Part shown: positions 1-64,000 of the stretch, piece after piece
How positions within the stretch are numbered: the first letter of the stretch is position 1
How the letters are laid out: the number at the start of each line of letters is the position of its first letter
Source: a virus
Reading direction: 5' to 3' (one strand)
DNA: 64,000 nucleotides
Virus record (IMG/VR): IMGVR_UViG_3300045996_003734
Coordinates: 32,001-96,000 of that record
Notes under the pieces: generated by a model
Told to the model about the DNA's origin: nothing
The model's input: the letters and a program-made list of their open reading frames with translations, nothing else
Databases searched by the model: none
Position numbers and translations under genes: made by a program

Positions 1-114
1 GACCCGCTCGGCTTGGTGGGCGGCTCGGACGGCGCGCTCGAAGTCGTCCCCTTGGTCTTCGGAAGCCATGGGAAGGCGCTGGCCTGGGATACCGGGAGCG
101 TTCGGAGGTGCCAT
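1..114 (-). CDS. 5' part of a membrane-anchored coiled-coil protein (homologue of 61912-62376), truncated by the window
   Basis: MAPPNAPGIPGQRLPMASEDQGDDFERAVRAAHQAE matches the N-terminus of 61912-62376. Confidence 0.8.
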   Translation of the reverse strand, partial: MAPPNAPGIPGQRLPMASEDQGDDFERAVRAAHQAERV

Positions 115-118
115 GACG

Positions 119-385
119 TCACTTGGCCGCAGCGGCGATCGCGCAAACGAAGCTCACTAGAGCGGCTGCCACGCCGATCAGGGCCGGCAGCCACCGCTCC
201 TGACGCATGGTCCGCACTTCCTGCTTCAGGGCTTTGTGTTCCTGGAACATCTGCAGACTGATGTCATGGGAGCGCTCGGCGTAGACCTTCGTCTGTCGGG
301 CCTCGTCCTCCGTGCGTGTGCACGACGCCAGAATCAGATCGAGGGTGTCTTTTCGGTCGGTCGGCGTCTTGTCGTCATCGCTCAT
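119..385 (-). CDS. 88-aa coiled-coil protein with a C-terminal TM helix (lysis-associated, holin/XhlA-like)
   Basis: MSDDDKTPTDRK...WLPALIGVAAALVSFVCAIAAAAK; overlaps endolysin end; conserved in copy 2. Confidence 0.7.
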   Translation of the reverse strand: MSDDDKTPTDRKDTLDLILASCTRTEDEARQTKVYAERSHDISLQMFQEHKALKQEVRTMRQERWLPALIGVAAALVSFVCAIAAAAK

Positions 386-1238
386 TGGCGTAGGGCTCCG
401 AATCGGGGGCGAGCTCGCTGGGGTCGGTGTCGCTCGCAGCCTGGGACGCGAGACGCGCGTGCTCGCGCAGGTTCGCGCCAGCCATCCCGACAGCGTTCTG
501 GATGTGCTCCCAGTGGCTCGCCTGGAGGTGCTCCAGCAAGTCCTCCAAACCGTCGTCGCTATCCTTGGACGCAGGCGGAAGCGTGCTGTTGACCACCGGC
601 TCCACGGCGCCGATGAGCGGCAGCTCGCCAAGCAGGCGGTTCTGGTCGAGCACGGGGGCCTTGGAGTCGTAACCGCCGGGGCCGTTCGGGTCGTACGGCG
701 CGACGCGGTGCTGCCAGATGGTGGCTTCCTTGCCGCCTGGGGTCGCGGGCTTGGCCGCGCCCGTGTAGTGCGCAACCCAGAGCGGGCGGTCGAGCAGCCA
801 CGCTGGCTTGCCGAGCATCCCGAACTCGCGCTGCGTGATGTACACGAGCGCATCGCCGTACTCCGCCACCAGCTCGTCGAGGATGTGCTTCACGCCGTCC
901 TGCCACGCGGGCGAGACGTGAGCGCCCGGTTTGGGCATCGGGTCGGCCTCAACGTCGAGCGCCGGCACGATGTCCCCTGCCCCGATGTTGGCGAGCCGCA
1001 GCTGCTCACGAAAGACGGCGAGCTGGTCAGCGGCGTCCTGGCTTGGGCGGAAGAAGTGGTAGAGGCCGACCTTGAGCCCGACGGCGCGAGCCCGCTTCAC
1101 GTGCTCGGCCGTGACGCGGTCCTTCATCAGGCCGTAGCTGCCGCGAACGATGCAGAAGCTCGAGCTCTGGGCGAAGGTCCCCCACGCGAGCGAGGCCGGG
1201 TGCTGGTGGTGCGACACGTCGACGCCGTAGTTCTTCAC
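375..1238 (-). CDS. Endolysin, GH25 muramidase
   Basis: YGVDVSHHQ, GLYHFF, PALDVE (DxE), LWVAHY and IWQH motifs. Confidence 0.92.
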   Translation of the reverse strand: MKNYGVDVSHHQHPASLAWGTFAQSSSFCIVRGSYGLMKDRVTAEHVKRARAVGLKVGLYHFFRPSQDAADQLAVFREQLRLANIGAGDIVPALDVEADPMPKPGAHVSPAWQDGVKHILDELVAEYGDALVYITQREFGMLGKPAWLLDRPLWVAHYTGAAKPATPGGKEATIWQHRVAPYDPNGPGGYDSKAPVLDQNRLLGELPLIGAVEPVVNSTLPPASKDSDDGLEDLLEHLQASHWEHIQNAVGMAGANLREHARLASQAASDTDPSELAPDSEPYANER

Positions 1239-1738
1239 GCCGCGGAGTCCTTCCCGGTGAGCTTCTCGATCTGCCCCGCGAGCCAGCGCTCGAAGGATTT
1301 CGGGTCTCGCCGGCAGCGCTCGAGCGTGGCCTGGACCTCGACCAGCACAGCGAAGCGGACGCCCGAGTGCTCGTGCTGCTTGCGCTCCTGAAGCGCTGCT
1401 CGACGGTCCAGCGGCGCCGGCTCGATGCCCGCCTTACGCACCGTGGCGCGGGCGCTGTAGACCTTCGCGTTGCCGCGGCAGCGCGAGCAGGTCTTGAGCG
1501 CGTCGTCGTCGCGCTCGCCGCCGCACTTGCACCGGCCCTCGCGAGCGTACTGCGCACGGCGCTCGGCCAGCTGGAGGCGGGCGTGGGTGCGCGCCGCCAG
1601 CTGCGAGGCCGCGGCTGCGGTCTTGGCAGCGAAGAAGAACACGCCTCCCTTGGCGTCGCCCTTGCTCGCCACCGGCCTGCAGTCGGTGACCTTGCCCGCG
1701 CCGTCGACGGTGACGCGGAACCAGCTCCTGGTTTTCAT
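1235..1738 (-). CDS. Hypothetical Zn-finger protein (CxC...CxxC)
   Basis: MKTRSWF start; conserved in copy 2 (63497-64000). Confidence 0.75.
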   Translation of the reverse strand: MKTRSWFRVTVDGAGKVTDCRPVASKGDAKGGVFFFAAKTAAAASQLAARTHARLQLAERRAQYAREGRCKCGGERDDDALKTCSRCRGNAKVYSARATVRKAGIEPAPLDRRAALQERKQHEHSGVRFAVLVEVQATLERCRRDPKSFERWLAGQIEKLTGKDSAA

Positions 1739-1950
1739 CAGACGCCGCTTCCCGGCACCTTGCCGCCGCCCAGATCGGGGCGACGGTAGGCCTGTTTGGA
1801 CGCCGCCATCACGGTCGCCTTCTCGACTGCGGATGCCGGGTCGCGGTGGCTGAGCAGCGCGTTGATGAGCGCCTCCAGCGCGGACTCGCCTACCCTTTTC
1901 GCGAGCTCCACGGTCGCAAGCTCGAGCGGCTCCGGAAGCTTCACTTGCAC
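1738..1950 (-). CDS. Small hypothetical protein
   Basis: GAGGAG RBS before GTG; coupled to neighbours. Confidence 0.5.
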   Translation of the reverse strand: MQVKLPEPLELATVELAKRVGESALEALINALLSHRDPASAVEKATVMAASKQAYRRPDLGGGKVPGSGV

Positions 1951-2582
1951 CGCTCCTCGACCCAACGATCACACTCCGCGACGATGGCCTTGCAGCCGGG
2001 AGTCGCGTCGCATTTGTCGTCGGGCAGGTTCGGGAACTTCGACTGCCGGCGCGCCGCGCACTTGGTGTTGTGAAGGGCTAGCGGCCCCGTCGCGTAGTCT
2101 TCGGTGGAGCAGGGCTCCGCGTCTGGACGGCAAGCCACCGCGCACAGCGCCGCCAACCCGAACAGCACCAAGCTCAGCATGTGCAGCACCAAGAGCGTCG
2201 GAGGCTTCATCCTGCCGACCTCCCCGCGGTAGGGCACCCAAGGCACGGCCTTCAGCACCTCGTGCGCCAGCGCTGCGAGCGCGCCGAAGACGGCGCCCTT
2301 GATGGTGGCGCTCACGTCGCCGCCCGTGCTGAGCGCGAGCGTCGTCATGCCGAGGAGCGTGCCCGGCAAGGCCTGCCAGAACTTGCTCAGCACCAGCAGA
2401 ACCGGCGCGGCATCGATTACCGGCACCGGCACGACGCTGGCGAACGCCTCCCACGCACGGGGGAAGAGCTTCCGGAACGCATAGACCACCACGAGCACAG
2501 CCAGCACCAGCAGAGCGCGAGGCACCGCCGGGTCGACGTTTACGGACAGCCACGCGACGGCGGCCTTGAGCTGCGAGAGCAT
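1941..2582 (-). CDS. Holin-like multi-TM protein with a C-terminal Cys-rich lipoprotein-like part
   Basis: Several hydrophobic helices; internal MKPPTLL...AVAC lipobox-like signal; lysis cluster. Confidence 0.6.
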   Translation of the reverse strand: MLSQLKAAVAWLSVNVDPAVPRALLVLAVLVVVYAFRKLFPRAWEAFASVVPVPVIDAAPVLLVLSKFWQALPGTLLGMTTLALSTGGDVSATIKGAVFGALAALAHEVLKAVPWVPYRGEVGRMKPPTLLVLHMLSLVLFGLAALCAVACRPDAEPCSTEDYATGPLALHNTKCAARRQSKFPNLPDDKCDATPGCKAIVAECDRWVEERCK

Positions 2583-2616
2583 GCGCCAGCGTGGCGGCGC
2601 GGCGCCGGCCTGACCC

Positions 2617-2976
2617 CTAGACGGGCTTCGGCGCCTCGAGCATCTCGCCCTCGACGGTGAGGTTGAGCGAGCCCCACCAGCGGTTGTGCGCCACCTCGCG
2701 CAGCGTCACCACGAACGGCCCGCCCTCCTGCGGCGTGAAGATGATCGCGCTCGGCGCTGCCTTCGTGTACTCGCGGCGCACGTAGCTCTGCGCGCTCGGC
2801 CCCTGCACCTCGAGCACGAGCGGCAGCATGACGCCCTCCGGCAGAGCCCGCTTGTAGCTCACGGTGAGCAGCAGCGGTCGACCGGCAGCTACCTTGGCGC
2901 CGAGCTCCACCGCCAAGTCGAAGCGCTTGTCGCGGACGTAGGCCGGCGACAGCTCGTCGATGGTCCGTTCAGCCAT
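2617..2976 (-). CDS. Hypothetical beta-rich virion-associated protein
   Basis: Coupled ORF after the tail fibre gene. Confidence 0.65.
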   Translation of the reverse strand: MAERTIDELSPAYVRDKRFDLAVELGAKVAAGRPLLLTVSYKRALPEGVMLPLVLEVQGPSAQSYVRREYTKAAPSAIIFTPQEGGPFVVTLREVAHNRWWGSLNLTVEGEMLEAPKPV

Positions 2977-3349
2977 TGCCCACGTCCAGCTCGATGTGCT
3001 CGTTTCCGCCGTCGGGGCGGCGGATCCGGATGGTGTGGTGCCCGACGCGGTCGGCAGTAAACGTCACTCGGGACGAGTACCCGAGCGGATGCTCGAGCTT
3101 CGCGGCGGGAGCGTTGGGCGCCTCGGTCACCGCGGCCACGAAGAGTCGACCGCCGAGCGCCGCATCCGCGGGCCCTACCACGCCACCCACCACCGCCTGG
3201 AGCACCACGGGCACTCCGACGGTCGCGACGTAGCGCTTCATGGGGCGCCCCGCGCGCGCGTTCAGGCGGCTGGGCCGCGCCGAGGTGGCGGGGTCCAGCC
3301 AATCGCTAACGATGACGCCGCTGGTCACGCGAACGGTGAAGTCGGCCAC
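2969..3349 (-). CDS. Hypothetical beta-rich virion-associated protein
   Basis: Coupled ORF after the tail fibre gene. Confidence 0.65.
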   Translation of the reverse strand: MADFTVRVTSGVIVSDWLDPATSARPSRLNARAGRPMKRYVATVGVPVVLQAVVGGVVGPADAALGGRLFVAAVTEAPNAPAAKLEHPLGYSSRVTFTADRVGHHTIRIRRPDGGNEHIELDVGNG

Positions 3350-4465
3350 CTAGAAGCCCGAGCCGATCGTGAGGTAGGTGGAGACGTCGTCTCCGTACAG
3401 CAGCTGCCGACCGTTCGCCGCCAGCATGGCGTCCGCCGAAGCCGGGAAGAATCCCGCAGCGAACTTCCACGACGCGCCCGCGTCCTGGCTGTAGAGCATC
3501 ATGTTCCCGGACACGAAGCTCGAGCTGACGAAGACGTAGACGGTGCGACCGAACGCGACGGCCATCGTGTCCAAGCCCAAGCTGAAGGTGCCGCTGTTCG
3601 GCGGCAGCGTGAAGGCCTGATTGGTCCAAGTGATGCCGTCGGTCGACACCGCCACCGCAACCATTCCCGCACCGCCGCCCTCGCCGATCGCGACGTACTT
3701 CTCGAGCTGCGGAATGTAGACGACGTTGGTCCAGGCCTGCGAGGAGGGGAGCGTCCGCTCGAGCCAGTTGATGCCGTCCACGGAGTGGATGAGCTTGTTC
3801 GTGGTTGCGCTCGAGGTGATCACGATCCCGCCGCTCGAGCCGTTGACCGGGCCGACGGCCATGCTGATGCGCGGGTTGTTGTTCGGGACCGTCCGCGAGG
3901 TGAAGGTGAGCGCGTCCGCTGATGTCTCGACGACGCCGGTACCCTCGTGGCCCGCGACCCAGAGCCCGAGTTGCGCGACCCACTTCAGGCACGCCACGGC
4001 CGTCGTGTTCGTCTGCGAGCTCACCGTGGTGGCCATCGTGGACGTGAAGCACGTGGGGAACCGCACATACTTCTTGTTGCTCGAGGCTCCGGGAAGGCCA
4101 CCGACAAGCCCGACCCCAGCCGTTGGATTGAAGTCGGCTGCGCGTTTCCGCGCTCTGAGCGCGCTGATAGACGCAGTGTTGATGATGGTTAGAGCGCCCG
4201 AGCTACCGAGCAGCACCCGAGCGCGTGGGTTGGCGCCGTTTACGTCGACGGTCACCCACACGTCCGAGACGGAGTTGTAGAACGCCGCGAGTCCCGGCGC
4301 GGCTTGCGGCGGCCCCCAGTTTTTGAACGCCGCGACGTCGGTCCACACGGCGCCGTCCGCGGCTTGCGCCTGCTGCTCGTCCAGCTTGTTCAGGTCGCTG
4401 TGCGTGGGGACCTGGTTGTTCACGACGCCACCCGGCCAAACCAACGAAAACGGCCACTTTGCCAT
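3350..4465 (-). CDS. Tail fibre/receptor-binding protein with Asp-box (BNR) beta-propeller repeats
   Basis: SVDGINW, STDGITW and SQDAGASW repeats; follows baseplate genes; start MAKWPF. Confidence 0.7.
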   Translation of the reverse strand: MAKWPFSLVWPGGVVNNQVPTHSDLNKLDEQQAQAADGAVWTDVAAFKNWGPPQAAPGLAAFYNSVSDVWVTVDVNGANPRARVLLGSSGALTIINTASISALRARKRAADFNPTAGVGLVGGLPGASSNKKYVRFPTCFTSTMATTVSSQTNTTAVACLKWVAQLGLWVAGHEGTGVVETSADALTFTSRTVPNNNPRISMAVGPVNGSSGGIVITSSATTNKLIHSVDGINWLERTLPSSQAWTNVVYIPQLEKYVAIGEGGGAGMVAVAVSTDGITWTNQAFTLPPNSGTFSLGLDTMAVAFGRTVYVFVSSSFVSGNMMLYSQDAGASWKFAAGFFPASADAMLAANGRQLLYGDDVSTYLTIGSGF

Positions 4466-5193
4466 CAGCCTACTCCTCCAAATCCAATCGGGGTGACGCC
4501 CACATGCCACCGCCCAGGGGTTGCGTCGGCGCCGCTATCGACGGCGATCGAAAAGTCACTAGTGGTCGGCAGCGCGTCGCGCAGCACGGCTCGCGCGCGT
4601 TCCACGATCGCGAGCTCAGCGCTCGTGAGCGGCCCCGTGTGCCCGACAGCGAAAAGCACGCGCACGACCTGGTCCGACGAGTACGCCGGGCACTGCACGT
4701 GGCCTCGCTCGAGCACGAAGGGCGGCTCCTCGAGATCCGTCGCGAGCGGACCGAACACCCGCCCGTCTTGCACGGTGGCCGCCTGCTCGTGCGGAGACTC
4801 GATGATCGAGAACCGCGGGTCCACAGCGTCCAGGCGCTCTGCGAGGGTGGGCGTGTCGCTCGCAGCGCGCTTCGTCCACGCCTCGGTAACCACCACCCGA
4901 CGCTGCGCCTCGGTGGCGTTCGTCTCCGGGATGATGCCGAGGATGCGCTCGTAATAGGTCAGCAGGTCCGTCGCGAGGTGCGGGAAGGCCTGCAGTAGAG
5001 CGCGCCGGCAGTGGCTCGCTCCTGCAGCCAGCCCCTTCGCCTCGGAGCGCCGCCACAGTCCTTCAATTCCGCGGTCGTTGGGTGCGCTGCCACCCTCCCC
5101 GACCGCTTGGCGCAGCGTCTCGTACGCGCGCTGCGTCGGCGTAGGCCCGCCGCCGACGCGAAACGGCAGCGGGTTGTTGCTGCCCAACGGCAT
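4465..5193 (-). CDS. Baseplate wedge protein (Mu gp48/P2 gpI-like)
   Basis: FPHLATDLLTYYERILGI...TEAQRR signature; downstream of baseplate J. Confidence 0.75.
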   Translation of the reverse strand: MPLGSNNPLPFRVGGGPTPTQRAYETLRQAVGEGGSAPNDRGIEGLWRRSEAKGLAAGASHCRRALLQAFPHLATDLLTYYERILGIIPETNATEAQRRVVVTEAWTKRAASDTPTLAERLDAVDPRFSIIESPHEQAATVQDGRVFGPLATDLEEPPFVLERGHVQCPAYSSDQVVRVLFAVGHTGPLTSAELAIVERARAVLRDALPTTSDFSIAVDSGADATPGRWHVGVTPIGFGGVG

Positions 5194-5687
5194 CAGAACA
5201 CCTCGAGCCAGAACGGATGGTCGACGCCCGTGCCCGCGGCGTCCCACAAGCGCACGTTGATCAAGAGCGGGTTGCCGGCATCGCGCCACGCGTGCGCCTC
5301 GATGCGCTGCGAGAACGAACTCAGGTCGCGGTGGCAGGTCACCCGCGCCGCGAACAGGACCGTCGCAATGTCGACGCTCTCCTGGTCCTTGTAACTTGCG
5401 GCGAAAGTATAGGTGTACGCGCCGGCGCCGCTGCGCGCGAGCTCAGGGTGAAGCTGCGCGTTCTCGGGGTTCCACGCCTCGGCCTGGTGAGCGATCTGGA
5501 AGGCGCCTCCCGAGTACGTGGCGATCACCGACGAGCGCGGGACGACAAGGTTCATGCCGGAGACGGCCTGGAAGGCCGCCTCGAACTGCCGCGCACCGAT
5601 GTCCGTCTCCGGGTTTTCGACCGGGATGGTGTCCACGAACTTGGGACCGAGCAGGCTGCGGAGGAAGCGTCGCGGGAAGCTGGACAT
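5193..5687 (-). CDS. Hypothetical baseplate-region protein
   Basis: TGATG coupling on both sides. Confidence 0.7.
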   Translation of the reverse strand: MSSFPRRFLRSLLGPKFVDTIPVENPETDIGARQFEAAFQAVSGMNLVVPRSSVIATYSGGAFQIAHQAEAWNPENAQLHPELARSGAGAYTYTFAASYKDQESVDIATVLFAARVTCHRDLSSFSQRIEAHAWRDAGNPLLINVRLWDAAGTGVDHPFWLEVF

Positions 5688-7285
5688 CAGATCTCGTAGA
5701 GGCCGACGTGCCCGCAGACGAGCATGTTGGGGCCGAGCATGAGGTTGGTCGGATAGGTCGGGATGGTTTGCGAAATGTCCGCGAGCTCGCCGTCCGCGGA
5801 CGAGCCGCCCAGCGCCTCGATGACCCGCGTGGCGAGCACCGCGCCCGCGCGGAAGGGTTGCTCCTCGACAGCGCCGGGGAAGCGTCCGCCGCGCCCGCCG
5901 CGCACGTCCTCGTCGAGGTCGAACAGCTCGCCCGGACCGAGGCCGTCGAAGTAAGCGGTGATAGCGTTCTGCACGAGCGCGGCGCGCGTGTCCTTCAGCG
6001 CGGGGCTGATGCGCTGCCCGACCTGGACTCCGCCATCAGGCTGGGCCGTCAGCTGAACGCGAAAGACCGAGCCGCCTAGGTCGGTGACGGTGTCGACGCT
6101 AAGCGGAAGGAAGCGGGACTGGTCACGGCTCCACAGCATCATCTGGGGAGCGCTGGCTCCGCTGAGCGCTGCGCCAGGGAGCTGAGCCGGCAGCGTCGCA
6201 TCCGCTGGGCACGAGATCGTGAAGTCCGTGTGGCTCGTCCAACCGACCACGCGCGGCGTAGTCGCGTGGTACGAGGGGAAGGGACGCGCATCAACGAAGC
6301 CCGCCGCGCTGCCCTTCTGCAGGCTCATGCGGAGGGCCACGTCGCAGTACTCGGGGTTCCAGCCGGTGACCACGACGAACGCACGCGAGGGGAAGACCGG
6401 CGAGAGCGGCGGCGTGAGGTAAGCGATCGCCGTCGCGAGCGTGCCGGGGCTAGGCTGACGACCGAGCGGCCCCGCCGTCACCCGCTTCTGGGTGATGCTT
6501 ACCAGCGTCGACCCGGCGTAGAACGCACACGGGTAGACGAAGCCTTCGCTGATTGCGTTCGACGCAGCGCGCGCCCACGCCCGAACGTGGGCGTCGTTGC
6601 CGCCACCAGGTCGGTGGCGAATGATGCCGGCGATGCGCGCAGCTTGTTCGGCGTCCGTCTCGCGGTCCGTTCCGCCGGAAAAGTCCTGAGCGACGGTCGC
6701 TTGCGGCCCCATGTTTGGGTCGCGCGAGATCCAGGTGAGCTGTGCTCCCGCGTTCGGGTTCGTCCCGATGCCCACGCCAACGCACTGCATCGTCACCTGC
6801 AGAACGCCCGTTCCGCCGACGACGCCGCCCGTGATCACCTGGTAGACGTTGCCCGCGCCGTCACGTGCCTTATACGCGCTCGCGTCCCCGAGCGTGGTCG
6901 AGCTGAGCACGATGGTCCCCGGCACTGCAGGCACGTTCACCGGCCCGCTGCCGCCGGTGGCGTCCAGCTTCTTCTCGCCCCAAAGGCGAGCGTGGTAGCC
7001 CTCGAGCCACTTCGTCGAAGCGCGCTCGAGCCGAATCTGGTCTGCTAACCAGAGCGCTTTGCGCTGCTCGCTCTGCCCGTAATCGTCGATGGCTTGCGCG
7101 GCGACGTACCAACGCGAACGCGGCTGCGTTGCTCGCTGGATTTCGTCGAACGTGAAGGGCTGGCCGGTCTCGGGATTGTTGAGAGAACGAAGACCCTCCC
7201 GGAAGTTCGCGAGCACCACGCGGTCGCGAATGTGCCCGACTGGCACGATCGCGAATTCCCGGTCGACGGGCGTACCCAACGGCAT
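5687..7285 (-). CDS. Baseplate J/gp47 family protein
   Basis: FSGGTDRETDAEQAARI...RPGGGNDAHVRAWA motif. Confidence 0.9.
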   Translation of the reverse strand: MPLGTPVDREFAIVPVGHIRDRVVLANFREGLRSLNNPETGQPFTFDEIQRATQPRSRWYVAAQAIDDYGQSEQRKALWLADQIRLERASTKWLEGYHARLWGEKKLDATGGSGPVNVPAVPGTIVLSSTTLGDASAYKARDGAGNVYQVITGGVVGGTGVLQVTMQCVGVGIGTNPNAGAQLTWISRDPNMGPQATVAQDFSGGTDRETDAEQAARIAGIIRHRPGGGNDAHVRAWARAASNAISEGFVYPCAFYAGSTLVSITQKRVTAGPLGRQPSPGTLATAIAYLTPPLSPVFPSRAFVVVTGWNPEYCDVALRMSLQKGSAAGFVDARPFPSYHATTPRVVGWTSHTDFTISCPADATLPAQLPGAALSGASAPQMMLWSRDQSRFLPLSVDTVTDLGGSVFRVQLTAQPDGGVQVGQRISPALKDTRAALVQNAITAYFDGLGPGELFDLDEDVRGGRGGRFPGAVEEQPFRAGAVLATRVIEALGGSSADGELADISQTIPTYPTNLMLGPNMLVCGHVGLYEI

Positions 7286-7740
7286 CAGCTCACCGCCCTT
7301 CCGAGCAGCTGATTCAACGCCAGCGGCACCATGCGCGCCTGGCTCCGCGCGACGTTGAAGTAGTGCACTTGGATTTCAACGGTGTCGCCCACCTCGACGT
7401 ACTCGACGCGCTCAAGCGAGATCTGCTTCGTGCTCGTCAGGTGGTCGAGCGCGAGGCGGACCTCTTCCCGGAAGAACGACTCGAGCTGCGGAGTGATCAG
7501 CTTGGCGTCTCGGAAGTTGTGCCCCACGTCCTCGACCGCGCTACCGGACGCCTTAACCGTCCGCAGCGCCGTGAAGACGGCGGCGTCGGTCGGGTCGAAC
7601 CCGCGCGCAATCGAGAGCAGCTCGCCAGTCGCAAAGTCGACGGGGTCGGCGAGCATGCCGATCGGCTCGCCGGTGGCCACGAAGTTGACCGGCGTGAAGA
7701 AGACAGCCGGCGTTACGCCTGCTTGCGGAAGGAGCGACAC
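7285..7740 (-). CDS. Baseplate W/gp25/gp46-like protein
   Basis: Size, position before J, GS..DVG...EVRLAL pattern. Confidence 0.65.
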   Translation of the reverse strand: MSLLPQAGVTPAVFFTPVNFVATGEPIGMLADPVDFATGELLSIARGFDPTDAAVFTALRTVKASGSAVEDVGHNFRDAKLITPQLESFFREEVRLALDHLTSTKQISLERVEYVEVGDTVEIQVHYFNVARSQARMVPLALNQLLGRAVS

Positions 7741-7768
7741 CTACGGAAGGTAGGCGCGCTCGCCCCGC

Positions 7769-8479
7769 CTAACCTCCCGAGCGACAGCAACCGTGGTAAC
7801 CCGCCGTCGCGTCTTCCCAACCGAGTTGCGTTGGGCAGCTGTCCAGGCACTCCAGAAACGTCGGCTTGCTCTCGTTCTTGCAGGCCCCCTGGAGGCTCGA
7901 CCCGTAGTCGTACGCCGGGTCGAGATAGCAGGAGTCGTAGCAACACCACGCGCTGGCTGCTCCGTCTGGCAGGACTCCAGGAGCTTTCTGGCAGCCGAAC
8001 GTTGGGGCTGTCGTGCGCGAGGCACACGTAATCAGCTTGTCTCGCGCGGGATTCGAACAGCGGAGATCGGCGGTCCGGTCGTAGTTGCAGTCGTAGCTGA
8101 CCGGCGACTCCGCGGTGCCTCCCGTGCCCCCGGTACCGGCCGCCCCTGCCTTGCCGCCGCCACCGCTCCCAGCTGCGCCGGCTAAACCGCCGTTGCCGCC
8201 GCCGCTCCCGCCGGGCTGTCCGGCTTCACCTCCAGCTCCAGCGCCGCCGCCGCCAACCACCACTTCGCCCGCCGCTCCAGCGTCGCTCGGCGTAGTACCT
8301 TTTCCAGCACTGCCGCCTTCGCTCGGTTCACCCGCGCTCGCCATGCCCGCCGCGGAAGGCGCCTCGACGCCCGTGCCGGCTCCGCTCTCGCCGCCATCTT
8401 GCGGAGTAGGCGTCTTTTCCTCGCCCGAACATGCGATGCCGAGCGCGACAGCGAGCAGAGTCCAGGCGCATTTGCCCAT
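7769..8479 (-). CDS. Moron lipoprotein with a Gly-rich linker and a Cys-rich C-terminal domain
   Basis: MGKCAWTLLAVALGIA-C lipobox; GGAG-rich linker; 10 Cys in the C-terminal domain; own promoter. Confidence 0.75.
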   Translation of the reverse strand: MGKCAWTLLAVALGIACSGEEKTPTPQDGGESGAGTGVEAPSAAGMASAGEPSEGGSAGKGTTPSDAGAAGEVVVGGGGAGAGGEAGQPGGSGGGNGGLAGAAGSGGGGKAGAAGTGGTGGTAESPVSYDCNYDRTADLRCSNPARDKLITCASRTTAPTFGCQKAPGVLPDGAASAWCCYDSCYLDPAYDYGSSLQGACKNESKPTFLECLDSCPTQLGWEDATAGYHGCCRSGG

Positions 8480-8486
8480 TCGACAC

Positions 8487-8551
8487 ACGCTAGCCACGCG
8501 CTCCCATCGCGTCAACGGGCGGTTGACGCTGCCGCCGCTAGGCTTTCTCCT
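8487..8551. promoter_or_regulatory. Back-to-back sigma70-like promoters
   Basis: Minus: TTGACG(8515-8510)-17-TAGCGT-7-ATG. Plus: TTGACG(8523-8528)-17-TCTCCT-8-ATG. Confidence 0.6.
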
Positions 8552-8559
8552 GCCAAGTC

Positions 8560-9126
8560 ATGGCCAAGGGGAAAGGCGGCAGCGTCGGCTGCTTCGGACT
8601 TCTCATCTTCACGCTGCCCTTCTGGTGGGCGTACGACAAGTGTACGGGCGGCGACGAGCGGCGCGCTCAAGAGCAGATCGTGGCAGAGACCCAGCAGGTC
8701 GCTCGCCAAGCAGCTGCCGCCGCCCAGGTGCGCCGAGTCGCGCAGGCGAAGGCCGAGCAGGAAGCTGCCCTAGCCGCTGCAAAGGTCGAGGTGCGCCGCG
8801 GCCAACTCGCCCAGCTTGCGGCCTGGAAGCCCTACCAGCGCTCGCAGGCACTCGCGCAGTGCTTCAAGTCGGAGTGTCCCAACGGCGTTCCGGACGAAGC
8901 GGCGCTGCTCGAGTCGGCCAAGAGCGACGCCGAGCGGAAGCAGCTCAGCGCGATGAAGGGCCAACTCGAAAAGGCCCAGGAGCGCGCCGAGAAGGCGGCC
9001 GCTCGCTCGAGCGCAGCGCTTCGGTGCTGCGACGGGTCCCTCTCGCCGAAGTGCACCTGCGGCAACGCTCGCGGCGGCTGCTGCTCGAAGCACGGTGGCG
9101 TCTGCGGCTGCTCTGCCGACGATTAG
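8560..9126 (+). CDS. Moron membrane-anchored protein with a Cys-rich CCSxHGGVC tail (DUF3761-like)
   Basis: N-terminal TM, coiled coil, [29 protein letters not shown]. Confidence 0.75.
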
Positions 9127-9440
9127 GGGTCGAGCGGACAGAACAGCGCCGGCAACCCCGGCAGCGACGGGAGCGCGGGCAGCGCCAGCCCCGGCAGGCC
9201 GAATCCCGGCAGAGGCAGCGACGGGAGCCCAGGGAGTGCCGGCAGCGACGGCACCCCAGGGAGACTCGGTAGCGCGGGCAGAGCGAGCCCCGGCAAGCCG
9301 AACCCTGGCAGCGGCAGCGACGGGAGCCCCGGGAGCGGCGGCAGCGCTGGCAAGCCCGGCAGCGCCGGGAGCGAGGGTAGCGCCAGCCCCGGCAAGCCGA
9401 ACCCAGGCAGCGGCAGGGGCGGGAACGCGCAGCGGCTCAC
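9123..9440 (-). CDS. Pro/Leu/Gly repeat protein with terminal cysteines
   Basis: GTGA coupling to the upstream gene; repeat units vary largely at third codon positions. Confidence 0.65.
9144..9416 (-). repeat. 99-bp tandem coding repeat, about 2.75 copies
   Basis: 33-aa unit beginning [14 protein letters not shown]. Confidence 0.9.
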
Positions 9441-9763
9441 GACACCGTGCCCGAAGCGCTACCGGTGGCGGTGGTTGCTCCGGTCTGCGCCGCTGCTGTG
9501 CCCGTCGTCGATACCGCGATCCCACTCGCCACCGTGGCCGACACGGACGCGTTGTCCTTGATGTGCGGGATGATCTTTGCGACCGCGCGAGCTAGCACGG
9601 CTAACTGCTCCAGCGCATTCGCCTTCGCTACTGGGTTTGCGTCGAGACTTGAGAGGTCGTTGCCCTCCACCAGCACGTCGAAGACCTCGCCTGCGGCACC
9701 GGTGCTCGTCGTCACGACTCCGGTCAGCGCGTTGATTACGATCGACCCTTCAACCATTGCCAT
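9437..9763 (-). CDS. Small spike-adjacent protein (possible spike tip)
   Basis: AGGAG RBS; Thr/Gly-rich C-terminus; directly follows the spike gene. Confidence 0.6.
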
Positions 9764-9774
9764 GGCGAGAACTC

Positions 9775-10503
9775 CTAGAGAGGGCTCACGAAAACGCTCG
9801 GGGAAGGCGGGGACGCGGGCCCAGCAAGTAGGGGGATGCCCGTCTCCGCCGAGGCGCCCAGGTAGACGTTGCCCTTCAGCATGATCTTCGGCGCCTGCAA
9901 CGTGAACTCCCCCGGCTTCGCGCGGAGGAAGGTGTCGGCATCGAGCAGCGCGACGAGGCCGTCCTCCTTGGTGAGCGAGAGCTGGTAGCCCTCGCCGTGG
10001 GTGATGCTGATGCTCTCGTTGCCGTCGGTGGGGTCGACGATGATCGCGTGCGCCTTGGTGGGCACGCCATCGACGAACGCGTAGGGCACGTAGAGCGTCA
10101 TGACGCTCTCCTCCGCCGCGTTGTCATCGAAGCTTAGGAAGCCGCCGCCGTAGCTGCTCAGCCCAGTGGTGCCGACCTTAGGAGGGAGGGTCCGCTGCAA
10201 GCGCAGGTCGCGGGCAACCAGCGGAATCAGGCCCCCACCCTTGCGCACGGCGATGCCTTCGGCGCCTACTTGCTTACCGCCAACGTCGGCCGGCGGCCGC
10301 GGGCGCCAGACCACGGGCCCGGTGTACTGCTCCTTGTCGATGAACTTCTCGCCAGGGCCTTCGCCGAGCGGGTCGTCCACGTCGCCGACAGCGCCCTCCC
10401 CGCCCCACAGCACCGCGCTGTGCTCGCCCACGACCGTCGAGCCGATCACTCGCACGAAGCTGAGGGCCCAGTCGCTCAGGTAGGAAACCATCAGAGCGCC
10501 CAA
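9775..10503 (-). CDS. Baseplate spike (gp45/gpV-like)
   Basis: Follows the hub gene; beta-strand-repeat C-terminus (FTLQAPKIMLKGNVYLG). Confidence 0.7.
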   Translation of the reverse strand: MGALMVSYLSDWALSFVRVIGSTVVGEHSAVLWGGEGAVGDVDDPLGEGPGEKFIDKEQYTGPVVWRPRPPADVGGKQVGAEGIAVRKGGGLIPLVARDLRLQRTLPPKVGTTGLSSYGGGFLSFDDNAAEESVMTLYVPYAFVDGVPTKAHAIIVDPTDGNESISITHGEGYQLSLTKEDGLVALLDADTFLRAKPGEFTLQAPKIMLKGNVYLGASAETGIPLLAGPASPPSPSVFVSPL

Positions 10504-11630
10504 ATCCCCCGACCGCAGCAGGTCAACGTGGTGGTGTGGGAACGGTCAGCGGAGCCGGCTTGCTTGCACTGGTACACGAGGTAGGCGCCGTTCGCCCCTC
10601 CCGCGATGTCCACGGACACTGCTGCGACGGTGTCGATGCCGTACGCGACGCGCTGCGAGCCGGTCCAGTAACTCAGCCCGTCGGTCTCGAGCACCCACGA
10701 GTCCGAGGCGAGCCGGCGCTTCATGAGCTCCCTTCGCGCTCTCGCCACGGCCTGCGACTGCGTGACGATCGACTCGTCGATGACGATGGCCGTGCGGTCG
10801 AGCACGGGATCCACGCCCGCCAGCACCGGGTCGGAGGCCATGAACTTGATGCGGGCCTTCTGCTGGTCTCGCCCGCCGCCCACGCCGAAAACCCACAGCT
10901 GGGCCGGCACATCCTCGAAGTCCTCGGTCTTCGTCGCCGCGAGGAGGTTGTTGGTGCGCCCGTCAATGCCCCGGTGGGCGGTCATGAAGTAGCTCGCGCT
11001 CTGCTCGTCGTTCGGTGCGCCGATGACGATCCGACCGTCCGGCGCGTCCCACATCATGAGGTGAAAGCGCGAGAGGTGCCGCTCGGCGAACGACCACACG
11101 CTCTCCGGAGGATGCGGCCGCGCCTCTTCTTCCTTCATGGCCGCGAGGTCGAGCGTCGCCGTCCCACCCTTCCCCTTGCCCGTCACGAGGTCGCGCGCCA
11201 GGTCCGTGGCGAAGATGAAGTCGTCGCGCGTGAGGCCCATGCGCGCGAAAGCCGCGAGCACTACCGCCTCGAGTGTGGTGTTGCTCACGCCGATCTTGGA
11301 GTCCACCGCCGTGAACATCGCGTCCGCCAGCTTGGTGCGCACGATGACCTGAACGGTGCCGCCGGCGTCGGCCGAAACAGCCAGGTTCCGCGTGAGCAGC
11401 CGTCCCGTTATCCGCGGCGTGTCGTTCACGCTGATCGCGAATTGCCCGCCGATCGCGAGCGCTTCGCGGATCGCCGACCAGGTCCCGTCGTCGCCGAGCT
11501 CGAAGCGCGCCGCGCTGGGTCCAGTGAGGTCCGTCAGGATCTCGTACTGCGTGGCGCGGTCGACGACGATGCTGAAGCCGCCGCCGCGCACGCTCTCGAT
11601 GAGCACCGTATCTCGGAGGCGTCTGGCCAT
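10491..11630 (-). CDS. Baseplate hub protein (Mu gp44/gpP-like)
   Basis: PPESVWSFAERH...MMWDAPDGRIVI, ARARRE motifs. Confidence 0.85.
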   Translation of the reverse strand: MARRLRDTVLIESVRGGGFSIVVDRATQYEILTDLTGPSAARFELGDDGTWSAIREALAIGGQFAISVNDTPRITGRLLTRNLAVSADAGGTVQVIVRTKLADAMFTAVDSKIGVSNTTLEAVVLAAFARMGLTRDDFIFATDLARDLVTGKGKGGTATLDLAAMKEEEARPHPPESVWSFAERHLSRFHLMMWDAPDGRIVIGAPNDEQSASYFMTAHRGIDGRTNNLLAATKTEDFEDVPAQLWVFGVGGGRDQQKARIKFMASDPVLAGVDPVLDRTAIVIDESIVTQSQAVARARRELMKRRLASDSWVLETDGLSYWTGSQRVAYGIDTVAAVSVDIAGGANGAYLVYQCKQAGSADRSHTTTLTCCGRGIWAL

Positions 11631-11632
11631 GG

Positions 11633-12655
11633 CTACTCCGCGAACACCTTCACGCTGGCGCCTTGCTCGATGTACGAGAAGTCCTCGACGTCGCTGTTGA
11701 TCGACATGAGTTCCCGGGCGTTCTGCCCGAGCTCGGTGGCGATCAGCCAGATGGTGGTGCGACGCCGCGCGGTGTAGCCGCGGGTCTTCGGCAAGGACGC
11801 GAGCGCCTCCGCCTCCGCGTTGGCGGCGAGTTCGAGCAGCGCCAGCAGCTTGCCGCGCGCGCTCGCGCCGTCGGGACCGTTCATCTGGTCTCGTCCCTCC
11901 TCGCCCGACGAGAACGCGTCCAACAGGAGCCTGCTCGCGCGCCGGAGCCGCTGCGCCTGCACCGCGATCGACTGGGCGAATTCCTCCGGTTGGCTGATCA
12001 GCCTGGCCAAGCCCGCCGCCAGCTCGACGATGTTCGCGCCTGGGTCGCCGATGCCCCCGAAGTCAGAGAAGCTCCGGAGGCTGTCGGTCGCGGCGGCGCT
12101 CATGCCGTCCTGCTCGAGCGAGAACACCGCTTCCTCAGCGGCGCGCTTCACATTGGCTTTGACGGCCACGGCCTCGAAGGCCTCGCGATCCAGCGCGTCC
12201 TCGTTGTCCTGCTTGAACATGACGCTCAGCGACTCGCCGCCGCGGTTGTCATCCGGTGCCGCGCGGCGCTGCCAGGTGAGCGGCTTCACGCGCAGCCCGC
12301 GCTTCCACGGCAGGTTAAGCGTCGCCGTGCGCCCAGTCTTGAACTGCCGAACGAGCGCCTCGAGCAGGTCCGGCCAAATCTGAATGCCCTGCGTGTCCAG
12401 CTCCGGCTCGCTGACGTCGTTGTTGAAGATGAAGCCGAGCGTGAAGACGTCCGGCATGGCGCCAGTTTCGTCGAGCTTGGCGCCCGGCTGCCAAGGGCGC
12501 ACGCGCTCTACGACGCGCAGCCCTCCGTCCTCGCCGACCTCGCGCAGCGCCAACAGCAGCGCGCTCTCCCCGTCGGCCTTGTACGACGTCGGGCCGAGCA
12601 GGAGCCACGGATCGCCGTCCGTCTCCAGCGCCGTCGTGAGCTTCTCGCGAGCCAT
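11633..12655 (-). CDS. Mu gp43-like DNA circularisation/tube initiator protein
   Basis: After tape measure; LNLPW motif; LysM-like C-terminus. Confidence 0.75.
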   Translation of the reverse strand: MAREKLTTALETDGDPWLLLGPTSYKADGESALLLALREVGEDGGLRVVERVRPWQPGAKLDETGAMPDVFTLGFIFNNDVSEPELDTQGIQIWPDLLEALVRQFKTGRTATLNLPWKRGLRVKPLTWQRRAAPDDNRGGESLSVMFKQDNEDALDREAFEAVAVKANVKRAAEEAVFSLEQDGMSAAATDSLRSFSDFGGIGDPGANIVELAAGLARLISQPEEFAQSIAVQAQRLRRASRLLLDAFSSGEEGRDQMNGPDGASARGKLLALLELAANAEAEALASLPKTRGYTARRRTTIWLIATELGQNARELMSINSDVEDFSYIEQGASVKVFAE

Positions 12656-12658
12656 TGC

Positions 12659-14668
12659 CTACTTTGGCGTGCTGCCGCTCTGGTTACCCGGCGCGGGCGG
12701 CAGGCCGTTCTTGCCGCCTCCCCCGCCGCCCGGCGGGTGGATCTTGTCCATCGCTTTCGCGAGGCGCTCTGCCGACTGCGCAGCCCGTTCGTGTGCCTGC
12801 GCCACCTTGTCTCCGCCCTTGGCGCCCTTCGACATGGCCACCTCGAGCTCGCGCAGCTCCGCCTCGGCCTTGGCGATGACGTTGGCCTGGACGTCCCCCT
12901 TCACGTCCCCGCCGCTGACCAGCTGGGCAGCGGCACCGAACGTGTCGTCCATAAAGCCGCCGACGCCCTCGCGGTTCTTCTTGGCGGCGTCGATGCGAGC
13001 GCGAAGCGTGTCCGCCTCCTTCGCCATACGCGCCTGGTTGCCGCTCGCCTTCGCGGCAGCAGCCCCGGCGCCGGCCGTGGCGAGGTCGCCCTGGTCCTTG
13101 GCCTTGTCCTCGTAGATGCTGTCGATGGCGGCCTTGCCGAGCTCGTAGGCCACGGCCGCCGCGACCGCGATGCCCGCCGCCGCGCCGAGGCTCTTGCCGG
13201 CGGTGGACCACGCACCGTTCCTAGCGGCTTCCGCGGCGAGGTTCGCGCCGATGCTCTTGCCGAGCGAGATGGCCTTGTCCTTGCCGAGCCCAGCGACGTC
13301 GCCCGCGATCGAGCCCGCCGCCGACATGCCAGCGCCCTTTCCAAGGAAAGCCGCTCCCGCGAGGATCGGATGGTCCGCTGCGAACTCGAGTAAGCTGGTG
13401 AAGCCGTTGGTCAGGCGCGGCAGCAGCTGCGCCAGCTTCTCCATCGAGGCCATCATCTCGGGCTTCGTGAAGGCCGTCTTGAACCGGTTCATGACGTCGG
13501 CCATCACGCGGTCCGGGTCCTTGGCGGCGCGCTTCTTGGCCTCGGCCTCGAGCTGGGCGGCGGTCAGGCTCGTCTTGCCGGCCGCCTCGAGTGCCTGGTG
13601 GAAGGCGTCGAGCGCCGCCGCGGTCTTCTTCTTGGCGGTACCCTCGGTCTCGGCGAACACCTTCTGGTAGGTCTTGCCGAAGTCGCTCACCAGCTTGAGC
13701 GTGTCGCCCTGGAACACCTTCGAGAGCGTCTCTTCCTTGCCGCCAGTCTTGGCCAGGATCTTGTCGAGCGCGTCCTTCCGAGCGCCTCCGCCCTTCTCGG
13801 TGATCTTGATGCCAAGGTCCTTCTCGATGCTCTTCAGCTTGTCGGCGTTGCCGAAGGTCTCCATCAGGCTGGTGACCGCCGTCAGGTTCTTCTTGAAGCT
13901 GCCGGTGACGTTGTCGCCGACGTTCAGCATACCGAGCACCTGCTGAAGGCCGGCCTTTCCCTCGAGGCCCATCTGCTTCGCAGACGCGCCAACGATACCG
14001 AGCTTGGCGCCGAGGTCGTCGATGTTCGCGCCGCCCTTGCTCGAGAGCTCGATGACGGAGGCCAGCGCGTCCTGCATCTCGTTGCCGGCGATGCCGAACT
14101 TCTCGTTGAGGGTTCCAGCGATCGCGGTCAGCGTGTTGACGCTCTTGCCGCTGGCGTTCGCTGCGATGGCGATGGCGTCGAGCGCGTCGGCAGAGAACTG
14201 CGCGTCCCCCGTCTCGTCGTAGAGCGCGGCGTAGGCGCCGGCGAGCTCGTTGACGTCGCGCTTCCAACGCTTCGCCGCGCCCTCCACGTCCTTCTGGACG
14301 TCGGTCCACTCGACCGCCTTGCCTGTGCCCGTGCTGATGGCGAAGGCGAGGTCCTTGTAAATGCCGACCAGCTCGGTGCCGCTCTTGGCGCCGGCGGCCA
14401 CGGAGAGCGCGCCGCCGAGCGTGGCCGCCTGCCCGATGGTGTTCTTCAGCTCCTTGCCGAGGTCCGCAAGCGTGTCCTTGGCCGCGCCGAAGCCCTTCTT
14501 GATCGAGCCTAGTGCCGGGTGGAGCTTCCGCTCGGCCTTCTCGCCGGCCTCGCCCACTCCCTCGATTTCGTGGCCGAGCTCGGCCGCTTTCTTCTCGATC
14601 TCCTTGAGCATCGAGAGGAAGCCGCCGGCGGCGAGCTCGAGCCGGACCTTGGCGTCTTTCTCAGACAT
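12659..14668 (-). CDS. Tail tape measure protein
   Basis: 669 aa, Ala/Gly/Lys-rich helical; after the chaperone. Confidence 0.9.
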   Translation of the reverse strand: MSEKDAKVRLELAAGGFLSMLKEIEKKAAELGHEIEGVGEAGEKAERKLHPALGSIKKGFGAAKDTLADLGKELKNTIGQAATLGGALSVAAGAKSGTELVGIYKDLAFAISTGTGKAVEWTDVQKDVEGAAKRWKRDVNELAGAYAALYDETGDAQFSADALDAIAIAANASGKSVNTLTAIAGTLNEKFGIAGNEMQDALASVIELSSKGGANIDDLGAKLGIVGASAKQMGLEGKAGLQQVLGMLNVGDNVTGSFKKNLTAVTSLMETFGNADKLKSIEKDLGIKITEKGGGARKDALDKILAKTGGKEETLSKVFQGDTLKLVSDFGKTYQKVFAETEGTAKKKTAAALDAFHQALEAAGKTSLTAAQLEAEAKKRAAKDPDRVMADVMNRFKTAFTKPEMMASMEKLAQLLPRLTNGFTSLLEFAADHPILAGAAFLGKGAGMSAAGSIAGDVAGLGKDKAISLGKSIGANLAAEAARNGAWSTAGKSLGAAAGIAVAAAVAYELGKAAIDSIYEDKAKDQGDLATAGAGAAAAKASGNQARMAKEADTLRARIDAAKKNREGVGGFMDDTFGAAAQLVSGGDVKGDVQANVIAKAEAELRELEVAMSKGAKGGDKVAQAHERAAQSAERLAKAMDKIHPPGGGGGGKNGLPPAPGNQSGSTPK

Positions 14669-14752
14669 CGTCCTTCCCCAGGTCGTTCAGGATTCTGCGC
14701 CACTCGGGGTCGGCGTTGTCGCCGCGCACGATGGCTGCGAGTTCGTTGAACT

Positions 14753-15358
14753 TCAGGGTTCCGGCGTCGAGGTCTCGGCAGATTGCAACCAGGACGGCGC
14801 CGTCGGTGAGCGCAAAGCTTCCCGCGCCATACGTATGATGCAGCTGGGCTGCTCGTGCCCAACGATACCGAGTAAAGGGAGGATGCTGCGTCGCTTCGCC
14901 ACCTCGCTCAGCATGCGCCAGAAGGCGTCGTCGGTGGTGACGGGCTCGCGCGGATCGATGAGCGCCTTGTACGCGTTGATGCGCTCCTGAATGTCCTTCA
15001 GGCCGCCCTCGTCCCATGCCGCCAGCTCGGCGTAGTTCATGAGCTGGCCGTGCGGCGCGTCGAAGGTGCGGATGGCTCGAGCGAGCAGGCACACCTGCTC
15101 CATGTCGTCGAACAAGGCCTTGTCGCGGTCGGGGTCTAGCGCCTTTTTCGAGGCGAACCAAAGGCGCGCCTGCGTGCGGGCCTCGACCTCGTCGTCCGGG
15201 ACGGGCACCCAGACGCGCACCTTTTTCTCCTCGACCTTCCCCAGTTCGTTGCGCCGACGGATCTTGTCTTCGAAGAGCAGCCGGCCCGACTCGTGGCGGA
15301 CCAGCTCGAGCTCTTCCCATGATGCACCGCCGAACGCAGGGATCGCAGCGCCCGCCAT
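14753..15358 (-). CDS. Tail assembly chaperone (G); the -1 frameshifted GT form would end at 14661
   Basis: Between tube and tape measure; in-frame C CCT TTA heptamer at 14879-14873. Confidence 0.75.
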   Translation of the reverse strand: MAGAAIPAFGGASWEELELVRHESGRLLFEDKIRRRNELGKVEEKKVRVWVPVPDDEVEARTQARLWFASKKALDPDRDKALFDDMEQVCLLARAIRTFDAPHGQLMNYAELAAWDEGGLKDIQERINAYKALIDPREPVTTDDAFWRMLSEVAKRRSILPLLGIVGHEQPSCIIRMAREALRSPTAPSWLQSAETSTPEP

Positions 15359-15744
15359 CAGACGGGGTCGCCCTGCGCCTTACCAACGAGGCTCACGCTG
15401 AACTCGATGGCGTTATCGACGTTGGCGACGATCTGCGGCTTCGTGAACCGACCGGTGCAGGTGAACACCAGGCCCGGCACCTTGAGGCGAAGGTTCTGGA
15501 CCTTGCGCTTGCGGTAGCTCGTCATGTAGTCGCGCTCGAAACCTTCGTTCGAGATCAGCGACTTGAAGCTCACGGTGCAGCTGCGCATGCCGTGGGTCGA
15601 GCCCGCGGGGTTCATGCGCAGCGTCGCGAGGACTTTTTCCCCGTCTTCGAACGCGAACGTCACGTCCGCACAGTCGACGAGGTCGCCGGCGCCGAGAGCG
15701 ACCTGGCCTTTTGGGTAGTCGAGAAAGTCGGAATTATCGGCCAT
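15358..15744 (-). CDS. Tail tube protein
   Basis: 128-aa beta protein directly after the sheath. Confidence 0.8.
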   Translation of the reverse strand: MADNSDFLDYPKGQVALGAGDLVDCADVTFAFEDGEKVLATLRMNPAGSTHGMRSCTVSFKSLISNEGFERDYMTSYRKRKVQNLRLKVPGLVFTCTGRFTKPQIVANVDNAIEFSVSLVGKAQGDPV

Positions 15745-15748
15745 TTGC

Positions 15749-17269
15749 TCAGCCCACCTTCGCCACGACTAGGGAAATCTTAGCGAGAATCTTGAACGCT
15801 TTTGCCGGAATGAAGATGTCCAGCTGGTTCTCGTCGGCGCCATCGACCTCGCAAATCAGCGTGCCGTCGTCCACGGTGCTCTGGAACTTCACGCCGTCGA
15901 TGACGCCCTTCGGCACGTGGAAGTTGAGCGTGCGCCGAATCACCCAGGCTTTGGCGTCGCGCTCCTCGATGACTCCCGCGGGGTTGGGGTCGTCGCCTTC
16001 TTTGCGGTTCTTCGCGATCTTTACTTGCCCGTCGGGGCTCATGAACTCCTGCGGGAGGCCGATGCGGAGGTCCTTGCTGTAGTCGTACAGCGCGTCGACC
16101 TCGTTCACGTCGAACACCCGACGGTCCTGGTTGCCGAGCGTGTCGATCGAGTGCGTCGTGACCGAGCGCAGGATAATGGGCGCGCCGCTCGCCGAGTAGC
16201 CGACGATGGACACGCCGTTGTTGAGCGCGTCGATGACCTCGGGATCCGAGGGCTGATCGCCGTTAACGTCAGCGGAGCCGCGGACCCGCTTGAGCGGCTG
16301 AAGAACGCGATTAGCGTTGCTCTCCTTTGCACGCCGACGCATGCGATCGCCGGCCTCTGCGGCCGCGATTTCGCAGGGCAGGGACTCGTCGCTGACGCTA
16401 AGAACGTGCTGGAGGTTAGTGTGGTTGCGCGCGATGGCGCCGGTCTTGGCCTGGGCGATGCTGCCGGTTGAACCGTACACCGCTTGCTGCAGCCGGGAGT
16501 TGAAGCCCGTCACGTTCGCGTCGATGTGCGTCGCCACCCGCGCCGCGTTCGTGGAGCCGCCGGACGCCTGCGCATCGGCGTTGCTCAGGCAAGGGACGAT
16601 GAAGTCGTACTCCTTCGAGAGCGCCGCGAGCGCGGCCGTCATATCGACTTCAACCGTGCCGCCCGTGAGAGTGGCGCCGCTGGGCGTGAGAGTAGCGCCG
16701 GTGCCGGTGAGCTGCTTTACACGCAAGCGAATGTCGTTGCCGGCCGTCCCCTTGCTCCGCGCGAGCAGGTTCATAGCGCCCGCCGTCCCTGCACTGGCAA
16801 CGCAGAAGAGGTCCGTTCCCTTCTGATTGATGCGCGGGAAGTTGTTGTCACGCGCTGCCGTCGCAGCCTCGCCCACGTTCCAGAACACGTCGACCGAGAC
16901 GCCCTGAATCCAAACGCGCCAGGAGCAATTGCTCGTGGGAGTGCCGGCAAAGGTCAACGTGCCGCTCGCGGCGACGCCCGCCGATTCCGTGCAGCACACC
17001 AGGTCCACGAGCGCCTGCGGATGGTTCTCGACGAACGACTGGAACGCGAAGTAGCCGAGGCAGCGCCCAGCCGCGACCTCGACGTCCTCCTTCGAGTAGA
17101 CGGTGCGAGCTTCGTTGACGGGCAGGTCACCACCCGACGTTGCTGGCGGCGAGATGATGACCGCGCGAAGGCCGGCCACGCCGGGGCTTGAGGCGCCGCG
17201 CAAGAGCGCAACGGAGAGCGCGAGGCCGGGCCTCGGATTGCTCGGATCTACGGCGAGCGGGGCGACCAT
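15749..17269 (-). CDS. Tail sheath protein (Mu gpL-like)
   Basis: ARSKGTAGNDI, LTGGT, ALNNGVS, ILRSVTT motifs. Confidence 0.93.
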   Translation of the reverse strand: MVAPLAVDPSNPRPGLALSVALLRGASSPGVAGLRAVIISPPATSGGDLPVNEARTVYSKEDVEVAAGRCLGYFAFQSFVENHPQALVDLVCCTESAGVAASGTLTFAGTPTSNCSWRVWIQGVSVDVFWNVGEAATAARDNNFPRINQKGTDLFCVASAGTAGAMNLLARSKGTAGNDIRLRVKQLTGTGATLTPSGATLTGGTVEVDMTAALAALSKEYDFIVPCLSNADAQASGGSTNAARVATHIDANVTGFNSRLQQAVYGSTGSIAQAKTGAIARNHTNLQHVLSVSDESLPCEIAAAEAGDRMRRRAKESNANRVLQPLKRVRGSADVNGDQPSDPEVIDALNNGVSIVGYSASGAPIILRSVTTHSIDTLGNQDRRVFDVNEVDALYDYSKDLRIGLPQEFMSPDGQVKIAKNRKEGDDPNPAGVIEERDAKAWVIRRTLNFHVPKGVIDGVKFQSTVDDGTLICEVDGADENQLDIFIPAKAFKILAKISLVVAKVG

Positions 17270-17712
17270 TACTTGTTCTTCTTCCTGCCCTCAGGCTTGG
17301 GCTCCGCCTCGGCAGGCGGGGTGATTTCGGGCTCGGGCTCGGGAGCTGGCTCGGGCTCGGGCTCGGGCTCGGGCGCGGGCTCGGGAGCTGGCGCGGGCGG
17401 AGGGAAACGCTCTGCCTCGCGGGCTTCCTCGAGCTGGAGCCACGCCAGCCAGTCCTCGCGGGTGCGCTCGACCAGGTCGCGGTGCTTCAGCGCATTCCGC
17501 AGCTCGCGGTCGTACCGCGCGCAGAAGGCGGCCGTGAGCGGGACGACACACTCGGTGTCCCAAACGATCGCCTCAGCGCCCTCGGCGCGCTCCGCCGCCG
17601 TCGCGACGCGAGCGCCAAAGCTGCTGCCGTTGGCGTCCCAGCGCGACACGAGCCGCCCCTCGACGGACGAGACGTAGCGCGCGAATTCGATGGCGGGAGC
17701 TTCGTCGGGCAT
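17269..17712 (-). CDS. Hypothetical protein with a (PE)n tail
   Basis: Coupled to the sheath start (TAATG). Confidence 0.65.
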   Translation of the reverse strand: MPDEAPAIEFARYVSSVEGRLVSRWDANGSSFGARVATAAERAEGAEAIVWDTECVVPLTAAFCARYDRELRNALKHRDLVERTREDWLAWLQLEEAREAERFPPPAPAPEPAPEPEPEPEPAPEPEPEITPPAEAEPKPEGRKKNK

Positions 17713-17740
17713 TGAGCCCGACTGGTCTAAACGCCGGGCC

Positions 17741-18694
17741 CTACGGTGACCCGTTCGGAGGCATCGGGTCGGTCACATCGGGCAGCTTGATGGGCGGCGA
17801 AATCGCCGGCCCCTCTCCGTTGGTCCCGGTGAGGTTCTGCATGCGCGTGCGGAGCCAGTCGTTGTACTCGGTGGTCTGCCGTCGGTGCTGGAGCGTGACG
17901 GTGCAGCCGATACGCACGAGATCGATGTAGCTGGTGGGCGTGACGCCGAACACACGCGCGTCGAGCACCTCGGCGCCAGGCTCGTTTGCGAGCCGCAGAC
18001 CGCGCGCGCTCATGGTGTCGAAGAGCGTCTCGATGACGTCGGTGCGCAGCACGTCGCCTTCCATTTGCCGCTGTGCCTGGGTGTCGAGCCTGCCGGTGAC
18101 GAGGAAGAGCGACCACGTGTGCCGGTAGAGAAACTTGCCGCGGCCGGTGCGCGCGAGACGCGAAACGCCCTGCGCCGCCATCGGGCCGTCGAGCGGGCCG
18201 GTGCTTTCCCAGCAAAGGCAGACGCCAGGGAACTGCGACATTTGCGCGCGCAGGAACTGCTCGAAGGTCCCCTGCTCGAAGCGCTTGTAGGTCACGAGCT
18301 GCTGGATGGCGCCGACGCCCAGCTTGGCGATGCCACCGGTCAGCCCCGCCGGCGACACGCTTTCGAGCTCGATGCCCAGCTGCGGCAGCGACCAGCTGTA
18401 CTGCGTCCCCGGACTGGTGTTGCCGACCGAGCCGCCTTGCAGCGACTCAACCGGCACGAGCACGCCGGTATTTGTGACCGGCCAGTCACCCCGCTCGTTA
18501 GCGGGGTTTTTCGTGACGAACACGGTGGCCTCTTCCAGCAAACCGCCGCGCACGATCGGAACCGCGCACGCGCCAAAGGGCAAGGTGCCGGTCGGGCCGT
18601 CCGACTTCACGAGCAGTTCGCCGGCAGCGACCGTTCCCATCAACGGCGCAAGGGCGGCCTGAATCGCTCGGCCGTTGGCGATGCTGTCACTCAT
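17741..18694 (-). CDS. Tail completion/terminator-like protein (Mu gp37 position)
   Basis: Synteny; FPGVCLCW strand pattern. Confidence 0.55.
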   Translation of the reverse strand: MSDSIANGRAIQAALAPLMGTVAAGELLVKSDGPTGTLPFGACAVPIVRGGLLEEATVFVTKNPANERGDWPVTNTGVLVPVESLQGGSVGNTSPGTQYSWSLPQLGIELESVSPAGLTGGIAKLGVGAIQQLVTYKRFEQGTFEQFLRAQMSQFPGVCLCWESTGPLDGPMAAQGVSRLARTGRGKFLYRHTWSLFLVTGRLDTQAQRQMEGDVLRTDVIETLFDTMSARGLRLANEPGAEVLDARVFGVTPTSYIDLVRIGCTVTLQHRRQTTEYNDWLRTRMQNLTGTNGEGPAISPPIKLPDVTDPMPPNGSP

Positions 18695-18894
18695 GAGGGC
18701 TGGTCGGGATGGTGCCAGGTGCCGGCGGCCTTGGCCCTCGACTCTGGCGCCTCGACCTCGCTCATGCCGCCGCGCCCGTTGCCGACGAGCAGCAGCGTTC
18801 GCCCGTCCGGGCCCGGGTCGCCCAGCGTGCGCGCCTGCAGGTGCCGGCCCTCCTTGTCGACGTAGACGACGCGCAGCGGGTGCTTCCCGCTCAT
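18691..18894 (-). CDS. Small hypothetical protein
   Basis: ATGA overlaps on both sides. Confidence 0.6.
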   Translation of the reverse strand: MSGKHPLRVVYVDKEGRHLQARTLGDPGPDGRTLLLVGNGRGGMSEVEAPESRAKAAGTWHHPDQPS

Positions 18895-19319
18895 GGCGGC
18901 ATCTGCGACAGGATGAGCTCCGCGGCCTCGTCCAAGATCGGACCCTCGAAGGGACCGAGGTTGTAGAAGTCGCGCAGGGGTATCTTTCGCCGGGGCTCGG
19001 GACTCACGTGGTAGACGTCATAGCTAACCAGCGACATGGCTTCTGCAAAGGTGTCGCTCCACGCTGGCGAGACGCTTCCCGCCATCATCCCGGAATCCTG
19101 TAGGATTTTTGCGCCGGCTCCGCTCTTCCGGCGGTTGGCCAGCGTCGAATCTTCGAGCCCCCTCCAGCCGGGACCCTCCGCCTCGAAGACGTCCGCGACG
19201 CCGGCGACGAGCAGCTCGGCGATGACCGGAAGCATGCCCGGCAACGCCTGCGCCTTGGCCTGCAGCGGCCGGAGCACGGTCGAGAGGTTGTGCTCGACCT
19301 TCAGCTCGAAGAACGACAC
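18891..19319 (-). CDS. Virion morphogenesis protein (Mu gpG/P2 gpS family)
   Basis: FEAEGPGWRGL...KILQDSG...KIPLRDF. Confidence 0.88.
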   Translation of the reverse strand: MSFFELKVEHNLSTVLRPLQAKAQALPGMLPVIAELLVAGVADVFEAEGPGWRGLEDSTLANRRKSGAGAKILQDSGMMAGSVSPAWSDTFAEAMSLVSYDVYHVSPEPRRKIPLRDFYNLGPFEGPILDEAAELILSQMPP

Positions 19320-19793
19320 TCAGTAGCCCCCCGGTCGGGGCCGCCTCGCGTTCGGGGCGAACATGAACTGCGGGCAGTCCGCGCTCGCGATGCGGCCGCG
19401 CACGTTCGGGTTGCGCCCCGCTTTCGCTTCGCCAACCGAGCGGAGCTGCCCTTGCACGATGAGCTCGAGCATCTTCAGCGCGTCGGTGCGGTGCGACGCG
19501 TACGGGGCGCCCTGCCCGCACCACTGCGGCTTGCCCTGCATGCCCTCGTACATGGCGATCGCGCAGAGCTGGCTCTTGACCGCGTCGTCCTCGGCGACGA
19601 GCGCTTCTCGCTGCTCGCGCGCCGGCCAAGCCTTCATGAGCACCGCCTCGCCCAGGCGCGTGGCCACGACGCAGGCGACTGCAAGCCGAGGTCCCGGCTC
19701 GAGTCGCCCAGCGTCTGAGAACACCTGCGCAACGAATTGCGGCGGGTAGCGCTCCTCCAGGTCGAGCTGCGTAATGAGCGCCGGTGCGGGCAC
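19320..19793 (-). CDS. Head-tail adaptor (Mu gp36/DUF1320-like)
   Basis: DLEERY...LCAIAMY...DALKMLELI pattern. Confidence 0.75.
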   Translation of the reverse strand: MPAPALITQLDLEERYPPQFVAQVFSDAGRLEPGPRLAVACVVATRLGEAVLMKAWPAREQREALVAEDDAVKSQLCAIAMYEGMQGKPQWCGQGAPYASHRTDALKMLELIVQGQLRSVGEAKAGRNPNVRGRIASADCPQFMFAPNARRPRPGGY

Positions 19794-19801
19794 CGGTCAC
19801 C

Positions 19802-20398
19802 TCAGGAGTGGAGGAAGCCGCTCTGCTCGAGGTCTGCGAGCGTCTCCTTCGAGACGCGGTACACGACCGCCTGCAGCCCGAGCTCCTGCTGAAGCTCGGC
19901 CACGTCGTCGTCCGACTTGGTGACGATGAGCACGTCGCCGGCCTTCGCGTGGAGGCGGCCGCCCTTGCCGACGCCCGCCACACCCGAGGCGATGGTGACG
20001 CACTCGTTCAGCTGGCGCGCGTTCTCGGGTAGGCCGGCGATGGCCGTGCCGGCATTCTTGGCAGCCGTGGTCGCCGCGGCCAGCGCGGCGGTCAGCTCCC
20101 CGACCTGCTGCTCGAGCGACTTGCGAGCTCCACGCTCGCGGTCGAGCTCGCCCTGCAAGCCGTTGGCGCGAGCCTCCGCCTGCGAGAGCTTCACTGCGAG
20201 CTCGCCCGTCTTTTGCTCGAGCTTGGCCTCCGCCTGCTGGCGGATGCGGGTCTCGTCGTTCGGGGGCGGGGCTACGCTCGCGGCCCCTGCGCCGGTCGCG
20301 GCCCCGCCCTCGGCAGTCGCGCTCTCGCCCTTCGCCGCGCCGGCACCCGGATCGAGGACCTCGGTACCGCCCGCGGCTTGGTTCTTCGCCTTCGACAT
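19802..20398 (-). CDS. Hypothetical coiled-coil protein after the capsid gene
   Basis: ORF fills the capsid-adaptor gap. Confidence 0.65.
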   Translation of the reverse strand: MSKAKNQAAGGTEVLDPGAGAAKGESATAEGGAATGAGAASVAPPPNDETRIRQQAEAKLEQKTGELAVKLSQAEARANGLQGELDRERGARKSLEQQVGELTAALAAATTAAKNAGTAIAGLPENARQLNECVTIASGVAGVGKGGRLHAKAGDVLIVTKSDDDVAELQQELGLQAVVYRVSKETLADLEQSGFLHS

Positions 20399-20423
20399 TT
20401 GCGTCTTTCTCTCGAGCACCCTC

Positions 20424-21554
20424 TCAGGTGCTGAGCACGTCCTTGATGAGGCCGCCGGCGATGTTCGTCCCGAAGAACGTGGTCTCGCCGAAGCCGGCTT
20501 CGAACATGGTGCCGCCGTTGATGCCGCGGCCCTGCGGGATGTACTCGTTCGTCACGACGCCGGTGCCGCTGCGGCCCTTGGCGCGGAACGTCCAGCTGGT
20601 GGCGGTGCGCTTGCCGTCGCGCGGTAGACCCGGCGCCGGGTTCGACACCAGGACGACGTCGTCGCCGAGGATGTACTGCAGCGCGCCGCCAGCCGCCGGG
20701 ATACGGCGGGCCGGGCAGATGTGAATGGTCGGCATGCCGACGATGTTGAGCTGCTGGTACCCCTGCACGTCCGCAGCCTGGGCGATCTCCGGCTTGGGGC
20801 CGGCGGTGCCCATCGTGGTGTTGATGTACGCGCGCACGTTGTTGTCGGACAGGAACCAGTACGCGACGTCGGGGTTCATGCCGATGTCGGTGATGGGCTG
20901 CGCCGACGCGAGGATGCGGGCGTGGATGTCCGCGCGAGGGTCCTTGGTCGAGCCGTTGTCCCACTTGAAGTTCGTGGTCAGCGACGTGCGGTTGTTGGCG
21001 TTCCAGTTGTTGAGGGTCGTGAGCGCACCGAACACGCGGATCTCGCGCGACAGGTACAGCTTGTTCATGACCATCTCGCCGCTGGCCGCGCGCACGTCGT
21101 AGGCGTCGACCGCCTCGTTCTGCGCGCCCCACGGGATGAACGTCGCCAGACCGTGCTCGAAGGTCTGGTACTGCGTGGTCGCGCTGGCGTGCGCGATCTC
21201 GTTGATGGCGCCTTGCCGGCCCACCTCAGTGGGCACGTACTCGAACATGTTCTCGAGCGCGAAGTCGCGGCGGTTGCCCTTCTCCTTGTCGACCAGCACC
21301 ACCGGGGAAAACAGGTCCGCGCAGTAGGCGAAGGGGCTGTAGCCGCCGAGGTAGGTGTCGAGCTCGCGCGCCTGGTCCCCGACCTCTGCCGGCGTCACGG
21401 CCATGAGCACGCGGGTGCCGGCCGCGCCGACGCCATCCACGTTTTCGGTCAAGGTGAAGAAGCGATGGCCAGGAGGCGCACCGTTCTGATTCGAGAGAGT
21501 GTCGATGGCGAGCGGAAGCCCGTTGAAACTGGGCTGTCGGAGGGCTGCGTTCAT
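20424..21554 (-). CDS. Major capsid protein
   Basis: 376 aa after protease and cement; strong codon bias; AGGLIKDVL end. Confidence 0.88.
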   Translation of the reverse strand: MNAALRQPSFNGLPLAIDTLSNQNGAPPGHRFFTLTENVDGVGAAGTRVLMAVTPAEVGDQARELDTYLGGYSPFAYCADLFSPVVLVDKEKGNRRDFALENMFEYVPTEVGRQGAINEIAHASATTQYQTFEHGLATFIPWGAQNEAVDAYDVRAASGEMVMNKLYLSREIRVFGALTTLNNWNANNRTSLTTNFKWDNGSTKDPRADIHARILASAQPITDIGMNPDVAYWFLSDNNVRAYINTTMGTAGPKPEIAQAADVQGYQQLNIVGMPTIHICPARRIPAAGGALQYILGDDVVLVSNPAPGLPRDGKRTATSWTFRAKGRSGTGVVTNEYIPQGRGINGGTMFEAGFGETTFFGTNIAGGLIKDVLST

Positions 21555-21602
21555 GATGAGGTGCGTTCCTTCAGAGGGTGACGAGCGAGAGAGCGAAGCG
21601 CC

Positions 21603-21989
21603 TCACGGCGCGATGAAGCGGCCCTTCCAGAGCTCGAGCTCGAAGAGCCCGTCAGCGCCGGCACACGCCGACATGGCGCGACCCCAGATCGCACTCGCCG
21701 TGACAGCGGTAGCGAAGCGACCGTCGGTCCCGCATTGAACGAGTGCGTGGAGCGCGATAGCGGCCGAGCCTTTGGCCGTGACCTTGCCCTCGGTTTGCAT
21801 CGAGCGGGTGCCGTTTTGCGGCAGGTCTTCGGTCGTCACGCCGCCAGGCAAGCTGGTGACCGCGGTGGGCAGGATGACTTCGTCCTGACCAACGCCGGGG
21901 ATGACGCCAAGGCCCTTGCCGATGGCTGCGTTTACGTTCTTGGCCGTTCGGAAGTACGAGGGGCTGGTGATTTCTCTCGGAGTCGGCAT
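21603..21989 (-). CDS. Capsid cement/decoration protein
   Basis: AAIALHALVQCGTDGRF...GRAMSA; precedes the capsid gene. Confidence 0.75.
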   Translation of the reverse strand: MPTPREITSPSYFRTAKNVNAAIGKGLGVIPGVGQDEVILPTAVTSLPGGVTTEDLPQNGTRSMQTEGKVTAKGSAAIALHALVQCGTDGRFATAVTASAIWGRAMSACAGADGLFELELWKGRFIAP

Positions 21990-22047
21990 GGCTTTCCTCG
22001 GGTCGCTGTCAGTTCAAAATGGGAAGCGGTGGGTGTGGGCGCGGCGC

Positions 22048-23676
22048 TCAGAGCGCCAGCTGGCCCGTGCGGATGAAGCCGCTCGCGGCGCGGACCTGCG
22101 TCTGCAGCGGCAGGTCCTTGAAGCCGGGCGTCTTGTCCTTGTGAAACGCCGCGCACTTCTCGATTTCGTTGCGACCGGGGTAGGCCGCGAACAGCTGAAC
22201 GTGCGCAGGCGGCGCGCCCGGGGCCCCGACGGCAGGAGCCGACGCCGGCGCGGGAGCGGCGGGCACCACGACGCCGTTGAGCAGCTGGACGCCGTTCTGT
22301 CCGGCGACGAGGCTCTGCGAGAGCAGCGCCTTCGCTGCGTCGGGCCTCGGCAGGGGGTACTGCGCGTAGAACGCCGCGAGCTTGGTCTCCCGCTCCTTGG
22401 GGTCGTCCACGTTGCAGGCGAGTCGCGAGGTGAGGAGCAGCGGCTTGAACTTCGCCGCGGTGTCGCCGCTCAGGCCCATCGATGCGGCGATCTGCTCGAC
22501 CTCCACCTCGGCCTCTTTCTTGTCCGCCGCGCCCAAGCGGTCGCGAGCGGCAGTCAAGCCGGCTAGGTACTCGTCGGCCTTCTTGGCCTTCTCGATGGTC
22601 TTGGCCGCGTCGCCGAGCAGCGCGGTCATGTCGTCAGACTCGAAGAGCCCGAGCAGCTGATCGAGCGTGTCGCCCTTGACCTTGGCCTTCTCGGCGGCAG
22701 CGAGCAGCACCGGCTCGGAGTCGCGGCAGTTGAACAGGTCGGCAAGCTTGCCGAGCAGGGCGGTCGCGAGAGCGGGAGCAGGGGCAGCGGGTGCGGTCAT
22801 GGTGTTGTCCTCGGGGGCCGTTGGCGGCGAAGTGCTCGGGTCTGCAACGCCCATGACGAGCTGACCCGCCGTCGTGAGAATTTCGTCCGAGCTCGCGAGC
22901 ACGCGCAGACCGAGCAGGCGGCGCACCGAGTCCACGAGGTAGCCAAAGCCATCGGGGAACGCGGCCGACGTCATGCCGTTCGCGACCGCGTTGCGCAGCG
23001 TCTCGATCTCTACGGCGACCTCCGCCGCGGCGGCGTCTCCCGGCAAGCCGAGCAGATCGCGCAGGCCCACGAGCGCCTCCTCAGCGCTGTCGGCCTTGCC
23101 GTAAACGCTCACGCTGGCGGCGATCGGCGCCATGCCCTTGATGAAAGGGTGATTGGTGAAGGCGATGCTGGTGAGCAGCGCGCCGATCGGCTTGCCCGTT
23201 GCCGCGTCCTTCGCGCTCGGCCACACGGCTACGCTGGTCGACAGGTAGCCGCCCGCGCGAATCTGCTCTCGCGCCTGGTCGCTGAGCAGCGTGAGCGCCC
23301 ACAGCTCGGCGCCGTTCTCGCCCTCGCGCAGCTGCAGCTCCGTCGCCCACGCCGGAGCCGGAGCGCCCGTGGAAGGCAGCGTACCCTCGGTCGGCGCCAT
23401 CTCGCTCGCGTGTTCGTAGTCGTACGGCACAACGCGCTGCGTGCCGACGCCGTCGGGCCCCGGGCTGTACCAGGGGTTCGCGTGGAAGTTCGCGATGATT
23501 TGTTCGAACGACTTCCGCGTGAATTCGACGACGCGGCCGCTCGGGTGGCCCTCCCACTTGCCCTCGCGGGCGACCTGGATCCAGACGGCGCCGTCGTTCG
23601 CGACCTGCTCCGCGCTGAGCTTTACGGGTACGCCGAAGGCGCGGAGATGGAGCTTGGTGTCATTCTTGCGAGCCAC
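22048..23676 (-). CDS. Mu gpI-like prohead protease/scaffold
   Basis: YDYEH, APAWA, YLSTS, SIAFTNHPFIKGM motifs. Confidence 0.9.
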   Translation of the reverse strand: MARKNDTKLHLRAFGVPVKLSAEQVANDGAVWIQVAREGKWEGHPSGRVVEFTRKSFEQIIANFHANPWYSPGPDGVGTQRVVPYDYEHASEMAPTEGTLPSTGAPAPAWATELQLREGENGAELWALTLLSDQAREQIRAGGYLSTSVAVWPSAKDAATGKPIGALLTSIAFTNHPFIKGMAPIAASVSVYGKADSAEEALVGLRDLLGLPGDAAAAEVAVEIETLRNAVANGMTSAAFPDGFGYLVDSVRRLLGLRVLASSDEILTTAGQLVMGVADPSTSPPTAPEDNTMTAPAAPAPALATALLGKLADLFNCRDSEPVLLAAAEKAKVKGDTLDQLLGLFESDDMTALLGDAAKTIEKAKKADEYLAGLTAARDRLGAADKKEAEVEVEQIAASMGLSGDTAAKFKPLLLTSRLACNVDDPKERETKLAAFYAQYPLPRPDAAKALLSQSLVAGQNGVQLLNGVVVPAAPAPASAPAVGAPGAPPAHVQLFAAYPGRNEIEKCAAFHKDKTPGFKDLPLQTQVRAASGFIRTGQLAL

Positions 23677-23711
23677 GCGGGCAGCTTGGCCCGCACGTGG
23701 TCGCCCTGACC

Positions 23712-24026
23712 CTAGCCGCCGACGAGCTCGTCGGGCTGCCCCGCGCGGCGCCGCACGAGCTTGCCGTCCACGATGGTGACGACCTCGTCGCGGTCTTCAC
23801 GCGTCAGCGCGTCGTCCACCGCGGCGTCGTTCTCCTTGCCGGCCTTCGTGCGGATGAGCTCGTTCGCGCGAGCCATCACCTCGGTGGGCTTGGCGACCAG
23901 GCGGAAGAACAGGCGCACGCCGTCGGGCGTGAGGCCTCCGGTGCGCTGGTACTCGGCGAGCTGCCGCGCAGCGGCCTCCACGTCATCGCGTGGAGGCGCG
24001 CCCTTCGGGAGCAGCGGGGCCGTCAT
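23712..24026 (-). CDS. Small protein coupled to MuF (candidate immunity/partner)
   Basis: ATGA overlap with the MuF stop. Confidence 0.6.
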   Translation of the reverse strand: MTAPLLPKGAPPRDDVEAAARQLAEYQRTGGLTPDGVRLFFRLVAKPTEVMARANELIRTKAGKENDAAVDDALTREDRDEVVTIVDGKLVRRRAGQPDELVGG

Positions 24027-26782
24027 CCGGCCCCCAGCATTCGCGCCTGAACCTTTGCCAACTCCTTAAGCATTTCTTCCTTCTGCTCGGCCGTCAAGCC
24101 GAGCTCCCGCACCCACTCCGACACACCCTCCGCCCCGCTACCGCTCGAGCGAAGAAGCGCCGCTCTTTCGTGCGCTTTCGCCATCAGCTCCAGCGCCTCC
24201 TCCGAGCCGATGCCCTTCAGCTTTTGGAGCCGGTACCGGATGGCGTTGATCTCTCCGGAGTACGCCATGCCCGCGTCCGAGAGCTTCAGCTTCGGTACCA
24301 GCTGGCGCATCACGCGGCGCGCCGTGAGCTCGGTCCCGATCTCCTCGACCACCACGCTGTGCGGGGTGACGTCGTGGAGGTTGCTGCCCGAGAGGCTGTG
24401 CACCTCCTCGTGCACCATGATGCGCAGGCCGTCGAGCTCCTTCCGGATCTCGGGCGTGAGCGTCTTGATGGGTCCGGAAGAGATGCGCTGCATCGCGCGC
24501 CGCGCGCGGTCGACGACGTCGGGCGAGTAGGTGACCTTGGCCGTGCCTGGCTCGAACATCGCCTCGAAGCCGTGCACCGCCACGTCCTCGCCCGAGACGG
24601 TCATGTCGCCGAGCACCGCGTCGCGCGCCTGCGGCACCGTCTCCCGCACCAGGTCGCGGAGCGCAAGGCGCGCCTCGGCGCCGTTGGCGAGCTGCCCGCT
24701 TGCCGTCCGCTCGAGCGCGGCGTTGAAGCGTCCGGGCAGCGCCGCGCGGCGCTCGGCCGTTGCGGCCTGCTGCATCGCAGCGCGCGCAGCCTCGAGCTTG
24801 CGCTGCGCCTCGGCCTCCGCGGCGGCCTTCGCGAAGTGGTCGGCAACCCGGTCCCGCTTCGCCGCGCTCTTCTTGAAGTACGCCTTGATTTCCTCGTACT
24901 TCGGATCCCCCGGGGCGACGTCGGCAGACATCGGGATGAGCCCGCCGTCCCCGTTCCCTCGCGCTCGCAGGAAGGCCTTGCCGACCTGCTCGCCGTCCAC
25001 CTCGAGCATCGCCAGGTCGCGCACCCGAGGCAGCGCGTCCACCGCCTCGGCGGGGATGTGCGGGAACGCCTTTTTGAACTGGCCCTTGAGGTTCTTGAGC
25101 TGGGTTGGGTTCGTGTCGAAGCCAGCGCGCGCCCAGACGTATTGGCCGTCCCACGCGGCCTCGAGCTTGATCTTTTTGACGCCCAGCTTCTCGTACTGCT
25201 CGAGCTGGTTGACGAGGATCCGGCTGCCGATGCCCGAGCCTTGGTGCTCCTTCGCCACCCGCAGGTAGCCGTGGTGCACCACCATGTCGCCGTTCTTCTC
25301 GAGCTTGTAGTCGCGCTGAACGGTGGCGACGTACTTCCCCTCACGGTCGACGATGCGCGCCTTGAGGTCGATGGCGTTGGACGTCGCGCTGATGCGGAAG
25401 TCGTCTAGCCGGTGCCCGTCGTCGAACGTCGCGGGCGAAACGAGGGCTTGGTACTCCTCGGGTGAGAGCGCCCGGCCAAAGCCCTTCTGGCTGACCGCGT
25501 GCAGGTGCTTCAGCTCGCTCGCCTCGAGCTCGATGGCGGCCGCCGTGAATTGGGCGTGGGTCGCTGGCGCAGCGGCGACCGGCAGCGGCACTGGAGGCAG
25601 CCGGATGGGCGGCGCCGGCGGCGCTGTGGACGGCGTGGGCAGCTCGATTGCGGGCGGCGGCACGGGGCGCGGGGGCGGAGCACGCACCGGCACAGGCGGG
25701 CGCTGCGGTGCCGGCGGCGGGGCGAGCGCGGCGGCCGGCACGCTGATGAGCTGGCTGGTGCCGGACTCGAAGCCGGGGTCCGGCAAGCCTTTGGGGACCG
25801 GGCCCACCTCGATGCCCATGCGCTTGAGCCACGCCAGCGTGCGCGCGATGACGCGGCAGCGGCAGTTGAAGCCGAAAGGCGGGTAGGCCAGCTTCCAGAA
25901 CGGGTGATTCGCCGGGAGCACGATGCCGTGCGCGCGCTTGTGCGTCTCGCGCTGGCGCGCGTCGGTGACGCCTCGGATCTGCCAGTACGGCAGCGCGGCC
26001 AGCACGGCGGGTTGGCTCATCTCGGCGCGCCGCCCGCTCGCCACGGCGCTCATGCTGTTCGTGCGGAAGATGGTCTCGACGTGGCTCGGGTTGTCTGGCG
26101 TCCAGCCCGCCGTCTTCAGGCGCTCCTTGGCGAACTTGCGGAAGTCTCGGAGGTTGGCGCCCTTCGGTGTGCTGCCGGGGGTGCCGGGCCGCCTGCCCTG
26201 CCCGTCGCGCAGCTGGCGGACGAGCTCGGCCTTGGTGGCGTTGAGCAGCTCCTCCTTGGCCATGCCGGCGACGGTGAAGGCCTGCTTCCGCGCACCCTCC
26301 TGCATCGCGCGAAACGCCGCCGGCGGCACGACCTTGCGCTGCTCGAACTGCGCGATCGCGGTCTCGCCCGGGAGGTGCACCAGGCCCGGCCGGCGCCGCA
26401 CCGCGAACGTTGCCGGCGCCAGCTCCACGTCGTGCTCGCGCTCCCACTGCGAGTCGAGCGCACCGAGCATCAAGCCCCGCAGAATGGTCTGCTCTATCTC
26501 CTTCGCGAACGCGCCCACGTCGATGCGCGCGCGCTCGAGCGCGCTTCGAATTTCGAACTCCGTTTCGCTGTCGCCGATAGCCTCGAGGACGGCCTCTCCC
26601 CAGGCGGCCGTGATCCGAGTTGCCGCAGCCACGCCGTCTTCGACGAGCGCCTCCGGAGAACCGTTCGGGCTGTCGGGTTGCTCGGCGCAGCAGACGTGCT
26701 CGCCCAGCAAGTCCTGAGCGTTGAGCGAGGCGTAGAACCGCTCGAGCTCGAGGAGCTCCGCGCGCGCCTGCTCCGCGTTCAT
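24023..26782 (-). CDS. MuF/gp7 minor head protein extended with a Pro linker, a GNAT-like domain and an HExxH domain
   Basis: AFTVAG, IFRTN, DARQRETH, PPFGFNCRC; RVAKEHQGSGIG; HEEVH...EE. Confidence 0.88.
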   Translation of the reverse strand: MNAEQARAELLELERFYASLNAQDLLGEHVCCAEQPDSPNGSPEALVEDGVAAATRITAAWGEAVLEAIGDSETEFEIRSALERARIDVGAFAKEIEQTILRGLMLGALDSQWEREHDVELAPATFAVRRRPGLVHLPGETAIAQFEQRKVVPPAAFRAMQEGARKQAFTVAGMAKEELLNATKAELVRQLRDGQGRRPGTPGSTPKGANLRDFRKFAKERLKTAGWTPDNPSHVETIFRTNSMSAVASGRRAEMSQPAVLAALPYWQIRGVTDARQRETHKRAHGIVLPANHPFWKLAYPPFGFNCRCRVIARTLAWLKRMGIEVGPVPKGLPDPGFESGTSQLISVPAAALAPPPAPQRPPVPVRAPPPRPVPPPAIELPTPSTAPPAPPIRLPPVPLPVAAAPATHAQFTAAAIELEASELKHLHAVSQKGFGRALSPEEYQALVSPATFDDGHRLDDFRISATSNAIDLKARIVDREGKYVATVQRDYKLEKNGDMVVHHGYLRVAKEHQGSGIGSRILVNQLEQYEKLGVKKIKLEAAWDGQYVWARAGFDTNPTQLKNLKGQFKKAFPHIPAEAVDALPRVRDLAMLEVDGEQVGKAFLRARGNGDGGLIPMSADVAPGDPKYEEIKAYFKKSAAKRDRVADHFAKAAAEAEAQRKLEAARAAMQQAATAERRAALPGRFNAALERTASGQLANGAEARLALRDLVRETVPQARDAVLGDMTVSGEDVAVHGFEAMFEPGTAKVTYSPDVVDRARRAMQRISSGPIKTLTPEIRKELDGLRIMVHEEVHSLSGSNLHDVTPHSVVVEEIGTELTARRVMRQLVPKLKLSDAGMAYSGEINAIRYRLQKLKGIGSEEALELMAKAHERAALLRSSGSGAEGVSEWVRELGLTAEQKEEMLKELAKVQARMLGAG

Positions 26783-28383
26783 CGCCCGCCGATGGTCGTG
26801 AGCAGCTTCAGCACGTGCGCGGCGCGAACGAGCTGCAGGGGGTCCCGGTCGGTGAACGTGTCTTGGTCAGGCAGGCCTTGGCCGTCATCGCCAAGGGGCG
26901 ACGCGCCGCCGGCCCCGCTCTGCTGTCCGAATCCACCACCACCGCCGCCGCCGCCGGGCGACCCGAAGCCGCCCGCGGGCTGCGGCGCCTGCTGCACCAC
27001 CAGGTCCTCGGGTTGCGGCTCGGCAAAGCCCACGCGCTCGTACACCTCCGAACGCTTGAGCGGGATGCCCAGGCCGAACACCTTCGCGGTGCGCTCGATC
27101 TCCTGCCCACGCGTCGGCGTCACTTCGTACTTGAGCTCGATGCGGGGCGCGTGATCGAGCGCCTCCGCGCCGAAGTTCAGGACGATGATGTCCGCGCCGA
27201 GCTGCTCGGTGAGCAGGTCGGAGATGTCCCAGCCGTCCGCCGCGTACACGCTAGACTGCTCGTCCTGCCCGACCTCGTCGCCGGCGGAGCCGAGCGCGCC
27301 CGGCTTAGCGTCGTTCGTGCGCGTGGTCCCGGAGACCAGCTTGCTGATCTCGTCGTTGCATTCCGCCGCGACTTCCTTGTGGATGGTGCCGGAGTTGTGG
27401 TCGGGAGTCTCGAGCTGCAGCTTGACGCCGGGCGGCATCACGCCGGTGGCGTTCGCTCCGAGCGCGTCGGCGGAGATGGCCGCCTCGTCCAGCGTCTCCT
27501 GCTGGATCTGACCGTCCTCAGCCCAGACGATGCGCCAAGGCTTGCCGAACACCTCCAGCAGAATCAGGCGTTCTCGCCACGAGAAGCGCTTGAAGAAGCT
27601 GAAGTACATGCCGCGCGGACCGAAGCCCTCGCGCTCTGGGTAGTCGTTGAACTGCTGCGGCGTGAAGCTGATGAACTTGAACGGGATCTGCCGCAGCTCG
27701 AGCCCGCGCCGCTCGAAGGCGCCACCGGCGAAGCTGTCGTCACGCACGCGCAGCTCGCGCTCGGGGCCGAAGCTCAGCCGCCGCGGATGAATCCAGTTCA
27801 GGCTGTCGATGCGCCACTTGACCGTGCTGCCGGCGGGGTTCTCGCGCCAGACCTTCTCGAGCGCGGCGCGCCCGTGGCACTGCGCCCAGTTGAGCCTGCG
27901 CACCTGCTGGCGCCAATTTGGGATCCAGGCGAGCTGCTGGCGGACGACGTCGGCGTAGAGCTTGGCCTTGCTTGGGTCGATGCCGTCGCCGGAGGCCGCG
28001 ATCACGTTGGGCTTGATGCTGGCGAGGGCTCGCACCCGCTTGCCCACCGCCGACGTGAAGTGCGGGTCGATGGCCAGCGTCTCGTACTGGAGGTCGGTGA
28101 GGTCCCGCATGTAACCGAGCTCCGCCGAGCGGACGGCTTGCTCGATGAACTCGGGGGTGAGGGAGCGGCCGTAGTACCGGCGGTTTTGCTCGGTGAGGGG
28201 GAGCTCCCCGCCGAACATCGATTCCTGCAGGTTTTGCCGGGCGACGAACTGATTGCCCGCAGCGTCGAAGCGGAGGCGGATGCCCTGGCGGGCAGCGCGC
28301 TCGATGGCGGCGATGCGCTGGCGTTCCTCGAGCGGGGCTCGCTGGAGGATACCCTGCCGGGTGTGCAACGGCGCCAGCTTCAC
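26779..28383 (-). CDS. Portal protein (Mu gp29/DUF935)
   Basis: DPHFTSAVGKR, LEVFGKPW, NDEISKLVSG; GGAGG before GTG. Confidence 0.9.
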   Translation of the reverse strand: MKLAPLHTRQGILQRAPLEERQRIAAIERAARQGIRLRFDAAGNQFVARQNLQESMFGGELPLTEQNRRYYGRSLTPEFIEQAVRSAELGYMRDLTDLQYETLAIDPHFTSAVGKRVRALASIKPNVIAASGDGIDPSKAKLYADVVRQQLAWIPNWRQQVRRLNWAQCHGRAALEKVWRENPAGSTVKWRIDSLNWIHPRRLSFGPERELRVRDDSFAGGAFERRGLELRQIPFKFISFTPQQFNDYPEREGFGPRGMYFSFFKRFSWRERLILLEVFGKPWRIVWAEDGQIQQETLDEAAISADALGANATGVMPPGVKLQLETPDHNSGTIHKEVAAECNDEISKLVSGTTRTNDAKPGALGSAGDEVGQDEQSSVYAADGWDISDLLTEQLGADIIVLNFGAEALDHAPRIELKYEVTPTRGQEIERTAKVFGLGIPLKRSEVYERVGFAEPQPEDLVVQQAPQPAGGFGSPGGGGGGGGFGQQSGAGGASPLGDDGQGLPDQDTFTDRDPLQLVRAAHVLKLLTTIGGR

Positions 28384-28721
28384 GAGCCGCGCCTCCACCA
28401 CCGACGCGCAGGCGCCGGCGGCGGCGCGGCCTGCGCCGCTCGCGCCGCCTGCTCGTACTGCGCTCGCGCCCCGAGCTCCGCCGTGCGCAGCTGCGCGAGC
28501 TCGCTCTCGACCTGGGCCGCAAGCACCTCGATGCGTGAACACCACCGCTCAGTCAGCGCCCAAAGGAAGGCCGAGCGAACGGCGCCCAGCGGGCCGCCTG
28601 CCTTCGCTTCCGCCGCCCGCCACGTCGCTGCAGTCCGGCGCAGCTCGCCCACGAGGCGCTCGGCAAGCTCTCGCCTACCGGTTGCCAAGCCAAGGGAATG
28701 AGCCAGCTGGGTCGCGTCCAC
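28380..28721 (-). CDS. Hypothetical helical protein
   Basis: GTGA-coupled to the portal. Confidence 0.5.
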   Translation of the reverse strand: MDATQLAHSLGLATGRRELAERLVGELRRTAATWRAAEAKAGGPLGAVRSAFLWALTERWCSRIEVLAAQVESELAQLRTAELGARAQYEQAARAAQAAPPPAPARRWWRRGS

Positions 28722-28759
28722 GCTGGACGATGTCAGCCCAGGCGCGACCTGGCCCCGCG

Positions 28760-31270
28760 TCAGGAGTCTTCCACGGTCGGGTCGCGCTCGAGCTCGGTCA
28801 CCCGGACGGTGAGATGGGCGTCGGCGCCGAGCGTGTTTGTGACGCTGAGGCGCAGGTTGTTGCCGCTAATCGAGGCGTTAACGGTCAGGTTCACGGAGTC
28901 GCCCGAGGTGAACAAGCTGGACTGCACGGGCGTGCTCGCGGCGCCGCTTCCGGAGCGCTGGGTCTCAACGTGCACGATCTTCGTGCCTCGGTCGCCGGAC
29001 GCATCCTCGGCCAGGACCTTCACGCGGAAGAGGTAGCGGGTGGACGGCAGGAGCGGCACGTCGATGTTGGCCGTGGTGCCGGCGCTCGCCACGTCCACGC
29101 TCGACAGCGAGCCGACCAAGCCGCCGATTCCGTCGTTCTCGATGGCCGCGGCTCCGATCTTGGTGTTCGTGCCGCCGTCGCTGAACGGCGAGCCGTTCCC
29201 CGAGATTCGCGTCTCCGCGATGCGCGTGCCGTCAGCGGAGCCTTCGATCTCGATGCCGTTCTGGGTGTTGCCGGTGACGACGCTGCCGCCGCCGATGAAG
29301 GCTCGGTCTCCGCGGATCTGGATGCCGTCGTCGGTGTTGTCGCGTGCCGTGACGCCGAGGAGGGAGGCGTCGTCGGCGCCGGCCGCAATGAGGAAGCCGT
29401 CGGCGTTGCCGTAGCTCGTGGTGCCGACGACCTTGTTTCGCAGCCCGTTCAGGATGACGCCGCGCGAGCAAGCGGTGAGCGAGCCACCTTGCACGACCGC
29501 GTCCGGCGCGTTCAGGTCGATGCCGCTCGAGAGGCCCGCGGACCCCGTCCCTGTCGCGTCGAAGCCCTTTACCTCGCAGAACACGGCCGTCGGCTCAGTG
29601 GTCAGCCCGGCCACGGCGCAGGCCTCCGCCGTGCAGTCGGTGACCTTCGTGCGGGGCCCGCGGATGCGGAAGCCGGAGCCCACCGCGGTGAAGGCGTTGC
29701 AGTCCGTCAGCCGCGTGAGGTCCGCCTCGCTGTCGACCAGGAAGGCCTCGTCGCCGGTGTCCTCGACGTCGACCCCGATCACCTTGTTGCGCTTACCGTA
29801 GACGGTCACGCCGAGGAGCATGTCCTTCACGTAGCCGCCCTCGACCGTGACGTGGTCGGCCGCGATGTAGACGCCTAGCGAGGTGGCGCCGTCGTTGCCG
29901 CGGCAGTTGAAGTTGCTGAGGTGCGCCCTGTGCCCGCCGAAGCCGACGCCGGGGTCGCCCATCACACCCTCGCGGAAGCGGATGTAGTGCCCGTCGGGCG
30001 GCCCGTCGCTGGTCCAGACGTTCGTCACTTCGCACGGTCCCCGGATGTCCAAGCCGGCTTGCTCGGTCAGCGTCGTGTCGAGGCCCCAATGGCGCAGGTC
30101 GAGGTGCGCCAGGGACATCGAGCCGTTGCCGTTGCCGACGTTTTTCATGTCGATGCAGTCGGCGCCGGTGTGGTGGATGTACAGGTGGGAGAGGTCCACG
30201 CGCTTCTTGTCGCCGCCCTGCAGCCCCAGGCCGTAGCCGTAGCAGTTCTTGATCTCGACGCGGTGGATGCGCAGACCGTCGCAGCCGCCCGTCCCCGTAC
30301 GGAGACCGTGGACGGACGAGGTGTTGCCCGAGCCCGGGTTCACGAGCTGGCTGTTGCCGTCGAGAGTGAGGTCGCTGATCTCGATCTCGGTCGCGCCGTC
30401 GATGTTGAACAGGTTGGCGTTCGCGCCGTTCGCCGCGCGGATGATGGTCTTTCCCCGCCCTGCTCCGCGAAGCGTGACGTTGGCCAACCCGGTTAGCGAG
30501 AGGCACACGTCATCGATCGCGGACTCGTTCACCAGGTACGCGGCGCCGAGCCCGTCGGGCACGTAGACCAGGCCCGCTCCAGCGGTGTTTGCGGCCGCGA
30601 GCGCCGCCTGAAGGGCCACGCGGTTGGCCGCCGCGAGCGCCGCCGGCGACGCTCCGTACGTGCCGAGCTTCACGTTGAAGTAGGCGAATAGGTCGCGCAC
30701 CGCGATGCCGCCGTCCTTCAGCTCCTTGCCGTTGGCGCTCTGGAAGACCGGCACGCGGTCGACCACGGCCGAGGCCGGCCCGAGCACGTCACCACCGCCC
30801 GGAGGCACCACGTCCACGTCGTCGTTCTGGTTGTCAGCCCAGCCGCCCGCCGAGTACTGCGTGCCCTCGGTGGCGATAATCTTGCGGCGGCCGAGCGCGC
30901 TCCGAACGCACACCAGGCGCTCGAACACGAAGTCCGCGCTCGGTCGGTCGTTCCGGTCGAGGCCTCCGTTCACGAGGCAGCGCACCACCCAGGAGGCCGC
31001 ACCGGTGGCGGGAACGTTGAGCGAGACCGCCGTCGCCGGCGTCGCCGCGTCCACCTTCTGCCCCGTGCTCGAGCCGACCAGCGTGAGCAGCGCGGCCCCC
31101 TTGCTGGCCCTCGGCGACTTGTCGTCGCTGGCGCTGTACACCTCGTACGTCACCCGCCGCACTACGCCGGTGAGCGCCTCGAGCTGGAGCACGAGCGACG
31201 CGCCGCTCACCGTGTCGTAGCCACGCGCCGAGCTCGGGCTACCTTGGATGGTGAAACGGGCGAGGTTCAC
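28760..31270 (-). CDS. Right-handed beta-helix (pectate-lyase-like) spike/depolymerase
   Basis: ALQAAL...GLVYVP, VTLRGAG, ISDLTLDGN, repeated N..DGI.I coils. Confidence 0.8.
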   Translation of the reverse strand: MNLARFTIQGSPSSARGYDTVSGASLVLQLEALTGVVRRVTYEVYSASDDKSPRASKGAALLTLVGSSTGQKVDAATPATAVSLNVPATGAASWVVRCLVNGGLDRNDRPSADFVFERLVCVRSALGRRKIIATEGTQYSAGGWADNQNDDVDVVPPGGGDVLGPASAVVDRVPVFQSANGKELKDGGIAVRDLFAYFNVKLGTYGASPAALAAANRVALQAALAAANTAGAGLVYVPDGLGAAYLVNESAIDDVCLSLTGLANVTLRGAGRGKTIIRAANGANANLFNIDGATEIEISDLTLDGNSQLVNPGSGNTSSVHGLRTGTGGCDGLRIHRVEIKNCYGYGLGLQGGDKKRVDLSHLYIHHTGADCIDMKNVGNGNGSMSLAHLDLRHWGLDTTLTEQAGLDIRGPCEVTNVWTSDGPPDGHYIRFREGVMGDPGVGFGGHRAHLSNFNCRGNDGATSLGVYIAADHVTVEGGYVKDMLLGVTVYGKRNKVIGVDVEDTGDEAFLVDSEADLTRLTDCNAFTAVGSGFRIRGPRTKVTDCTAEACAVAGLTTEPTAVFCEVKGFDATGTGSAGLSSGIDLNAPDAVVQGGSLTACSRGVILNGLRNKVVGTTSYGNADGFLIAAGADDASLLGVTARDNTDDGIQIRGDRAFIGGGSVVTGNTQNGIEIEGSADGTRIAETRISGNGSPFSDGGTNTKIGAAAIENDGIGGLVGSLSSVDVASAGTTANIDVPLLPSTRYLFRVKVLAEDASGDRGTKIVHVETQRSGSGAASTPVQSSLFTSGDSVNLTVNASISGNNLRLSVTNTLGADAHLTVRVTELERDPTVEDS

Positions 31271-31308
31271 GGGCTCGGTATGCGAGCCGGGGGCCGCTCT
31301 GACCCTCG

Positions 31309-32856
31309 CTAGTAGCCGCCGGTCGCGACGCCCTTCCGCGCCCCCCGCGCCGGCACCTTGGGCTTGCTCGCCGGCTGCTTGTCCGCGAAGTCCCAGTTGT
31401 GCACGGTCGAGTCCACCTGGTCGTCCTCGGCGCCGTCCACGCCCGTAAACCGCTCGTGCTCCTTGAGGTACGGGCCGATCCACTTGCCCTCATCCCAGCA
31501 CTCGAGTTCGCGTAGCAGTTTCTGCAACGCCACCGAGTCCAGGGTGGGGTCGTGGTCGAGCGGGACCTGGAAGCGCCCTTGCCCCCAAGCGGCAGCGGCG
31601 GCTTGCGCGGCTGAGAACTTGTCGACGGTGCGCGGCACTTCCACGAGCCGGAGCTTCGGATTCAGGCGGCGGAGGTTCTGTGCGACGCTCTGCCCCTGCC
31701 CGCCCTGGGTCTCGATGACGATGGGCACGCCCGGCCAGCTCGCCTGCAGCACCGCCAGCACGCGCACGACGTCCGGCGTCTCGAGCTGCATGCGGTAGCA
31801 GCGCAGCACCTGGCCGTAGAGCATGCCGGTCAGCACCACGCCCTCGGGGCTTTCCCAGGGCGCTCGCCAGTAGCAGCAGATGGTGATGGCTGTGTGGTCG
31901 GCGCTCGTCTTGGCGGTGCCGGCGGCGTCCACGGCGATGACGATTTGCCGGCCCTGCCGGATGGCCTGCCCCATGTAGCGGCGCGGCTCGCCGAAGACCG
32001 AGCCCCCCTTGGGCCGCGGCCGCTGCATGTACTGCGACCACCAGTTGTACTCCCCGACGACAGCGCGGATTTGAAGCAGCGCCTTCAGGTCGTAGCGCGC
32101 CTCCCAGAGCGGCTTGCCGTGCTCGTCGATGGCCGGCAGCGAGACGAACTCGAACGCCGGCATGTTCTCCGGGTCCTCCTCGCAGCGCTTCCGGATGCGC
32201 GCGAGCAGGTCGTCGTCGTTCCACCTCTGATGAAAGACGATGACGGATGCGCCCGGCTCGCGACGGGTGAACTGGTCGCCGATGAAGCTCTGCCAGACGG
32301 CTTCGCGCACCGTCTCGCTCTCGGCCTCCGCGCGGTTCTTAAAGGCGTCGTCGTTGAGCAGGAGGTCGAGGCCCTTGGAAACCAGGCCGCCGTCGCGCCC
32401 CACAGCGACGAACCCCCCGCCGCCCGCCGTCTGCCAGTGCCGCACGCTCGCGCTCGGGTCCCACTTCTTGCCGGGGCCGGAGCGCTGGAAGTCCACGCCC
32501 GCGTCGACCGCGCGCTGCCGCGCGATGCGGCTCTGGTCGTCCGCTACGTCCTGGCTGTAGGTCGAGTAGACGACGCGCTTGGAGGGCTTGTACTTGAGAA
32601 ACCGCGCGGCCCCGTGGAAGACGATCTCGGACTTGCCGTGCCGCGGCGGCGCCTCCACCCCGGCGTAAACCTCCTCGCCCGCTTGGATGCGGTCGAAGAG
32701 GTCACACATGCGCGAGAGCGCGATGGGCGATGCGTAGCGCGGCGAAGCCCACGGGATGAACTCGAGCAGCTCCGTGCGGCCGCGAATCTCTTGGGTCCGG
32801 CGCCGCGCCAGCGCCCGCTGGTACGCCTCACTTTTTTGGTGCTGCTGGAGGTCCAA
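31309..32856 (-). CDS. terL: Terminase large subunit
   Basis: APPRHGKS Walker A, LLLNDD Walker B, HQRW, IAVD, DDQVDS. Confidence 0.95.
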   Translation of the reverse strand: MDLQQHQKSEAYQRALARRRTQEIRGRTELLEFIPWASPRYASPIALSRMCDLFDRIQAGEEVYAGVEAPPRHGKSEIVFHGAARFLKYKPSKRVVYSTYSQDVADDQSRIARQRAVDAGVDFQRSGPGKKWDPSASVRHWQTAGGGGFVAVGRDGGLVSKGLDLLLNDDAFKNRAEAESETVREAVWQSFIGDQFTRREPGASVIVFHQRWNDDDLLARIRKRCEEDPENMPAFEFVSLPAIDEHGKPLWEARYDLKALLQIRAVVGEYNWWSQYMQRPRPKGGSVFGEPRRYMGQAIRQGRQIVIAVDAAGTAKTSADHTAITICCYWRAPWESPEGVVLTGMLYGQVLRCYRMQLETPDVVRVLAVLQASWPGVPIVIETQGGQGQSVAQNLRRLNPKLRLVEVPRTVDKFSAAQAAAAAWGQGRFQVPLDHDPTLDSVALQKLLRELECWDEGKWIGPYLKEHERFTGVDGAEDDQVDSTVHNWDFADKQPASKPKVPARGARKGVATGGY

Positions 32857-33442
32857 ACCGCTCGGGCCTCTGACCCGTATCTCCGTAGGCTATGACCTCT
32901 TCCTCGGTCCAACCCTCGAAGGGGTCCGGTGCCTTGACCACGATGTTTTGGCGGAGCTCGCCCATGTGCTCGAGCAGCGTGCGCGCCGCCTGCACGCGGT
33001 CGCTCTCGTTCTCCTGGAGCACCTGGAGCAGTCGGAGCCTCGCAATGCTCACCAGCTTCTCCCGCTGCCCGGTGGTGTAGTCCACCAGCCTCGAGGCCTC
33101 GGCCGAGTAGTGCTGGACGGTCTTGACGCTCATCATCCACGCCGGCGAGCTCCACCGCTTCGCTAGCACCTTCGCCATGCTGGCCCGCCACTCTCCGGAG
33201 GCCATCAGCTGCGCGATTTCGAAGATGCGACCGCGCTTGATCTCTTGGGGCGTGAGCACCGGGGCGTTGGGGTCGGTCGGGATGTCCGCGGGCGTGAGAG
33301 GCGGCAAGTCGTCGGGGTCCTGCTCCTGCTCGCGCTCTGCCTTGGCGGCCTTGCGCTTCGACTTCTTCGCAGCCTTGCGCTTGGACGATGGAGCACGAGA
33401 TCCATTCGGCGCCGTATCTGAGGGTCCAGCCGTCACGCCCAA
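32828..33442 (-). CDS. Terminase small subunit (putative)
   Basis: Directly upstream of terL; helical; WTEEEV tail. Confidence 0.6.
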   Translation of the reverse strand: MGVTAGPSDTAPNGSRAPSSKRKAAKKSKRKAAKAEREQEQDPDDLPPLTPADIPTDPNAPVLTPQEIKRGRIFEIAQLMASGEWRASMAKVLAKRWSSPAWMMSVKTVQHYSAEASRLVDYTTGQREKLVSIARLRLLQVLQENESDRVQAARTLLEHMGELRQNIVVKAPDPFEGWTEEEVIAYGDTGQRPERFGPPAAPKK

Positions 33443-33452
33443 CAGCCCCCGC

Positions 33453-33481
33453 TTGACGCCGTGACAGAGGGGCCCTCTGCT
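33453..33481 (+). promoter_or_regulatory. Moron promoter
   Basis: TTGACG-17-TCTGCT-8-ATG, same geometry as 8523-8560. Confidence 0.55.
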
Positions 33482-33489
33482 GGGCGGTT

Positions 33490-33906
33490 ATGATCCGAGC
33501 GATTTGTACAATCTTGGTACTTCTTACAGTCGCCTGCAGCTCTGACGACGACGCGCAAGCGTGCGCCCTCGAGCATCGGGACGGCACGTACCTGCTTAAG
33601 ATGACCGAGCGCTCTGGAAACTGCGGCGCCGTCCCCGACTCGGTCACCCGCCAGAATCCCACGCTCAACTCGATCGGTAACGGTTGCGCCCTCGATGCCG
33701 ACGACGACCTGAGCGCCGACAAATGTTCTCTCTCTCGTTCGGCCACTTGCCCCACCGAGGACGGCGGCACAATTAGCTTGGTGGGGGTCGTCAAGGAGCA
33801 GGATGGCGGAGCGAAGCTTACCGGTCTGCTCACCGTGACCTTGCGCGATGACGCCGGCAGCACGCTCTGCATGGGCACCTACGACGCCACGTACACGCGG
33901 CAGTAG
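33490..33906 (+). CDS. Moron lipoprotein (Cys-containing beta domain)
   Basis: LVLLTVA-C lipobox; opposite strand to the operon. Confidence 0.8.
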   Translation: MIRAICTILVLLTVACSSDDDAQACALEHRDGTYLLKMTERSGNCGAVPDSVTRQNPTLNSIGNGCALDADDDLSADKCSLSRSATCPTEDGGTISLVGVVKEQDGGAKLTGLLTVTLRDDAGSTLCMGTYDATYTRQ

Positions 33907-33953
33907 CGACCTCCCGCGCGCGTCGCGCGCGTGACCTGGGGGGCATTGGGTGT

Positions 33954-34247
33954 TCAACCGACGCTCCGTCTCCGGTAGTCGTTCTGGGGCTTGCAGAGGT
34001 GAAACAGCGTGCAGTGTGGGCATTTGTAGGGCGTGACCTTGTTCCGGCCCTGGCCGCGCATGACGCGGGCGGCGTGCTTCGCGTTGGCCCGGGTCGAGTA
34101 CGTGCGCTTGTCGGTGCAGGCGCGGGCCTCGAAGCTGGAGACGCCGCGGGCTTGCATGTCGAGCCGGCGTTGAGCCGCGCGCGCCGTGGGGAGCTGAGCC
34201 ACTAGCGGGTACCCGCTAGTGGCGGTTCGAAGCCGCATGCGGGGCAA
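33954..34247 (-). CDS. Small Zn-ribbon protein
   Basis: C..KRTY...YKCPHCTLFHL; true start may be downstream. Confidence 0.65.
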   Translation of the reverse strand: MPRMRLRTATSGYPLVAQLPTARAAQRRLDMQARGVSSFEARACTDKRTYSTRANAKHAARVMRGQGRNKVTPYKCPHCTLFHLCKPQNDYRRRSVG

Positions 34248-34474
34248 CGGGGGTTGCCCTTGAAGTCGTGGCTTCGTGTGCCGTCAGCGCAGCGTGGCCA
34301 CACTCCGAACGCCAGGTAGCGGTCCCTGTCGGCGAATCGCCTCAGGAGCCCCTGCATGAGCAACCCGCGAAGCGAGCCCGGCTCCGACATGGCGAACCGC
34401 GGCGGCACCTGAACAACCGGCGAGAGAAAGATGGCGCGCGCTTTCTGCCGGAAGCGGCGCAGCTTGGAGCCCAT
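34202..34474 (-). CDS. Hypothetical protein
   Basis: Coupled ORF; C..H..CxxC. Confidence 0.5.
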   Translation of the reverse strand: MGSKLRRFRQKARAIFLSPVVQVPPRFAMSEPGSLRGLLMQGLLRRFADRDRYLAFGVWPRCADGTRSHDFKGNPRCPACGFEPPLAGTR

Positions 34475-35202
34475 CAGGCCGTCGCCCCCAGCTCCAGTTG
34501 CTTCTCGTCAGCCCGTAGCGCGCGCGCCTCGATGATTTCGCCGGTGTCGAGCCGGGTGACCTCGACCACCCCGAGCTTGTAGTTGGTCTTCTGCTCACAC
34601 TCGACGGCGCGCTCTTCGATGGCTTGGCCGGAGGCGACCACCAGCCGGATGAACTCCTTTTGGCATTCCGCGATTTGCGCGCGCTTTTCGCGCATCAGGT
34701 TCTTGAGCTCCGTCTCGAGCCGCTCGCGCTCGAGCAGCTTGCCGGCGGCGGCTTGCGCGGCCTTGTGGGACTGCTCGGGCGTGAGGGCGCAGGGCAGCGT
34801 GCGTTCGATTCGGATCTTCTTGATGGCTTGCTTGGTCACGGCGTCGCTCCTCGCCCAGCAAAGGGCCTCGTAGGTCAGCAGCCCGGCGTCCTCAGCAGCC
34901 GCCAGGGTTTGAATGGTGAAGTTGCGGCTCCAGCCGAGGCGCTTCGAGGCGATGGCCAAGAGCTCGTCGGGGGAGCTGCACTCGATGACGGCGGCGAGCT
35001 GCGAGGCGCGGGGGGCCCAGCAGGGGTCCGCGCAGGCCTCCCTGCCCTTCGTCGGTGCCCGAGGCTCGGTCGTGAAGTCCTCGTCCGGAGCGTGGTGCCG
35101 GAGCCAGTGCAGCGTCGACCGCAGGTCGTCCTCGGTGGCTTCCGGGAACTGGCGGCGTAGCGAGCCGAACAGGTAGGCCTGGCTCTTCTTGCGCTTCGCC
35201 AC
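34474..35202 (-). CDS. Hypothetical phage protein; probable internal start near 34838 (coiled-coil domain)
   Basis: GGAGG-GTG and AGGAG-GTG starts within ORF 34474-35598. Confidence 0.55.
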   Translation of the reverse strand: MAKRKKSQAYLFGSLRRQFPEATEDDLRSTLHWLRHHAPDEDFTTEPRAPTKGREACADPCWAPRASQLAAVIECSSPDELLAIASKRLGWSRNFTIQTLAAAEDAGLLTYEALCWARSDAVTKQAIKKIRIERTLPCALTPEQSHKAAQAAAGKLLERERLETELKNLMREKRAQIAECQKEFIRLVVASGQAIEERAVECEQKTNYKLGVVEVTRLDTGEIIEARALRADEKQLELGATA

Positions 35203-35273
35203 CTCGCGGATGGTCCCGCCGATGTTTCGAGCCGCCTTGGTGCAGACGTCGAGCGCGAAGTCGCGGAGAGCCC

Positions 35274-35591
35274 TCAGCGGAGCCTCCGCAGGGCGGTCCG
35301 GAGTGAGCTGAGGTTGAAGTCGGAGCGCCCCCCGTTCGAGCCGTCCAGGATGTCGAGGGCGAGCTGCTGAGCCTCCGGGCCATGCTTCCCGTCCAGCGCC
35401 GCGTCGGCGAGGTCGAGCAGCTCCTGTCGCTCCTTGCGGAGCTTCTCCCGCTCGACGAGCTCTTGCTCGCGCTGGATGGCGGCTTGGCGCTCCGGGCTCA
35501 GCGTGGCACCCATCGCGCGCTCGACGTGGGCAAGCGCTTCGGCGTCGTAGCCGGCGCGCTTCATTGCTTCCGCGTTTCGATTCAGGTTCAA
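35274..35591 (-). CDS. Hypothetical protein after the replication initiator
   Basis: TTGA overlap. Confidence 0.55.
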   Translation of the reverse strand: MNLNRNAEAMKRAGYDAEALAHVERAMGATLSPERQAAIQREQELVEREKLRKERQELLDLADAALDGKHGPEAQQLALDILDGSNGGRSDFNLSSLRTALRRLR

Positions 35592-36718
35592 GATTCACCT
35601 ACAGCGGCTAGGGTTGGCAGGACGGCACCGAGCAGCGCGGGGCCGCTCTTGGGGCCGCCCGAACGGTTGGGGTCGGGCTTCAGGCCGCTCTTGGCGCGGG
35701 CAATGCGCTCGAGCTGGTGCGGGGAAAGTTGGGTCTCGCGGGCGCCGGCCTGCTCGCGCCGAATGACCTCCACGGACAGCGCGCCCAGGCTCCGAGGCTT
35801 GCCTCCGTCCGCGCGCCACCACGGCGACTTGGTCACCCCGCGCACGGCGGTCAGCAGCTCGTCGGGCTCGAAGCCGGCCGCGAGCAGCGCCACGACGGCT
35901 CGCACCCCGGAGTCCTTGGCGTACGGCAGCAAGCGCGCCGAGCCGCGCATCCCGTTCGCTTCGTGCACGGCCTGCGCAACCGCTTGGACCTCCGGCCAGG
36001 TCTCCGGCGTGAGCCACTCGGCCATATGCCGGTTCCGTTCGGTGTACGCGGCTCGAGCGGCGATCGGCATGCGCATCGCCTCGGCCGGGTTTCGCGGCGT
36101 CTCGCCGACGAATGGCTGATCGGCAACCTCGACCGGTGCCGCCGGCGGTGGTGCTTCTTCGCGCGGTCGCGCGATCTCCGGCACGGCTGGCTTTGTACGG
36201 CTAGGCACAGCTGAGCTGGAGTGACCAACCGTGACCGGCTGTGACCGGTCGTGACGTTCGGTCACGGGCAGTGACTCGGCGTCACGAATCGTGACGGGTT
36301 GTGACGAGGTCTCCAGGACCGTGGCCACGACGGCCACCAGCTCGGCCGGCACGCCGGGCATCTCGGCCGCGCGGAGGGCTGCAGCGCGACGAGCGCGACT
36401 CTCGCGCTGGCGCTGCGCGTCGCTCTGCTTCGCCTCCTGCGCCCGAATGAAGTTCGGGACGAAGAGGACGCCGTCCGTCACCGCGACCACCTTGCGCTCG
36501 AGCAGCTTCGCCATGCCCGTGCGCGCGTGCTCGAGCGGGAGGTCGGCGAGAGCGGCTAACGCCTCGGCCGGCTCGAGGCCTTCGAGGTCCAGGACGCCGG
36601 CGCGGTCGACCTCCAAAAGCAGGGCGTGGAGGCACATGCGGCCGTCCCAGCCGAGCAGCTTCGTGGTGACGGTCTTGCGCGTGTAGACGCGAACGTAGCG
36701 TTCGTCTTCGAAGTTCAA
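35588..36718 (-). CDS. Replication initiator (lambda O/DnaD-like wHTH)
   Basis: FVPNFIRAQE...DAQRQRESRAR; VT.R/SQPVT repeats; C-terminal SPWW domain. Confidence 0.7.
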   Translation of the reverse strand: MNFEDERYVRVYTRKTVTTKLLGWDGRMCLHALLLEVDRAGVLDLEGLEPAEALAALADLPLEHARTGMAKLLERKVVAVTDGVLFVPNFIRAQEAKQSDAQRQRESRARRAAALRAAEMPGVPAELVAVVATVLETSSQPVTIRDAESLPVTERHDRSQPVTVGHSSSAVPSRTKPAVPEIARPREEAPPPAAPVEVADQPFVGETPRNPAEAMRMPIAARAAYTERNRHMAEWLTPETWPEVQAVAQAVHEANGMRGSARLLPYAKDSGVRAVVALLAAGFEPDELLTAVRGVTKSPWWRADGGKPRSLGALSVEVIRREQAGARETQLSPHQLERIARAKSGLKPDPNRSGGPKSGPALLGAVLPTLAAVGES

Positions 36719-37068
36719 ACCCAGGACTCCACGGCCGCGAAGGCCTCGACGACGTTGCGAACCACGGCGTAACGAACCCCGAGCCGCTCTGCCTTGGCCT
36801 GCCAAAGCTTCTGGCTAGGGAGCTGCCTGCCCTCTGCCGTCTTCACCTCGAGGCCGCCGAGGCGGCCGCCGGGGAGCACCAGGAGGATGTCCGGCGTGCC
36901 GGCAGGCGCCCCCTTGATCACGCGTCGCCGCGTGCGCACGGTGGCGCTGATGACCTGCGTCCCGCTGTTCGCCCGCCACGCCCAGATGCCTCGGAGGGCG
37001 AGCGCGCGGATGATGGCGGTGACGCGCGGGGACTCCTTGCCCCGTGCCCGGCGCCGATGCCTAAGCAC
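36715..37068 (-). CDS. VRR-NUC nuclease
   Basis: GTPDIL...GLEVK..GRQLPSQ. Confidence 0.88.
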   Translation of the reverse strand: MLRHRRRARGKESPRVTAIIRALALRGIWAWRANSGTQVISATVRTRRRVIKGAPAGTPDILLVLPGGRLGGLEVKTAEGRQLPSQKLWQAKAERLGVRYAVVRNVVEAFAAVESWV

Positions 37069-37585
37069 TGGTCACCTGCCGTCGGGCCGTCTTGGCCTGG
37101 TAGGTCGGGCGGCTCTCGAGCGCGGCGTGCAGGACCTCGCAGCTCTCGGCGCGCTTGTAGATGGTCAGGATGCTGATCTGCAGGGCGCGCGCGGCTCCCG
37201 TGATCGTCCCCTCAGCCAAGACGGCCGCGGCCATCTCCTCGCTGGTGATTCCCCGCGCCTTGTACTGGTACGTGGGCTTGTCGCACTCCGGGCAGGCGGC
37301 GACCGAGCGGAGGAAACCGTGTTCGCAGCGGGGCGTCAGGTAGAAGCGCTCCCGACCCACGAGTCGCCCCGACCGGTGCGACGGCTTCGACCGGTCGCGG
37401 TAGAAGTCCGACACGGACGTCTTGCACTCGATCAACGTGGACGTGCCGCGCGCCGTCCAGCCAAGCGCGTCCGGTGAGAGATTGGCGCAGAACGCCGAGC
37501 ACTCGGTGACGACCACGACGCTCTTGCGAGTGTGAGTGAGCCAGCGAGCGGCGCGCTGGACGAGCTCAGCGTGCGTCTCAGCCAT
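37061..37585 (-). CDS. PD-(D/E)XK nuclease-like (MmcB-like) protein with a C-terminal HTH
   Basis: PDALG...IECKTSVSDF.RD..K; GTITGAARAL. Confidence 0.65.
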   Translation of the reverse strand: MAETHAELVQRAARWLTHTRKSVVVVTECSAFCANLSPDALGWTARGTSTLIECKTSVSDFYRDRSKPSHRSGRLVGRERFYLTPRCEHGFLRSVAACPECDKPTYQYKARGITSEEMAAAVLAEGTITGAARALQISILTIYKRAESCEVLHAALESRPTYQAKTARRQVTSA

Positions 37586-37764
37586 GGGTCACCTGCTTGC
37601 GCGGACGACCCACGGGGCGCCCGGTGGGGACGTACGCTTGGCGCCTGAGGTCCCGCTCGCGCCGCTCCGTCTCCCGACCGACGAGGGTAACGCTGCCTAG
37701 CGGCTGCGTCGGCGCGGCCGGGCCGGTGCCGAGGCAGTCCAGGCAGTCGCAGCAGAGAGGGTGC

Positions 37765-37953
37765 TCAGCCACGGCCGGCCTCCTGCGCTTCCGCCCGCGC
37801 CTGCGCGGCCTTGCCCTTGGCGTACCGCTCCGCCTGGCACCCTTCGCACAGGCCGAGCAAGGCGTGGACGCCGTCGACCAGGTCCGTGCACTTCTTCGAG
37901 CAGCGCTCGCAGAGGTAGGTGACGGTGGGGCTCCGCTTACCGGCCACGGCCAC
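37765..37953 (-). CDS. Small Zn-finger protein
   Basis: CxxC...CxxC; GGAGG RBS. Confidence 0.5.
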   Translation of the reverse strand: MAVAGKRSPTVTYLCERCSKKCTDLVDGVHALLGLCEGCQAERYAKGKAAQARAEAQEAGRG

Positions 37954-38233
37954 CTCCGCTCGCGTGCGCGCGCCCGTGCTTCAACCCCTGTTCGTAGGCG
38001 AGCAGCTGCCCGGCCTCCGGCTCCCAACCGCAGGCGGTGCAGCGGTAGCGGTGGGACTGCTCGCCCGTCGGGACGAGTTCGTGCAGCAGGCACGCCTGGG
38101 TCCTGGCGTGCTGGGCCTTGATGGCCTCGAAGCGAGCCCTGGCCTCGTCGCGGGACATGCCCGTCAGCGCACCGACAATCGCCGCGCCGTCGTACGTGCC
38201 GTCTGGGTTTTGGAACCGGCGCGGGTCAGCCAC
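37937..38233 (-). CDS. Hypothetical protein
   Basis: C..H...YRCTACG; coupled. Confidence 0.6.
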   Translation of the reverse strand: MADPRRFQNPDGTYDGAAIVGALTGMSRDEARARFEAIKAQHARTQACLLHELVPTGEQSHRYRCTACGWEPEAGQLLAYEQGLKHGRAHASGGGRGR

Positions 38234-38447
38234 GGCCGCCCTCCCGCTCCAAGGCCTCGGCCACGTCCGCCATGGCCGCCAGGCGCTCGGCCCAGACGCG
38301 AGCGTTCGCCGGCGACAGGTCGAGCCCGGCGCCGTTGCTGAACTCGAGGATCACCTTGCCCGGCTCCGCCGACAGGTGGGCTGGCATTACGGACGGCCGA
38401 GCGGCCGCGCCTTGCCGATGGGCGGCCAGCTGAATGACCTTACCCAT
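38226..38447 (-). CDS. Hypothetical protein coupled to the integrase stop
   Basis: GGAGG RBS inside the int 3' end; 8-bp overlap. Confidence 0.6.
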   Translation of the reverse strand: MGKVIQLAAHRQGAAARPSVMPAHLSAEPGKVILEFSNGAGLDLSPANARVWAERLAAMADVAEALEREGGRG

Positions 38448-39981
38448 GGCGACGGGCCTCCTCCGCGATCTCCGCGACCGCCCCGTCCACGTCTCCGGCC
38501 AGGACCTTCTCGAGTGCGCGCGCTACCGCGAGGCCGGGCCGAAGTGGTAGGCTCGGGTCAACATCGGCCAACCGCTCCAGGCGGTGGACCCGGAGCAGGT
38601 TGTCGCGACGAGCCCCAAAAGGATCGTCTAACGAATCGTCTAGACCGCCCGCCGAGGCGACCGAGGGCCGACTCTCGCCCTCCGAATCAGCGCCAGAAAC
38701 GGCATTTGGGGACCCTGCGCCGCCGGCGGGAGAATTCGAATCCCTCCCTCTCCGCAGCAGTTCCTCCGGTGAAACCGCAGATTCACCGGAGGCGTTAGAC
38801 GATTCATAGACGAATCGCTGCAGGCTCTCCGGCAGAGGCGCGAACGGATCGCCGATGCTGGCGCCCAGCGCCTGGTGTCCGCGGCGGATGTAGATCTGCG
38901 TGGTCTTGAAGTCGGAGTGCCCAGCTCGCTCGCGAATCATGTTGTCCGTGTCTCCCCGCATGGCCATGTAGGTGATGCCCGTTGCTCGCAGGTCGTGGAA
39001 GCGCAGCGCGCGCACACCCTTGCGGTTCTTCTTGTGGAGCGCCGGCCGGTCCACGCCGGCCGTAAGTAGGTCCTCACGGAGCACGTCGTACGGTCGCTCG
39101 ACGATCTCGAACACCGACTCTCGACTGCGCCGCCGGTACATGGCCTCGAGCATGGGCCTTAGGAGCGGCTCGATGCTGAAGTGACGGGAGCGGCCTGTCT
39201 TCGTGTACTCGTGAAAGACTTGGGCCTTCGAGTCGAAGGACCGGTTCACGCGGACCATGCCGTGCGCTACGTCCACCCCGAGGCGCCAGAGCAGCGCGAG
39301 CACCTCACCCGGCCGGCAGCAGCAGTAGACGGCCACGGCGTAGAGGGCGCGCCGCTCTCGCGGCACCTCCGGGCACGCTAGCAGCTTCTGGAGCTCGACC
39401 GGGAAGAGCCACTGCAGCTCCACCTCGCCCGGCGGGTCCGGCGGCACTACGCCCTCGGCAGGGTTTCGGGACAGCAGACGGAGCTCGCGCTTCTTGGAGT
39501 GCGCCAGGTCGCGGAACATCTTGGAGGCCACGGCCCAGCAGTTCTGGGCGGTCTTGGCGCTGAACGTGACCTCGCCGTCCTGGGCCTTCTCGTCCAACCA
39601 CTGCACGAGGTCCCGGAGGTCGTCCGTCGTCACCTCGTCCACGTGCTTCTTGCCGATGATGGGGCTGATGTGGAGCCGGTACCGGTAGAGGTCCGAGCGC
39701 AGGGACTTCTTGCTCGAGCGCGACGGGATCCAGAGACGCTCGAAGTATTCGTCGCACGTCGGGCGCGTGCTGATAGGCGTCTTATCCTGCGGGGGCGACC
39801 AGACCTTGCCCTTAGCCGCCAGGCTCAGCTTGCGGGCAACCTCGCGCGCGTCGTCGTCCGACAACGCCGGATCGATCGGGATGTACGGCCGGACCGTCTT
39901 CCCCTCCGCGTTCTTGGCTGTGATGCGCGCGTACAGCGTGGTCGCGTTGACGCGCCAGATTGTGCCCTTGGTCTTGGTCAT
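38440..39981 (-). CDS. int: Tyrosine integrase containing its own att site
   Basis: R (CRPGE), K (TKTG), HDLR, GH and Y (TTQIY) catalytic set. Confidence 0.95.
   Translation of the reverse strand: MTKTKGTIWRVNATTLYARITAKNAEGKTVRPYIPIDPALSDDDAREVARKLSLAAKGKVWSPPQDKTPISTRPTCDEYFERLWIPSRSSKKSLRSDLYRYRLHISPIIGKKHVDEVTTDDLRDLVQWLDEKAQDGEVTFSAKTAQNCWAVASKMFRDLAHSKKRELRLLSRNPAEGVVPPDPPGEVELQWLFPVELQKLLACPEVPRERRALYAVAVYCCCRPGEVLALLWRLGVDVAHGMVRVNRSFDSKAQVFHEYTKTGRSRHFSIEPLLRPMLEAMYRRRSRESVFEIVERPYDVLREDLLTAGVDRPALHKKNRKGVRALRFHDLRATGITYMAMRGDTDNMIRERAGHSDFKTTQIYIRRGHQALGASIGDPFAPLPESLQRFVYESSNASGESAVSPEELLRRGRDSNSPAGGAGSPNAVSGADSEGESRPSVASAGGLDDSLDDPFGARRDNLLRVHRLERLADVDPSLPLRPGLAVARALEKVLAGDVDGAVAEIAEEARRHG
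38623..38814 (+). other. attP-type site: tRNA-Ser 3'-end core (38735-38755) with flanking arm-type repeats
   Basis: TTCGAATCCCTCCCTCTCCGC; ATCGTCTA x2 (38623, 38635) inverted relative to TAGACGA x2 (38796, 38807). Confidence 0.82.
38763..38792 (+). terminator. 11-bp hairpin just downstream of the tRNA 3' core
   Basis: CCTCCGGTGAA-8-TTCACCGGAGG; no U-tract. Confidence 0.55.
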
Positions 39982-40307
39982 CAGACCGCCTCCCGGAAGC
40001 CGCGGCGAAGGAGCGCCGCCTCGATGGGGTCGATGGTCGGAGCGGGCGGTGGCGCGGAAGCGGGCGCGACCCGCAGCACTGGCTCGACGCGAGCCTGCTC
40101 GATGTAGCGGTGCATGGCCGCGCGCTCCACGAGCACCCGGCCCGCGCGCTTGAACCCCGGCAGCGTGCCCTGGCGGACCAGCCGGCAGTGGGTCTGCTTG
40201 GGCAGCGGCGACGTGTCCTGGTCGTAGTACCGGGGCCCGTCATTCTGCTCGAGTCGGTCGGCGACCGCGTCGGCGAGCTGGTGGAGGAGGGCGCGGAGGT
40301 CGCTCAC
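39981..40307 (-). CDS. xis: Excisionase-like HTH protein
   Basis: RLVRQGTLPGFKRAGRVLV wing motif; coupled to int. Confidence 0.75.
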   Translation of the reverse strand: MSDLRALLHQLADAVADRLEQNDGPRYYDQDTSPLPKQTHCRLVRQGTLPGFKRAGRVLVERAAMHRYIEQARVEPVLRVAPASAPPPAPTIDPIEAALLRRGFREAV

Positions 40308-40525
40308 CCTTCGACCTCCATGTACTCGAACCCGCACCCAAGGCAGGTCACGTCGGTGATGCCGTCCCTGTAGCAGCGGCTTATCTGCACGTGCTCGCAG
40401 GTGACGAACGGGCCGCGCAGCCGGAACGCCTTACGCTTCGGCTTGGCCGCCAGTCCGAGCTGCGCGTCCAGACGCCGCTCCACCTCGGCGTGGTCGACGT
40501 AGTCCAACGGCATCGGTTGCATCAC
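40304..40525 (-). CDS. Small hypothetical protein
   Basis: CxH..CxxC; GTGA overlaps. Confidence 0.5.
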   Translation of the reverse strand: MMQPMPLDYVDHAEVERRLDAQLGLAAKPKRKAFRLRGPFVTCEHVQISRCYRDGITDVTCLGCGFEYMEVEG

Positions 40526-40674
40526 GAGGTGCTCTCCTGCTCTGCGCGCTTGAGCCGCTCCTCGGCCTCGCGCTGGTAGTTGCTCATCGCCTGGTCGAGG
40601 TGGATGCGGCCGCTCTTGGTCCAGTAGGCCCAGAGCTCCCGGCACACCGCGACGCGCTGCTCGTCGGTCAGCAT
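40522..40674 (-). CDS. 50-aa hypothetical protein (not in ORF track)
   Basis: MLTDEQRVAVCRELWAYW...; coupled. Confidence 0.5.
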   Translation of the reverse strand: MLTDEQRVAVCRELWAYWTKSGRIHLDQAMSNYQREAEERLKRAEQESTS

Positions 40675-40791
40675 TGCGGGTCCCCCGTTAGGAGCCAGGC
40701 GAGCACGCGCTTCGGCAGCTCTACCCGCTCGCGCTTGTTCTCGGGCCCGTCCCCGACGGTGAGCACGATCGCTGCGGGCCAGCCCGAGCCG

Positions 40792-41037
40792 TCAGCGCGC
40801 CGCACCTCGCGGATGCTTCGGGTCGACGTGTGCCCGAACGGGTTCGCGTCGTCGCAGACCCAGCCGTCCAGCTCGAACGGCCCGGCGCTCGGAGCGGCAG
40901 CCGTTGCAGACACGGGAACGACAGCCGGGGTTGGCGAAGTGGTAGTCCGTGAGCGGCCACCACTCGTCGCAGCGGTTGCAGCAACGCTCAATGATGCCGT
41001 CTTCGGCGGGTCGATCGGGGACGCGCTCCCAGAGCAT
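40792..41037 (-). CDS. Small Zn-finger protein
   Basis: GGAGG RBS; CNRC...CNGC. Confidence 0.5.
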   Translation of the reverse strand: MLWERVPDRPAEDGIIERCCNRCDEWWPLTDYHFANPGCRSRVCNGCRSERRAVRAGRLGLRRREPVRAHVDPKHPRGAAR

Positions 41038-41050
41038 GATCGCCTCCGCA

Positions 41051-41770
41051 CTAGGCCGCCCTCCGCGCCACGCCCTCGGCTGCCCCACCCCGAGCGGCAT
41101 CGTCCCAAGCCTGAACGCAATGACGCCGGAGGGCGTCAGATTCAGTGCAGGGGCGCAGCGGGGCAGGCTGCGGCGCGCAGCGGAATGCCACAGCATCGGG
41201 CAAAAAAAAGGGCGCCGCGCGGTCGATTCGAACGACCTCATTCCCCGCTTCACCGGCCGGCATGGCGGGGACCCGGCTCAACAGACCGGTGACCTTCCCA
41301 CAGGTCGAGCGCGCGTCTTGTGGTGCTAAGTGCGAGGTGGCCAGTTCCAGCAGCCTGGCTTCGGCGTCTCGCTGAAGGGAACGTCCGTGTTGAAGAACTG
41401 TCCCGTCGGGTTCAGGATGCAAAGGCCCACGCTGTCGTTGGGCCCGAAATTCACCTGCGTCACCACCGCCGCTCTCGGCGCCGGCAGGTACTCGCCGCCC
41501 GGCGTTCCGTAGCTCTGGTAGTGCACGATCCGTCCCACGCTCGGTTTCTGGTCCATTGGTTTCTCCGTTCAGCTCGAGCACGCACAGCGCCTCGAGAGCA
41601 GTCATGCGGGCGCGGCCGAGCTCGAGGTCACGCAGCGTCCGGACGCCGATGCCGAGCTCGTGGGCGGCGCGCTCCTGCGACCAGCCGCGGGCAACGCGGG
41701 CTCGACGGAGGCGACCGGCAGCCGCCCGCCTCGCCCCACCCCGCAGGGTGAACAGCTTTCCCTCAGACAT
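41051..41770 (-). CDS. XRE-family HTH regulator (domain ends near 41560; the frame stays open beyond)
   Basis: LRRARVARGWSQERAAHELGIGVRTLRDLELG. Confidence 0.65.
   Translation of the reverse strand: MSEGKLFTLRGGARRAAAGRLRRARVARGWSQERAAHELGIGVRTLRDLELGRARMTALEALCVLELNGETNGPETERGTDRALPELRNAGRRVPAGAESGGGDAGEFRAQRQRGPLHPEPDGTVLQHGRSLQRDAEARLLELATSHLAPQDARSTCGKVTGLLSRVPAMPAGEAGNEVVRIDRAAPFFLPDAVAFRCAPQPAPLRPCTESDALRRHCVQAWDDAARGGAAEGVARRAA
41210..41315 (-). ncRNA. tRNA-like cloverleaf, anticodon GUU, 35-nt variable region
   Basis: D stem GACC/GGUC, anticodon loop CUGUUGA, T arm GGUCG-UUCGAAU-CGACC, G73-CC, followed by T8. Confidence 0.7.
41326..41556 (-). CDS. Small conserved phage protein
   Basis: PSVGRIVHY...PRAAVVT...WNWPPR pattern; GGAG RBS. 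Confidence 0.8.
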   Translation of the reverse strand: MDQKPSVGRIVHYQSYGTPGGEYLPAPRAAVVTQVNFGPNDSVGLCILNPTGQFFNTDVPFSETPKPGCWNWPPRT

Positions 41771-42080
41771 GGTCACCTTGAAGCAAGCGCTCGCGGACGT
41801 GCTCGACCGCTGCCGCGAAGCGCTCGTCCTGGAGCCGAGCCCGAGCGGCGCGCAGCAGGGCGGTAGCCGCCCCGCCCGTCCGACCGAGGGCCACGGCCAC
41901 CTCGGCATCGCTCATGACGGTGTGGTCGTGGAGCAGCAGAGCGGCGACGTGGCGAGCGAAGCCGAGGCTCCGGGCGATGCGAGGGCCGCGGAGGTCGACG
42001 ACGGCGATCCCGAAGTGCTCAGCAGCCCGCTCGATGATGAGCGGAGCCGGGAGCAGACGGAGGGCTGGTGCGGCTCCCAT
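41763..42080 (-). CDS. DnaA C-terminal-like HTH protein
   Basis: AAEHFGI..DLRGPR...ARHVAALL...S..EVA.ALGR. Confidence 0.7.
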   Translation of the reverse strand: MGAAPALRLLPAPLIIERAAEHFGIAVVDLRGPRIARSLGFARHVAALLLHDHTVMSDAEVAVALGRTGGAATALLRAARARLQDERFAAAVEHVRERLLQGDHV

Positions 42081-42260
42081 TCAGCCCTCCCCGCGGTTGG
42101 AGAAGCCCTTGAAGACGGCCGGCTTCACCTCGACCAGCTCCCGGAGCGGCTGCTCGAGCACGCGAGCGCCTTGGGCCTTGGCCACCTGGGCCTCACGGGC
42201 GAACACCAGCGCGAAGCGGTGCTCTCCGGCTACCTCGGTTTCGGCGAGCCAGGACTGCAT
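42081..42260 (-). CDS. 59-aa hypothetical protein (not in ORF track)
   Basis: MQSWLAETEV...; abuts both neighbours. Confidence 0.45.
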   Translation of the reverse strand: MQSWLAETEVAGEHRFALVFAREAQVAKAQGARVLEQPLRELVEVKPAVFKGFSNRGEG

Positions 42261-42533
42261 TTAGGCCGCCTCTTTGCGGTCGCAGACCCGGAGGTAGCGG
42301 ATGAACTCCCGCCGCAAGCGCCCGCTCCGGAGGACGGCTCGGAGGTTCAGCGGGGCGGTGCCGGCCACCCAGGCCTGCATCGTTCGGAGGCTGACGCGGC
42401 ACCAGCGCGCGGCATCGGACTGCGACGCGCCCGCCTTGGCGATGGCGTAGCGCAGCGCATGCGCAGAATGCTGCGTAACCTGTTGCTCCGACCAGGTTAC
42501 CCCGATGTGCGGGATGACCGTACGCTTGGCCAT
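42261..42533 (-). CDS. HTH regulator (CII position)
   Basis: ASQSDAARWCRVSLRTMQAW. Confidence 0.7.
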   Translation of the reverse strand: MAKRTVIPHIGVTWSEQQVTQHSAHALRYAIAKAGASQSDAARWCRVSLRTMQAWVAGTAPLNLRAVLRSGRLRREFIRYLRVCDRKEAA

Positions 42534-42534
42534 G

Positions 42535-42774
42535 TTAGGCAGCCCCCTTGTCCGGCTCCCGCTCGGAAGCAGCCGGCTCACTCCACCACGCCGGATCGAT
42601 TGGAACCTCCGGATCGTCCTTCAGCTTTTGACTGTTCTCGGTCGTCGGCGCCGTGCCGCCGCGCGCGAGCCTCGACAGTCTCGGTTGAGAGATACCAGTG
42701 CGGCTCGCGAGCCGTTTCTGGACCCCTCGGGTTTGGAAGGCTTTTGCCAACGTTTGAGAGGCCCGCGAATGCAT
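42535..42774 (-). CDS. Cro-like HTH protein
   Basis: QKRLASRTGISQPRLSRLARG; divergent from the repressor. Confidence 0.8.
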   Translation of the reverse strand: MHSRASQTLAKAFQTRGVQKRLASRTGISQPRLSRLARGGTAPTTENSQKLKDDPEVPIDPAWWSEPAASEREPDKGAA

Positions 42775-42787
42775 CAGCGTCGCAAGT

Positions 42788-42817
42788 ATGCACTCGCGGA
42801 TATATCCGTCAACGCAA
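42788..42817. promoter_or_regulatory. Tandem operators (cro/cI side)
   Basis: ATGCA-CTCG-CGGAT and ATCCG-TCAA-CGCAA, 16-bp period. Confidence 0.65.
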
Positions 42818-43486
42818 AAACGGACTACTTGCGTGGAGGCCCCGGAATTTGGAGCATTCGGCGTGCCCGCTCACCCAGGCCCGTTGAAGGCCAAGCCACC
42901 GAAGACACGACCCGCGGGGTGGACCGATGGTCAGTGGCAGTTTCCCAAGCGTCTCGAGGCGCTTGGCGTCGAGTGTGGCTGGGACCCGGCGGAGGTGCAG
43001 CGAATCGCCCAGGTCTCGCAGGCCACCGTCTCGCGTTGGCTGGCATACAAGTCGAAGCAGCCAGATCCGCTTGCGGTGAAGCGATTGGAGATAGCTGCAA
43101 AACGGCCGCCAGGCTGGCTCTTGCGCGAGCCCGACGAGGGAACAACAGCTGCAGCGTCGGGCGTTTCCACGCAACTCGCGCTGCGGCTTGTCCGAGCAGG
43201 CCTGAGCAACGACTTGCTAACTCTCTCGGATGAGGAGCTAGGGGCAGTGGAACGGTTTCGACCTGAGTTGAGAAAGGCGATCTTGGGGATCGTCCACGTG
43301 TACGACGTGCCGCTTGAGCGCGCCGCCGCTTTGGCGGACATCGCCGTGGGCGCTGAGCCATCGATGGTGGGGCATCCGTCGGGAGACGCGCCTTTCTGGT
43401 TTGAGCGAATGGCTAGACGGGTGCCGCCGAGAAAGGAAAGCGGCAGCTTTCCGTCGTCGGGCTCGATAAAAATTCCGAAGCGATAA
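42788..43486 (+). CDS. CI-like XRE repressor (true start probably downstream of the operators)
   Basis: AEVQRIAQVSQATVSRWL HTH; divergent from cro. Confidence 0.78.
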   Translation: MHSRIYPSTQKRTTCVEAPEFGAFGVPAHPGPLKAKPPKTRPAGWTDGQWQFPKRLEALGVECGWDPAEVQRIAQVSQATVSRWLAYKSKQPDPLAVKRLEIAAKRPPGWLLREPDEGTTAAASGVSTQLALRLVRAGLSNDLLTLSDEELGAVERFRPELRKAILGIVHVYDVPLERAAALADIAVGAEPSMVGHPSGDAPFWFERMARRVPPRKESGSFPSSGSIKIPKR

Positions 43487-43536
43487 CTTAGCAACTACGA
43501 GCGGTTATCCGAGGTCGCGCCGCTGCGCACAGTTCT

Positions 43537-43566
43537 ATGCGCTTGCGCATTCATCCGCGAACGCAT
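43537..43566. promoter_or_regulatory. Tandem operators (early rightward operon)
   Basis: ATGCG-CTTG-CGCAT and ATCCG-CGAA-CGCAT, 16-bp period. Confidence 0.7.
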
Positions 43567-43577
43567 ATATCCAAGCC

Positions 43578-43871
43578 ATGCACAGCGCGCTCGACCCCGC
43601 CGCCCTCAGGAAGCTCGCCACGGTCTACGCCGACCGGAAGAGCACCGCTCACCGCCCGATCCACGCTGCCGTGACAGCGGTGCTCCGGGGCGCCTGCCAG
43701 AGCCCGGTGGTCGAGCTCGGCGTGGAGAACCTGCTCGCCCACTACGACGGCAAGGCCGACCTCTGCGACGTCGAGCGCGCTGAGCGGTACCTGGTCGAGT
43801 GCTGGGCTGAATGCGCCCCGCCTGCCCCCGCCGCCGCGCTGCCCTCGGTGGCGTGCGGCTCGCTTAACTGA
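43578..43871 (+). CDS. First gene of the early operon, hypothetical
   Basis: Starts 12 bp after the operators. Confidence 0.6.
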   Translation: MHSALDPAALRKLATVYADRKSTAHRPIHAAVTAVLRGACQSPVVELGVENLLAHYDGKADLCDVERAERYLVECWAECAPPAPAAALPSVACGSLN

Positions 43872-43890
43872 GCTCTCCGGCCTTCGAGGC

Positions 43891-43959
43891 CTCGAGTGGG
43901 TGTCGCTCCGGGGAGTCAACCCTCCCCCCGACCTGACCTCGGAGCGACACCCACTCGAG
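43891..43959. repeat. Perfect 20-bp inverted repeat
   Basis: CTCGAGTGGGTGTCGCTCCG-29-CGGAGCGACACCCACTCGAG. Confidence 0.9.
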
Positions 43960-43998
43960 TCCGCGCAAGCGACTCGACCAACCAGGAGCTGCAATCCC

Positions 43999-44226
43999 GT
44001 GACCATCAACCTGCACAACTGCCGAATCCTCCTCGCGCTCACGCCCGAGCAGTTCGAGAGGCTCATCGAGGCCACTCGTGACGGCGCCGCCATCGTAACC
44101 ACGGCGGAGCCCGTACCGCCGAACGACCCGCCGTCGAGCACCTTCCCCGCTGCTCCGGCCGCAACCGCCGAGAGCTCGGAGCCCGCCCTCCGCAACGTCG
44201 TCCCCCTCCGTCGGGTGGCAGCGTGA
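43999..44226 (+). CDS. Hypothetical protein
   Basis: AGGAG RBS; coupled downstream. Confidence 0.55.
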   Translation: MTINLHNCRILLALTPEQFERLIEATRDGAAIVTTAEPVPPNDPPSSTFPAAPAATAESSEPALRNVVPLRRVAA

Positions 44227-44501
44227 GCACCCGCTACTCGCAGGTGCACGCGCGCTCGGTAGCCGTAAAGCCCGAGCCCGCTGCCTCTCCAAAGGAGGCG
44301 ATCATCAAGCTTCTCGACACGGAGACGCTGGTCACCGAGGCCATCGAGAACCTCGTCCGAGGACCCGAAAGCCTCGAGTGCCGCGACGGCGCCGACGCGC
44401 TGCTTGGTGACGCCATGCGCCGCATTGCGCAGGCCCGCGCCATCCTCCACGAGCTGCGCCGCGCCGCGTGCGGGCAGCCCACGATCGCGAGTGTCGGCTG
44501 A
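44223..44501 (+). CDS. Hypothetical protein
   Basis: GTGA/TGATG coupling. Confidence 0.55.
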   Translation: MSTRYSQVHARSVAVKPEPAASPKEAIIKLLDTETLVTEAIENLVRGPESLECRDGADALLGDAMRRIAQARAILHELRRAACGQPTIASVG

Positions 44502-44812
44502 TGGCCGGCCGGTGCAACTGCTGCGCGCGCCCCGTGGCCATCACGGAGGCGAGTCGCTTCCGAACGGTCGTGTACCGGGACCCGCGCTCGGATGCGCCGT
44601 ACCTGTATCTCGCGATGTTCGAGTGCCTTTGCCAGAACACGCTCGCGGTCGTGCTGTGGGAGGACGAGGCGACTGCTCTCGAGTCGCACGAGGCAGACGT
44701 GGCCGAAGCCGCCCGCGCCGCCGCCTACGAACGCGACGAGGCGCCGTACGACCGCGCCGTTTCTCGCGGCTTCTTTTCGCTCACTCACGAGCTCGCCAGT
44801 CGCGGGCTGTAG
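44501..44812 (+). CDS. Hypothetical Zn-binding protein
   Basis: CNCC...CLC; coupled. Confidence 0.55.
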   Translation: MAGRCNCCARPVAITEASRFRTVVYRDPRSDAPYLYLAMFECLCQNTLAVVLWEDEATALESHEADVAEAARAAAYERDEAPYDRAVSRGFFSLTHELASRGL

Positions 44813-44842
44813 GGCGCGCTGCGCCCAGAAGGTTGGGGACTC

Positions 44843-45967
44843 ATGCAATCGACTCTTTTGATTCCTGTGGGGCGCGCCAAGGGCGAGCCGATCGCTTCGT
44901 GCTCGCTCGAGAACCTGGACTGGACCATCAACTTCATCGCGAAGAAGCTGCGGGAAGAGCCGACCGGCAGGTTTGCAGCCGACAACCGGCGCTGGCTCGA
45001 CGAGGCGCAGCGCGTCTTCGGCGAGCGCAGCGAGGGCGTGGTGGTCGAGGGCCCGACGGCTGGTGCCGCGCCGGCCGCCATAACGCAGCCGCGCCCGCAC
45101 GCCCCCCTCGCTACGCAGCTGGTAAATGTGCCCGTCGGGGCCATTCGCGAGGCCGCGGCCGCCACCACGGCACTGGTCAAGGCGCGCGAGCTTGGGCACC
45201 TCATCTCCCCCGCCCCGGCCGTGGGCAACCTCCCGGAAGGCTGCGCGATCAACGTCTCCGCCGTCGTCGTCGACATCGACCGCGAGACGTACGCGATGAG
45301 CGGCACGAGCGAGCGCGGGCTCAGCAAGGTGGCCCTCGACAAGATCGCCAGCGCGCTCGGCGTCGACTGGGACCCGCAACTCTCGCAGCGGCTCGATGAC
45401 GGCTCGCACCCGCACTACTGCCACTTCCAGGCCGTCGGCCGCGTGCGCAACTTCGACGGCACGTGGCGCACCATCCAGGCTCACAAGGAGCTCGACCTCC
45501 GCGACGGCTCCGCGCTTATCGAAGACATCCTGGCGCGGGAGGCGAAGAAGCAGCAGGAGCAGGGCAACAGCTACAAGGGCGACGGCGGCAAGAAGGAGAT
45601 CGCGGGCAAGCGTCTGCACATCCTGTCGCTGTGCGAGACCGAGGCTCGGCTCCGCGCGGTGCGCTCGATGGGCCTCCGCACCGGCTACACCCGGGAGGAG
45701 CTCGCCAAGCCGTTCGTGATCGCGCAGATCTCCTTTGACGGCTACAGCGAGGACCCGGAAGCGCGGGCGCAATTCCGCGAGGGCATCATGGCCAATTTCC
45801 TCGGCGGATCGCGGGCCCTCTACGGCAAGCCTCCCGTGAAGGAGCTGCAGCAGCACGCCCCGCCGCCCCCGCTTAGCGCGTACGGCGACGCGGGCGACGA
45901 AGACGACGGGCCGCCCAACTACGGCTTCAGCGAGCCCCGGCGCACAGGAACGGGAGGGCCGTACTGA
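44843..45967 (+). CDS. Putative single-strand annealing/recombination protein
   Basis: LSKVALDKIA...CETEARLRAVRS.GL..YT.EEL.KPF; precedes SbcD/C; acidic tail. Confidence 0.55.
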   Translation: MQSTLLIPVGRAKGEPIASCSLENLDWTINFIAKKLREEPTGRFAADNRRWLDEAQRVFGERSEGVVVEGPTAGAAPAAITQPRPHAPLATQLVNVPVGAIREAAAATTALVKARELGHLISPAPAVGNLPEGCAINVSAVVVDIDRETYAMSGTSERGLSKVALDKIASALGVDWDPQLSQRLDDGSHPHYCHFQAVGRVRNFDGTWRTIQAHKELDLRDGSALIEDILAREAKKQQEQGNSYKGDGGKKEIAGKRLHILSLCETEARLRAVRSMGLRTGYTREELAKPFVIAQISFDGYSEDPEARAQFREGIMANFLGGSRALYGKPPVKELQQHAPPPPLSAYGDAGDEDDGPPNYGFSEPRRTGTGGPY

Positions 45968-47109
45968 TGCGCCTTCTCGCCTCCGGCGACAACCACTTCG
46001 CCGAGCACCTGCGCTTCGACGAGTGCATCAAGGTCCACGCCTCGATGGTCGAGCAGGCGCGCGACGTGAAAGCCGACGTCTTCTTGGACAGCGGCGACGT
46101 CTTCGACGCTGCGAGCACCCCGCGCGAGCGACAGGCCGTCGCTGAGTGGATCGTGGCGATGGCCGAGGTTTGCCCGGTCGTATTTGCGAAGGGCAACCAC
46201 GACCGCCCCCTCGACGTCGCGCTCATGCGCCGCTTGTCGACGAAGCACCCGGTGATCGTCGAGGAGGGCGCCGCCGTCCACCACGTCGCCGGGGCTGCAA
46301 TCGCGGTGATGGCGTGGCCCGAGCGCGCCCACCTGCTCGCGGCGCTGGGTAGCGCGGCGGCTGCGGACCTCGGCATGCGAGAGGCGCTCCAGGGCGTGCT
46401 GCGCGGCCTCGGCCAGCAGCTCGAGCAGCACGACGGGCCGCGCGTCCTGCTCGGTCATTTCATGGTCGACGGCTCCGTCGCGAGCACCGGTCAGCCCTTG
46501 CTCGGAATGCCGATCAACGTGGGCCTGGCCGACCTGGCGCTGGCGCGCGCTCACCTGACGGTCATGGGCCACATCCACAAGGCCCAGAGCTGGGAGCTCG
46601 AGACGGGGCCCGCCATCTACACGGGCTCGCCTTTCCGGACGGACTTCGGCCAGCTCGAGCGCAAGAGCATCCTGTTCGCCGAGTTCGACGGGCAGCGACT
46701 GCTCCGCACGGAGGAGCTGGAGACGCCGTGCACGCCGATGGTGCACATGGACGGGTCGCTTGAGCGCGTCGCGGGCAGAGCGTTCTTCGCGGTAGGGCCC
46801 CACGCCGACGTGCGTGGCGCCGAGATCCGACTGCGATACAGCGTCGCGCCAGAGGATCGCGACACCGTCCGCCACCTTGCCGACGAGGCGAAGAGCGAGC
46901 TGATTGCTCGCGGCGCGCACAGCGTGAAGGTCGAAGAGGTCGTGATCGCAGAGCGCCGCGCGCGCGCTCCGGAGGTCGCGAAGGCGACGAGTGTGCAGGA
47001 CAAGCTGGACGCGCACTGGCTCTCGCTCGGGTACGACCCGGGGGGGCAGCGCGGGGAGCTGCATGTGATGGCCGCGGAGTTGGAGCAGGAGGTGGCGAAT
47101 GCGTCTTGA
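45967..47109 (+). CDS. sbcD: SbcD/Mre11-like metallophosphoesterase nuclease
   Basis: GDNH, GDVFD, GNHD, GHIH, YTGS. Confidence 0.92.
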   Translation: MRLLASGDNHFAEHLRFDECIKVHASMVEQARDVKADVFLDSGDVFDAASTPRERQAVAEWIVAMAEVCPVVFAKGNHDRPLDVALMRRLSTKHPVIVEEGAAVHHVAGAAIAVMAWPERAHLLAALGSAAAADLGMREALQGVLRGLGQQLEQHDGPRVLLGHFMVDGSVASTGQPLLGMPINVGLADLALARAHLTVMGHIHKAQSWELETGPAIYTGSPFRTDFGQLERKSILFAEFDGQRLLRTEELETPCTPMVHMDGSLERVAGRAFFAVGPHADVRGAEIRLRYSVAPEDRDTVRHLADEAKSELIARGAHSVKVEEVVIAERRARAPEVAKATSVQDKLDAHWLSLGYDPGGQRGELHVMAAELEQEVANAS

Positions 47110-49528
47110 AAAAGCCGTGTGGCACAACATGGGCCCGCACCGGGATTGGACCCTCGACCTGACGGAGCTGGACCCCTCGGCGAAGCTGGTGGCGCTGGTC
47201 GGCAAGAACGGCCGCGGCAAGAGCTTCAGCTTGGAGAGCGCGGTGGCCGGCGCCTGCTACGGCAGCATGCCCACGCAAGGCTCTGTGGTGAAGCGCGCCA
47301 CGGCGGCGGACAGCTACCTCGAAAGCACGCTCGTGCACGCCGGAGCGCGGTACCGCATCCGCCACTTGGCGAACGCCTCCACCGGCAAGGGCGAGGTGCT
47401 CTGCCAGGTGGACGACGGCACGGGCCGTTTCGTGCCGGCCTACGAGGGAGGCACCGGCATCAAGCTCTTCAAGGCGGAAGCCGCTCGTCGGCTGCCAGAT
47501 CCGGACGTGCTCTTCGCGAGCATCTTCGCCGCCCAGCAGAGCGAGGGCTTCGTGAAGATGAGCTCCGGAGACCGCATCGGAGTCATTCTCCGAGTGCTCG
47601 GGGTGGCGAAGTTCGAGCGCATGGCTGAGGCCGCGCGGAAGCGGAAGGCCGCCGCCGCTGACCAGCTCGCCGCGCTCGGGCGACGCATCGCCGACATTCG
47701 AGGCGGCAGCAAGGGCGTCGCCGCGTGCGAGGCCGACCTCGCTGTAGCGACCGAGGCCGTGGCGGAACTGCGGCGCGCAGCCAGCGAGGCGGAGACCGCG
47801 GTGACCGATGGCAAGGAGCGGGACGCCGAGGTCCGCGTGCTCACGGCCCAGCGTGACGCGGCCGTGCGCGAGCTCGCGGCGCTCCAGCAGCAGCTCGGAG
47901 AGGCCTCGCGCCAGCTGGCCGACACGGCCGTGAAGGTGCGGAACAACCGCGCCGTTCTCGCCGACGCCGAGAACATCCGCAAGGCCGCGGCATCGGTGGT
48001 CCAGCTCGAGCACCAGCTCCAGGGGCACGAGCTGGCGCTGGCGAAGACCCAGGCCGAGCTCGACGGGATGCGTGCTCGGGGTCGCGACGCCGCGACGGCA
48101 ATCGAAGCCGCGTCGACTCGCGCCAACCGCGCTCGGGCGCGCGCGGCCGACGCACCGAAAGTGCAAGCCGCGAAGGAGGCTCTGCCCGGACTGCGGGACG
48201 CGCTCGACGAGGCTGAAGCGGAGGTCACGCGAGCAACCGCCAAGTTCGAAGAGGTGCAGAGCGCTCACGTGGCCGGATCTGGCGAGCGCATCACGGCGCT
48301 GCGCCGCCATATCAGCACGGCGCGCACGCTGGCTCACGACCGCGCGGACCACGAGCGGATCCATCAGACCCTGGGTGATGCCATCGAAGGGGACGACGCG
48401 GCGGTGCTCGCGGCGCAGCAGACCCCGACGCTTGTGCAGGAAGCGAGCAGCCGCGTGGGGGATGCTCGCGTGAACGCGCAGCACGCGCGAGCGGCCCTCT
48501 TCGCGGCGGAGAAGCTCGCCGCCCGAAGCGCTGAGGTCGACTCCGCCGAGCAAGAGCTCCGCGAGGCGACCGCCGAGGTGCAACGGCTTCTCGGCCAGGG
48601 GCAGATCGTGACCGAGCGCGCTGAGGACAAGGTCGTAGAGCTGACCAACGCCATCGCCGCGAACCAGCAGATGCAGGCCGCCCTCCGCCCCCTCGCCTCC
48701 AAAGTCGCCCCGCTCGACAACGCTGAGGCACGGCTGGCGGCGCTCCTGCCGGTGATCGAGCAGCAGGGCGCAGACGTTGCTCGGCTGGAGGCCGCCATCG
48801 CCGCGCTGCCGGCGCTCGACGTCGTGCCCGTGCGCCCGAACCTCCCCGCCCTCCAAGCCTCCCTGGAGAGCGCGCAGCAAGCCCTCCGCGTCGCCGAGGG
48901 CACCGTTTCCCGGGCGCAGGCGGCGCTCGATCGCGCCCGCGAGGTGGAAGCGCAGGTGGCTGGCCTCGAGGCGGAGGCGGCCACCACGCAGACCGTCCTG
49001 GAGCGCGCCAGCCGGCTCGCCCTCGACCTCGGCCGCGACGGCATTCAGAGCGCCGAGGTCGACTCCGCCGGCCCCGAGCTGACCGAGCTCATCAACGACT
49101 TGCTCCACACCTGCCAAGGCCCCCGCTTCACCGTCTCGGTCGAGACGCAGCGAGCCTCGGCCGACGGCAAGAAGACGATCGAAGAATGCAACATCCGCGT
49201 CATCGACACCGTCGCCGGTACCGACAAGGAGATCGCGGAGCACTCCGGCGGAGAGCGCGTGATCCTCGGGGAAGCGGTGAGCCTCGCCCTCACCATGCTC
49301 GCCTGCCGCCGCGCCGGGTGGGAGCGCCCTACCCTCATCCGCGACGAGAGCGCCGCCGCCCTGGACCCCGGGAACGCCCGGGCGTGGGTAGCCATGATGC
49401 GCCGCGCGGTCGAGCTCACAGGCGCCGACCGCCTGCTCTTCGTGAGCCACAGCCCCGACGTGGTGGAGATGGCCGACGCTCAGATCGAAGTGGGCGCGCC
49501 GAGCGCGACGGAAGCGAGGGCAGCGTGA
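47099..49528 (+). CDS. sbcC: SbcC/Rad50-like ABC ATPase
   Basis: GKNGRGKS, coiled coil, HSGGE, LIRDE, VSH. Confidence 0.92.
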   Translation: MRLEKAVWHNMGPHRDWTLDLTELDPSAKLVALVGKNGRGKSFSLESAVAGACYGSMPTQGSVVKRATAADSYLESTLVHAGARYRIRHLANASTGKGEVLCQVDDGTGRFVPAYEGGTGIKLFKAEAARRLPDPDVLFASIFAAQQSEGFVKMSSGDRIGVILRVLGVAKFERMAEAARKRKAAAADQLAALGRRIADIRGGSKGVAACEADLAVATEAVAELRRAASEAETAVTDGKERDAEVRVLTAQRDAAVRELAALQQQLGEASRQLADTAVKVRNNRAVLADAENIRKAAASVVQLEHQLQGHELALAKTQAELDGMRARGRDAATAIEAASTRANRARARAADAPKVQAAKEALPGLRDALDEAEAEVTRATAKFEEVQSAHVAGSGERITALRRHISTARTLAHDRADHERIHQTLGDAIEGDDAAVLAAQQTPTLVQEASSRVGDARVNAQHARAALFAAEKLAARSAEVDSAEQELREATAEVQRLLGQGQIVTERAEDKVVELTNAIAANQQMQAALRPLASKVAPLDNAEARLAALLPVIEQQGADVARLEAAIAALPALDVVPVRPNLPALQASLESAQQALRVAEGTVSRAQAALDRAREVEAQVAGLEAEAATTQTVLERASRLALDLGRDGIQSAEVDSAGPELTELINDLLHTCQGPRFTVSVETQRASADGKKTIEECNIRVIDTVAGTDKEIAEHSGGERVILGEAVSLALTMLACRRAGWERPTLIRDESAAALDPGNARAWVAMMRRAVELTGADRLLFVSHSPDVVEMADAQIEVGAPSATEARAA

Positions 49529-49890
49529 GCGCGCTCTCCAATCGCCTTAAGTGCGCCGTCCACCCGGGCCTTCCCAACCCCGTGACCCGCGTGCCGTTCG
49601 GGCAGGAGTCCCGGAGCAAGGAAGAGGTGGGCCTCCTCGAGGCAGAGCTGCAGGTGGTCGTGGCCGTCGTGGCTGCCGACTTCACCCAGGTGGGCCCGGT
49701 ATCTCGTGAGGACATCGACCGCATCGTGGCCTGCGAGGCCACCAACTACATGGCTCGGCTCGAGCGCAGCGGTTGGGTGGAGGTGGTGGGCGTGCTCCCG
49801 CGGTCCACCAGCAAGCTCTACCGGGCAACGTCGAAGGCTCGGAGGGTGCTTGGGCTCGAGGGTTGGTCGCTGCTCCGGGAGGTCGCGTGA
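49525..49890 (+). CDS. Winged-helix protein
   Basis: MARLERSGWVE...KLYRATSKAR. Confidence 0.6.
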   Translation: MSALSNRLKCAVHPGLPNPVTRVPFGQESRSKEEVGLLEAELQVVVAVVAADFTQVGPVSREDIDRIVACEATNYMARLERSGWVEVVGVLPRSTSKLYRATSKARRVLGLEGWSLLREVA

Positions 49891-50087
49891 TGCACGAGTC
49901 AGAAGAAGACGGCACGGGTCGAAGTCGCCTGCTCACGAACACCTGCAATCGGTGCGGGCGCCACACCGACTCGGTGCGCGTGTTCCCGCCGACGCAGTTC
50001 AGCCCAGCTCAAGCCTACACGCCCCGCTTTTGCCGGGGCTGCGAAGACGTTGTTTCGAATCAGCGGGGCGAGGGGTCTCGTGGCTAA
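49890..50087 (+). CDS. Small Zn-finger protein
   Basis: CxxC...CxxC; coupled. Confidence 0.5.
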   Translation: MHESEEDGTGRSRLLTNTCNRCGRHTDSVRVFPPTQFSPAQAYTPRFCRGCEDVVSNQRGEGSRG

Positions 50088-50358
50088 CCGCCCCTCCCTC
50101 GACCGTCTCGCCGAGCTCGAGACGCTAGCGCCCGACGAGGACTGCCCGCCGGACGCTCGCTTCTCGGTACCTGCCTCGGACCTGCGCGACCTGCTGGCGC
50201 TGATTCCGATGGTGCGAGCCGCCGACCGCGTCGCGGCTGCTGCGAGCGTAGTCAAAGTTCACGCTGTAACCCTGCGCCAGGAAGAGCTCGCCGCCGAGCT
50301 GCTCGGCGCCCTGCTGGAGTACGATCCGCAGATCGTTCTGGGGGCGAGTCGTGGCTGA
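50080..50358 (+). CDS. Hypothetical protein
   Basis: Coupled ORF. Confidence 0.55.
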   Translation: MANRPSLDRLAELETLAPDEDCPPDARFSVPASDLRDLLALIPMVRAADRVAAAASVVKVHAVTLRQEELAAELLGALLEYDPQIVLGASRG

Positions 50359-50671
50359 GAGCACCCCCGACATGTTCGCTATCGGCTCGCTCCGCTGGCC
50401 TGGCCTCTCCAAGGTCGCCGAGGAGTCCGGAGAGGTGGTGCAGGTCATCGGGAAGCTCATGGGCACCGGGGGAGAGCCGGCGCACTGGGACGGCTCGGAC
50501 CTCCGCGTGCGCTTGCAGGAAGAGCTGGGCGACCTGCTCGCGGCCGTCGACTACGTGCTGCGAGTCAACCCGTACGCGCTGAACGAGCTCGAGGTGGCCG
50601 TGCGGCGCAGCCAGAAACTGGAGACGTTCTTGCGGTGGCACCGCCAGCAAGGAGGCCCCGATGCCGGGTGA
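50351..50671 (+). CDS. MazG-like nucleotide pyrophosphohydrolase
   Basis: KVAEESGEV...LQEELGDL. Confidence 0.82.
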   Translation: MAESTPDMFAIGSLRWPGLSKVAEESGEVVQVIGKLMGTGGEPAHWDGSDLRVRLQEELGDLLAAVDYVLRVNPYALNELEVAVRRSQKLETFLRWHRQQGGPDAG

Positions 50672-51176
50672 CGCTCGCTACTCGCGCTGGATCCACACGC
50701 AGCCGTGCGCGGTCTGCGACACGACGTTGCAGGTCGAAGGCCACCACTCGCTCTACGGCACCACGTACAGCCCGGAGGACGCGCGGCCGACGAAGGCCAT
50801 CGAGGGCGCCCGCAAGGGCATGGCCCAGAAAAGCCACGACTACTTCCTCATCCCGCTGTGCTTGAAGCACCACGAGCCCGGCATCCACCAGCTGGGGAAC
50901 TACTTCGAGGGCTGGTCCCGCGCGGAGGCCAACGCTTGGGAGGAGGAGCAGGTCGGCATCCACCGGAACCGCTACGCCATGCAAGCCCCCGCACCTGCGG
51001 CGGCTCCCGCGCGCGCCACCCGCCCCGTCAAAGCCACCAGCTCCCTCGAGCGGGAGCGCGTGCTCGAGCAGATCGAAACCTGGGCAGGAGCCCGACGCCT
51101 GAAAGCCGAGGAGCACCAGCTCATCCACGACTTGGTCAACGACTTGAGGGCGGAGTCGCCCGGGAAGCAATTCTGA
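50661..51176 (+). CDS. DUF968/HNH-like Zn protein
   Basis: WIHTQPCAVC...HH...KSHD...PLC..HH. Confidence 0.75.
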   Translation: MPGDARYSRWIHTQPCAVCDTTLQVEGHHSLYGTTYSPEDARPTKAIEGARKGMAQKSHDYFLIPLCLKHHEPGIHQLGNYFEGWSRAEANAWEEEQVGIHRNRYAMQAPAPAAAPARATRPVKATSSLERERVLEQIETWAGARRLKAEEHQLIHDLVNDLRAESPGKQF

Positions 51177-51769
51177 TGGCTAGCCTCTTCAACCGCCACA
51201 TCGCGAAGCTCTTGCCGTCGCTGACCTGGCGCCACTTCGGCGTCGGCGCGCTACAGGCCTACCTGTCCGAGGACGGACGGCTCGAGCAGCGGCTCCACAT
51301 CTGGCACCCGAGCCTGATTCGGTCGGGCATCCAAGGGCGCGGGGACTGCCACAACCACCGCTTTTCGTTCGTTTCGCAGGTGCTTTGCGGCGCCATCGTG
51401 AACGAACAGTGGGACCTCCGAGCCTTTGAGGCCGGCGACTACGCACTCTACGAGGTCGAGCACGCTCGTGCCGCGCTGCAGCGCACCGGCGCTTTCGACT
51501 GCGACTACCGCCTGGTCGCCCGCTGTCACGCCGCACCCATCGGCCGGACCTGGACCCACGCGGGCGGCTCCTACGAATTCGAGCGTGGCGCCTTTCACCG
51601 CACAAGCTGCCTCGGTCTGACCGTCACGCTGGTCACCAAATTCGACCAGCAGGAGGAGCGAGCGCGCATCCTGTGCCCGCACGGTGAGCGCCTCGTGCAG
51701 GCCTTCGGCGGTCCCAAGCCTGATGTCCAGGCGGTGCTGCGCGACGCGCAGGAGGCTCTTTGCCGATGA
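51176..51769 (+). CDS. Cupin (cysteine-dioxygenase-like) protein
   Basis: RLHIW...HNHRFSFVSQVLCG...FHR. Confidence 0.7.
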   Translation: MASLFNRHIAKLLPSLTWRHFGVGALQAYLSEDGRLEQRLHIWHPSLIRSGIQGRGDCHNHRFSFVSQVLCGAIVNEQWDLRAFEAGDYALYEVEHARAALQRTGAFDCDYRLVARCHAAPIGRTWTHAGGSYEFERGAFHRTSCLGLTVTLVTKFDQQEERARILCPHGERLVQAFGGPKPDVQAVLRDAQEALCR

Positions 51770-51948
51770 AGCGCACCTATCCTCGCTGGGCCTGCACCCA
51801 CACTCGCTTCGCTTGGGAGGGCTCTCCGTACGAGGCTTGTCCGGGCTGCCGCAACCAGGTGCGCCGCTTCTTCCGGCATTGGTCGGCCCTCACCCTGGCC
51901 GTCGGCATCGCGTTCTTGGTGCTCTGCGCCGCGGCAGGTGCCAGGTGA
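51766..51948 (+). CDS. Small membrane protein
   Basis: CxH..CxxC plus a TM helix. Confidence 0.5.
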   Translation: MKRTYPRWACTHTRFAWEGSPYEACPGCRNQVRRFFRHWSALTLAVGIAFLVLCAAAGAR

Positions 51949-52574
51949 GCGGCGACCCCAAAAAGGCTGTGATTGAAGAGTCCGGCAAGTGCATCGGCTG
52001 GGTCTGCGTGGCCTGCAGCCGGCTGCACACCACGGCCATTTACCTCGCGAAGGACGAGGAAGCAGCGGCCGCGGCGCTTGATGCCGCAACACGATGCTGC
52101 GTCACACCGCTGTGCGCGTGCGGAGCGGAGGCCAAGGTCTACGCCAAGCTGTGCTCGAAGTGCTGGCGCGCCGAGCAGGACGCGAAGGACGACGCCCGCT
52201 GGGAAGCGGCGCCGAAGAAGACAATCGCGGAGTACCTGGCGGAGCACCCGGACGGCTTCCTCTCGGACGGTGACGAGAAGTTTTGGCCGGTCAGCGACTA
52301 CATCGACGATGAGGCTTATCTTCGGCACCCACGCGTGTGGTTTTGCGAGCCGAGGCGCGGAATCAAGCTCGACGCCGACGACATCACCGAATCGTGGGCG
52401 GACGACCGGCACGAGGACGCCCGAGACGATCTCGACCTGAAGGGCCTCCAAGAGCTGCTCGACAGGTGGTGCGCGGAGCAGGTGACCACCAGCTGGTACG
52501 TCGACGGCAGCGCGCTGGACCCCGCGGAGGTCGAGCGACTCCGCGAGGACGCAGCCGCACCGGAGGCCACGTGA
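51945..52574 (+). CDS. Cys-rich hypothetical phage protein
   Basis: CxxC, CC, CxC, CxxC; acidic C-terminus. Confidence 0.65.
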   Translation: MSGDPKKAVIEESGKCIGWVCVACSRLHTTAIYLAKDEEAAAAALDAATRCCVTPLCACGAEAKVYAKLCSKCWRAEQDAKDDARWEAAPKKTIAEYLAEHPDGFLSDGDEKFWPVSDYIDDEAYLRHPRVWFCEPRRGIKLDADDITESWADDRHEDARDDLDLKGLQELLDRWCAEQVTTSWYVDGSALDPAEVERLREDAAAPEAT

Positions 52575-52765
52575 CCGCCATCGGCAAGGTGCACGAGCTC
52601 GACGCCTCGGGCCTCTTCGACAGCAACCACCGCCACGCGGGGCTAGTCGTCGTCACCATCACCTGCACTCACGAGCAGGCCGAAGCGTGGGGGCTCCTTT
52701 GGGGCCATCACGTCCAGGCGCTCCCATTCATCCCACCTGCCGAGCGCGGCTCGGAGAAGCGCTGA
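52571..52765 (+). CDS. Small hypothetical protein
   Basis: GGAGG-GTG; coupled. Confidence 0.5.
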   Translation: MTAIGKVHELDASGLFDSNHRHAGLVVVTITCTHEQAEAWGLLWGHHVQALPFIPPAERGSEKR

Positions 52766-52767
52766 TC

Positions 52768-52995
52768 ATGCCCGACGAAACCGAGACTGACGAGACGAGA
52801 GGAACGACCGTGATGCACAAGGAAACCGGAGCCGTGGCCACGTTCGAGACGAAGACCGATGCGGACGCCGCCGGCTACACCGTGCCGCTCTCGCAGGACC
52901 AATACGACATGGCCCTGCACATGAACCGCAAGCAGCGCCGCGCGTGGGCGGCGCAGCAGCGGGGCGCGAAGAAGCCGAAAGCGGTGGCGTCTTGA
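52768..52995 (+). CDS. Small hypothetical protein
   Basis: MPDETE...MNRKQRR. Confidence 0.55.
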   Translation: MPDETETDETRGTTVMHKETGAVATFETKTDADAAGYTVPLSQDQYDMALHMNRKQRRAWAAQQRGAKKPKAVAS

Positions 52996-54770
52996 GCTCG
53001 GCTCTGGCCGTTTCCGAGGCCGTCGTCGACTACCCCCTGGCCGCAATTCTCGACCCGACGATCAAAAACTACCGCACCAACTTCCGCGGCATCGAAGAGC
53101 TGGAGGCCTCCGTCCGAGAGTCGGGCATTCGGGTGCCGCTCGTGCTCCGCCCCTCCCCCCTCACGCCCGACGCGCACGAGCTCGCAATCGGCGCGCGCCG
53201 ACGCGAGGCTGCCCGACGAGCGGGCCTCGAGACGGTGCCCGTCATCATCCGCGAGCTCACGGACGAGGAGGTGCACACCGAACGCGCGATAGAGAACCTG
53301 CAGCGCGTTGACCCCGACCCCTTGGACGAGGCCGACGGCTTCGCTGCGATGGTCAAGCTCGGTTGGTCGGAGGGGTTGATCGCGACCCGGCTCGGCAAGC
53401 CGACTCGCTACGTGGTCGAGCGCCTCGCGCTCTGTAACCTCTGCGAGGAGGGCCGCAAGGCACTCACCGAGGGGCACATGCTGGTGGGCGTCGCCATCGA
53501 GGTCGCCAAGCTCGCGCCGTCGCTGCAGCCCGAAGCGGTGAAGGAGGTCGGCTCGCACTGGGCAGGCAGCCTCTACACCGTCGCCGACGCTCGAGACGCC
53601 ATCAGCAAGCGCATCATGCTTCGGCTCGACCGAGCCCCGTTCGCGCTCGACGACCCAGCACTGGTCCCCGAGGTGGGCCCCTGCACCACCTGCCGGAAGC
53701 GCACGGGCACCCAGGCGGAGCTGTTCGCCGGCTTCGATGCGGACCTCTGCACCGACAGCGCCTGCCACAAGGGCAAGCTGGATGCGCTCTGGAAGCTCCG
53801 CGTGAAGACCGCCAAGGCCGACGGCGTCACGGTGCTGAGCAAGAAGGACGGGGCGGAGGCGCTCAAGAGCGCGCGCGCCAACTACGGCTCGGGAGCTTTC
53901 GTGCGCCTCGACGAAGAGGTGTACCTCGGAGCCAAGAGGCCCAAGTCCCTCAAGGCAGCGTTCGGGAAGGAGCTGCCGCCCGTCACGCTCGCTCGCGACG
54001 AGGACAGCGGGACACCGGTGGAGCTCGTGCCCCGCAAAGCTGTGGAGGCGCTCCTGAAGGCGCACAGCCCTGCGCGGGGCGGCACGGACCAGTCACCCAA
54101 GGCCGACGCGAAAGCCAAAGCCGAGCGCGAGGCCGAGCGCGTCAAAGCCGAGGTAAACCGCCGCGCGATGACCGCGATCGTGGAGGCTGCCGACGCCGCC
54201 ACCCGCAAGGGTAAGGCGCCCCGCGCGCTGCTCCGCCTGGCCGTCCGTGGCGCCCTGGACTCGGTCTGGACGGACGTCACCAAGAAGGTGGCCGACCGCC
54301 GAGGTCTGCCGCTCACCGACGAAGCGCAGGGCACCACCAGGAAAGGGGCGAAGCGCCAGCTCGAGCGCCTAACTCCAGCCGTGCGCATCGAGCGGCTGCT
54401 GGAGACGCTCGATGAGGGAGCGCTGTTCGCCCTGCTGCTCGAGCTCGCGATGGGCCGCTCCGTGCCGGGCAAGTGGAGCGAGGGGTCGGACTGCTACGTC
54501 GACCTCTGCGCGGAGCTGGGTGTCGACACGAAGGCTCTCGAGAAAGCCGTGAAGGCGGAGCGGAAAGAGAAGGCGCAGGCCAAGACCCCTCCCCGCCCGG
54601 AGCACCCCGCCACCGGGCAGGTGGTCCACTACATCGACCCCACCGGCCTCAGAAAGACGGGCGTGGCTTGCGGCGGCAAGGTCGGAGACGGCAAGGGTAT
54701 CGTTACCGACGACGCCGCGAGGGTCACCTGCAAGAGCTGCGGGCGGACCGCCCGCCTCGAGATCGACTAG
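52992..54770 (+). CDS. Long ParB/Spo0J-family protein
   Basis: GARRREA, IENLQR.D..PLDEA, HTH, CxxC; no ParA nearby. Confidence 0.88.
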   Translation: MSSALAVSEAVVDYPLAAILDPTIKNYRTNFRGIEELEASVRESGIRVPLVLRPSPLTPDAHELAIGARRREAARRAGLETVPVIIRELTDEEVHTERAIENLQRVDPDPLDEADGFAAMVKLGWSEGLIATRLGKPTRYVVERLALCNLCEEGRKALTEGHMLVGVAIEVAKLAPSLQPEAVKEVGSHWAGSLYTVADARDAISKRIMLRLDRAPFALDDPALVPEVGPCTTCRKRTGTQAELFAGFDADLCTDSACHKGKLDALWKLRVKTAKADGVTVLSKKDGAEALKSARANYGSGAFVRLDEEVYLGAKRPKSLKAAFGKELPPVTLARDEDSGTPVELVPRKAVEALLKAHSPARGGTDQSPKADAKAKAEREAERVKAEVNRRAMTAIVEAADAATRKGKAPRALLRLAVRGALDSVWTDVTKKVADRRGLPLTDEAQGTTRKGAKRQLERLTPAVRIERLLETLDEGALFALLLELAMGRSVPGKWSEGSDCYVDLCAELGVDTKALEKAVKAERKEKAQAKTPPRPEHPATGQVVHYIDPTGLRKTGVACGGKVGDGKGIVTDDAARVTCKSCGRTARLEID

Positions 54771-55168
54771 GCGCCTTTTCCGCCGTCCCCGCTTATAAAT
54801 TCCTGGAGGAGTTGTCTCGCGTTCCGCGCGATAGCGAGCGAGCTATTCAGCTGCGCAGACGTAAGGGGGCGCGTGGCGTCGTAGTCCGCGTGCTTCCGAA
54901 GCGTCAGCAATTGTCTGCCGTGATTCGCAAGCTTGGGTGCCTTGCCTGGCTGAAAAGCGAGCTCGTTCCACAGCTTCCCATGCGCTGACGACTCCTTCGT
55001 CGAGACGTCGAGCCCCTTCGATTGGGCGTAGTCACGAGCGGCGTTGTACGTCGCGTAATACGCTCTGCCGACGGCGGTACGTCTCTTGGCCTCGCTCTGC
55101 TCGGTGTCAGCCTGAGTCGCGAGGTCTTCCGCGAGCTGTAAAAAGTCAGCCCACGGGAATGAGCTCAC
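54767..55168 (-). CDS. HEPN-domain protein
   Basis: RTAVGRAYYA...H...RKHADYD. Confidence 0.85.
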   Translation of the reverse strand: MSSFPWADFLQLAEDLATQADTEQSEAKRRTAVGRAYYATYNAARDYAQSKGLDVSTKESSAHGKLWNELAFQPGKAPKLANHGRQLLTLRKHADYDATRPLTSAQLNSSLAIARNARQLLQEFISGDGGKGA

Positions 55169-55682
55169 GCCCCACTCCCATGGCGCCTCGAACGTGCGGT
55201 GGCAGCTGCAGCCACTCCTGGTCGATAACAGCTTCGACCGACGCCCACGCCTGCGCGTCGTCTTCGCGCATCACGACGTTCACCATAAGGAATGCGTCCT
55301 CGGCATCGTCGTCGGGGTTCTTCACCACCTCCAACAATGTTTGGTAGCCGGGCAACGCTGCCTCGACCGCACTCAGGATGTCGTCCACACCTTCACGCAC
55401 GTCCTGCTTTGCGAGAAAAGACGATACGTCGCCCTTCATCGTCGGCGCTAAAGCACGGGTCTTGATCGTTGTACCACCGGCGTCCGCCGTGAAAGGCTCG
55501 GGCCCGCTAGCGCCCGTCTCCGCCCGGCAGATCATCGCGCTCATGGTGGTGCTGTCCGGCCGATAAACGTGCAGGGAGGGCACGTCCGCGCCTGCGGCAG
55601 GCCCGAAACGGCGGTCCCTGGCGACGGCCACAACCGCGCCTCCGCTCACCGTAATCGCTGCGCATACCGTGAAAGCCCACAT
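55146..55682 (-). CDS. Acidic partner of HEPN (antitoxin-like); start uncertain
   Basis: Overlaps the HEPN start; acidic alpha/beta C-terminal part. Confidence 0.6.
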   Translation of the reverse strand: MWAFTVCAAITVSGGAVVAVARDRRFGPAAGADVPSLHVYRPDSTTMSAMICRAETGASGPEPFTADAGGTTIKTRALAPTMKGDVSSFLAKQDVREGVDDILSAVEAALPGYQTLLEVVKNPDDDAEDAFLMVNVVMREDDAQAWASVEAVIDQEWLQLPPHVRGAMGVGRELIPVG

Positions 55683-55684
55683 GG

Positions 55685-56503
55685 TTAGTGCCCCTCGACG
55701 AGAACTTGCAAGGAGGCCTCTAGCTCAGCATGCCACGCCTGGGCTTGGCGAACAAAAACGGTCGCGTCATCCGCCAAAAAGCGAACTTGAGGCAGTTGCG
55801 GCCGGGTATTGATGTCCGTGCTGATAAAAAGCTTATCGCGAGGCTCCGCTCCGGGTAGCGTCACTTCAACTCTTCGGAGGGCTGCGATAGTGTTCAGTTC
55901 CTCGGTGTGTTCGTTGAAGGTGCGGCGGATATGTGTGGCCGCCCTCCAATCCCACTCGAAGAGCGACTGGTCAAACGGGGCGCCGCGCGTCAGAAGCCGG
56001 GTGCTCAGCGCATCGAGTTCTTCGGGCGTCTTATTGGCGAACCCCTCGCGCACCAGCGCGATCCGGTGTGCCGGCTGGCCGACGATGGTCAAGCAGGCCC
56101 CGATGTAGCGGGATGCCTTTTCGCAGAACTGCGCGAACGGCTCCCCAGGGCTTCCAAGCAGCGGAGAGTACATCACGTCCGCGCTCTCCGAGGTCAGGCT
56201 AACCAGCCACTCCCCGCTCAGGGACGCAGCGCCCAAGCGTTGCACGGTTGCCCCCGTCGGCGTCAGTTCCATTATCGGCCGAGGCAGGAAGTCGTCTCCG
56301 AGGCGCGTAAGTAAGTCGCCGTAAGCCGCCGCCCGCACTTGTACGTGGCCCGAGTTGGCGAAAGCGCGAGCTAGGTAGCGTACGGGTATCTCGATCAAAG
56401 AGCGGTCCTCGCGGGTCCCACTACGAACGGTGCCCGCGGAAGTAAAGAGCAAAGCGCGTGCCGCCGCAGTAACCGCACGGGCGTTCAGTAAAGATTTGAA
56501 CAC
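55685..56503 (-). CDS. TIGR04255-like protein; start possibly near 56398
   Basis: HRIAL...STDINT...F pattern; lower GC. Confidence 0.6.
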   Translation of the reverse strand: MFKSLLNARAVTAAARALLFTSAGTVRSGTREDRSLIEIPVRYLARAFANSGHVQVRAAAYGDLLTRLGDDFLPRPIMELTPTGATVQRLGAASLSGEWLVSLTSESADVMYSPLLGSPGEPFAQFCEKASRYIGACLTIVGQPAHRIALVREGFANKTPEELDALSTRLLTRGAPFDQSLFEWDWRAATHIRRTFNEHTEELNTIAALRRVEVTLPGAEPRDKLFISTDINTRPQLPQVRFLADDATVFVRQAQAWHAELEASLQVLVEGH

Positions 56504-56533
56504 GGCGCAGCGAAGCGCAAAGCTCTACGCCCG

Positions 56534-56836
56534 ATGCCCCGTCCGCCCAAGAAGCCGCACTGGCAGACGCTGCTCCCCAAGCCCGAGTGGGCAGGTGGGC
56601 CGCCGCACGTGTCGCGGGAGGTCATCACGGACCGGGTCCTCGTCGGGCACAGCACGCCGACGGGCTCGGGGCAGCTTTGGCGCATCCGGCGGGTCGCAGC
56701 CGACGGCTCGAGCGAGCTCGTGACGATGGCCGGCGAGCCGTGGGAGGGGACGGGGACACAGGCAGCTCTGCGCGCCCAGGTGCTCGGGCAGGAAGACCCG
56801 GACGGTCGCTACATCCCCGAGAAGGTTGAAAGCTAG
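56534..56836 (+). CDS. Hypothetical protein, paralogue of 57152-57385
   Basis: WRIRRVAADGSSELVTMAGEPWEG. Confidence 0.65.
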   Translation: MPRPPKKPHWQTLLPKPEWAGGPPHVSREVITDRVLVGHSTPTGSGQLWRIRRVAADGSSELVTMAGEPWEGTGTQAALRAQVLGQEDPDGRYIPEKVES

Positions 56837-56842
56837 CGGCGC

Positions 56843-57025
56843 CTACGAAGCCTTACCGAGGCGGGCGCGCACGGCTGAGGCACTGGGGCCCACCTCGTCG
56901 ACCACCTCGCGAAGGCGGTCGGTGCTGATGCCGAGGGCCTCCGTCCAGTAGCGAACCTCGTAATCCTCGCTGAGATTGATGCGTGAAGAGTCCTGTGGGC
57001 TTCTCTTGGTCTTGTCGTCGGACAT
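56843..57025 (-). CDS. DUF3606 family protein
   Basis: MSDDKTKRSPQDSSRINLSEDYEVRYW...VG.S..AV. Confidence 0.88.
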   Translation of the reverse strand: MSDDKTKRSPQDSSRINLSEDYEVRYWTEALGISTDRLREVVDEVGPSASAVRARLGKAS

Positions 57026-57151
57026 GCGACAGCCCCAGCACGACGCATGCCAGACGGCCATTGCGGCGGTTCCTCAACGTGACGAGGACGCAAACGCCAC
57101 AAGCCCTTCGTTGGTTGTGCCGCGTGTAGCGAAGGCGTACGGCATTGGGCA

Positions 57152-57385
57152 ATGGTCCCCTCCTATCGCCCGCCACCGAAGCCGGTGGTCCTCGCGTTTT
57201 GGCGCGTAGAGCGCGTGTTCGGTGACGGGCGCCGCGAACTCGTCACGCTGGGCGGTGAGCCTTGGGAGGGTGCGGAGGAGCAGGCTCTAGAGCGCGCGCG
57301 GGTCATGCAGGCTGAGGAGACCGACGTGAAGTTCGAGCTGCTGTCGGTCGTTAGGACGCAACTGGGCAGGCCGGCGTCCGAATAG
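57152..57385 (+). CDS. Hypothetical protein, paralogue of 56534-56836
   Basis: WRVERVFGDGRRELVTLGGEPWEG. Confidence 0.65.
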   Translation: MVPSYRPPPKPVVLAFWRVERVFGDGRRELVTLGGEPWEGAEEQALERARVMQAEETDVKFELLSVVRTQLGRPASE

Positions 57386-57390
57386 GGGAA

Positions 57391-57445
57391 GCCAGCCCGC
57401 CGAAGGCTCACACCCAACCGTTTTCCTTGATGGCGGCGGGCTGGC
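57391..57445. terminator. 12-bp inverted repeat between convergent genes
   Basis: GCCAGCCCGCCG-31-CGGCGGGCTGGC. Confidence 0.45.
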
Positions 57446-57446
57446 C

Positions 57447-57659
57447 CTACGTGTCCCGTGAGGGGTGGGCGAACTCGAACGCCACCGACTCAATGAGCAC
57501 CCGGCCGTTGAGGGAGCACGCGTACCAGGCCTCCACGAGCCTAGCCAATCGCGCGCGATCGAGTTGGCAGAGCTCCCCGTGCAGGCGGGCGATGATGGCT
57601 GCCGTGGGGTCAGGCGGCTCGTTCCTGCGCCGGGTCGGCTCGTCGTCGAGGTCGACCAT
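57447..57659 (-). CDS. Small hypothetical protein, last gene of the late operon
   Basis: TGATG coupling. Confidence 0.55.
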   Translation of the reverse strand: MVDLDDEPTRRRNEPPDPTAAIIARLHGELCQLDRARLARLVEAWYACSLNGRVLIESVAFEFAHPSRDT

Positions 57660-59671
57660 CAGAGCGCCTCGCTGCGAGCGAGCACGTCCCCAAGGACGAC
57701 GGTCTCGAACGACAGACCACGAATGACACTGGGGAGCGTCGTGGCAGTCGCAAACAGCTGGACGGCCGCGACACCATCGATCACCTGCAGAGCGCGCCCC
57801 ACGCCGATCGCAGAGACGTAGCCGAAGCTGACGCCCGTCCCGTTGCCGAAGCCGAGGTTGACCGAGGTTCCCACACCGAGGCCGAGCCCAGCGAACGCCG
57901 CGAGACCTACCCCCGCCACGGTGGCGCCGCCGACGGCTACAGCGACGCCTCCCAGAGCTCCCACAGCAGGCGCCGACGCGATCGTGAGCCCATTTCCTGG
58001 CGCGACGGCACCCGAGTGAGCTGCGCCAACACCGGCCACGCTCTGCAGCGCCCAGGGAATGGCGACGACAACGGCTGCGCCGGCAGCAACACCCGGGGCG
58101 CGCTGCGTCATTCGACCATCGGCGACGCCGACAGTCTGCCCGAGTCCCACGCCCGCGGCGGTGGCGAGGGCCACGCCGTTGCCTGGGGCCGCGGCCGCGC
58201 TCCCGCCGGCCATCACGCCCGTCTGCTGCTCGAGCATCCGAGCCACCGCGGCAGCGACGACCGAGCCCACGGCCACCCCAAGTGCGCGCTGAGTGGTCGC
58301 GCCGGCCGCGACGGCAAAGGCGCTCCCACCGACCGCGACGCCGTCCGCCAGCACGGTGCTCTGGGCTAAGGACGAACCGATGCCGCTCGCCCCGCCGGCA
58401 ACGAAGCCGACGCCCGAGCACACCTCTCGAGAGGCACCCACGGCCACGCACGCAACGGCGCCCACGCCGACGCGGGCCTGAATGTCGCGGCCCACCCCAA
58501 CGCCCAGAGCGGCGGTGAGCGCCGCGCCCGGAGCAGATTGAACCGCCACCGGGGCACCCACCGCCACCAGCGCGGCAGGACCGACGCCGGCGGTGCGCTG
58601 CAGCGCCGAGCCGGCGCCGATGACCATGAAACCGCCCACGCCCACACCCGTGCCGCTCGCGACGACAGGGGAGGAAGCGGAGGCGAAGAACGCAGCCGAC
58701 CCGCGCCGAGCCGTCGTGGTGAACGTCTCAATCGGGCGCTCGTCCGTCGCCTGATACAGGCCCAGCACGTCGTTGACGGCAGCGGGAGTACCAGCGAAGA
58801 ACGTGCGCGGACGGCGCGCTTGCTCGTTCGTAGCGAGCCACTCTTGGTTGAAGACTCGCCGCCGCAAGGCGAAGAATGGAATCGCAGCGGCCACCACGGC
58901 GAACGCGAACGGTCGCCTCAGTGTCGTCGTGAACGTCTCGATCGGGCGCCCGTCCACGAGCTCGCGCTTGACCGAGGCTGTGTAGTCCGGCGTCCCGCCG
59001 CCGCCACCGCCGCCGCCGTCGTGGGACACGAGCAGCATGCCCCACTGCGCGGCGCCGCCGATGCCCCAGGTCACCGCCTGCGCACCAGCGGTGCCCGCGA
59101 GGCGCCAGACAGCACCCCCGTACTCGAAGGCACCAGACGCCACGCTGAACTCCGTCGTCCAGCCAGGGCTCGGAGGGGTGTGCACGGGGCTACCACCGTC
59201 GGCGTACACGTAAACCGACGTGATCTCGTCGCCCACTTGCGTCAGCGCGTCCGTCGTCGCCGTCGGAGCGTTCGTGTTCCCCGACGCCGTGACCGGGGTC
59301 CCGCGCACCGCGCCTGCGCCAGAAATCTCGACGATCGCTCCCGTCGTGTAGTGGCCGTCCGGGGTCCCCACTCCGCTGTATGTAATGGTGACCGTGTGAG
59401 CGGCGCCCGGCGGCACCACGGCTTCCCAAAGCTCAGCCTGGTTCAGGTTGTTGGGCGACTGGGTGCAGCGGCCCACCATCGTCGCTGCTGCACCGTTGAT
59501 CGTGACCGCGCTGACGAGATGCGTCTGGACCGACGAGTAGTGGACCAGCAGGACGCGAACGGTGTTGCCCGGAGTGAAGTCCGACAGCGTGTTCGCGATT
59601 GTGTGCGGGCCAACCGTCGTGACGCCCGAGTGAGGCGCTGCGATGGCTTGGCCTTGGACGCGGGTTGCCAT
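57659..59671 (-). CDS. Putative virion fibre protein (beta N-domain, poly-Gly hinge, Gly/Ala/Val-rich C-terminus)
   Basis: GAGGAG RBS; composition; internal RPIETFTTT repeat. Confidence 0.65.
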   Translation of the reverse strand: MATRVQGQAIAAPHSGVTTVGPHTIANTLSDFTPGNTVRVLLVHYSSVQTHLVSAVTINGAAATMVGRCTQSPNNLNQAELWEAVVPPGAAHTVTITYSGVGTPDGHYTTGAIVEISGAGAVRGTPVTASGNTNAPTATTDALTQVGDEITSVYVYADGGSPVHTPPSPGWTTEFSVASGAFEYGGAVWRLAGTAGAQAVTWGIGGAAQWGMLLVSHDGGGGGGGGTPDYTASVKRELVDGRPIETFTTTLRRPFAFAVVAAAIPFFALRRRVFNQEWLATNEQARRPRTFFAGTPAAVNDVLGLYQATDERPIETFTTTARRGSAAFFASASSPVVASGTGVGVGGFMVIGAGSALQRTAGVGPAALVAVGAPVAVQSAPGAALTAALGVGVGRDIQARVGVGAVACVAVGASREVCSGVGFVAGGASGIGSSLAQSTVLADGVAVGGSAFAVAAGATTQRALGVAVGSVVAAAVARMLEQQTGVMAGGSAAAAPGNGVALATAAGVGLGQTVGVADGRMTQRAPGVAAGAAVVVAIPWALQSVAGVGAAHSGAVAPGNGLTIASAPAVGALGGVAVAVGGATVAGVGLAAFAGLGLGVGTSVNLGFGNGTGVSFGYVSAIGVGRALQVIDGVAAVQLFATATTLPSVIRGLSFETVVLGDVLARSEAL

Positions 59672-59677
59672 GGCTCC

Positions 59678-60367
59678 TCAGAGAGACGGCGGGAGCGCCG
59701 GGACTATCGCGTCCAGCGCCAGCACGGAGTAGCCCGCGGCGGTCAGGTGGATCTGCGTGCCGTCGTAGTAGGTCGTGTCGCTAGGTGTCTGGAGCCTCGC
59801 GTCCGCGGCCGCGTCAGCGATGAGCGGGAATTTCGCGGGGTTGCCTTTGAGGAGCGCGATGAGCGCGAGCCGCGCCGCGTTGTACTGCGTGTTGTTGGAC
59901 GGCGGGGAGGATGTCGTCTCGTAGAAAGCGGGCGAGGTCACCGCCATCGGCGTAAAGCCCGCTGCGATTACAGCGTCGGCCCACAACGCGCTCTGGTCGT
60001 AGCAAGCCTGCGCGGCCGCGGAGGGGTTAGACAGCGTGAGCCCGTCTCCCCATTCGCCGCGGGTGTCCGCGAGGTAGTTGCAGGCCTCGAGCAGGACCGC
60101 GATGTTCAGCCGCCCGGGCATGTACTGGCTCGTCACCGTCGAGACGCGGGAGAGCAAGGTGACGATATCGCCGCCCATGAGCCCCTCGGCGACGTTCGCC
60201 GTCGGCTTTGCGGCTGCGATGAGGGCTCGCGGCGTCTGGCCTCCCGAGACGCCCGAGCCCTCCAAGATCGAGTTGCCGTGGAGGATGACGTTGAGCAACT
60301 GCAGCGGCGCGGGCGGAGCCGCCACACGCCGGTAACCGCCGCGCCCAGAAAAGCGCGCGCCTGGCAC
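59678..60367 (-). CDS. SGNH/GDSL-like esterase
   Basis: HGNSI block I, ACN block III, DGTQIH block V. Confidence 0.8.
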   Translation of the reverse strand: MPGARFSGRGGYRRVAAPPAPLQLLNVILHGNSILEGSGVSGGQTPRALIAAAKPTANVAEGLMGGDIVTLLSRVSTVTSQYMPGRLNIAVLLEACNYLADTRGEWGDGLTLSNPSAAAQACYDQSALWADAVIAAGFTPMAVTSPAFYETTSSPPSNNTQYNAARLALIALLKGNPAKFPLIADAAADARLQTPSDTTYYDGTQIHLTAAGYSVLALDAIVPALPPSL

Positions 60368-60368
60368 G

Positions 60369-60860
60369 TTATCCGCCGTCGAGCTCGGCGAAGACCAGGG
60401 AGCCGGACCAGAGGGTCAGGCCCGTAGGAGCAGCGCGGAGCTTCACGGCTAGCGCAGCGCCGCCGCCCCCTGGGACAATCAAGCGTTTGCGTTCGGTGCG
60501 TTGCCAGAGGTAGCCCGTGAGGTTCCAGAACGCGTCGGGGATTTTTTCCGTGAACGCGCCGGCGCCCTCGGCCGAAGCCAGGACGCCCGACGTGCCTGCC
60601 GCGCCCGCAGTACCGCCGGTGATGTAGGAGTTGGCGTCGCTCGACTTGGTCTTTTCCGGAGTCGCCGAAACGAGCGTCGGGAATGCCGTCGCCTTGAACC
60701 CGATCGACACGCCGACCATCTCACCCGTCGTGGTGCCGCGCTGGTTGAGCTGCACCTCGATGAGCTCGATCACGCCAACGGCGGGAGGGTTCGCGAAGAG
60801 CAGCGTTTGTGCACCGCTGAGGGTCTGATCCGTGAACTTAACGATGTATTCGCGTGCCAT
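60369..60860 (-). CDS. Hypothetical jelly-roll virion-type protein
   Basis: Beta-rich; WSGSLVFAEL end. Confidence 0.65.
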   Translation of the reverse strand: MAREYIVKFTDQTLSGAQTLLFANPPAVGVIELIEVQLNQRGTTTGEMVGVSIGFKATAFPTLVSATPEKTKSSDANSYITGGTAGAAGTSGVLASAEGAGAFTEKIPDAFWNLTGYLWQRTERKRLIVPGGGGAALAVKLRAAPTGLTLWSGSLVFAELDGG

Positions 60861-60872
60861 GGGGCTGTTCCT

Positions 60873-61589
60873 TCAGCTCAGACGGATGAGCGTCGCGGTG
60901 GAAAGTTGGGGGTCCGTGTTCTGGTTCACCTGCAGGGGGACCACCTTGGTGGCGATGCCGCTGCCGAGAGACGAGATCGCGATCGATGCGCCGCCCTGCG
61001 TGGCCGAGACGGTGAAGCGGTCCGTGGTGAGGCCGGTCGAGCGCACCCAGTACACGGTGCCTTCGGTGACGCCGCCGGGGAGCGCGCCGCCCGACTCGAT
61101 GTCGAAGAACGCGATGCGGTCGTCCGCCACGAGGCCGTGAGCGGGGACAAGAATGGTGTCCGCCGTGGCGTCGTCGCACATGAAGGCGCGAGCGCCGAAA
61201 GTCGCATCACCGAAGACGCCCCACGCGTGCATCTCGGTTGCGCCGGACGCCGCGAACCCGAGCGACCAGTACGGAATCACCACCGTCGCGCCGTTGTCCG
61301 TGCGGATGCCGAGGCTCACCGCGGCCGCGAGGTTGATGACGCCGTTGCTCGCCGCGCCGAAGCCCGCACCGCGCGCACAAGCGCCGCGGGCGTAGCCCGT
61401 GTAAGCAGCCTCGCTGACCTGCTGGCTAGCAGGCGCCTCGCCCGGCCACGCCGTGTGGCCCGCGAAGTACAAGCTGCCGGCGGTAGCCGAGGGCTGAAGT
61501 CCGGACGCGTCCCCGACGTTGGCGGCCGCCACGTTCCGGAGCCACAGGTTGAGCATCTTGTTTTCGAACGGGGTGACGAGCATTCCCAT
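60873..61589 (-). CDS. Putative virion structural/fibre-associated protein
   Basis: FEN.ML...HTAWPGE...YTGYAR; HGL..DDRI...YWV. Confidence 0.7.
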   Translation of the reverse strand: MGMLVTPFENKMLNLWLRNVAAANVGDASGLQPSATAGSLYFAGHTAWPGEAPASQQVSEAAYTGYARGACARGAGFGAASNGVINLAAAVSLGIRTDNGATVVIPYWSLGFAASGATEMHAWGVFGDATFGARAFMCDDATADTILVPAHGLVADDRIAFFDIESGGALPGGVTEGTVYWVRSTGLTTDRFTVSATQGGASIAISSLGSGIATKVVPLQVNQNTDPQLSTATLIRLS

Positions 61590-61600
61590 GGCAGCGATCC

Positions 61601-61915
61601 TTACGGAGTTGGGTGCGGAACGACGTGGAGCTTGAACAGCCGGCAGCGTCGTGACCCGGGCTCGAGGACTGGCTCGATGATGTAGGCCCCGGCCTGCGCC
61701 ACCTCCGCTCCGAGAGAGTCGAATTCGTGCCGGGCAACCACCTCGTACTGCGTCGCGCCGGAGAGCACGGTGTCCCACGTGGTGGTCGTGCCGTCGGGCC
61801 TCGTGACGTGGAGAGTGCAGGCGACGATGCCGGCCATGTTCAGGCCGGTCGTGCCGGGGAGCAGGGTGACGCGCAACGCCTCTGGCCCCCTTGCGCCCTG
61901 CAGCAACGTGGTCAT
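61601..61915 (-). CDS. BppU-N-like small structural protein
   Basis: LHVTRPDG..TW...AGAY..E. Confidence 0.55.
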   Translation of the reverse strand: MTTLLQGARGPEALRVTLLPGTTGLNMAGIVACTLHVTRPDGTTTTWDTVLSGATQYEVVARHEFDSLGAEVAQAGAYIIEPVLEPGSRRCRLFKLHVVPHPTP

Positions 61916-62376
61916 CGCCGCCCCGGGTTCTCTGACACCGACTCCGCCGCGATGCGGCCCACGCAGGCCCCCCGCTCTGCGCCGTCGCGGAGCTCGCGGC
62001 AGATGTCTAGCTTGCGGTCGAATTCGCTGCGCTGAATGACGGTCTGCGTGGGGGGCGGCGCCGGCGTCGTGATCCGCACCATGAAGCCAGCGAAGCCGCC
62101 GGAGCCCAGCATGCCCAAGAACACCTTGACTGTCGTGGACGCGGCGAAAGCCTTTGCTCTCTTCGCCAGCAGCTCGAACTCCGTGAGGCGCTGGTCGAGC
62201 GCCAAAAAGGACCCCTCGAGCTTGCCGAGGCGCTCGCCCAGCCGCTGCTCGACGGCGATCGCCACCTGCTCGGCTTGGTGGGCAGCCCGAACGGCGCGCT
62301 CGAACTCGTCCCCATGGTCCTCAGAAGGCATGGGGAGGCGTCGGCCTGGGATTCCGGGAGCGTTCGGTGGTGCCAT
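61912..62376 (-). CDS. Coiled-coil/TM protein of the lysis cluster
   Basis: Coiled coil, TM helix, Cys pair; homologous to 1-114. Confidence 0.7.
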   Translation of the reverse strand: MAPPNAPGIPGRRLPMPSEDHGDEFERAVRAAHQAEQVAIAVEQRLGERLGKLEGSFLALDQRLTEFELLAKRAKAFAASTTVKVFLGMLGSGGFAGFMVRITTPAPPPTQTVIQRSEFDRKLDICRELRDGAERGACVGRIAAESVSENPGRR

Positions 62377-62380
62377 GACG

Positions 62381-62647
62381 TCACTTCGCCACGGCAGCGA
62401 TGGCGCAAACGAAGCTCACGAGGGCGGCAGCTACGCCGATGAGCGCGGGCAGCCACCGCTCTCGGCGCATGCTGACGACCTCCGCCTTCAGTGTCTTGTG
62501 CTCCTCGAACATCCGGAGGCTGATGTCGTGCGAGCGCTCGGCGTAGACCTTCGTCTGTCGAGCTTCGTCCTCGGTGCGAGAGCACGACGCGAGTATCAGC
62601 TCGAGCGTGTCTTTCCGGTCGGTCGGCGTCTTGTCGTCATCGCTCAT
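62381..62647 (-). CDS. 88-aa coiled-coil/TM protein, copy 2
   Basis: Homologue of 119-385. Confidence 0.7.
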   Translation of the reverse strand: MSDDDKTPTDRKDTLELILASCSRTEDEARQTKVYAERSHDISLRMFEEHKTLKAEVVSMRRERWLPALIGVAAALVSFVCAIAAVAK

Positions 62648-63500
62648 TGGCGTACGGCTCCGATTCGGGGGCGAGCTCGCTGGGGTCGGTGTCGCTGGCG
62701 GCGTGCGAGGCGAGACGCGCGTGCTCACGCAGGTTCGCCCCCGCCATGCCGACGGCGTTCTGGATGCGCTCCCAGTGGCTGGCCTGGAGCTGCTCGAGCA
62801 AGTCCTCCAGCCCCTCGTCGCCGTCTTCTGGCGGCGGCGGAAGCGTGCTGTTCACGAGGTCCCGCGCCGTTGCGATGAGCGGCAGCTCGCCGAGCAGGCG
62901 GTTCTGGTCGAGGACAGGCGCCTGGCTGTCGTAGCCGCCCGCGCCGTCCGGGTCGTACGGGGCCACTCGGTGCTGCCAGATCGTTGCGGCCGCCCCGCCC
63001 GGCGTCGCGGGCTTCGAGGCGCCCGTGTAGTGAGCCACCCAGAGCGGACGGTCGAGCAGCCACGCGGGCTTGCCCAGCATCCCGAACTCGCGCTGGGTGA
63101 TGTACACCATGGCGTCGCCGTACTGCTCCACGAGATCGTCGAGGATGTGCTTCACGCCGTCCTGCCAAGCCGGCGAGACGTGGGCACCCGGCTTCGGGAG
63201 CGGGTCGGCCTCGACGTCCAGTGTGGGCACGATGTCGCCCGGGCCGATGTGCGCGGCGGCGAGCTGGTCACGAAAGACGGCCAGCTGATCTGCCGCGTCC
63301 TGGCTCGGTCTGAAGAAGTGATAGAGCCCCACCTTCAGCCCGGCGGACCGCGCTCGTCGCACGTGCTCGAGCGTGACGCGGTCCTTCATGAGCCCGTAGC
63401 TGCCGCGAATGATGGCGAAGCTCGACGTGAGCGCGAACGTCGCCCAGGGAAGCGACGCAGGGTTTTGATGGTGACTGACGTCGATTCCGTACTTCTTCAC
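62637..63500 (-). CDS. Endolysin, GH25 muramidase, copy 2
   Basis: Same motifs; 45 of 287 residues differ from copy 1 by manual count. Confidence 0.92.
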   Translation of the reverse strand: MKKYGIDVSHHQNPASLPWATFALTSSFAIIRGSYGLMKDRVTLEHVRRARSAGLKVGLYHFFRPSQDAADQLAVFRDQLAAAHIGPGDIVPTLDVEADPLPKPGAHVSPAWQDGVKHILDDLVEQYGDAMVYITQREFGMLGKPAWLLDRPLWVAHYTGASKPATPGGAAATIWQHRVAPYDPDGAGGYDSQAPVLDQNRLLGELPLIATARDLVNSTLPPPPEDGDEGLEDLLEQLQASHWERIQNAVGMAGANLREHARLASHAASDTDPSELAPESEPYANER

Positions 63501-64000
63501 GCCGCAGAGTCCTTCCGGGTGAGCTTCTCGATCTGCCCTGCGAGCCAGCGCTCGAAGGACTTGGGGTCTTTGCGGCAGCGCTCGAGCGTGGCCTGCACCT
63601 CGACGAGCACAGTGAAGCGGACACTCGAGTGCTCGTGCTGCTTTCGCTCCTGCAGCGCTTCGCGGCGGTCGAGCCGCGCTGGCTCGATGCCCACCTTCCG
63701 CACGGCCGTGCGCGCGTTGTAGACCTTGGCGTTGTCACGGCAGCGCGAGCACGTCTTGAACGCCTCGTCCTCCCGCTCGCCGCCGCACTTGCATCGGCCC
63801 TCGCGCGCATACTGAGCGCGGCGCTCGGCCAGCTGGAGGCGGGCGTGGGTGCGCGCCGCCAGCTGCGAAGCGGCGGCTGCCGTCTTGGCAGCGAAGAAGA
63901 ACACGCCTCCCTTAGCGTCGCCCTTGCTGGCTACCGGCCTGCAGTCGGTGACCTTGCCCGTGCCGTCCACGGTGACGCGGAACCAGCTCCTCGTTTTCAT
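63497..64000 (-). CDS. Hypothetical Zn-finger protein, copy 2
   Basis: Homologue of 1235-1738. Confidence 0.75.
   Translation of the reverse strand: MKTRSWFRVTVDGTGKVTDCRPVASKGDAKGGVFFFAAKTAAAASQLAARTHARLQLAERRAQYAREGRCKCGGEREDEAFKTCSRCRDNAKVYNARTAVRKVGIEPARLDRREALQERKQHEHSSVRFTVLVEVQATLERCRKDPKSFERWLAGQIEKLTRKDSAA

Follow-up and report, generated by a model that had tools for sequence, protein, structure and literature searches.

Results

Gene content and self-similarity of the record

The virus record is a contig of 109,166 bp, and the window, by which we mean the whole 64,000-nt stretch that was analysed, corresponds to contig positions 32001–96000. PHROG matches were obtained for 22 of 70 proteins. 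The features on which the argument turns are given below in window coordinates; a1, a2 and c denote segments, and X and Y exact repeats, into which the contig divides, and A and B are the two phage strains to which we assign them.

1–14757, no strand: right end of branch a1 (contig 127–46757), strain A, with endolysin, baseplate and tail genes
375–1238, minus strand: endolysin, strain A copy (PHROG 291, E=2.2e-21)
14758–14884, no strand: putative graph node Y, a 127-nt exact repeat of the last 127 nt of the contig
14885–30148, no strand: segment c (15,264 bp), present once according to self-alignment
30149–30274, no strand: putative graph node X, a 126-nt exact repeat of the first 126 nt of the contig
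30275–64000, no strand: left 33.7 kb of branch a2 (contig 62275–109039), strain B, delimited by self-alignment and the exact repeats
31309–32856, minus strand: terminase large subunit (TerL), strain B (PHROG 38, E=2.5e-59)
37928–40331, minus strand: xis-int-attP cassette of strain B, a gap in the self-alignment
38440–39981, minus strand: tyrosine integrase, 513 aa, uninterrupted ORF (PF00589, E=1.9e-11; PHROG 1, E=8.9e-37)
38735–38756, plus strand: attP core, whose 22 nt are those that close a tRNA-Ser(GGA) at its 3′ end, from T-loop to discriminator
39981–40337, minus strand: excisionase-like HTH protein upstream of int (PF12728 HTH_17, 22.4 bits, below the cut-off of 27)
62637–63500, minus strand: endolysin, strain B copy (PHROG 291, E=5.3e-19)

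Contig 1–46884 is collinear with contig 62149–109166 in 19 self-alignment blocks of 72–93% identity at an offset of about 62 kb, so that the contig comprises 1.75 genome units. The original prediction, made from the window, had noted that the lysis module recurs at a constant offset of 62,262 bp, and this is borne out: window 1–1738 has a second copy at +62,262 bp with 84–86% identity (2–301 against 62264–62563, 84%, and 611–910 against 62873–63172, 86%, both pairs at exactly this spacing). The similarity does not end just outside the window, as a local duplication would, but runs on through the collinear contig regions given above; at the left, window 1–14757 is collinear with contig 93602–109039 at 85–88% identity. 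The two endolysins share 84.3% amino acid identity over 287 aa and 82.2% DNA identity, with 79 synonymous against 45 non-synonymous codon differences and 102 of 154 base differences at codon position 3, in agreement with the roughly 84% identity and many synonymous changes described earlier. Synonymous change also predominates in eight further ortholog pairs of equal length, and over all 28 ortholog pairs between the units the amino acid identity ranges from 58 to 98% (92.8% for TerL, whose unit-1 copy lies at contig 1810–3354). This pattern supports the earlier view that the repeat is not terminal redundancy, and the two units are distinct, related phage genomes, each under selection.

Between the two lysis copies lies one full gene complement, as had also been predicted: a complete late-gene set by PHROG (TerL, portal, protease, major head, sheath, baseplate, endolysin) together with an integrase and early genes. 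Segment c, for which self-alignment found no second copy within the contig, encodes the tail sheath, major head, protease, minor head and portal proteins and the C-terminal part of a beta-helix protein (PHROG), and window 30275–64000 contains TerL, the xis-int-attP cassette, early genes, a variable block and the lysis genes. The contig also encodes a protein with a ParB N-terminal domain, and one frame of a 99-nt repeat region translates into an unconvincing Ala/Arg-rich product.

Exact repeats at the contig termini

Contig 109040–109166, the terminal 127 nt, recurs exactly at contig 46758–46884 (node Y), where it falls in the 3′ end of a 202-aa gene. At the other terminus, the 126 nt of contig 1–126 recur exactly at contig 62149–62274 (node X), within a 907-aa beta-helix gene; both contig ends fall within phage genes. 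The two repeats are the longest and second longest exact matches in the contig. The units share 170 exact matches of 25 nt or more, and after the two at the termini the next longest measure 116, 86 and 85 nt; across the entire contig, a single 127-mer recurs. The 21-mers have a mean frequency of 1.03 (ratio 1.031), and thus lack the rise expected of identical copies. Since the two longest exact repeats lie exactly at the termini, they carry the signature of a de Bruijn path X-a1-Y-c-X-a2-Y with k = 127, a largest k that we deduce from the overlap lengths, of which one is 127 nt while the other, at 126 nt, speaks somewhat against this reading. Further, because the contig ends on these repeats and they are the only ones of 126/127 nt, a strain switch may be sought within or at the edges of window 14758–30274, and not at 38735, where the original prediction had drawn the boundary between two phages.

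Integration site and its cassette

A hybrid att site had been proposed at 38735. The att core itself is real: it matches exactly over 21 nt, in an alignment that extends to 22 nt, the 3′ end of tRNA-Ser(GGA) in a Myxococcota MAG, it lies antisense to Int codons ~409–416 inside the int ORF, and phage DNA flanks it on either side. Its hybrid nature is not supported, however, since both arms lie within the single xis-int cassette of strain B, and no more support was obtained for a chimeric integrase rebuilt at the junction, the int gene being an uninterrupted ORF, in which the catalytic domain extends to about residue 366 and is followed by a C-terminal tail of ~147 aa. A count of att cores, which had been suggested as a check, gave one in the 109,166 bp on both strands at up to 4 mismatches.

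Unit 1 has a cassette of its own (contig 8576–10724), non-homologous to that of strain B. Over 301 aligned positions the integrases share 25% identity, and the longest word common to both cassettes is 13 nt, no excess over chance (shuffles: mean 12.1, maximum 15); the unit-1 counterpart of the excisionase-like protein (contig 10512–10730) matches HTH_17 with 61.6 bits. Because the core lies inside a cassette wholly unlike that of unit 1, we take the site at 38735 to be phage B's own ordinary, unintegrated attP for tRNA-Ser(GGA), situated within the int ORF, and the phage arms on its two sides would then simply be those of an attP. For unit 1, a tRNA-like string at contig 9368 is a putative att core: it occurred in 0 of 301 sampled Myxococcota genomes at ≤1 mismatch and was absent from G001 even with 3 mismatches allowed, which counts against the two-strain model set out below.

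ARAGORN found no tRNA in the window, the sole tRNA gene of the contig being a tRNA-Trp in unit 1, and no complete tRNA-Ser was found in the contig. An Rfam scan of window 33000–44000 (E≤1) gave no match and did not detect the 22-nt tRNA fragment. No host gene was recognised in the contig, and 0 of 13 ORFs in the non-homologous variable blocks had a Pfam family at cut-off. A 30-mer of the core plus right arm had no match in the viral collection, so that the search yielded neither an attP nor an attL form from a close relative, and an integrated copy of the strain B phage was not found either.

Relatives of the integrase show what the integrated state looks like. Six were found in 5 of 151 sampled Myxococcota genomes, and in four of the six a complete tRNA gene adjoins the integrase convergently at the equivalent of Int residues 407–416; in the relative L020 the overlap between int ORF and tRNA amounts to 49 nt. 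The window holds only a 22-nt fragment, in contrast to the complete tRNA beside these integrated relatives, and this points to the attP state. The host of both phages is probably a member of the Myxococcota.

Related contigs and sequencing runs

The closest relatives of the record are IMG/VR metagenome contigs that represent single-unit fragments. An independent one (L013) begins inside node Y and continues as an 87–91% variant of c, and another, 18.8 kb long, covers TerL-X-c-Y plus 1.1 kb beyond, with 74–100% identity to c per 250-bp window. Phasing of c by these independent contigs was attempted and rejected: the 18.8-kb contig is 93.7% identical to a1 and 89.3% to a2 left of Y, 90.3% identical to a2 right of X, and only 86% identical to L013, and is itself a mosaic, uninformative on adjacency here.

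Two soil runs (X1 and X2) were compared as short Logan contigs, with window 12501–32500 as the query and listed pieces of 0.4–1.7 kb. Both contain a swarm of variants of this region, with 314 pieces in X1 (87 at ≥99%, 136 at 95–99% and 91 at 90–95% identity) and 263 in X2 (56, 115 and 92, respectively). For example, a 1161-nt piece from X1 spans node X with 33 differences and represents another variant. These short pieces of mixed identity held nothing decisive on the adjacency of the segments. Megablast of window 1–20000 against 50,697 phage records gave no match, and a 40-mer from node Y had no exact match in the metagenome collection.

Discussion

A probable assembly path through two strains

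Taken together, we consider it highly probable that the record is an assembly path almost twice round the circular graph of two co-occurring soil phage strains. In this model, a short-read de Bruijn assembler (largest k = 127) would have made a single walk through the cyclic graph of two co-occurring variants of one temperate, sheathed-tail phage of ~62 kb. Nodes X and Y would be shared, alternative 46.6-kb branches a1 and a2 would run from X to Y, and a single 15.3-kb edge c would lead from Y back to X, so that the contig X-a1-Y-c-X-a2-Y halts at both ends where the only continuation is back into c. Genome A would consist of a1 + c (62,148 bp) and genome B of a2 + c, or of a2 and a c-like segment (62,282 bp), and the two would be separate and unintegrated, each with its own xis-int-attP cassette. 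The JGI metagenome workflow is described as running metaSPAdes with k = 33, 55, 77, 99 and 127 (bioRxiv 10.1101/2020.09.30.320929). It has been reported that assemblers leave k-mer-length repeats at the contig ends of circular templates and occasionally concatenate genome copies (CheckV, PMC8116208), and that phage graph components can contain bubbles and variant genomes can be assembled together (Phables, PMC10563150).

Segment c may be common to both strains or the property of one. Beside the nodes, a1 and a2 are only ~88–93% identical, and therefore a 15.3-kb c identical in both strains would be surprising. Should c belong to just one strain, the contig is mis-joined at one of the two ends of c. 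If the molecules are separate and c is really shared, the two phages, which differ in integration site, would have had to exchange a structural module of 15 kb very recently; this is possible and more probable than a joined molecule, although we lean against it.

Alternative explanations

The original prediction read window 1–38735 as prophage A and the remainder as prophage B, lying in tandem in a bacterial chromosome with a hybrid att site and a chimeric Int between them. The true att core at 38735, with phage DNA on either side, would suit such an arrangement, and islands are known to form tandem arrays at tRNA genes (125 of 3919 in Islander; PMC4383910). However, a tandem of this kind would require a second core, the attL, close to contig 9 kb and thus one unit (~62 kb) further left; the contig includes this position, yet the core is single and the attL is missing there. 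Moreover, the low identity of the unit-1 integrase and its different cassette argue against it, no host flank or full tRNA-Ser accompanies the phage DNA (the contig may be too short to reach the outer end), and the contig termini coincide with k-length repeats. We regard a tandem polylysogen as very unlikely. The same k-length repeats at the termini speak against one phage genome of at least 109 kb with an ancient, since-diverged whole-genome duplication. Such a duplication would agree with both copies being kept under purifying selection, but it would double every essential module, would leave c as the sole part without a second copy, and would not be expected to have only single-unit fragments as related contigs in other samples; it is scarcely credible.

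A real molecule in which the strains are joined is less remote than these, though it too is improbable. Homologous recombination across a 15.3-kb c (the head/sheath/portal module), were this truly identical in both, could have fused two co-resident or co-infecting soil phages, otherwise 7–28% different and with different integrases, into a heterodimeric circle or a concatemer of the order a1-c-a2-c, present as a replication intermediate or an episomal cointegrate. Its de Bruijn graph and its contig would be indistinguishable from those of two monomers with c in common, two cases that a short-read graph cannot separate, and a ParB N-terminal domain protein would suit an episomal life style. On the other hand, a molecule of ~124 kb would be too large for a head built for ~62 kb, a perfect 15-kb direct repeat would quickly resolve to monomers, and no ParA or plasmid replication gene was recognised by PHROG or Pfam. 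Both units also carry intact, different xis-int-attP cassettes, which is typical of integrating phages, and the short Logan pieces of the two soil runs lent no support to the joined form.

Implications

If two separate strains were indeed assembled into one path, a public 109-kb virus record is really two genomes of ~62 kb each, and anyone taking it at face value would overestimate genome size, read into it polylysogeny and hybrid att sites for which there is no counterpart in nature, and be misled in clustering and in estimating completeness. Since the copies differ by 7–28%, the usual concatemer screen passes the record (mean 21-mer frequency 1.03, against a flag at 1.4), whereas it is caught by the simple additional question of whether either end of a contig is identical to some internal site over the length of the assembler's k. 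The record would then yield a pair of related temperate phages with sheathed tails, which probably infect Myxococcota and whose xis-int-attP cassettes have been swapped, and the attP inside the int ORF of one of them, in the style of Mx8, is a useful but ordinary addition.

Comparison with known systems

Like the concatemer contigs made by assemblers (CheckV; the topology class of MetaVR/IMG/VR), the record holds more than one genome unit and has k-mer-length repeats at its ends. Unlike them, its units are two strains 72–93% alike rather than copies of one genome, and its terminal repeats match internal sites rather than each other. MetaVR flags concatemers at a mean 21-mer frequency of >1.4; the record would be the strain-variant form of the concatenation artefact and not the same-genome form. 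Phables describes co-occurring mosaic variants that share some unitigs, differ in others and can be output joined by assemblers or binners (PMC10563150). One shared edge c and two alternative branches would correspond to this, in a graph reconstructed from the contig alone, but at 46.6 kb the present bubble is very long, and with identity falling to 72% it is also deep.

Tandem arrays in Islander resemble the record in having two integrase-bearing units in series and a tRNA-derived att core. In the Islander definition, an array is called only if every member brings an integrase of its own together with a separate fragment of the common tDNA (PMC4383910). By contrast, there is one tDNA fragment here and none in contig ~8.6–10.7 kb, no complete tRNA-Ser and no host flank, and the two integrases are unrelated, with cassettes that share no word above chance where an array would have the same or a compatible integrase-att specificity.

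The closest parallel for the integration module of strain B is Mx8, whose attP core lies within the int coding sequence, integration giving int a new 3′ end (PMC6070905); the integrases of Mx8 and SSV are both described as extending across attP (Islander, PMC4383910). In strain B, too, a tyrosine recombinase ORF runs across the attP core, the phage targets a tRNA gene at its 3′ end, and a Myxococcota host is likely. Integration at this attP, within the 3′ tail of int, would replace about the last 97 Int residues, as in Mx8. In tblastn against the 50,697 phage records, Int had three weak matches (29–31% identity over ~1/3 of the protein), with no Mx8 at E≤1e-5. The int/attP arrangement of strain B would work like that of Mx8, a likeness of layout rather than of sequence. 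Mx8 targets a tRNA-Asp gene and has a short tail, and we count the sheathed tail of the strain B phage (PHROG 165 tail sheath) as a difference from it.

Two Related Gene Sets in One Contig

The window contains one complete late-gene set on the − strand, together with the following genes and modules (window positions):

375–1238, − strand, endolysin (PHROG 291)
3350–14668, − strand, baseplate and tail genes
15749–17269, − strand, sheath
20424–21554, − strand, major head protein
22048–23676, − strand, protease
26779–28545, − strand, portal
31309–32856, − strand, TerL
38440–39981, tyrosine integrase
early module, + strand, with SbcCD-like and ParB-N proteins
62637–63500, − strand, endolysin, second copy (PHROG 291)

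Profile searches recognised no host-like genes among the contig proteins. A 907-aa beta-helix protein (window 28760–31483, − strand; PF13229 right-handed beta-helix, E = 5.2e-10) is encoded between the portal and TerL genes, an unusual location for a tailspike- or depolymerase-like protein.

The original prediction that a repeat recurs at an offset of 62,262 bp was confirmed, as window segments 2–301 and 611–910 are each repeated at this spacing with 84 and 86% identity, respectively. The two endolysins share 84.3% protein and 82.2% DNA identity, and synonymous codon differences outnumber non-synonymous ones (79 vs. 45), with a third-position excess likewise present in eight further ortholog pairs of the same length. 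The copies are two functional gene sets under selection, which bears out the earlier view that they are not terminal redundancy; nor are they sequencing noise. The window corresponds to positions 32001–96000 of one 109,166-bp contig, classed as a virus record. In a self-BLAST of the whole record, contig positions 1–46884 are collinear with 62149–109166 in 19 blocks of 72–93% identity, and protein comparison identified 28 ortholog pairs between the left and right parts (hereafter units 1 and 2). Two related genomes are thus present, as originally proposed, and, judged from this collinearity and these orthologs, the record covers a phage genome of about 62 kb roughly 1.75 times over.

The units, representing two strains, differ in several respects. 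The largest non-homologous block (window 54759–61602 in unit 2, contig 24244–31340 in unit 1) has a lower G+C content (0.65–0.67), and each version carries one − strand ORF of 640–670 aa, the two sharing only their last 20–60 or so residues. A neighboring ORF has a weak likeness to a phage fibre protein (18.7 bits vs. a cut-off of 27), and none of the 13 ORFs in strain-variable blocks had a Pfam match at cut-off; genes of the largest block may have host-range or accessory roles. Unit 1 also carries, among conserved early genes to the left of the window, a complete tRNA-Trp(CCA) (contig 11311–11384, − strand), while the equivalent unit 2 site (window ~41222–41326) is about 100 bp shorter and lacks it; the gene is probably a phage-borne tRNA of one strain only. 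Among the conserved genes, the SbcD-like/SbcC-like nuclease pair of the early module (window 45967–49528, + strand; PHROG 100 and 77) is one of the most diverged: the SbcC-like protein has only 62% identity to its unit 1 counterpart, and no unit 1 partner was found for the SbcD-like gene, since the gene was not called there. A 105-aa protein (window 41763–42080, − strand) resembling the DnaA C-terminal helix-turn-helix (PF08299, 31.2 bits, just below the 31.5 cut-off) has a unit 1 counterpart with 89.5% conservation. At window 9144–9440, a 99-nt unit occurs three times in tandem (copies 78–83% alike), with a unit 2 counterpart of the array at contig 103423–103702; one translated frame of this region looks non-coding, and our crude gene caller placed no gene in 9126–9775.

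Contig Ends and the Order of the Units

Comparing the units yields 170 exact matches of ≥25 nt. The two longest coincide precisely with the ends of the contig: its final 127 nt (109040–109166) are identical to 46758–46884, and its first 126 nt to 62149–62274. The next longest matches are 116, 86, and 85 nt, and only one 127-mer is repeated in the contig. The JGI metaSPAdes workflow is described as using a largest k of 127 (bioRxiv 10.1101/2020.09.30.320929), and the CheckV description states that contigs from circular templates carry k-mer-length repeats at their ends and that assemblers occasionally concatenate genome copies (PMC8116208). Taken together, the contig can be read as an assembly-graph path X-a1-Y-c-X-a2-Y, in which X and Y would be shared nodes:

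contig 127–46757, branch a1 (unit 1)
window 14758–14884, node Y
window 14885–30148, segment c, single copy
window 30149–30274, node X (in the middle of the 907-aa beta-helix gene)
contig 62275–109039, branch a2 (unit 2)

On this path, both contig ends would stop where the sole continuation re-enters c. The graph is thus cyclic, with the two strains forming a long bubble, and it implies monomers of 62,148 and 62,282 bp. It follows that any strain switch in the window lies at or within 14758–30274, not at 38735.

Strain mixtures, the precondition for such a graph, are common for this phage. For example, two soil runs contain many variants of the stretch, and in one of them 314 pieces (short Logan contigs) comprised 87 at ≥99%, 136 at 95–99%, and 91 at 90–95% identity. 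Other samples have supplied independent IMG/VR contigs, each a single-unit fragment of a mosaic relative, including an 18.8-kb contig that spans TerL-X-c-Y at 74–100% identity per 250-bp window, and a 9.1-kb contig that starts within node Y, is identical over its first 102 nt to the end of the present record, and continues as an 87–91% variant of c.

We therefore consider it very probable that the head-to-tail order is artefactual and arose when a mixture of strains was assembled. Alternatively, the contig might mirror a real heterodimer circle, a1-c-a2-c, which would give the same short-read graph as two monomer circles with c in common. The identity between a1 and a2 beside the nodes is only ~88–93%, and hence c may be genuinely common to both strains as a module exchanged recently, or it may come from just one of them, with one of its two junctions mis-joined. 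Existing concatemer screens would miss a strain-variant artefact of this kind, since its mean 21-mer frequency is only 1.03, whereas the MetaVR concatemer flag, as described, is set above 1.4.

The att Site and Integrase

The original prediction placed a hybrid att site, joining prophages A and B of a tandem polylysogen, at window 38735. The att core itself is borne out: the + strand there resembles first a T-loop and then an acceptor arm, and a Myxococcota MAG has a tRNA-Ser(GGA) gene whose extreme 3′ end matches the 21-nt core with zero mismatches, the identity extending over 22 nt (window 38735–38756). The junction is not. The prophage model needs a second core one unit farther left, near contig 9 kb and within the record, and none is there; with up to four mismatches allowed, the whole contig has a single core. 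Contig ~9 kb instead holds another cassette, an excisionase-like HTH_17 gene (10512–10730) and an integrase (9140–10531) with only 25% identity to that of the window. The two cassettes form a non-homologous block (contig 8576–10724 vs. window 37928–40331) with no common words above chance (longest 13 nt; shuffles, mean 12.1, maximum 15), and this block takes in both arms of the 38735 site. The int ORF, previously regarded as chimeric, is uninterrupted and wholly part of the unit 2 cassette. The tandem polylysogen with a hybrid att and a chimeric Int is thus unsupported, and is contradicted by the core count; when both arms of an att site are phage DNA, the site is simply attP.

The core lies antisense in the integrase ORF, at codons ~409–416 out of 513 and so beyond the catalytic domain, whose end is near residue 366. 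Six integrase relatives (32–42% identity) were found in 5 of 151 sampled Myxococcota genomes, and four of them adjoin a complete, convergent tRNA gene (Ser-GCT, Glu-CTC, Ser-CGA, and Gly-CCC; genomes L016, L018, L020, and L021). In these four loci, which show the integrated state, the tRNA 3′ end corresponds in position to Int residues 407–416, and in L020 the int ORF extends 49 nt into the tRNA. The window site, where phage DNA flanks just a 22-nt tRNA fragment on either side, is in the unintegrated attP state. The four relatives suggest that in one group of Myxococcota integrases the ORF routinely runs across att. A tRNA-3′-end-like string in the tail of the unit 1 int ORF (contig 9368–9392), placed like the unit 2 core and not found in 301 sampled Myxococcota genomes at up to one mismatch, may be the unit 1 attP core, its target being a tRNA in some host outside the sample, or may be due to chance.

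Comparison with Known Systems

For a true tandem array, Islander requires every member to carry an integrase of its own plus a tDNA fragment, the tDNA being the same throughout (PMC4383910), and the present record does not fit this definition. Its likeness to the phage components with bubbles described for Phables (PMC10563150) lies in the strain bubble within a cyclic graph. For the myxophage Mx8, attP is reported to lie inside int, such that integration creates a new int 3′ end (PMC6070905; Islander, PMC4383910). Although the Int studied here has no detectable sequence kinship to Mx8 Int, a sequence search of a phage collection having returned no Mx8 match, the two phages are alike in that the attP core lies inside the int ORF.

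Follow-up and report, generated by a model that had tools for sequence, protein, structure and literature searches.

The attachment site of the phage analysed here lies inside its integrase gene, which in turn lies inside a long early operon. The sequence is a 64,000-nucleotide stretch of a viral record (the window). Our overall reading, whose probability we put at roughly one half, is an Mx8-type integration module within the early lytic operon of a temperate myxobacterial (Polyangiaceae-type) phage from soil, in which excision may gate the downstream early genes. The minus-strand run comprises a Cro-type gene, four HTH genes, xis, the gene of a 513-aa tyrosine integrase and 11 more genes, ending at 33954 (Table 1). 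Since the attP core and arms lie inside int and int lies inside a gap-free run, recombination must split Pcro-cro-HTH-xis-int' from the int tail onward. That att cuts the early operon, as a sequence-only reading of this DNA had proposed, is geometrically sound, and integrated relatives display exactly that split.

Table 1. Features of the window from the repressor candidate to the start of the late block
Feature	Position	Strand	Remarks
CI-like repressor candidate, divergent	42788..43486	+	weak HTH_3, E 0.006; true start may be further downstream
Pcro, candidate early promoter	42785..42812	-	TTGACG-16 nt-CATACT; ends 11 nt upstream of cro ATG
Palindromic operator candidate	42763..42799		ATGCAYTCGCGG half-sites 13 nt apart; spans -10 and cro start
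cro-like gene, 79 aa	42535..42774	-	HTH_3, E 1.2e-6, 28.8 bits (cut-off 23)
Small early gene	42261..42533	-	weak HTH_23
Small early gene	42081..42260	-	
Small early gene	41763..42080	-	DnaA_C / sigma region 4-like HTH; Bac_DnaA_C, E 2.3e-7
Small early gene, Xre HTH	41558..41770	-	HTH_3, E 7e-8
phrog_2293 gene, 76 aa	41326..41556	-	PHROG, E 8.8e-37
Poorly resolved stretch	40304..41325	-	short ORFs, conserved T8 run, T-arm-like hairpin at about 41195-41240
xis / uoi-like gene, 108 aa	39981..40307	-	GTG start, GGAGG RBS
Tyrosine integrase (int), 513 aa	38440..39981	-	PF00589, E 1.9e-11; phrog_1, E 8.9e-37
attP arm candidate, int-proximal	38796..38816	+	two direct TAGACGAWTC repeats; Int codons 389-396
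attP core, 21 bp	38735..38755	+	TTCGAATCCCTCCCTCTCCGC; antisense to int, Int codons 409-416 (RRGRDSNS)
attP arm candidate, int-distal	38621..38642	-	two TAGACGATYC repeats; Int codons 447-454 (DDS..DD)
First gene after int, 73 aa	38226..38447	-	ATG overlaps int stop by 8 nt
Small gene	37937..38233	-	overlapping neighbours
Small gene	37765..37953	-	overlapping neighbours
Small gene	37578..37772	-	overlapping neighbours
phrog_631 gene	37061..37585	-	overlapping neighbours
VRR-NUC gene	36715..37068	-	overlapping neighbours
Putative replisome organiser / replication initiator	35588..36718	-	376-405 aa, by start chosen
Last four genes of gap-free run	35274..35591, 34474..35277, 34202..34474, 33954..34202	-	no family found
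Convergent gene, lipoprotein-like by eye	33490..33906	+	GC3 phase fits plus frame
Late block start: 204-aa gene and large terminase subunit	31309..33442	-	phrog_38, E 2.5e-59

The record consists of 1.75 tandem, diverged genome copies (1-46884 against 62149-109166, with 72-93% identity in self-alignment), and the genome unit, of about 62 kb, includes portal and head genes of Mu-like type. The gene order of the window is also seen in the IMG/VR relative L105. Copy 1 carries a different int, in whose C-terminal third an antisense T-loop also falls; its xis matches HTH_17 at E 8e-17, and the gene after its int is ATGA-coupled.

Within the window, all genes called from 42774 down to 33954 are on the minus strand according to GC3 frame analysis. 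Gaps of at most 1 nt or overlaps of 1-17 nt are present in 18 of the 21 junctions evaluated, a count that takes in g5/g6, where the frame of g5 stays open beyond the ATG of g6, and g19/g20, where a CTG start is assumed within the CTGA overlap. The four small early genes follow one another closely (junction gaps of +1, 0, 0 and -8 nt), while the g6/g7 and g7/g8 junctions, at 40.7-41.3 kb, have gaps of 288 and 117 nt in a region where gene calls are uncertain. From xis onward each start overlaps the preceding stop, the xis stop and the int ATG sharing 1 nt, and this includes each of the 11 junctions that follow int. The ATG of the gene at 38447 overlaps the int TAA (ATGGGTAA), and its RBS, GGAGGAGG, is found 12 nt upstream, in the int tail. 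The co-directional run with mostly overlapping start and stop codons that had been described is confirmed, as is the placing of this RBS inside int. Among the other early genes, the phrog_2293 gene has an approximately 70% nucleotide match to Mycobacterium and Gordonia phages, and xis matches HTH_17 at E 1.5e-4, which is below the Pfam cut-off. Copy 1 has a whole tRNA-Trp gene where the poorly resolved stretch of the window stands.

This run is headed by a divergent switch of CI/Cro-like type, with a single promoter candidate that resembles sigma-70 sites. The Pcro candidate is the only sigma-70-like match in 31000-45000, both strands scanned, and under relaxed rules it is again the single match on the minus strand of 33900-42900, where shuffled sequences give 2.05 +/- 1.5. 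The two perfect operator half-sites are found nowhere else, and a copy with one mismatch lies at 43555-43566. Half-sites with two mismatches occur 22 times against 19.4 expected, which is chance level, so that no second copy beyond chance was found downstream of att. The CI-like candidate has a weak coding signal, and its copy-1 counterpart matches HTH_26 at E 0.003. Immunity by an attP inside the repressor gene was considered and rejected, the core being in int and the CI-like ORF 4 kb away.

The attP core is identical in 21 of 21 bp to the 3' end, from T-loop to discriminator, of Polyangiaceae tRNA-Ser genes. The 21-mer is present in all four Polyangiaceae-type genomes searched, at 12 places, in four of which a tRNA-Ser gene has it as its 3' end, and the reversed control gave 0 matches. 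Two arm repeats, 40 bp, the core, 92 bp and two further arm repeats follow one another in attP, the int-distal repeats being inverted relative to the int-proximal ones. The TAGACGAWYC motif has four copies in the 64 kb, where 0.13 would be expected, all at most 115 bp from the core and two on each side. The tRNA-Ser identity and the flanking inverted repeats together confirm the att core that had been placed at 38735. The site is intact in the record itself, which represents the unintegrated form.

The complete attP corresponds to Int codons 389-454, a predicted disordered linker of about 64 codons between the catalytic domain and the tail. Int is composed of three lambda-Int-like domains (residues 1-388), this linker (391-454) and a C-terminal tail of three helices (454-512). 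Its AF2 model has a mean pLDDT of 81, which drops below 50 in residues 391-454, between well-predicted domains, and the tail is conserved, with a pLDDT of 83-93. In the PDB, the fold is matched best by lambda Int in its full length (1z1b, E 5.9e-9), a protein that binds arm sites, and residues R223, H329, R332 and Y364 are invariant among 13 aligned homologues.

Integrated relatives have the Int C-terminus replaced. An antisense tRNA gene (Gly, Asp or Glu) is found at the end of the int match in 8 of the 12 loci scanned; int continues into the antisense tRNA in L003, L006, L011, L012, L014, L020, L021 and L030, and into host DNA in L001 and L093. The xis-int' of L001 matches the window at 70% identity over residues 5-405, reaches the core and continues in DNA with homology to what follows tRNA-Ser genes downstream, and a 65% identical homologue of the window xis lies directly upstream of its int'. 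Locus L096, from the same MAG, has the core, two GGACGATTG repeats and a detached int tail 60% identical to residues 454-513, followed by the overlapping next gene and a homologue of the 405-aa putative replication organiser of the window. Both cores are found on one contig in L112, separated by 16,046 bp with co-directional ORFs between them.

Phage Mx8 integrates into tRNA-Asp, whereas tRNA-Ser is the target here, and IntP and IntX are the forms of Mx8 Int before and after the change of its C-terminus. In the GenBank annotation of Mx8, imm, uoi, int, a replication initiation protein, a DnaC-like gene, terminase and structural genes are on one strand. In Mx8 and Mx9, as here, an HTH gene overlaps the int start (uoi there, xis here). 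Mx8 Int has GLEP in its C-terminal third, and antisense T-loops encode GLEP in copy 1 and relatives. Kinship is remote, the window Int being 33% identical to Mx8 Int over 123 of its 513 aa (E 4e-8) and copy-1 Int 33% identical over 308 aa (E 1e-35), with only one other protein matching; a tblastn search of a phage collection at E 1e-5 returned three records, and Mx8 was not among them. The Mx8 genome is also smaller, with 49.5 kb, than the unit described here with its Mu-like genes. Both Mx8 and Mx9 share the intragenic attP: a review describes attP inside the int coding sequence and, upon integration, a new int 3' end and altered Int activity (PMC6070905). As the arrangement of the window repeats that of Mx8, it is not a new architecture, and the int-attP module is a further Mx8-type member.

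Downstream of att, the protein encoded at 35588..36718 is a lead for a replication initiator, which comes from a language-model look-alike, a sub-threshold Pfam match and the domains of homologues. Its language-model atlas feature scores are 0.95-0.96 to PF09681 and PF07261 clusters, while PF09681 itself is matched at a sub-threshold E of 0.14 and the window protein matches no family; among 23 aligned homologous sequences, DnaT is found in four and Phg_2220_C in two. Fold searches were non-specific and gave a generic winged helix (best Foldseek E 0.1, VIA Z at most 7.5). Nothing in the window was recognised as a helicase, primase or polymerase. The convergent gene, whose protein is 90% identical in copy 1, and a GC-rich hairpin at about 33910-33950 mark the end of the early run. 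Standing between 33954 and the terminase, they speak against the earlier view that the late genes are part of the cro operon. Of the excision-gated switch that had been proposed, the splitting of the operon by att is supported by geometry and relatives, and the gating itself is a hypothesis. The late genes probably form a unit of their own, which needs a promoter or read-through; the promoter scans gave no sigma-70-like site upstream of the late block.

Integration into the tRNA-Ser gene would place Pcro-cro-HTH-xis-int' at one end of the prophage, where int' would keep the catalytic domain and then read into the antisense tRNA. At the opposite end, the int tail and the 73-aa gene coupled to it would face in from host DNA, together with the putative replisome organiser and the late genes. 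Excision by Xis and Int' would rebuild the operon, and the downstream early genes would then be transcribed. The downstream early genes may lack a promoter of their own and, after loss of the repressor, may be transcribed only following excision by Xis and Int', to which we give slightly less than an even chance. Excision as a precondition for replication is a plausible, testable hypothesis. The stretch is present in no RNA run. Between the core and 33900 the minus strand gave no sigma-70-like promoter, even under relaxed rules, in scans that follow the sigma-70 consensus only and also missed the late promoter, so that a non-consensus or activator-dependent promoter in 38735-33954 would escape them. 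Terminator-like sites of the canonical hairpin-plus-T-run form are three in 31-45 kb, all on the plus strand. None was found that would insulate the downstream genes from the core, and transcription may therefore read in from host DNA. Proteins with a DnaA_C/sigma region 4-like HTH (41763..42080 in the window; 11161..11556 in L096, which matches Sigma70_r4 at E 1.9e-7) could activate promoters in trans without excision.

Alternatively, the split of the operon may be incidental: the intragenic attP would serve to change the Int C-terminus (IntP to IntX), and replication would be independent of excision, the downstream early genes of the prophage being driven by read-in or from promoters that are internal or depend on an activator. 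This is a strong possibility, if still short of an even chance. The conservation of the three-helix tail suggests that its loss matters for Int itself, and the section of the Mx8 review that reports the altered 3' end and activity (PMC6070905) mentions no gating of replication. The phage also has several small early proteins of HTH or sigma-like type, and non-consensus promoters would be invisible to the scans, which missed the late promoter too. However, the absence of any non-coding gap from the core to 33954 leaves only intragenic room for a promoter, neither a sigma-70-like site nor an operator copy was found in that interval, and translational coupling ties the first downstream gene to the int stop in the window, copy 1, L096 and L112.

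It is very improbable that the tRNA likeness at 38735 is due to chance or is a relic, with the phage integrating elsewhere or never. The record holds only the unintegrated form, and no attL or attR of the window phage was found in the one soil run that has related contigs, but the full tRNA-Ser identity with its empty control, the excess of arm repeats and relatives that break off exactly at such cores speak against it. A chimeric contig as the origin of the gene order is just as improbable: the tandem copies are diverged, and many related variants occur in the soil run, whose depth is 2-4 over int against 14-25 in the flanks, but xis, int, small genes and a replication-type gene are on one strand in both copies, L105 and Mx8, and the int ORF is intact and aligns in full length to homologues.

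Other systems share parts of this arrangement. In lambda, integration moves the cis-acting sib element across att, so that expression differs between prophage and circular form as proposed here, but sib controls int mRNA stability only, and the replication genes O and P remain linked to pR in the prophage. In mycobacteriophages such as BPs and Brujita, attP is inside the repressor gene, whose product is truncated upon integration and then behaves differently, whereas here int and the operon behind it are split and the CI-like gene is untouched. The int of SSV-type fuselloviruses, as described in one source on these viruses, is interrupted upon integration by an internal att site (PMC5861418), but these viruses are archaeal, with another integrase family and a partitioned gene, while the catalytic part of Int stays whole here. 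A precedent for gating is the circuit of Tn916, in which, in the account given by PMC11658703, Porf7 and its target genes are at opposite ends of the integrated element and form one transcription unit after excision only, and circularisation-dependent expression of DNA-processing and transfer genes is proven (PMC11658703, citing Celli and Trieu-Cuot 1998). The Pcro candidate and the genes from 38447 to 33954 are likewise co-directional on opposite sides of att. Tn916 differs in being a conjugative element with an intergenic att joint, and in its demonstrated insulating terminator and antiterminator RNA, which have no counterpart in our scan of 31-45 kb; gating is proven there and inferred here.

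For Mx8-type myxophages in general, we tentatively suggest, while holding it rather less probable than not, that integration breaks the early operon and leaves the replication organiser promoterless and silent even without repressor, with excision as an obligatory checkpoint. By read-through, perhaps the whole downstream lytic programme would also be promoterless in the prophage. If true, these phages would have a counterpart of the Tn916 circuit, and their in-situ replication, and hence lateral transduction, would be precluded.

The gene calls between 33954 and 42774, made by GC3 frame analysis and inspection of start codons, give an unbroken series of minus-strand genes that runs from cro down to 33954. 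Eighteen of the 21 junctions evaluated are abutting or overlapping, and all 11 junctions 3' of int overlap, by 1-17 nt, so the one-strand run of cro, HTH, xis, int and onward genes with mostly overlapping starts and stops, described in the sequence-only reading, is borne out. Apparent non-coding gaps at 37586-37764 and 41557-41762 are ruled out, each of them being a small ORF, and the fold of 41557-41762 is no better than that of shuffled sequences (z -0.17). A 73-aa gene starts at 38447 within ATGGGTAA, the same sequence that contains the int stop, and GGAGGAGG is found 12 nt upstream of this start, which confirms the earlier claim that this gene takes its RBS from inside int.

Features of the early gene series and of its downstream boundary (window positions)
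Feature	Coordinates	Strand	Evidence
cro	42535..42774	-	HTH_3, E 1.2e-6
Early gene	42261..42533	-	weak HTH_23
Early gene	42081..42260	-	gene call
Early HTH gene	41763..42080	-	Bac_DnaA_C, E 2.3e-7; weak sigma-factor matches
Xre-type HTH gene	41558..41770	-	HTH_3, E 7e-8
phrog_2293 gene	41326..41556	-	PHROG
Poorly resolved stretch between phrog_2293 gene and xis	40.3-41.3 kb	-	
xis	39981..40307	-	HTH_17, E 1.5e-4
int	38440..39981	-	PF00589, E 1.9e-11
Eleven further genes	int end down to 33954	-	frame analysis
Convergent gene	33490..33906	+	90% conserved in copy 1; lipoprotein-like N-terminus (by eye)

The record holds two diverged tandem genome copies, and some details of the series differ or recur between copy 2, studied here, and its copy-1 counterpart (L080). 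The frame of the Xre-type HTH gene starting at 41770 reaches the phrog_2293 gene at 41556 without a stop and is open to 41051 in both copies; a frameshift fusion or gene overlap could explain this long frame (window 41051-41908, minus strand; L080 11070-11903). A 267-aa gene, 94% identical to its copy-1 counterpart, lacks ATG, GTG and TTG at the position that corresponds to the copy-1 start (window 35274-35277), and its start is likely the CTG within the CTGA overlap with the preceding stop. Copy 1 has a complete tRNA-Trp gene within the early operon (L080 11311-11384), while the same place in copy 2 (41195-41240) has just a T-arm-like hairpin (GGTCGTTCGAATCGACC). Both copies retain a run of T8-T9 followed by conserved non-coding sequence, which is unusual at 69% G+C.

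The coordinate given earlier for the att core, 38735, is where TTCGAATCCCTCCCTCTCCGC begins on the plus strand, in antisense to int; this 21-mer matches tRNA-Ser 3' ends. This 21-mer is present in all four related genomes searched, at 12 places, four of which are the T-loop-to-discriminator end of a tRNA-Ser(GCT or GGA) gene, and the reversed control gives 0 matches. The arm repeat TAGACGAWYC occurs 4 times in the 64-kb window versus 0.13 expected, with two copies 40 bp from the core on one side and two inverted copies 92 bp off the other side. In the AlphaFold model of Int, made with 17 homologues (mean pLDDT 81), the lambda-Int-like domains are predicted well as far as residue 388, and the model is matched best in the PDB by full-length lambda Int (E 5.9e-9). 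The pLDDT is <50 for residues 391-454, and the three-helix tail at residues 454-512 is confident. The arms and the core are Int codons 389-454, which writes the whole attP into the Int linker, a segment predicted by the model to be disordered. The conserved protein motifs that flank this linker, ESS and DDS, are the arm repeats translated, and their conservation probably reflects a DNA constraint.

Among close relatives the attP cassette is inverted within the linker, and the arm repeats hold their orientation. The window (38621-38816) has the tRNA-Ser core antisense to int (RRGRDSNS), with spacers of 40 and 92 bp; in the homologous Int protein P0002 (66% identical; FESLPLR) and in the related int loci L001/L085 and L088 the core is sense to int, with spacers of about 92 and 42 bp. 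The locus shows how core and arms fit the codons of a disordered linker; close relatives do so in both orientations and in several reading frames. An attP housed in this way helps explain tRNA target changes by such integrases and is useful for designing myxobacterial integration vectors.

A tRNA-gene scan of twelve int loci finds an antisense tRNA gene (Gly, Asp or Glu) exactly at the end of Int similarity in eight of them; the tRNA gene is absent from three (L001, L005 and L007), and int is intact and full-length in L002. L001 has 70% identity over Int residues 5-405 and an upstream xis that is 65% identical, and its int crosses the tRNA-Ser core known from the window and enters sequence homologous to that downstream of tRNA-Ser genes. 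On another contig of the same MAG (L096), a different element ends and is followed by the core, two GGACGATTG repeats and an int tail with 60% identity to window Int residues 454-513; next come an overlapping sigma region 4 gene and then a homologue, 368 aa long, of the 405-aa protein in the window. L112 has the two cores of a tRNA-Asp element on a single contig, separated by 16,046 bp in which the distal repeats and a series of co-directional ORFs are found. Since the int genes of these relatives end at the cores, the split of the operon at att, deduced earlier for this phage, is what integration does in this integrase family, as seen in the eight loci, L001, L096 and L112.

The far end of the prophage at L006 is not found on its contig, the sole tail-like match being on another contig, and the contigs of the soil DNA run X1 contain no usable attL or attR of the window phage. 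A joint at 38735 in X1 is rejected as an att junction and is a repeat match, with one side of just 21 letters, the core itself. In the Polyangiales MAG G002 (loci L087, L089-L095) there are eight copies of the tRNA-Ser core, two of them in tRNA-Ser genes, and several are preceded by one shared end sequence of another element; their arrangement suggests that different islands have stacked up in arrays at tRNA-Ser genes.

The sole candidate replication gene of the downstream block is 35588..36718, which is preceded by VRR-NUC and phrog_631 genes and codes for 405 aa, or for 376 aa from a start that overlaps the preceding stop. In the ESM Atlas, the neighbours of the 405-aa protein are replisome-organiser and DnaB_2 clusters (scores 0.95-0.96), and PF09681 in Pfam is a sub-threshold match at E 0.14. 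Among 23 aligned sequences, four have a DnaT domain, two have Phg_2220_C and the window protein has no family match. Fold searches with the model of this protein (379 aa; mean pLDDT 65) return generic winged helix matches alone. The putative replication role of this product is considered rather probable. The gene 34474..35277 is not assigned as DnaC-like, having no Walker motif by eye and no family match.

A sigma-70-like promoter, TTGACG-16-CATACT, is located at 42812-42785, 11 nt before cro, and is the sole sigma-70-like site found in 31-45 kb. It is also the one site given by a relaxed scan of the minus strand over 33.9-42.9 kb, versus 2.05 expected, and a sigma-54 consensus scan gives 43 matches versus 66 expected, fewer than chance. 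A conserved TGGCAT-N-TGC near 41.18 kb was dropped as a sigma-54 site for its wrong spacing. Two perfect ATGCAYTCGCGG half-sites form a palindrome across the promoter -10 and the cro start, one further near-perfect copy is found at 43555, and the likely repressor is a weak-HTH ORF of 232 aa in divergent orientation. The plus-strand operon across the switch, with SbcCD-like, MazG, DUF968 and ParB-like genes, would remain joined to its own promoter in the prophage.

Between the end of the early run at 33954 and the 204-aa gene and large terminase stand the convergent gene and a GC hairpin, so the late genes are probably a separate unit, not the continuation of the cro operon that had been claimed. 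The same scans find no promoter for this late unit, and the absence of matches therefore proves little. The convergent gene is possibly a moron expressed in the lysogen. A 907-aa right-handed beta-helix (tailspike-like) protein is encoded at 28760-31483, an odd place between the large terminase and the Mu-type portal.

The window covers bases 32001-96000 of a virus record that has 109,166 bp with about 69% G+C. By self-alignment, a genome of about 62.2 kb is present in this record as 1.75 tandem, diverged copies, with bases 1-46884 aligning with 62149-109166 in blocks at 72-93% identity. The copies differ by 7-28% in their DNA, and within the window 1-1740 corresponds to 62263-64000. Because int and attP are intact in both copies, the record is not a tandem lysogen formed through these sites. 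A heteroconcatemer is possible, as is a chimeric assembly of co-occurring strains. The int slot holds unrelated cassettes in the two copies (L080 8784-10730 versus window 38226-40337), with conserved flanks. The copy-1 cassette codes for a 463-aa Int that is 33% identical to Mx8 Int and whose C-terminal third also contains an antisense T-loop (GLEPRV). The cassette further has an xis with a strong HTH_17 match and a 119-aa gene coupled through ATGA. Among the sequencing runs listed for the stretch there is no RNA run; the soil DNA run X1 shares 0.40 of its words, and the summed contig depth of X1 over int (38401-40200) is 2-4 versus 14-25 in the flanks, which fits an exchangeable int cassette in a population of related phages.

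Homologues of the window Int are found in Polyangiaceae and Polyangiales MAGs, which makes a myxobacterium of this group the most likely host. Searching the phage collection with DNA and protein sequences finds no near relative, just one 230-bp actinobacteriophage match and three weak int matches. The GenBank annotation of the Myxococcus phage Mx8 lists imm, uoi, int, replication initiation protein, DnaC-like protein, terminase and structural genes on one strand. According to PMC6070905, the Mx8 attP is located inside int, with a similar arrangement in Mx9, and int gains a new 3' end on integration. The layout is alike in Mx8 and the window, while the sequence similarity is remote, and the window is a new, distant member of this known architecture. 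In the conjugative element Tn916, expression starts only once excision joins genes to their promoter across att, a principle that is established (PMC11658703). No excision-rebuilt phage operon is described in the titles and abstract openings listed by a literature search, the primary Mx8 reports being outside its reach.

The operon anatomy at the int locus is well supported, and the split of the operon certainly follows if the phage integrates at the 38735 core. That the replication genes would be expressed only after excision is a plausible regulatory reading, with a probability of about 0.45, because the layout is gap-free and translationally coupled and the promoter scans, of low power, are negative. 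As Mx8 shares the layout, this order is testable in the tractable Mx8 and Myxococcus xanthus system. If it is real, DNA topology alone would put excision ahead of replication, which is the reverse of the late-excision lifestyle behind lateral transduction, and the lysogen would silence its replication genes without needing a repressor.

Follow-up and report, generated by a model that had tools for sequence, protein, structure and literature searches.

The locus described here lies in IMG/VR virus record IMGVR_UViG_3300045996_003734. The window is the whole stretch of 64,000 nucleotides that was analysed, positions 32,001 to 96,000 of that record. The record is 109,166 bp in length, and self-comparison reveals that it consists of two colinear, diverged phage genomes of about 62 kb each. 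These are arranged in tandem with an offset of about 62,150 bp, and their identity is 72–93%. The carrier is a soil actinobacterial phage. Its closest genomic relatives are two Nocardia prophages that have whole tRNA arrays (13 tRNAs in locus L084), and the closest protein homologues found are 83–84% identical. Relatives of the integrase were not found in IMG/VR by a pattern method. The element under study, a tRNA-derived RNA, is situated among the following features.

41326..41556, minus strand: 76-aa gene (PHROG 2293; match to phrog_2293 with E 9e-37), with its stop codon 10 nt before the element
41212..41317, minus strand: tRNA-derived RNA module, consisting of GA, tRNA positions 1–73 and C74
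41202..41209, minus strand: T8 tract after CCC, beyond the conserved module and common to the sister phage
41053..41126, minus strand: leader with GGAGG upstream of the next gene, about 94% identical in the metagenomic contigs X1–X3 described below; the sequence that follows it starts with GATG
40792..41037, minus strand: small Cys-rich open reading frame, the next gene downstream, with ATG at 41037 (read directly from the sequence)

In the list of open reading frames, the small Cys-rich frame is hidden within a longer frame that starts with GTG.

The element is on the strand of a leftward early operon and is found at the 3′ end of this operon. A scan of positions 40300–43600 shows a promoter-like site of the early operon at 42812–42785; no promoter of the element's own is visible. 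The operon displays weak helix-turn-helix matches and encodes a protein with a DnaA-C-like HTH as well as the 76-aa PHROG 2293 protein. The latter is predicted to form an SH3-like beta-barrel (model pLDDT 89.6). The model has weak structural matches to SH3, bL19 and chromo-barrel folds, and these provide no functional lead. Farther downstream of the element are an HTH_17 excisionase-like gene and then a tyrosine integrase gene at 38440–39981; the distance from the element to the integrase gene is 1.2 kb, with other genes between. A preliminary description of this DNA had proposed that the RNA is part of an early phage transcript, and this is supported as the probable location.

In the sister genome, the same slot has a bona fide tRNA-Trp(CCA) instead of the element. 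The slot is bounded on one side by the homologous 76-aa gene and on the other by GCCC-T8-GCCC and about 90% identical non-coding DNA. The sister tRNA-Trp has irregularities of its own, A8 and an A5.G68 mismatch. The integrase regions of the two sister phages are unrelated. On a broader scale, tRNA genes are found within 300 nt of a phrog_2293 homologue in 11 of 160 fetched loci, where they either come after the homologue or surround it, and several mycobacteriophage-like genomes have tRNA-Trp at this place. Judged by gene order, the element occupies a slot where related phages keep tRNA genes. The preliminary description had suggested a look at homologues of the element downstream of this gene family. 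None of the 160 loci has a sequence homologue of the element, and a covariance model built from it (R1, below) finds ordinary tRNAs only.

Sequence and fold of the element

As read from the sequence, the minus strand of 41212–41317 forms a 7/5 cloverleaf with an extra hairpin arm, in total 106 nt. Its parts are as follows.

41309..41315, minus strand: acceptor stem, 5′ strand CGCGCGC, positions 1–7 (from sequence and fold)
41291..41306, minus strand: D-arm GACC(UGUGGGAA)GGUC, with a 4-bp stem and an 8-nt loop (from sequence)
41273..41289, minus strand: anticodon arm CCGGU(CUGUUGA)GCCGG (from sequence and from the ARAGORN drawing of the hairpin-less version)
41280–41282, minus strand: anticodon GUU (from sequence)
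41242..41271, minus strand: extra hairpin of 30 nt in the variable region (from the fold and from the ARAGORN detection restored by its removal)
41221..41237, minus strand: T-arm GGUCG(UUCGAAU)CGACC with G53-C61 (from sequence)
41212..41220, minus strand: acceptor 3′ strand GCGCGGC, G73 and C74 (from sequence; the homology of X1–X3 ends at 41212)

In the acceptor stem, pairs 3-70 to 7-66 are Watson–Crick and two of the seven pairs, C1.C72 and G2.G71, are mismatched. U8-C9 is between the acceptor stem and the D-arm. The D-arm has G18, G19 and A21 in place and a U at position 14, and the anticodon loop CUGUUGA has U33 and a G at position 37. Of the conserved tRNA nucleotides, U8, G18G19, A21, U33, purine 37, G53, U54 U55 C56, A58 and C61 are all there, and A14 is replaced by U14. 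The 4-bp D-stem, the 8-nt D-loop and an A26/G44 pair are of the class I type. The 3′ end reads G73, then CCC and then T8, with no encoded CCA. G73 is at 41213 in the standard register; in a bulged register the discriminator is C. The minimum-free-energy fold (ViennaRNA) is a cloverleaf in which the acceptor is closed by C1-G73/G2-C72 and G71 is bulged. The fold-energy z-score of −0.83 is uninformative given DNA of 69% GC.

The variable region is 35 nt in length. Class I tRNAs have 4–5 nt at this position and class II tRNAs roughly 10–24 nt, and the element exceeds both ranges. The region holds a 7-bp stem, UCCCCGC/GCGGGGA, followed within the extra hairpin by an internal loop, a short apical helix and a 4-nt loop, GGCC. 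The hairpin leaves the tRNA core within one nucleotide of the natural variable-arm exit site, and the variable-arm site is the one place in a tRNA where a large addition fits the L-shape. The apical 16 nt of the hairpin have no repeat above chance elsewhere in the window. A reading of the extra hairpin as a second anticodon arm was ruled out, as the loop has 4 nt and there is no 7-nt anticodon-like loop.

Standard tools do not recognize the element. ARAGORN calls no tRNA gene in the window, and no Rfam family matches, whether the gathering score is applied or E≤10 is allowed over 751 nt. When the 30-nt hairpin is deleted in silico, ARAGORN at default settings calls a 75-nt tRNA-Asn(GTT); it does so only after this removal. 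Two covariance models add to the picture. R1, built from the element alone, was run over about 950 kb of fetched loci, and its best foreign matches are genuine tRNAs, including tRNA-Asn in loci L038, L049, L073, L084 and L179. R2, a general model, was derived from 33 tRNAs of actinophages and prophages and was run unfiltered on both strands of the window. With R2, the D and anticodon arms of the element outscore everything else in the window at 19.8 bits (E 0.003), and the 3′ half reaches 14.6 bits; the two halves rank first and third among the window's own matches. They are matched separately, and the insertion is not bridged. Perfect T-arms are found only twice in the 109-kb record, in the element and in the sister tRNA-Trp. 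The hairpin deletion, R1, R2 and the T-arm count, four independent tests, show that the tools miss the element because of the hairpin insertion, and not because the fold is a chance one.

Direct reading shows all of the sequence features that had been listed earlier, including the 1-72 and 2-71 mismatches, the absence of A14, the incomplete CCA and the T8 tract. The identification as a tRNA-like RNA whose anticodon is that of Asn and whose variable arm is oversized also holds up, in view of the fold, the ARAGORN call after hairpin deletion, the R1 and R2 matches and the conservation described below. The extent originally given, 41210–41315, needs adjustment to that of the conserved unit, 41212–41317.

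Conservation in metagenomes

An index of public sequencing runs provided four metagenome runs from four studies, and contigs were aligned on window positions 40900–41900. Contig X1, a 6,541-nt soil contig, has positions 41212–41317 with 2 differences (2/106). The same positions are found in X3, a 6,186-nt soil contig from another study, also with 2 differences (2/106). X2, a freshwater contig of 268 nt, has positions 41212–41320 with 1 difference (1/109). There are no gaps in the 106-nt block in X1, X2 or X3, and this includes the hairpin; the three contigs come from three independent studies.

The surroundings of the block vary far more. Alignable flanks differ from the window by 5–15% (pooled, about 7%), and the spacers next to the block are replaced. 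On the downstream side, the contigs have 166–167 or 98 letters vs 85–86 or 20 in the window; on the upstream side, they have 98 or 147 letters vs 170 or 132. The T8 tract is replaced in X1–X3 as well. Pooled differences are 5/321 in the element vs 53/728 in the flanks (Fisher p 6e-5), so that the element is about five times better conserved than the alignable flanks, in a sample that is biased to conserved stretches since the runs were found via shared exact words. The edges of the conserved island match the tRNA-like unit to within 2 nt, with the 30-nt hairpin inside and T8 outside. The element is kept nearly unchanged in at least four related phage contexts, of which X1 and X3 possibly represent related lineages, though their upstream junctions differ. 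A block that is conserved amid diverged or replaced flanks is what a tRNA gene among variable spacers would look like, and it points to a discrete, selected RNA gene and not to a pseudogene or a chance fold. The decayed pseudo-tRNA that the preliminary description had offered as its fallback is contradicted by the same figures.

The element was sought in several other collections. In IMG/VR, exact 21–23-mers and a loop-anchored degenerate pattern gave 0 matches. The 18-mer of the anticodon arm has one match, in non-tRNA DNA, and this is taken as chance. The 17-mer of the T-arm has ten matches. Three of these belong to ordinary tRNAs, namely tRNA-Asn and tRNA-Ile in L179 and tRNA-Pro in L187; the others are outside tRNA genes. 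A degenerate pattern has 2 matches in JGI metagenomes, both chance ones in non-tRNA DNA. Among GenBank phages, blastn showed no match to the element alone, and a 451-nt query matched the protein gene only. Searches of 401 Mycobacteriaceae, 151 Nocardia and 5 prophage-bearing genomes (557 actinobacterial genomes in all, a set outside which the host may lie) did not recover the 106-nt block. At the RNA level, the listing of public sequencing runs has no RNA run that contains the stretch of the element.

Possible functions of the element

The analysis shows an RNA gene, carried by a phage and descended from a class I tRNA, that has gained and kept a 30-nt hairpin at the point where class II tRNAs bear their variable arm. 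With respect to its function, the favoured reading is a tentative one, with chances that we put somewhat short of even: the element may be processed like a tRNA, given CCA and charged via the Asn/Asp route, and may serve as a phage-private reader of AAY codons. It would be co-transcribed with the early phage genes, RNase P and 3′ trimming would release it from the early transcript, and a host enzyme would add CCA. GUU and G73 would bring it into the Asn/Asp charging route, and the phage would gain a private AAY-reading tRNA during lytic growth. Perhaps the extra arm and G37 set the element apart from host tRNA-Asn, for example by making it refractory to host tRNA-cleaving defences.

Several observations are consistent with this reading. 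The bacterial Asn determinants are the anticodon and G73 (PMC9976931), and in the standard register the element carries both, GUU and G73. tRNAs engineered to bear an aptamer hairpin in their variable arm keep their activity in translation (PMC7590224). The reading also fits the idea (PMC10264068; PMC11555353) that phage tRNAs counter host tRNases by taking the place of host tRNAs hit by anticodon nucleases. The use of Asn codons by the phage is ordinary (AAC 215 and AAT 17 in 8,233 codons of the 14 open reading frames with the clearest coding signal), and codon supply alone is therefore no strong motive.

Ordinary decoding appears doubtful given U14, G37, the 1-72 and 2-71 mismatches and the missing U1-A72. 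With U14, the U8-A14 pair is lost. The anticodon loop is CUGUUGA vs CUGUUAA in the five tRNA-Asn genes compared, and tRNAs that read ANN codons carry A37/t6A. The elongation factor favours a paired acceptor top. Synthetases of the Asp/Asn type of class II approach the tRNA from the variable-loop side, and the 30-nt arm might clash with them. The element has C1.C72 and lacks U1-A72; the aligned actinophage tRNA-Asn genes have T1...A72. In organisms with the indirect pathway, U1-A72 is a determinant for GatCAB, the amidotransferase that converts Asp-tRNA-Asn (PMC9976931).

These deviations are central to a second reading, which we consider unlikely though by no means negligible. The RNA would be folded like a tRNA and kept out of translation, and it would function as a decoy, a competitive inhibitor or a partner handle, with the extra arm as a putative binding site. 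Its partner might be, for example, a toxin of the host that cleaves tRNAs, a synthetase or an amidotransferase, or the SH3-like protein encoded by the neighbouring phage gene. All 106 nt are highly conserved alongside changes that would be expected to damage decoding and delivery, namely U14, G37, the two mismatches at the acceptor top and the lack of U1-A72 (PMC9976931). In addition, the phrog_2293 gene recurrently adjoins tRNAs, and an arms race between phage tRNAs and host tRNases is on record (PMC10264068). However, the model of the SH3-like neighbour gives only weak structural matches, and the candidate partners are putative. Quirky and presumably working tRNAs are common in such arrays, the sister tRNA-Trp with A8 and A5.G68 being an example. 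Moreover, a decoy need not keep GUU and G73, both of which the element has.

A further reading, to which we assign a lower likelihood than to the non-decoding mimic, is that of a natural five-armed tRNA in which the arm would be a partner handle or a shield. The Asx charging signals are kept, and the GatCAB signal and a paired acceptor top are lacking. The RNA would be charged, probably with Asp, yet diverted from decoding. It may then serve to decoy or inhibit either a tRNA-directed defence of the host or the transamidosome, or may deliver Asp at Asn codons during infection. Actinobacteria often make Asn-tRNA indirectly. If the element is charged but unused in decoding, it would represent a novel type of phage counter-measure, or a switch of translation fidelity in these bacteria.

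We regard it as improbable that the element does no more than mark a transcript end. The fold and the T8 tract would define the 3′ end of the early operon via RNase P cleavage, exonuclease protection or termination before the xis-int genes. The position at the end of the operon fits this, as do the adjacent T8 and, after it, the separate conserved leader of the next gene. But the conserved block does not include T8, which is replaced in X1–X3, and a simple scan of 40300–43600 calls no canonical terminator. T8 is 3–4 nt beyond the closing helix of a multi-branched fold, vs 0–2 nt from a simple GC-rich hairpin in an intrinsic terminator. In addition, RNase P needs the acceptor and T domain only, and this leaves unexplained why the anticodon loop and the extra arm are conserved.

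There is equally little probability that the locus is an inactive relic, i.e. a tRNA-Asn gene broken by a palindromic insertion and hitch-hiking with recently spread DNA. The failure of tRNA finders and Rfam to detect it, the loss of several conserved tRNA positions and the failure to find a homologue in IMG/VR, GenBank phages and JGI metagenomes might be expected of such a relic. These properties have to be set against a block that is about fivefold better conserved than the alignable flanks and that is found without indels between replaced spacers in three contexts. The insertion is also at the one tRNA site that naturally bears an arm.

A serine mistranslator is very improbable. In this case, SerRS would read the long arm and G73 and ignore the anticodon, with Ser placed at AAY codons. 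The long arm and G73 are named SerRS determinants and both are present (PMC7609411; PMC5389517), and there are tRNAs in which a class II body is combined with a non-cognate anticodon (PMC3333845; PMC5389517). Mistranslation by long-armed tRNAs has been proposed for allo-tRNAs (PMC5389517) and shown for leucine with nematode nev-tRNAs (PMC3333845). Several structural properties of the element argue against serine charging. The D-arm is of the class I type, with a 4-bp stem and an 8-nt loop without 20a/20b insertions, and G2.G71 is present in place of the G2-C71 used by E. coli SerRS. The arm is about twice the natural length, and the structure is 7/5 and not the 8/4 or 9/3 of allo-tRNAs. Four unpaired nucleotides follow the arm; tRNA-Ser has about one at this position, as parsed from the E. 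coli tRNAs for Ser, Leu and Tyr.

The weakest alternative, and an extremely unlikely one, is an attP core: the block would have been copied from a tRNA-like gene of the host and conserved to match the host. An identity island between divergent flanks does resemble such a core, and the sister phages have unrelated integrase regions and different slot tRNAs. But an attP core of this type contains no more than the 3′ portion of a normal host tRNA and has an identical copy in the host chromosome, whereas the conservation here extends over all 106 nt including the 5′ half. The block was not found in the 557 actinobacterial genomes searched (among which the host may not be included), the same slot in relatives has ordinary tRNA genes far from any integrase, and other genes fill the 1.2 kb to int. 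A related sub-hypothesis, tRNA-dependent lysogeny (PMC10865867), is attractive for sister phages that differ in both integrase and tRNA. Against it, the element belongs to a lytic operon, and no promoter specific to it is visible.

Comparison with known tRNAs and phage systems

The closest counterparts of the element are the ordinary actinophage tRNA-Asn(GUU) genes (e.g. in L038, L049, L062, L073 and L084). These are also phage-borne, are found in a similar slot, and share the 7/5 structure, G73 and the lack of an encoded CCA. The phage tRNA-Asn(GTT) in L179 has a 17-nt T-arm identical to that of the element. In the ordinary tRNA-Asn genes, the variable loop is 5 nt long, A37 and U1-A72 are present and the acceptor is paired throughout; ARAGORN finds them. 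The element, in contrast, combines a variable region of 35 nt with G37, U14 and two mismatches at the acceptor top, and is missed by tRNA finders. Phage tRNA counts usually rely on tools that miss the element, and tRNA repertoires are thus incomplete. This affects arguments on codon supply, on escape from host tRNases and on tRNA-dependent lysogeny.

Phages with tRNA-dependent lysogeny (PMC10865867) resemble the phage of the element in that they are temperate actinophages with a lone tRNA gene near a tyrosine integrase. The system requires that attB be located within a host tRNA of matching isotype and that the prophage express a tRNA. The element differs in that it belongs to an early lytic operon and displays no promoter of its own.

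Class II tRNAs, allo-tRNAs (PMC5389517) and nev-tRNAs (PMC3333845) share with the element a helical arm between the anticodon and T arms, as well as G73. Allo-tRNAs and nev-tRNAs further resemble it in having an anticodon that is not of Ser, Leu or Tyr. However, they have class II bodies (or 8/4 and 9/3 structures) with a changed anticodon, whereas the element has a class I 7/5 body with a gained hairpin and an arm about twice as long. The architecture and the D-arm therefore place the element outside the allo-tRNA and class II groups. In the literature searched, no account was found of a phage tRNA in which a class I body bears a 30-nt hairpin as its variable arm.

The engineered aptamer-tagged tRNAs (PMC7590224) provide a parallel for the added arm. 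They have a hairpin in the variable arm and are active in translation; they are synthetic, are built on an allo-tRNA chassis and were used in E. coli. The element would be a natural design of this kind. It is small, discrete and easily testable. A 30-nt arm occurring naturally on a conserved class I body would show large additions to be tolerated in nature at the variable-loop site, a property already put to use by engineers.

Two colinear phage genomes and their tRNA slot

The whole 109-kb IMG/VR record, G000, of which the window covers positions 32001–96000, consists of a tandem of two colinear, diverged phage genomes of ∼62 kb each, which show 72–93% identity in a self-comparison of the record. 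The same self-comparison reveals no DNA similarity between the integrase regions at G000 8576–10724 and 69928–72331. No host flank is present in G000, and the record may represent either a tandem prophage pair or a chimeric assembly. In the sister phage (locus L082), the slot equivalent to that of the tRNA-Asn-like gene is occupied by a different tRNA gene:

L082:712–785 (G000 11311–11384), minus strand: tRNA-Trp(CCA) of the sister phage

This tRNA is slightly irregular, in that A8 replaces U8 and there is an A5·G68 mismatch. The sequence GCCC-T8-GCCC (window 41202–41216; L082 ∼628–642) is identical in the two sister phages and the cassettes upstream of it differ; neither copy is preceded by a terminator-type hairpin.

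Conserved block and T-arm-like site

Two features lie downstream of the tRNA-like gene, and a third lies within the integrase gene:

41053–41126, minus strand: 73-nt non-coding conserved block
40792–41037, minus strand: small Cys-rich open reading frame (ATG at 41037), with the 73-nt block upstream of it in the window phage
38735–38755: T-arm-like near-palindrome within the integrase gene

The 73-nt block is ∼94% conserved in the three metagenome contigs, where an ATG comes just after its end. The Cys-rich frame is masked in the open reading frame list by a longer GTG frame. The block probably acts as a conserved leader or promoter and not as another domain of the tRNA-like RNA.

In one of 401 Mycobacteriaceae genomes (L177), the near-palindrome matches 21 nt in the 3′ portion of a tRNA-Ser(TGA) exactly. 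This match runs antisense to int, and the site scores only 10.4 bits against the general tRNA model.

The PHROG 2293 protein and its tRNA neighbors

41326–41556, minus strand: gene of the 76-aa PHROG 2293 protein

An SH3-like beta-barrel is confidently predicted for this protein (pLDDT 89.6), and the predicted structure resembles SH3, ribosomal bL19 and chromo-barrel folds only weakly. Further irregular tRNAs are found in tRNA arrays that adjoin phrog_2293 homologues:

L057:2759–2834
L086:2376–2452
L083:1966–2044
L089:1187–1257

Some of these have an 8-nt anticodon loop (anticodons atcc, tgag), and others could not be assigned by ARAGORN. Phage tRNA arrays adjoin or enclose phrog_2293 homologues in 11 of 160 loci, and this recurrence hints at a tRNA-related role for the protein.
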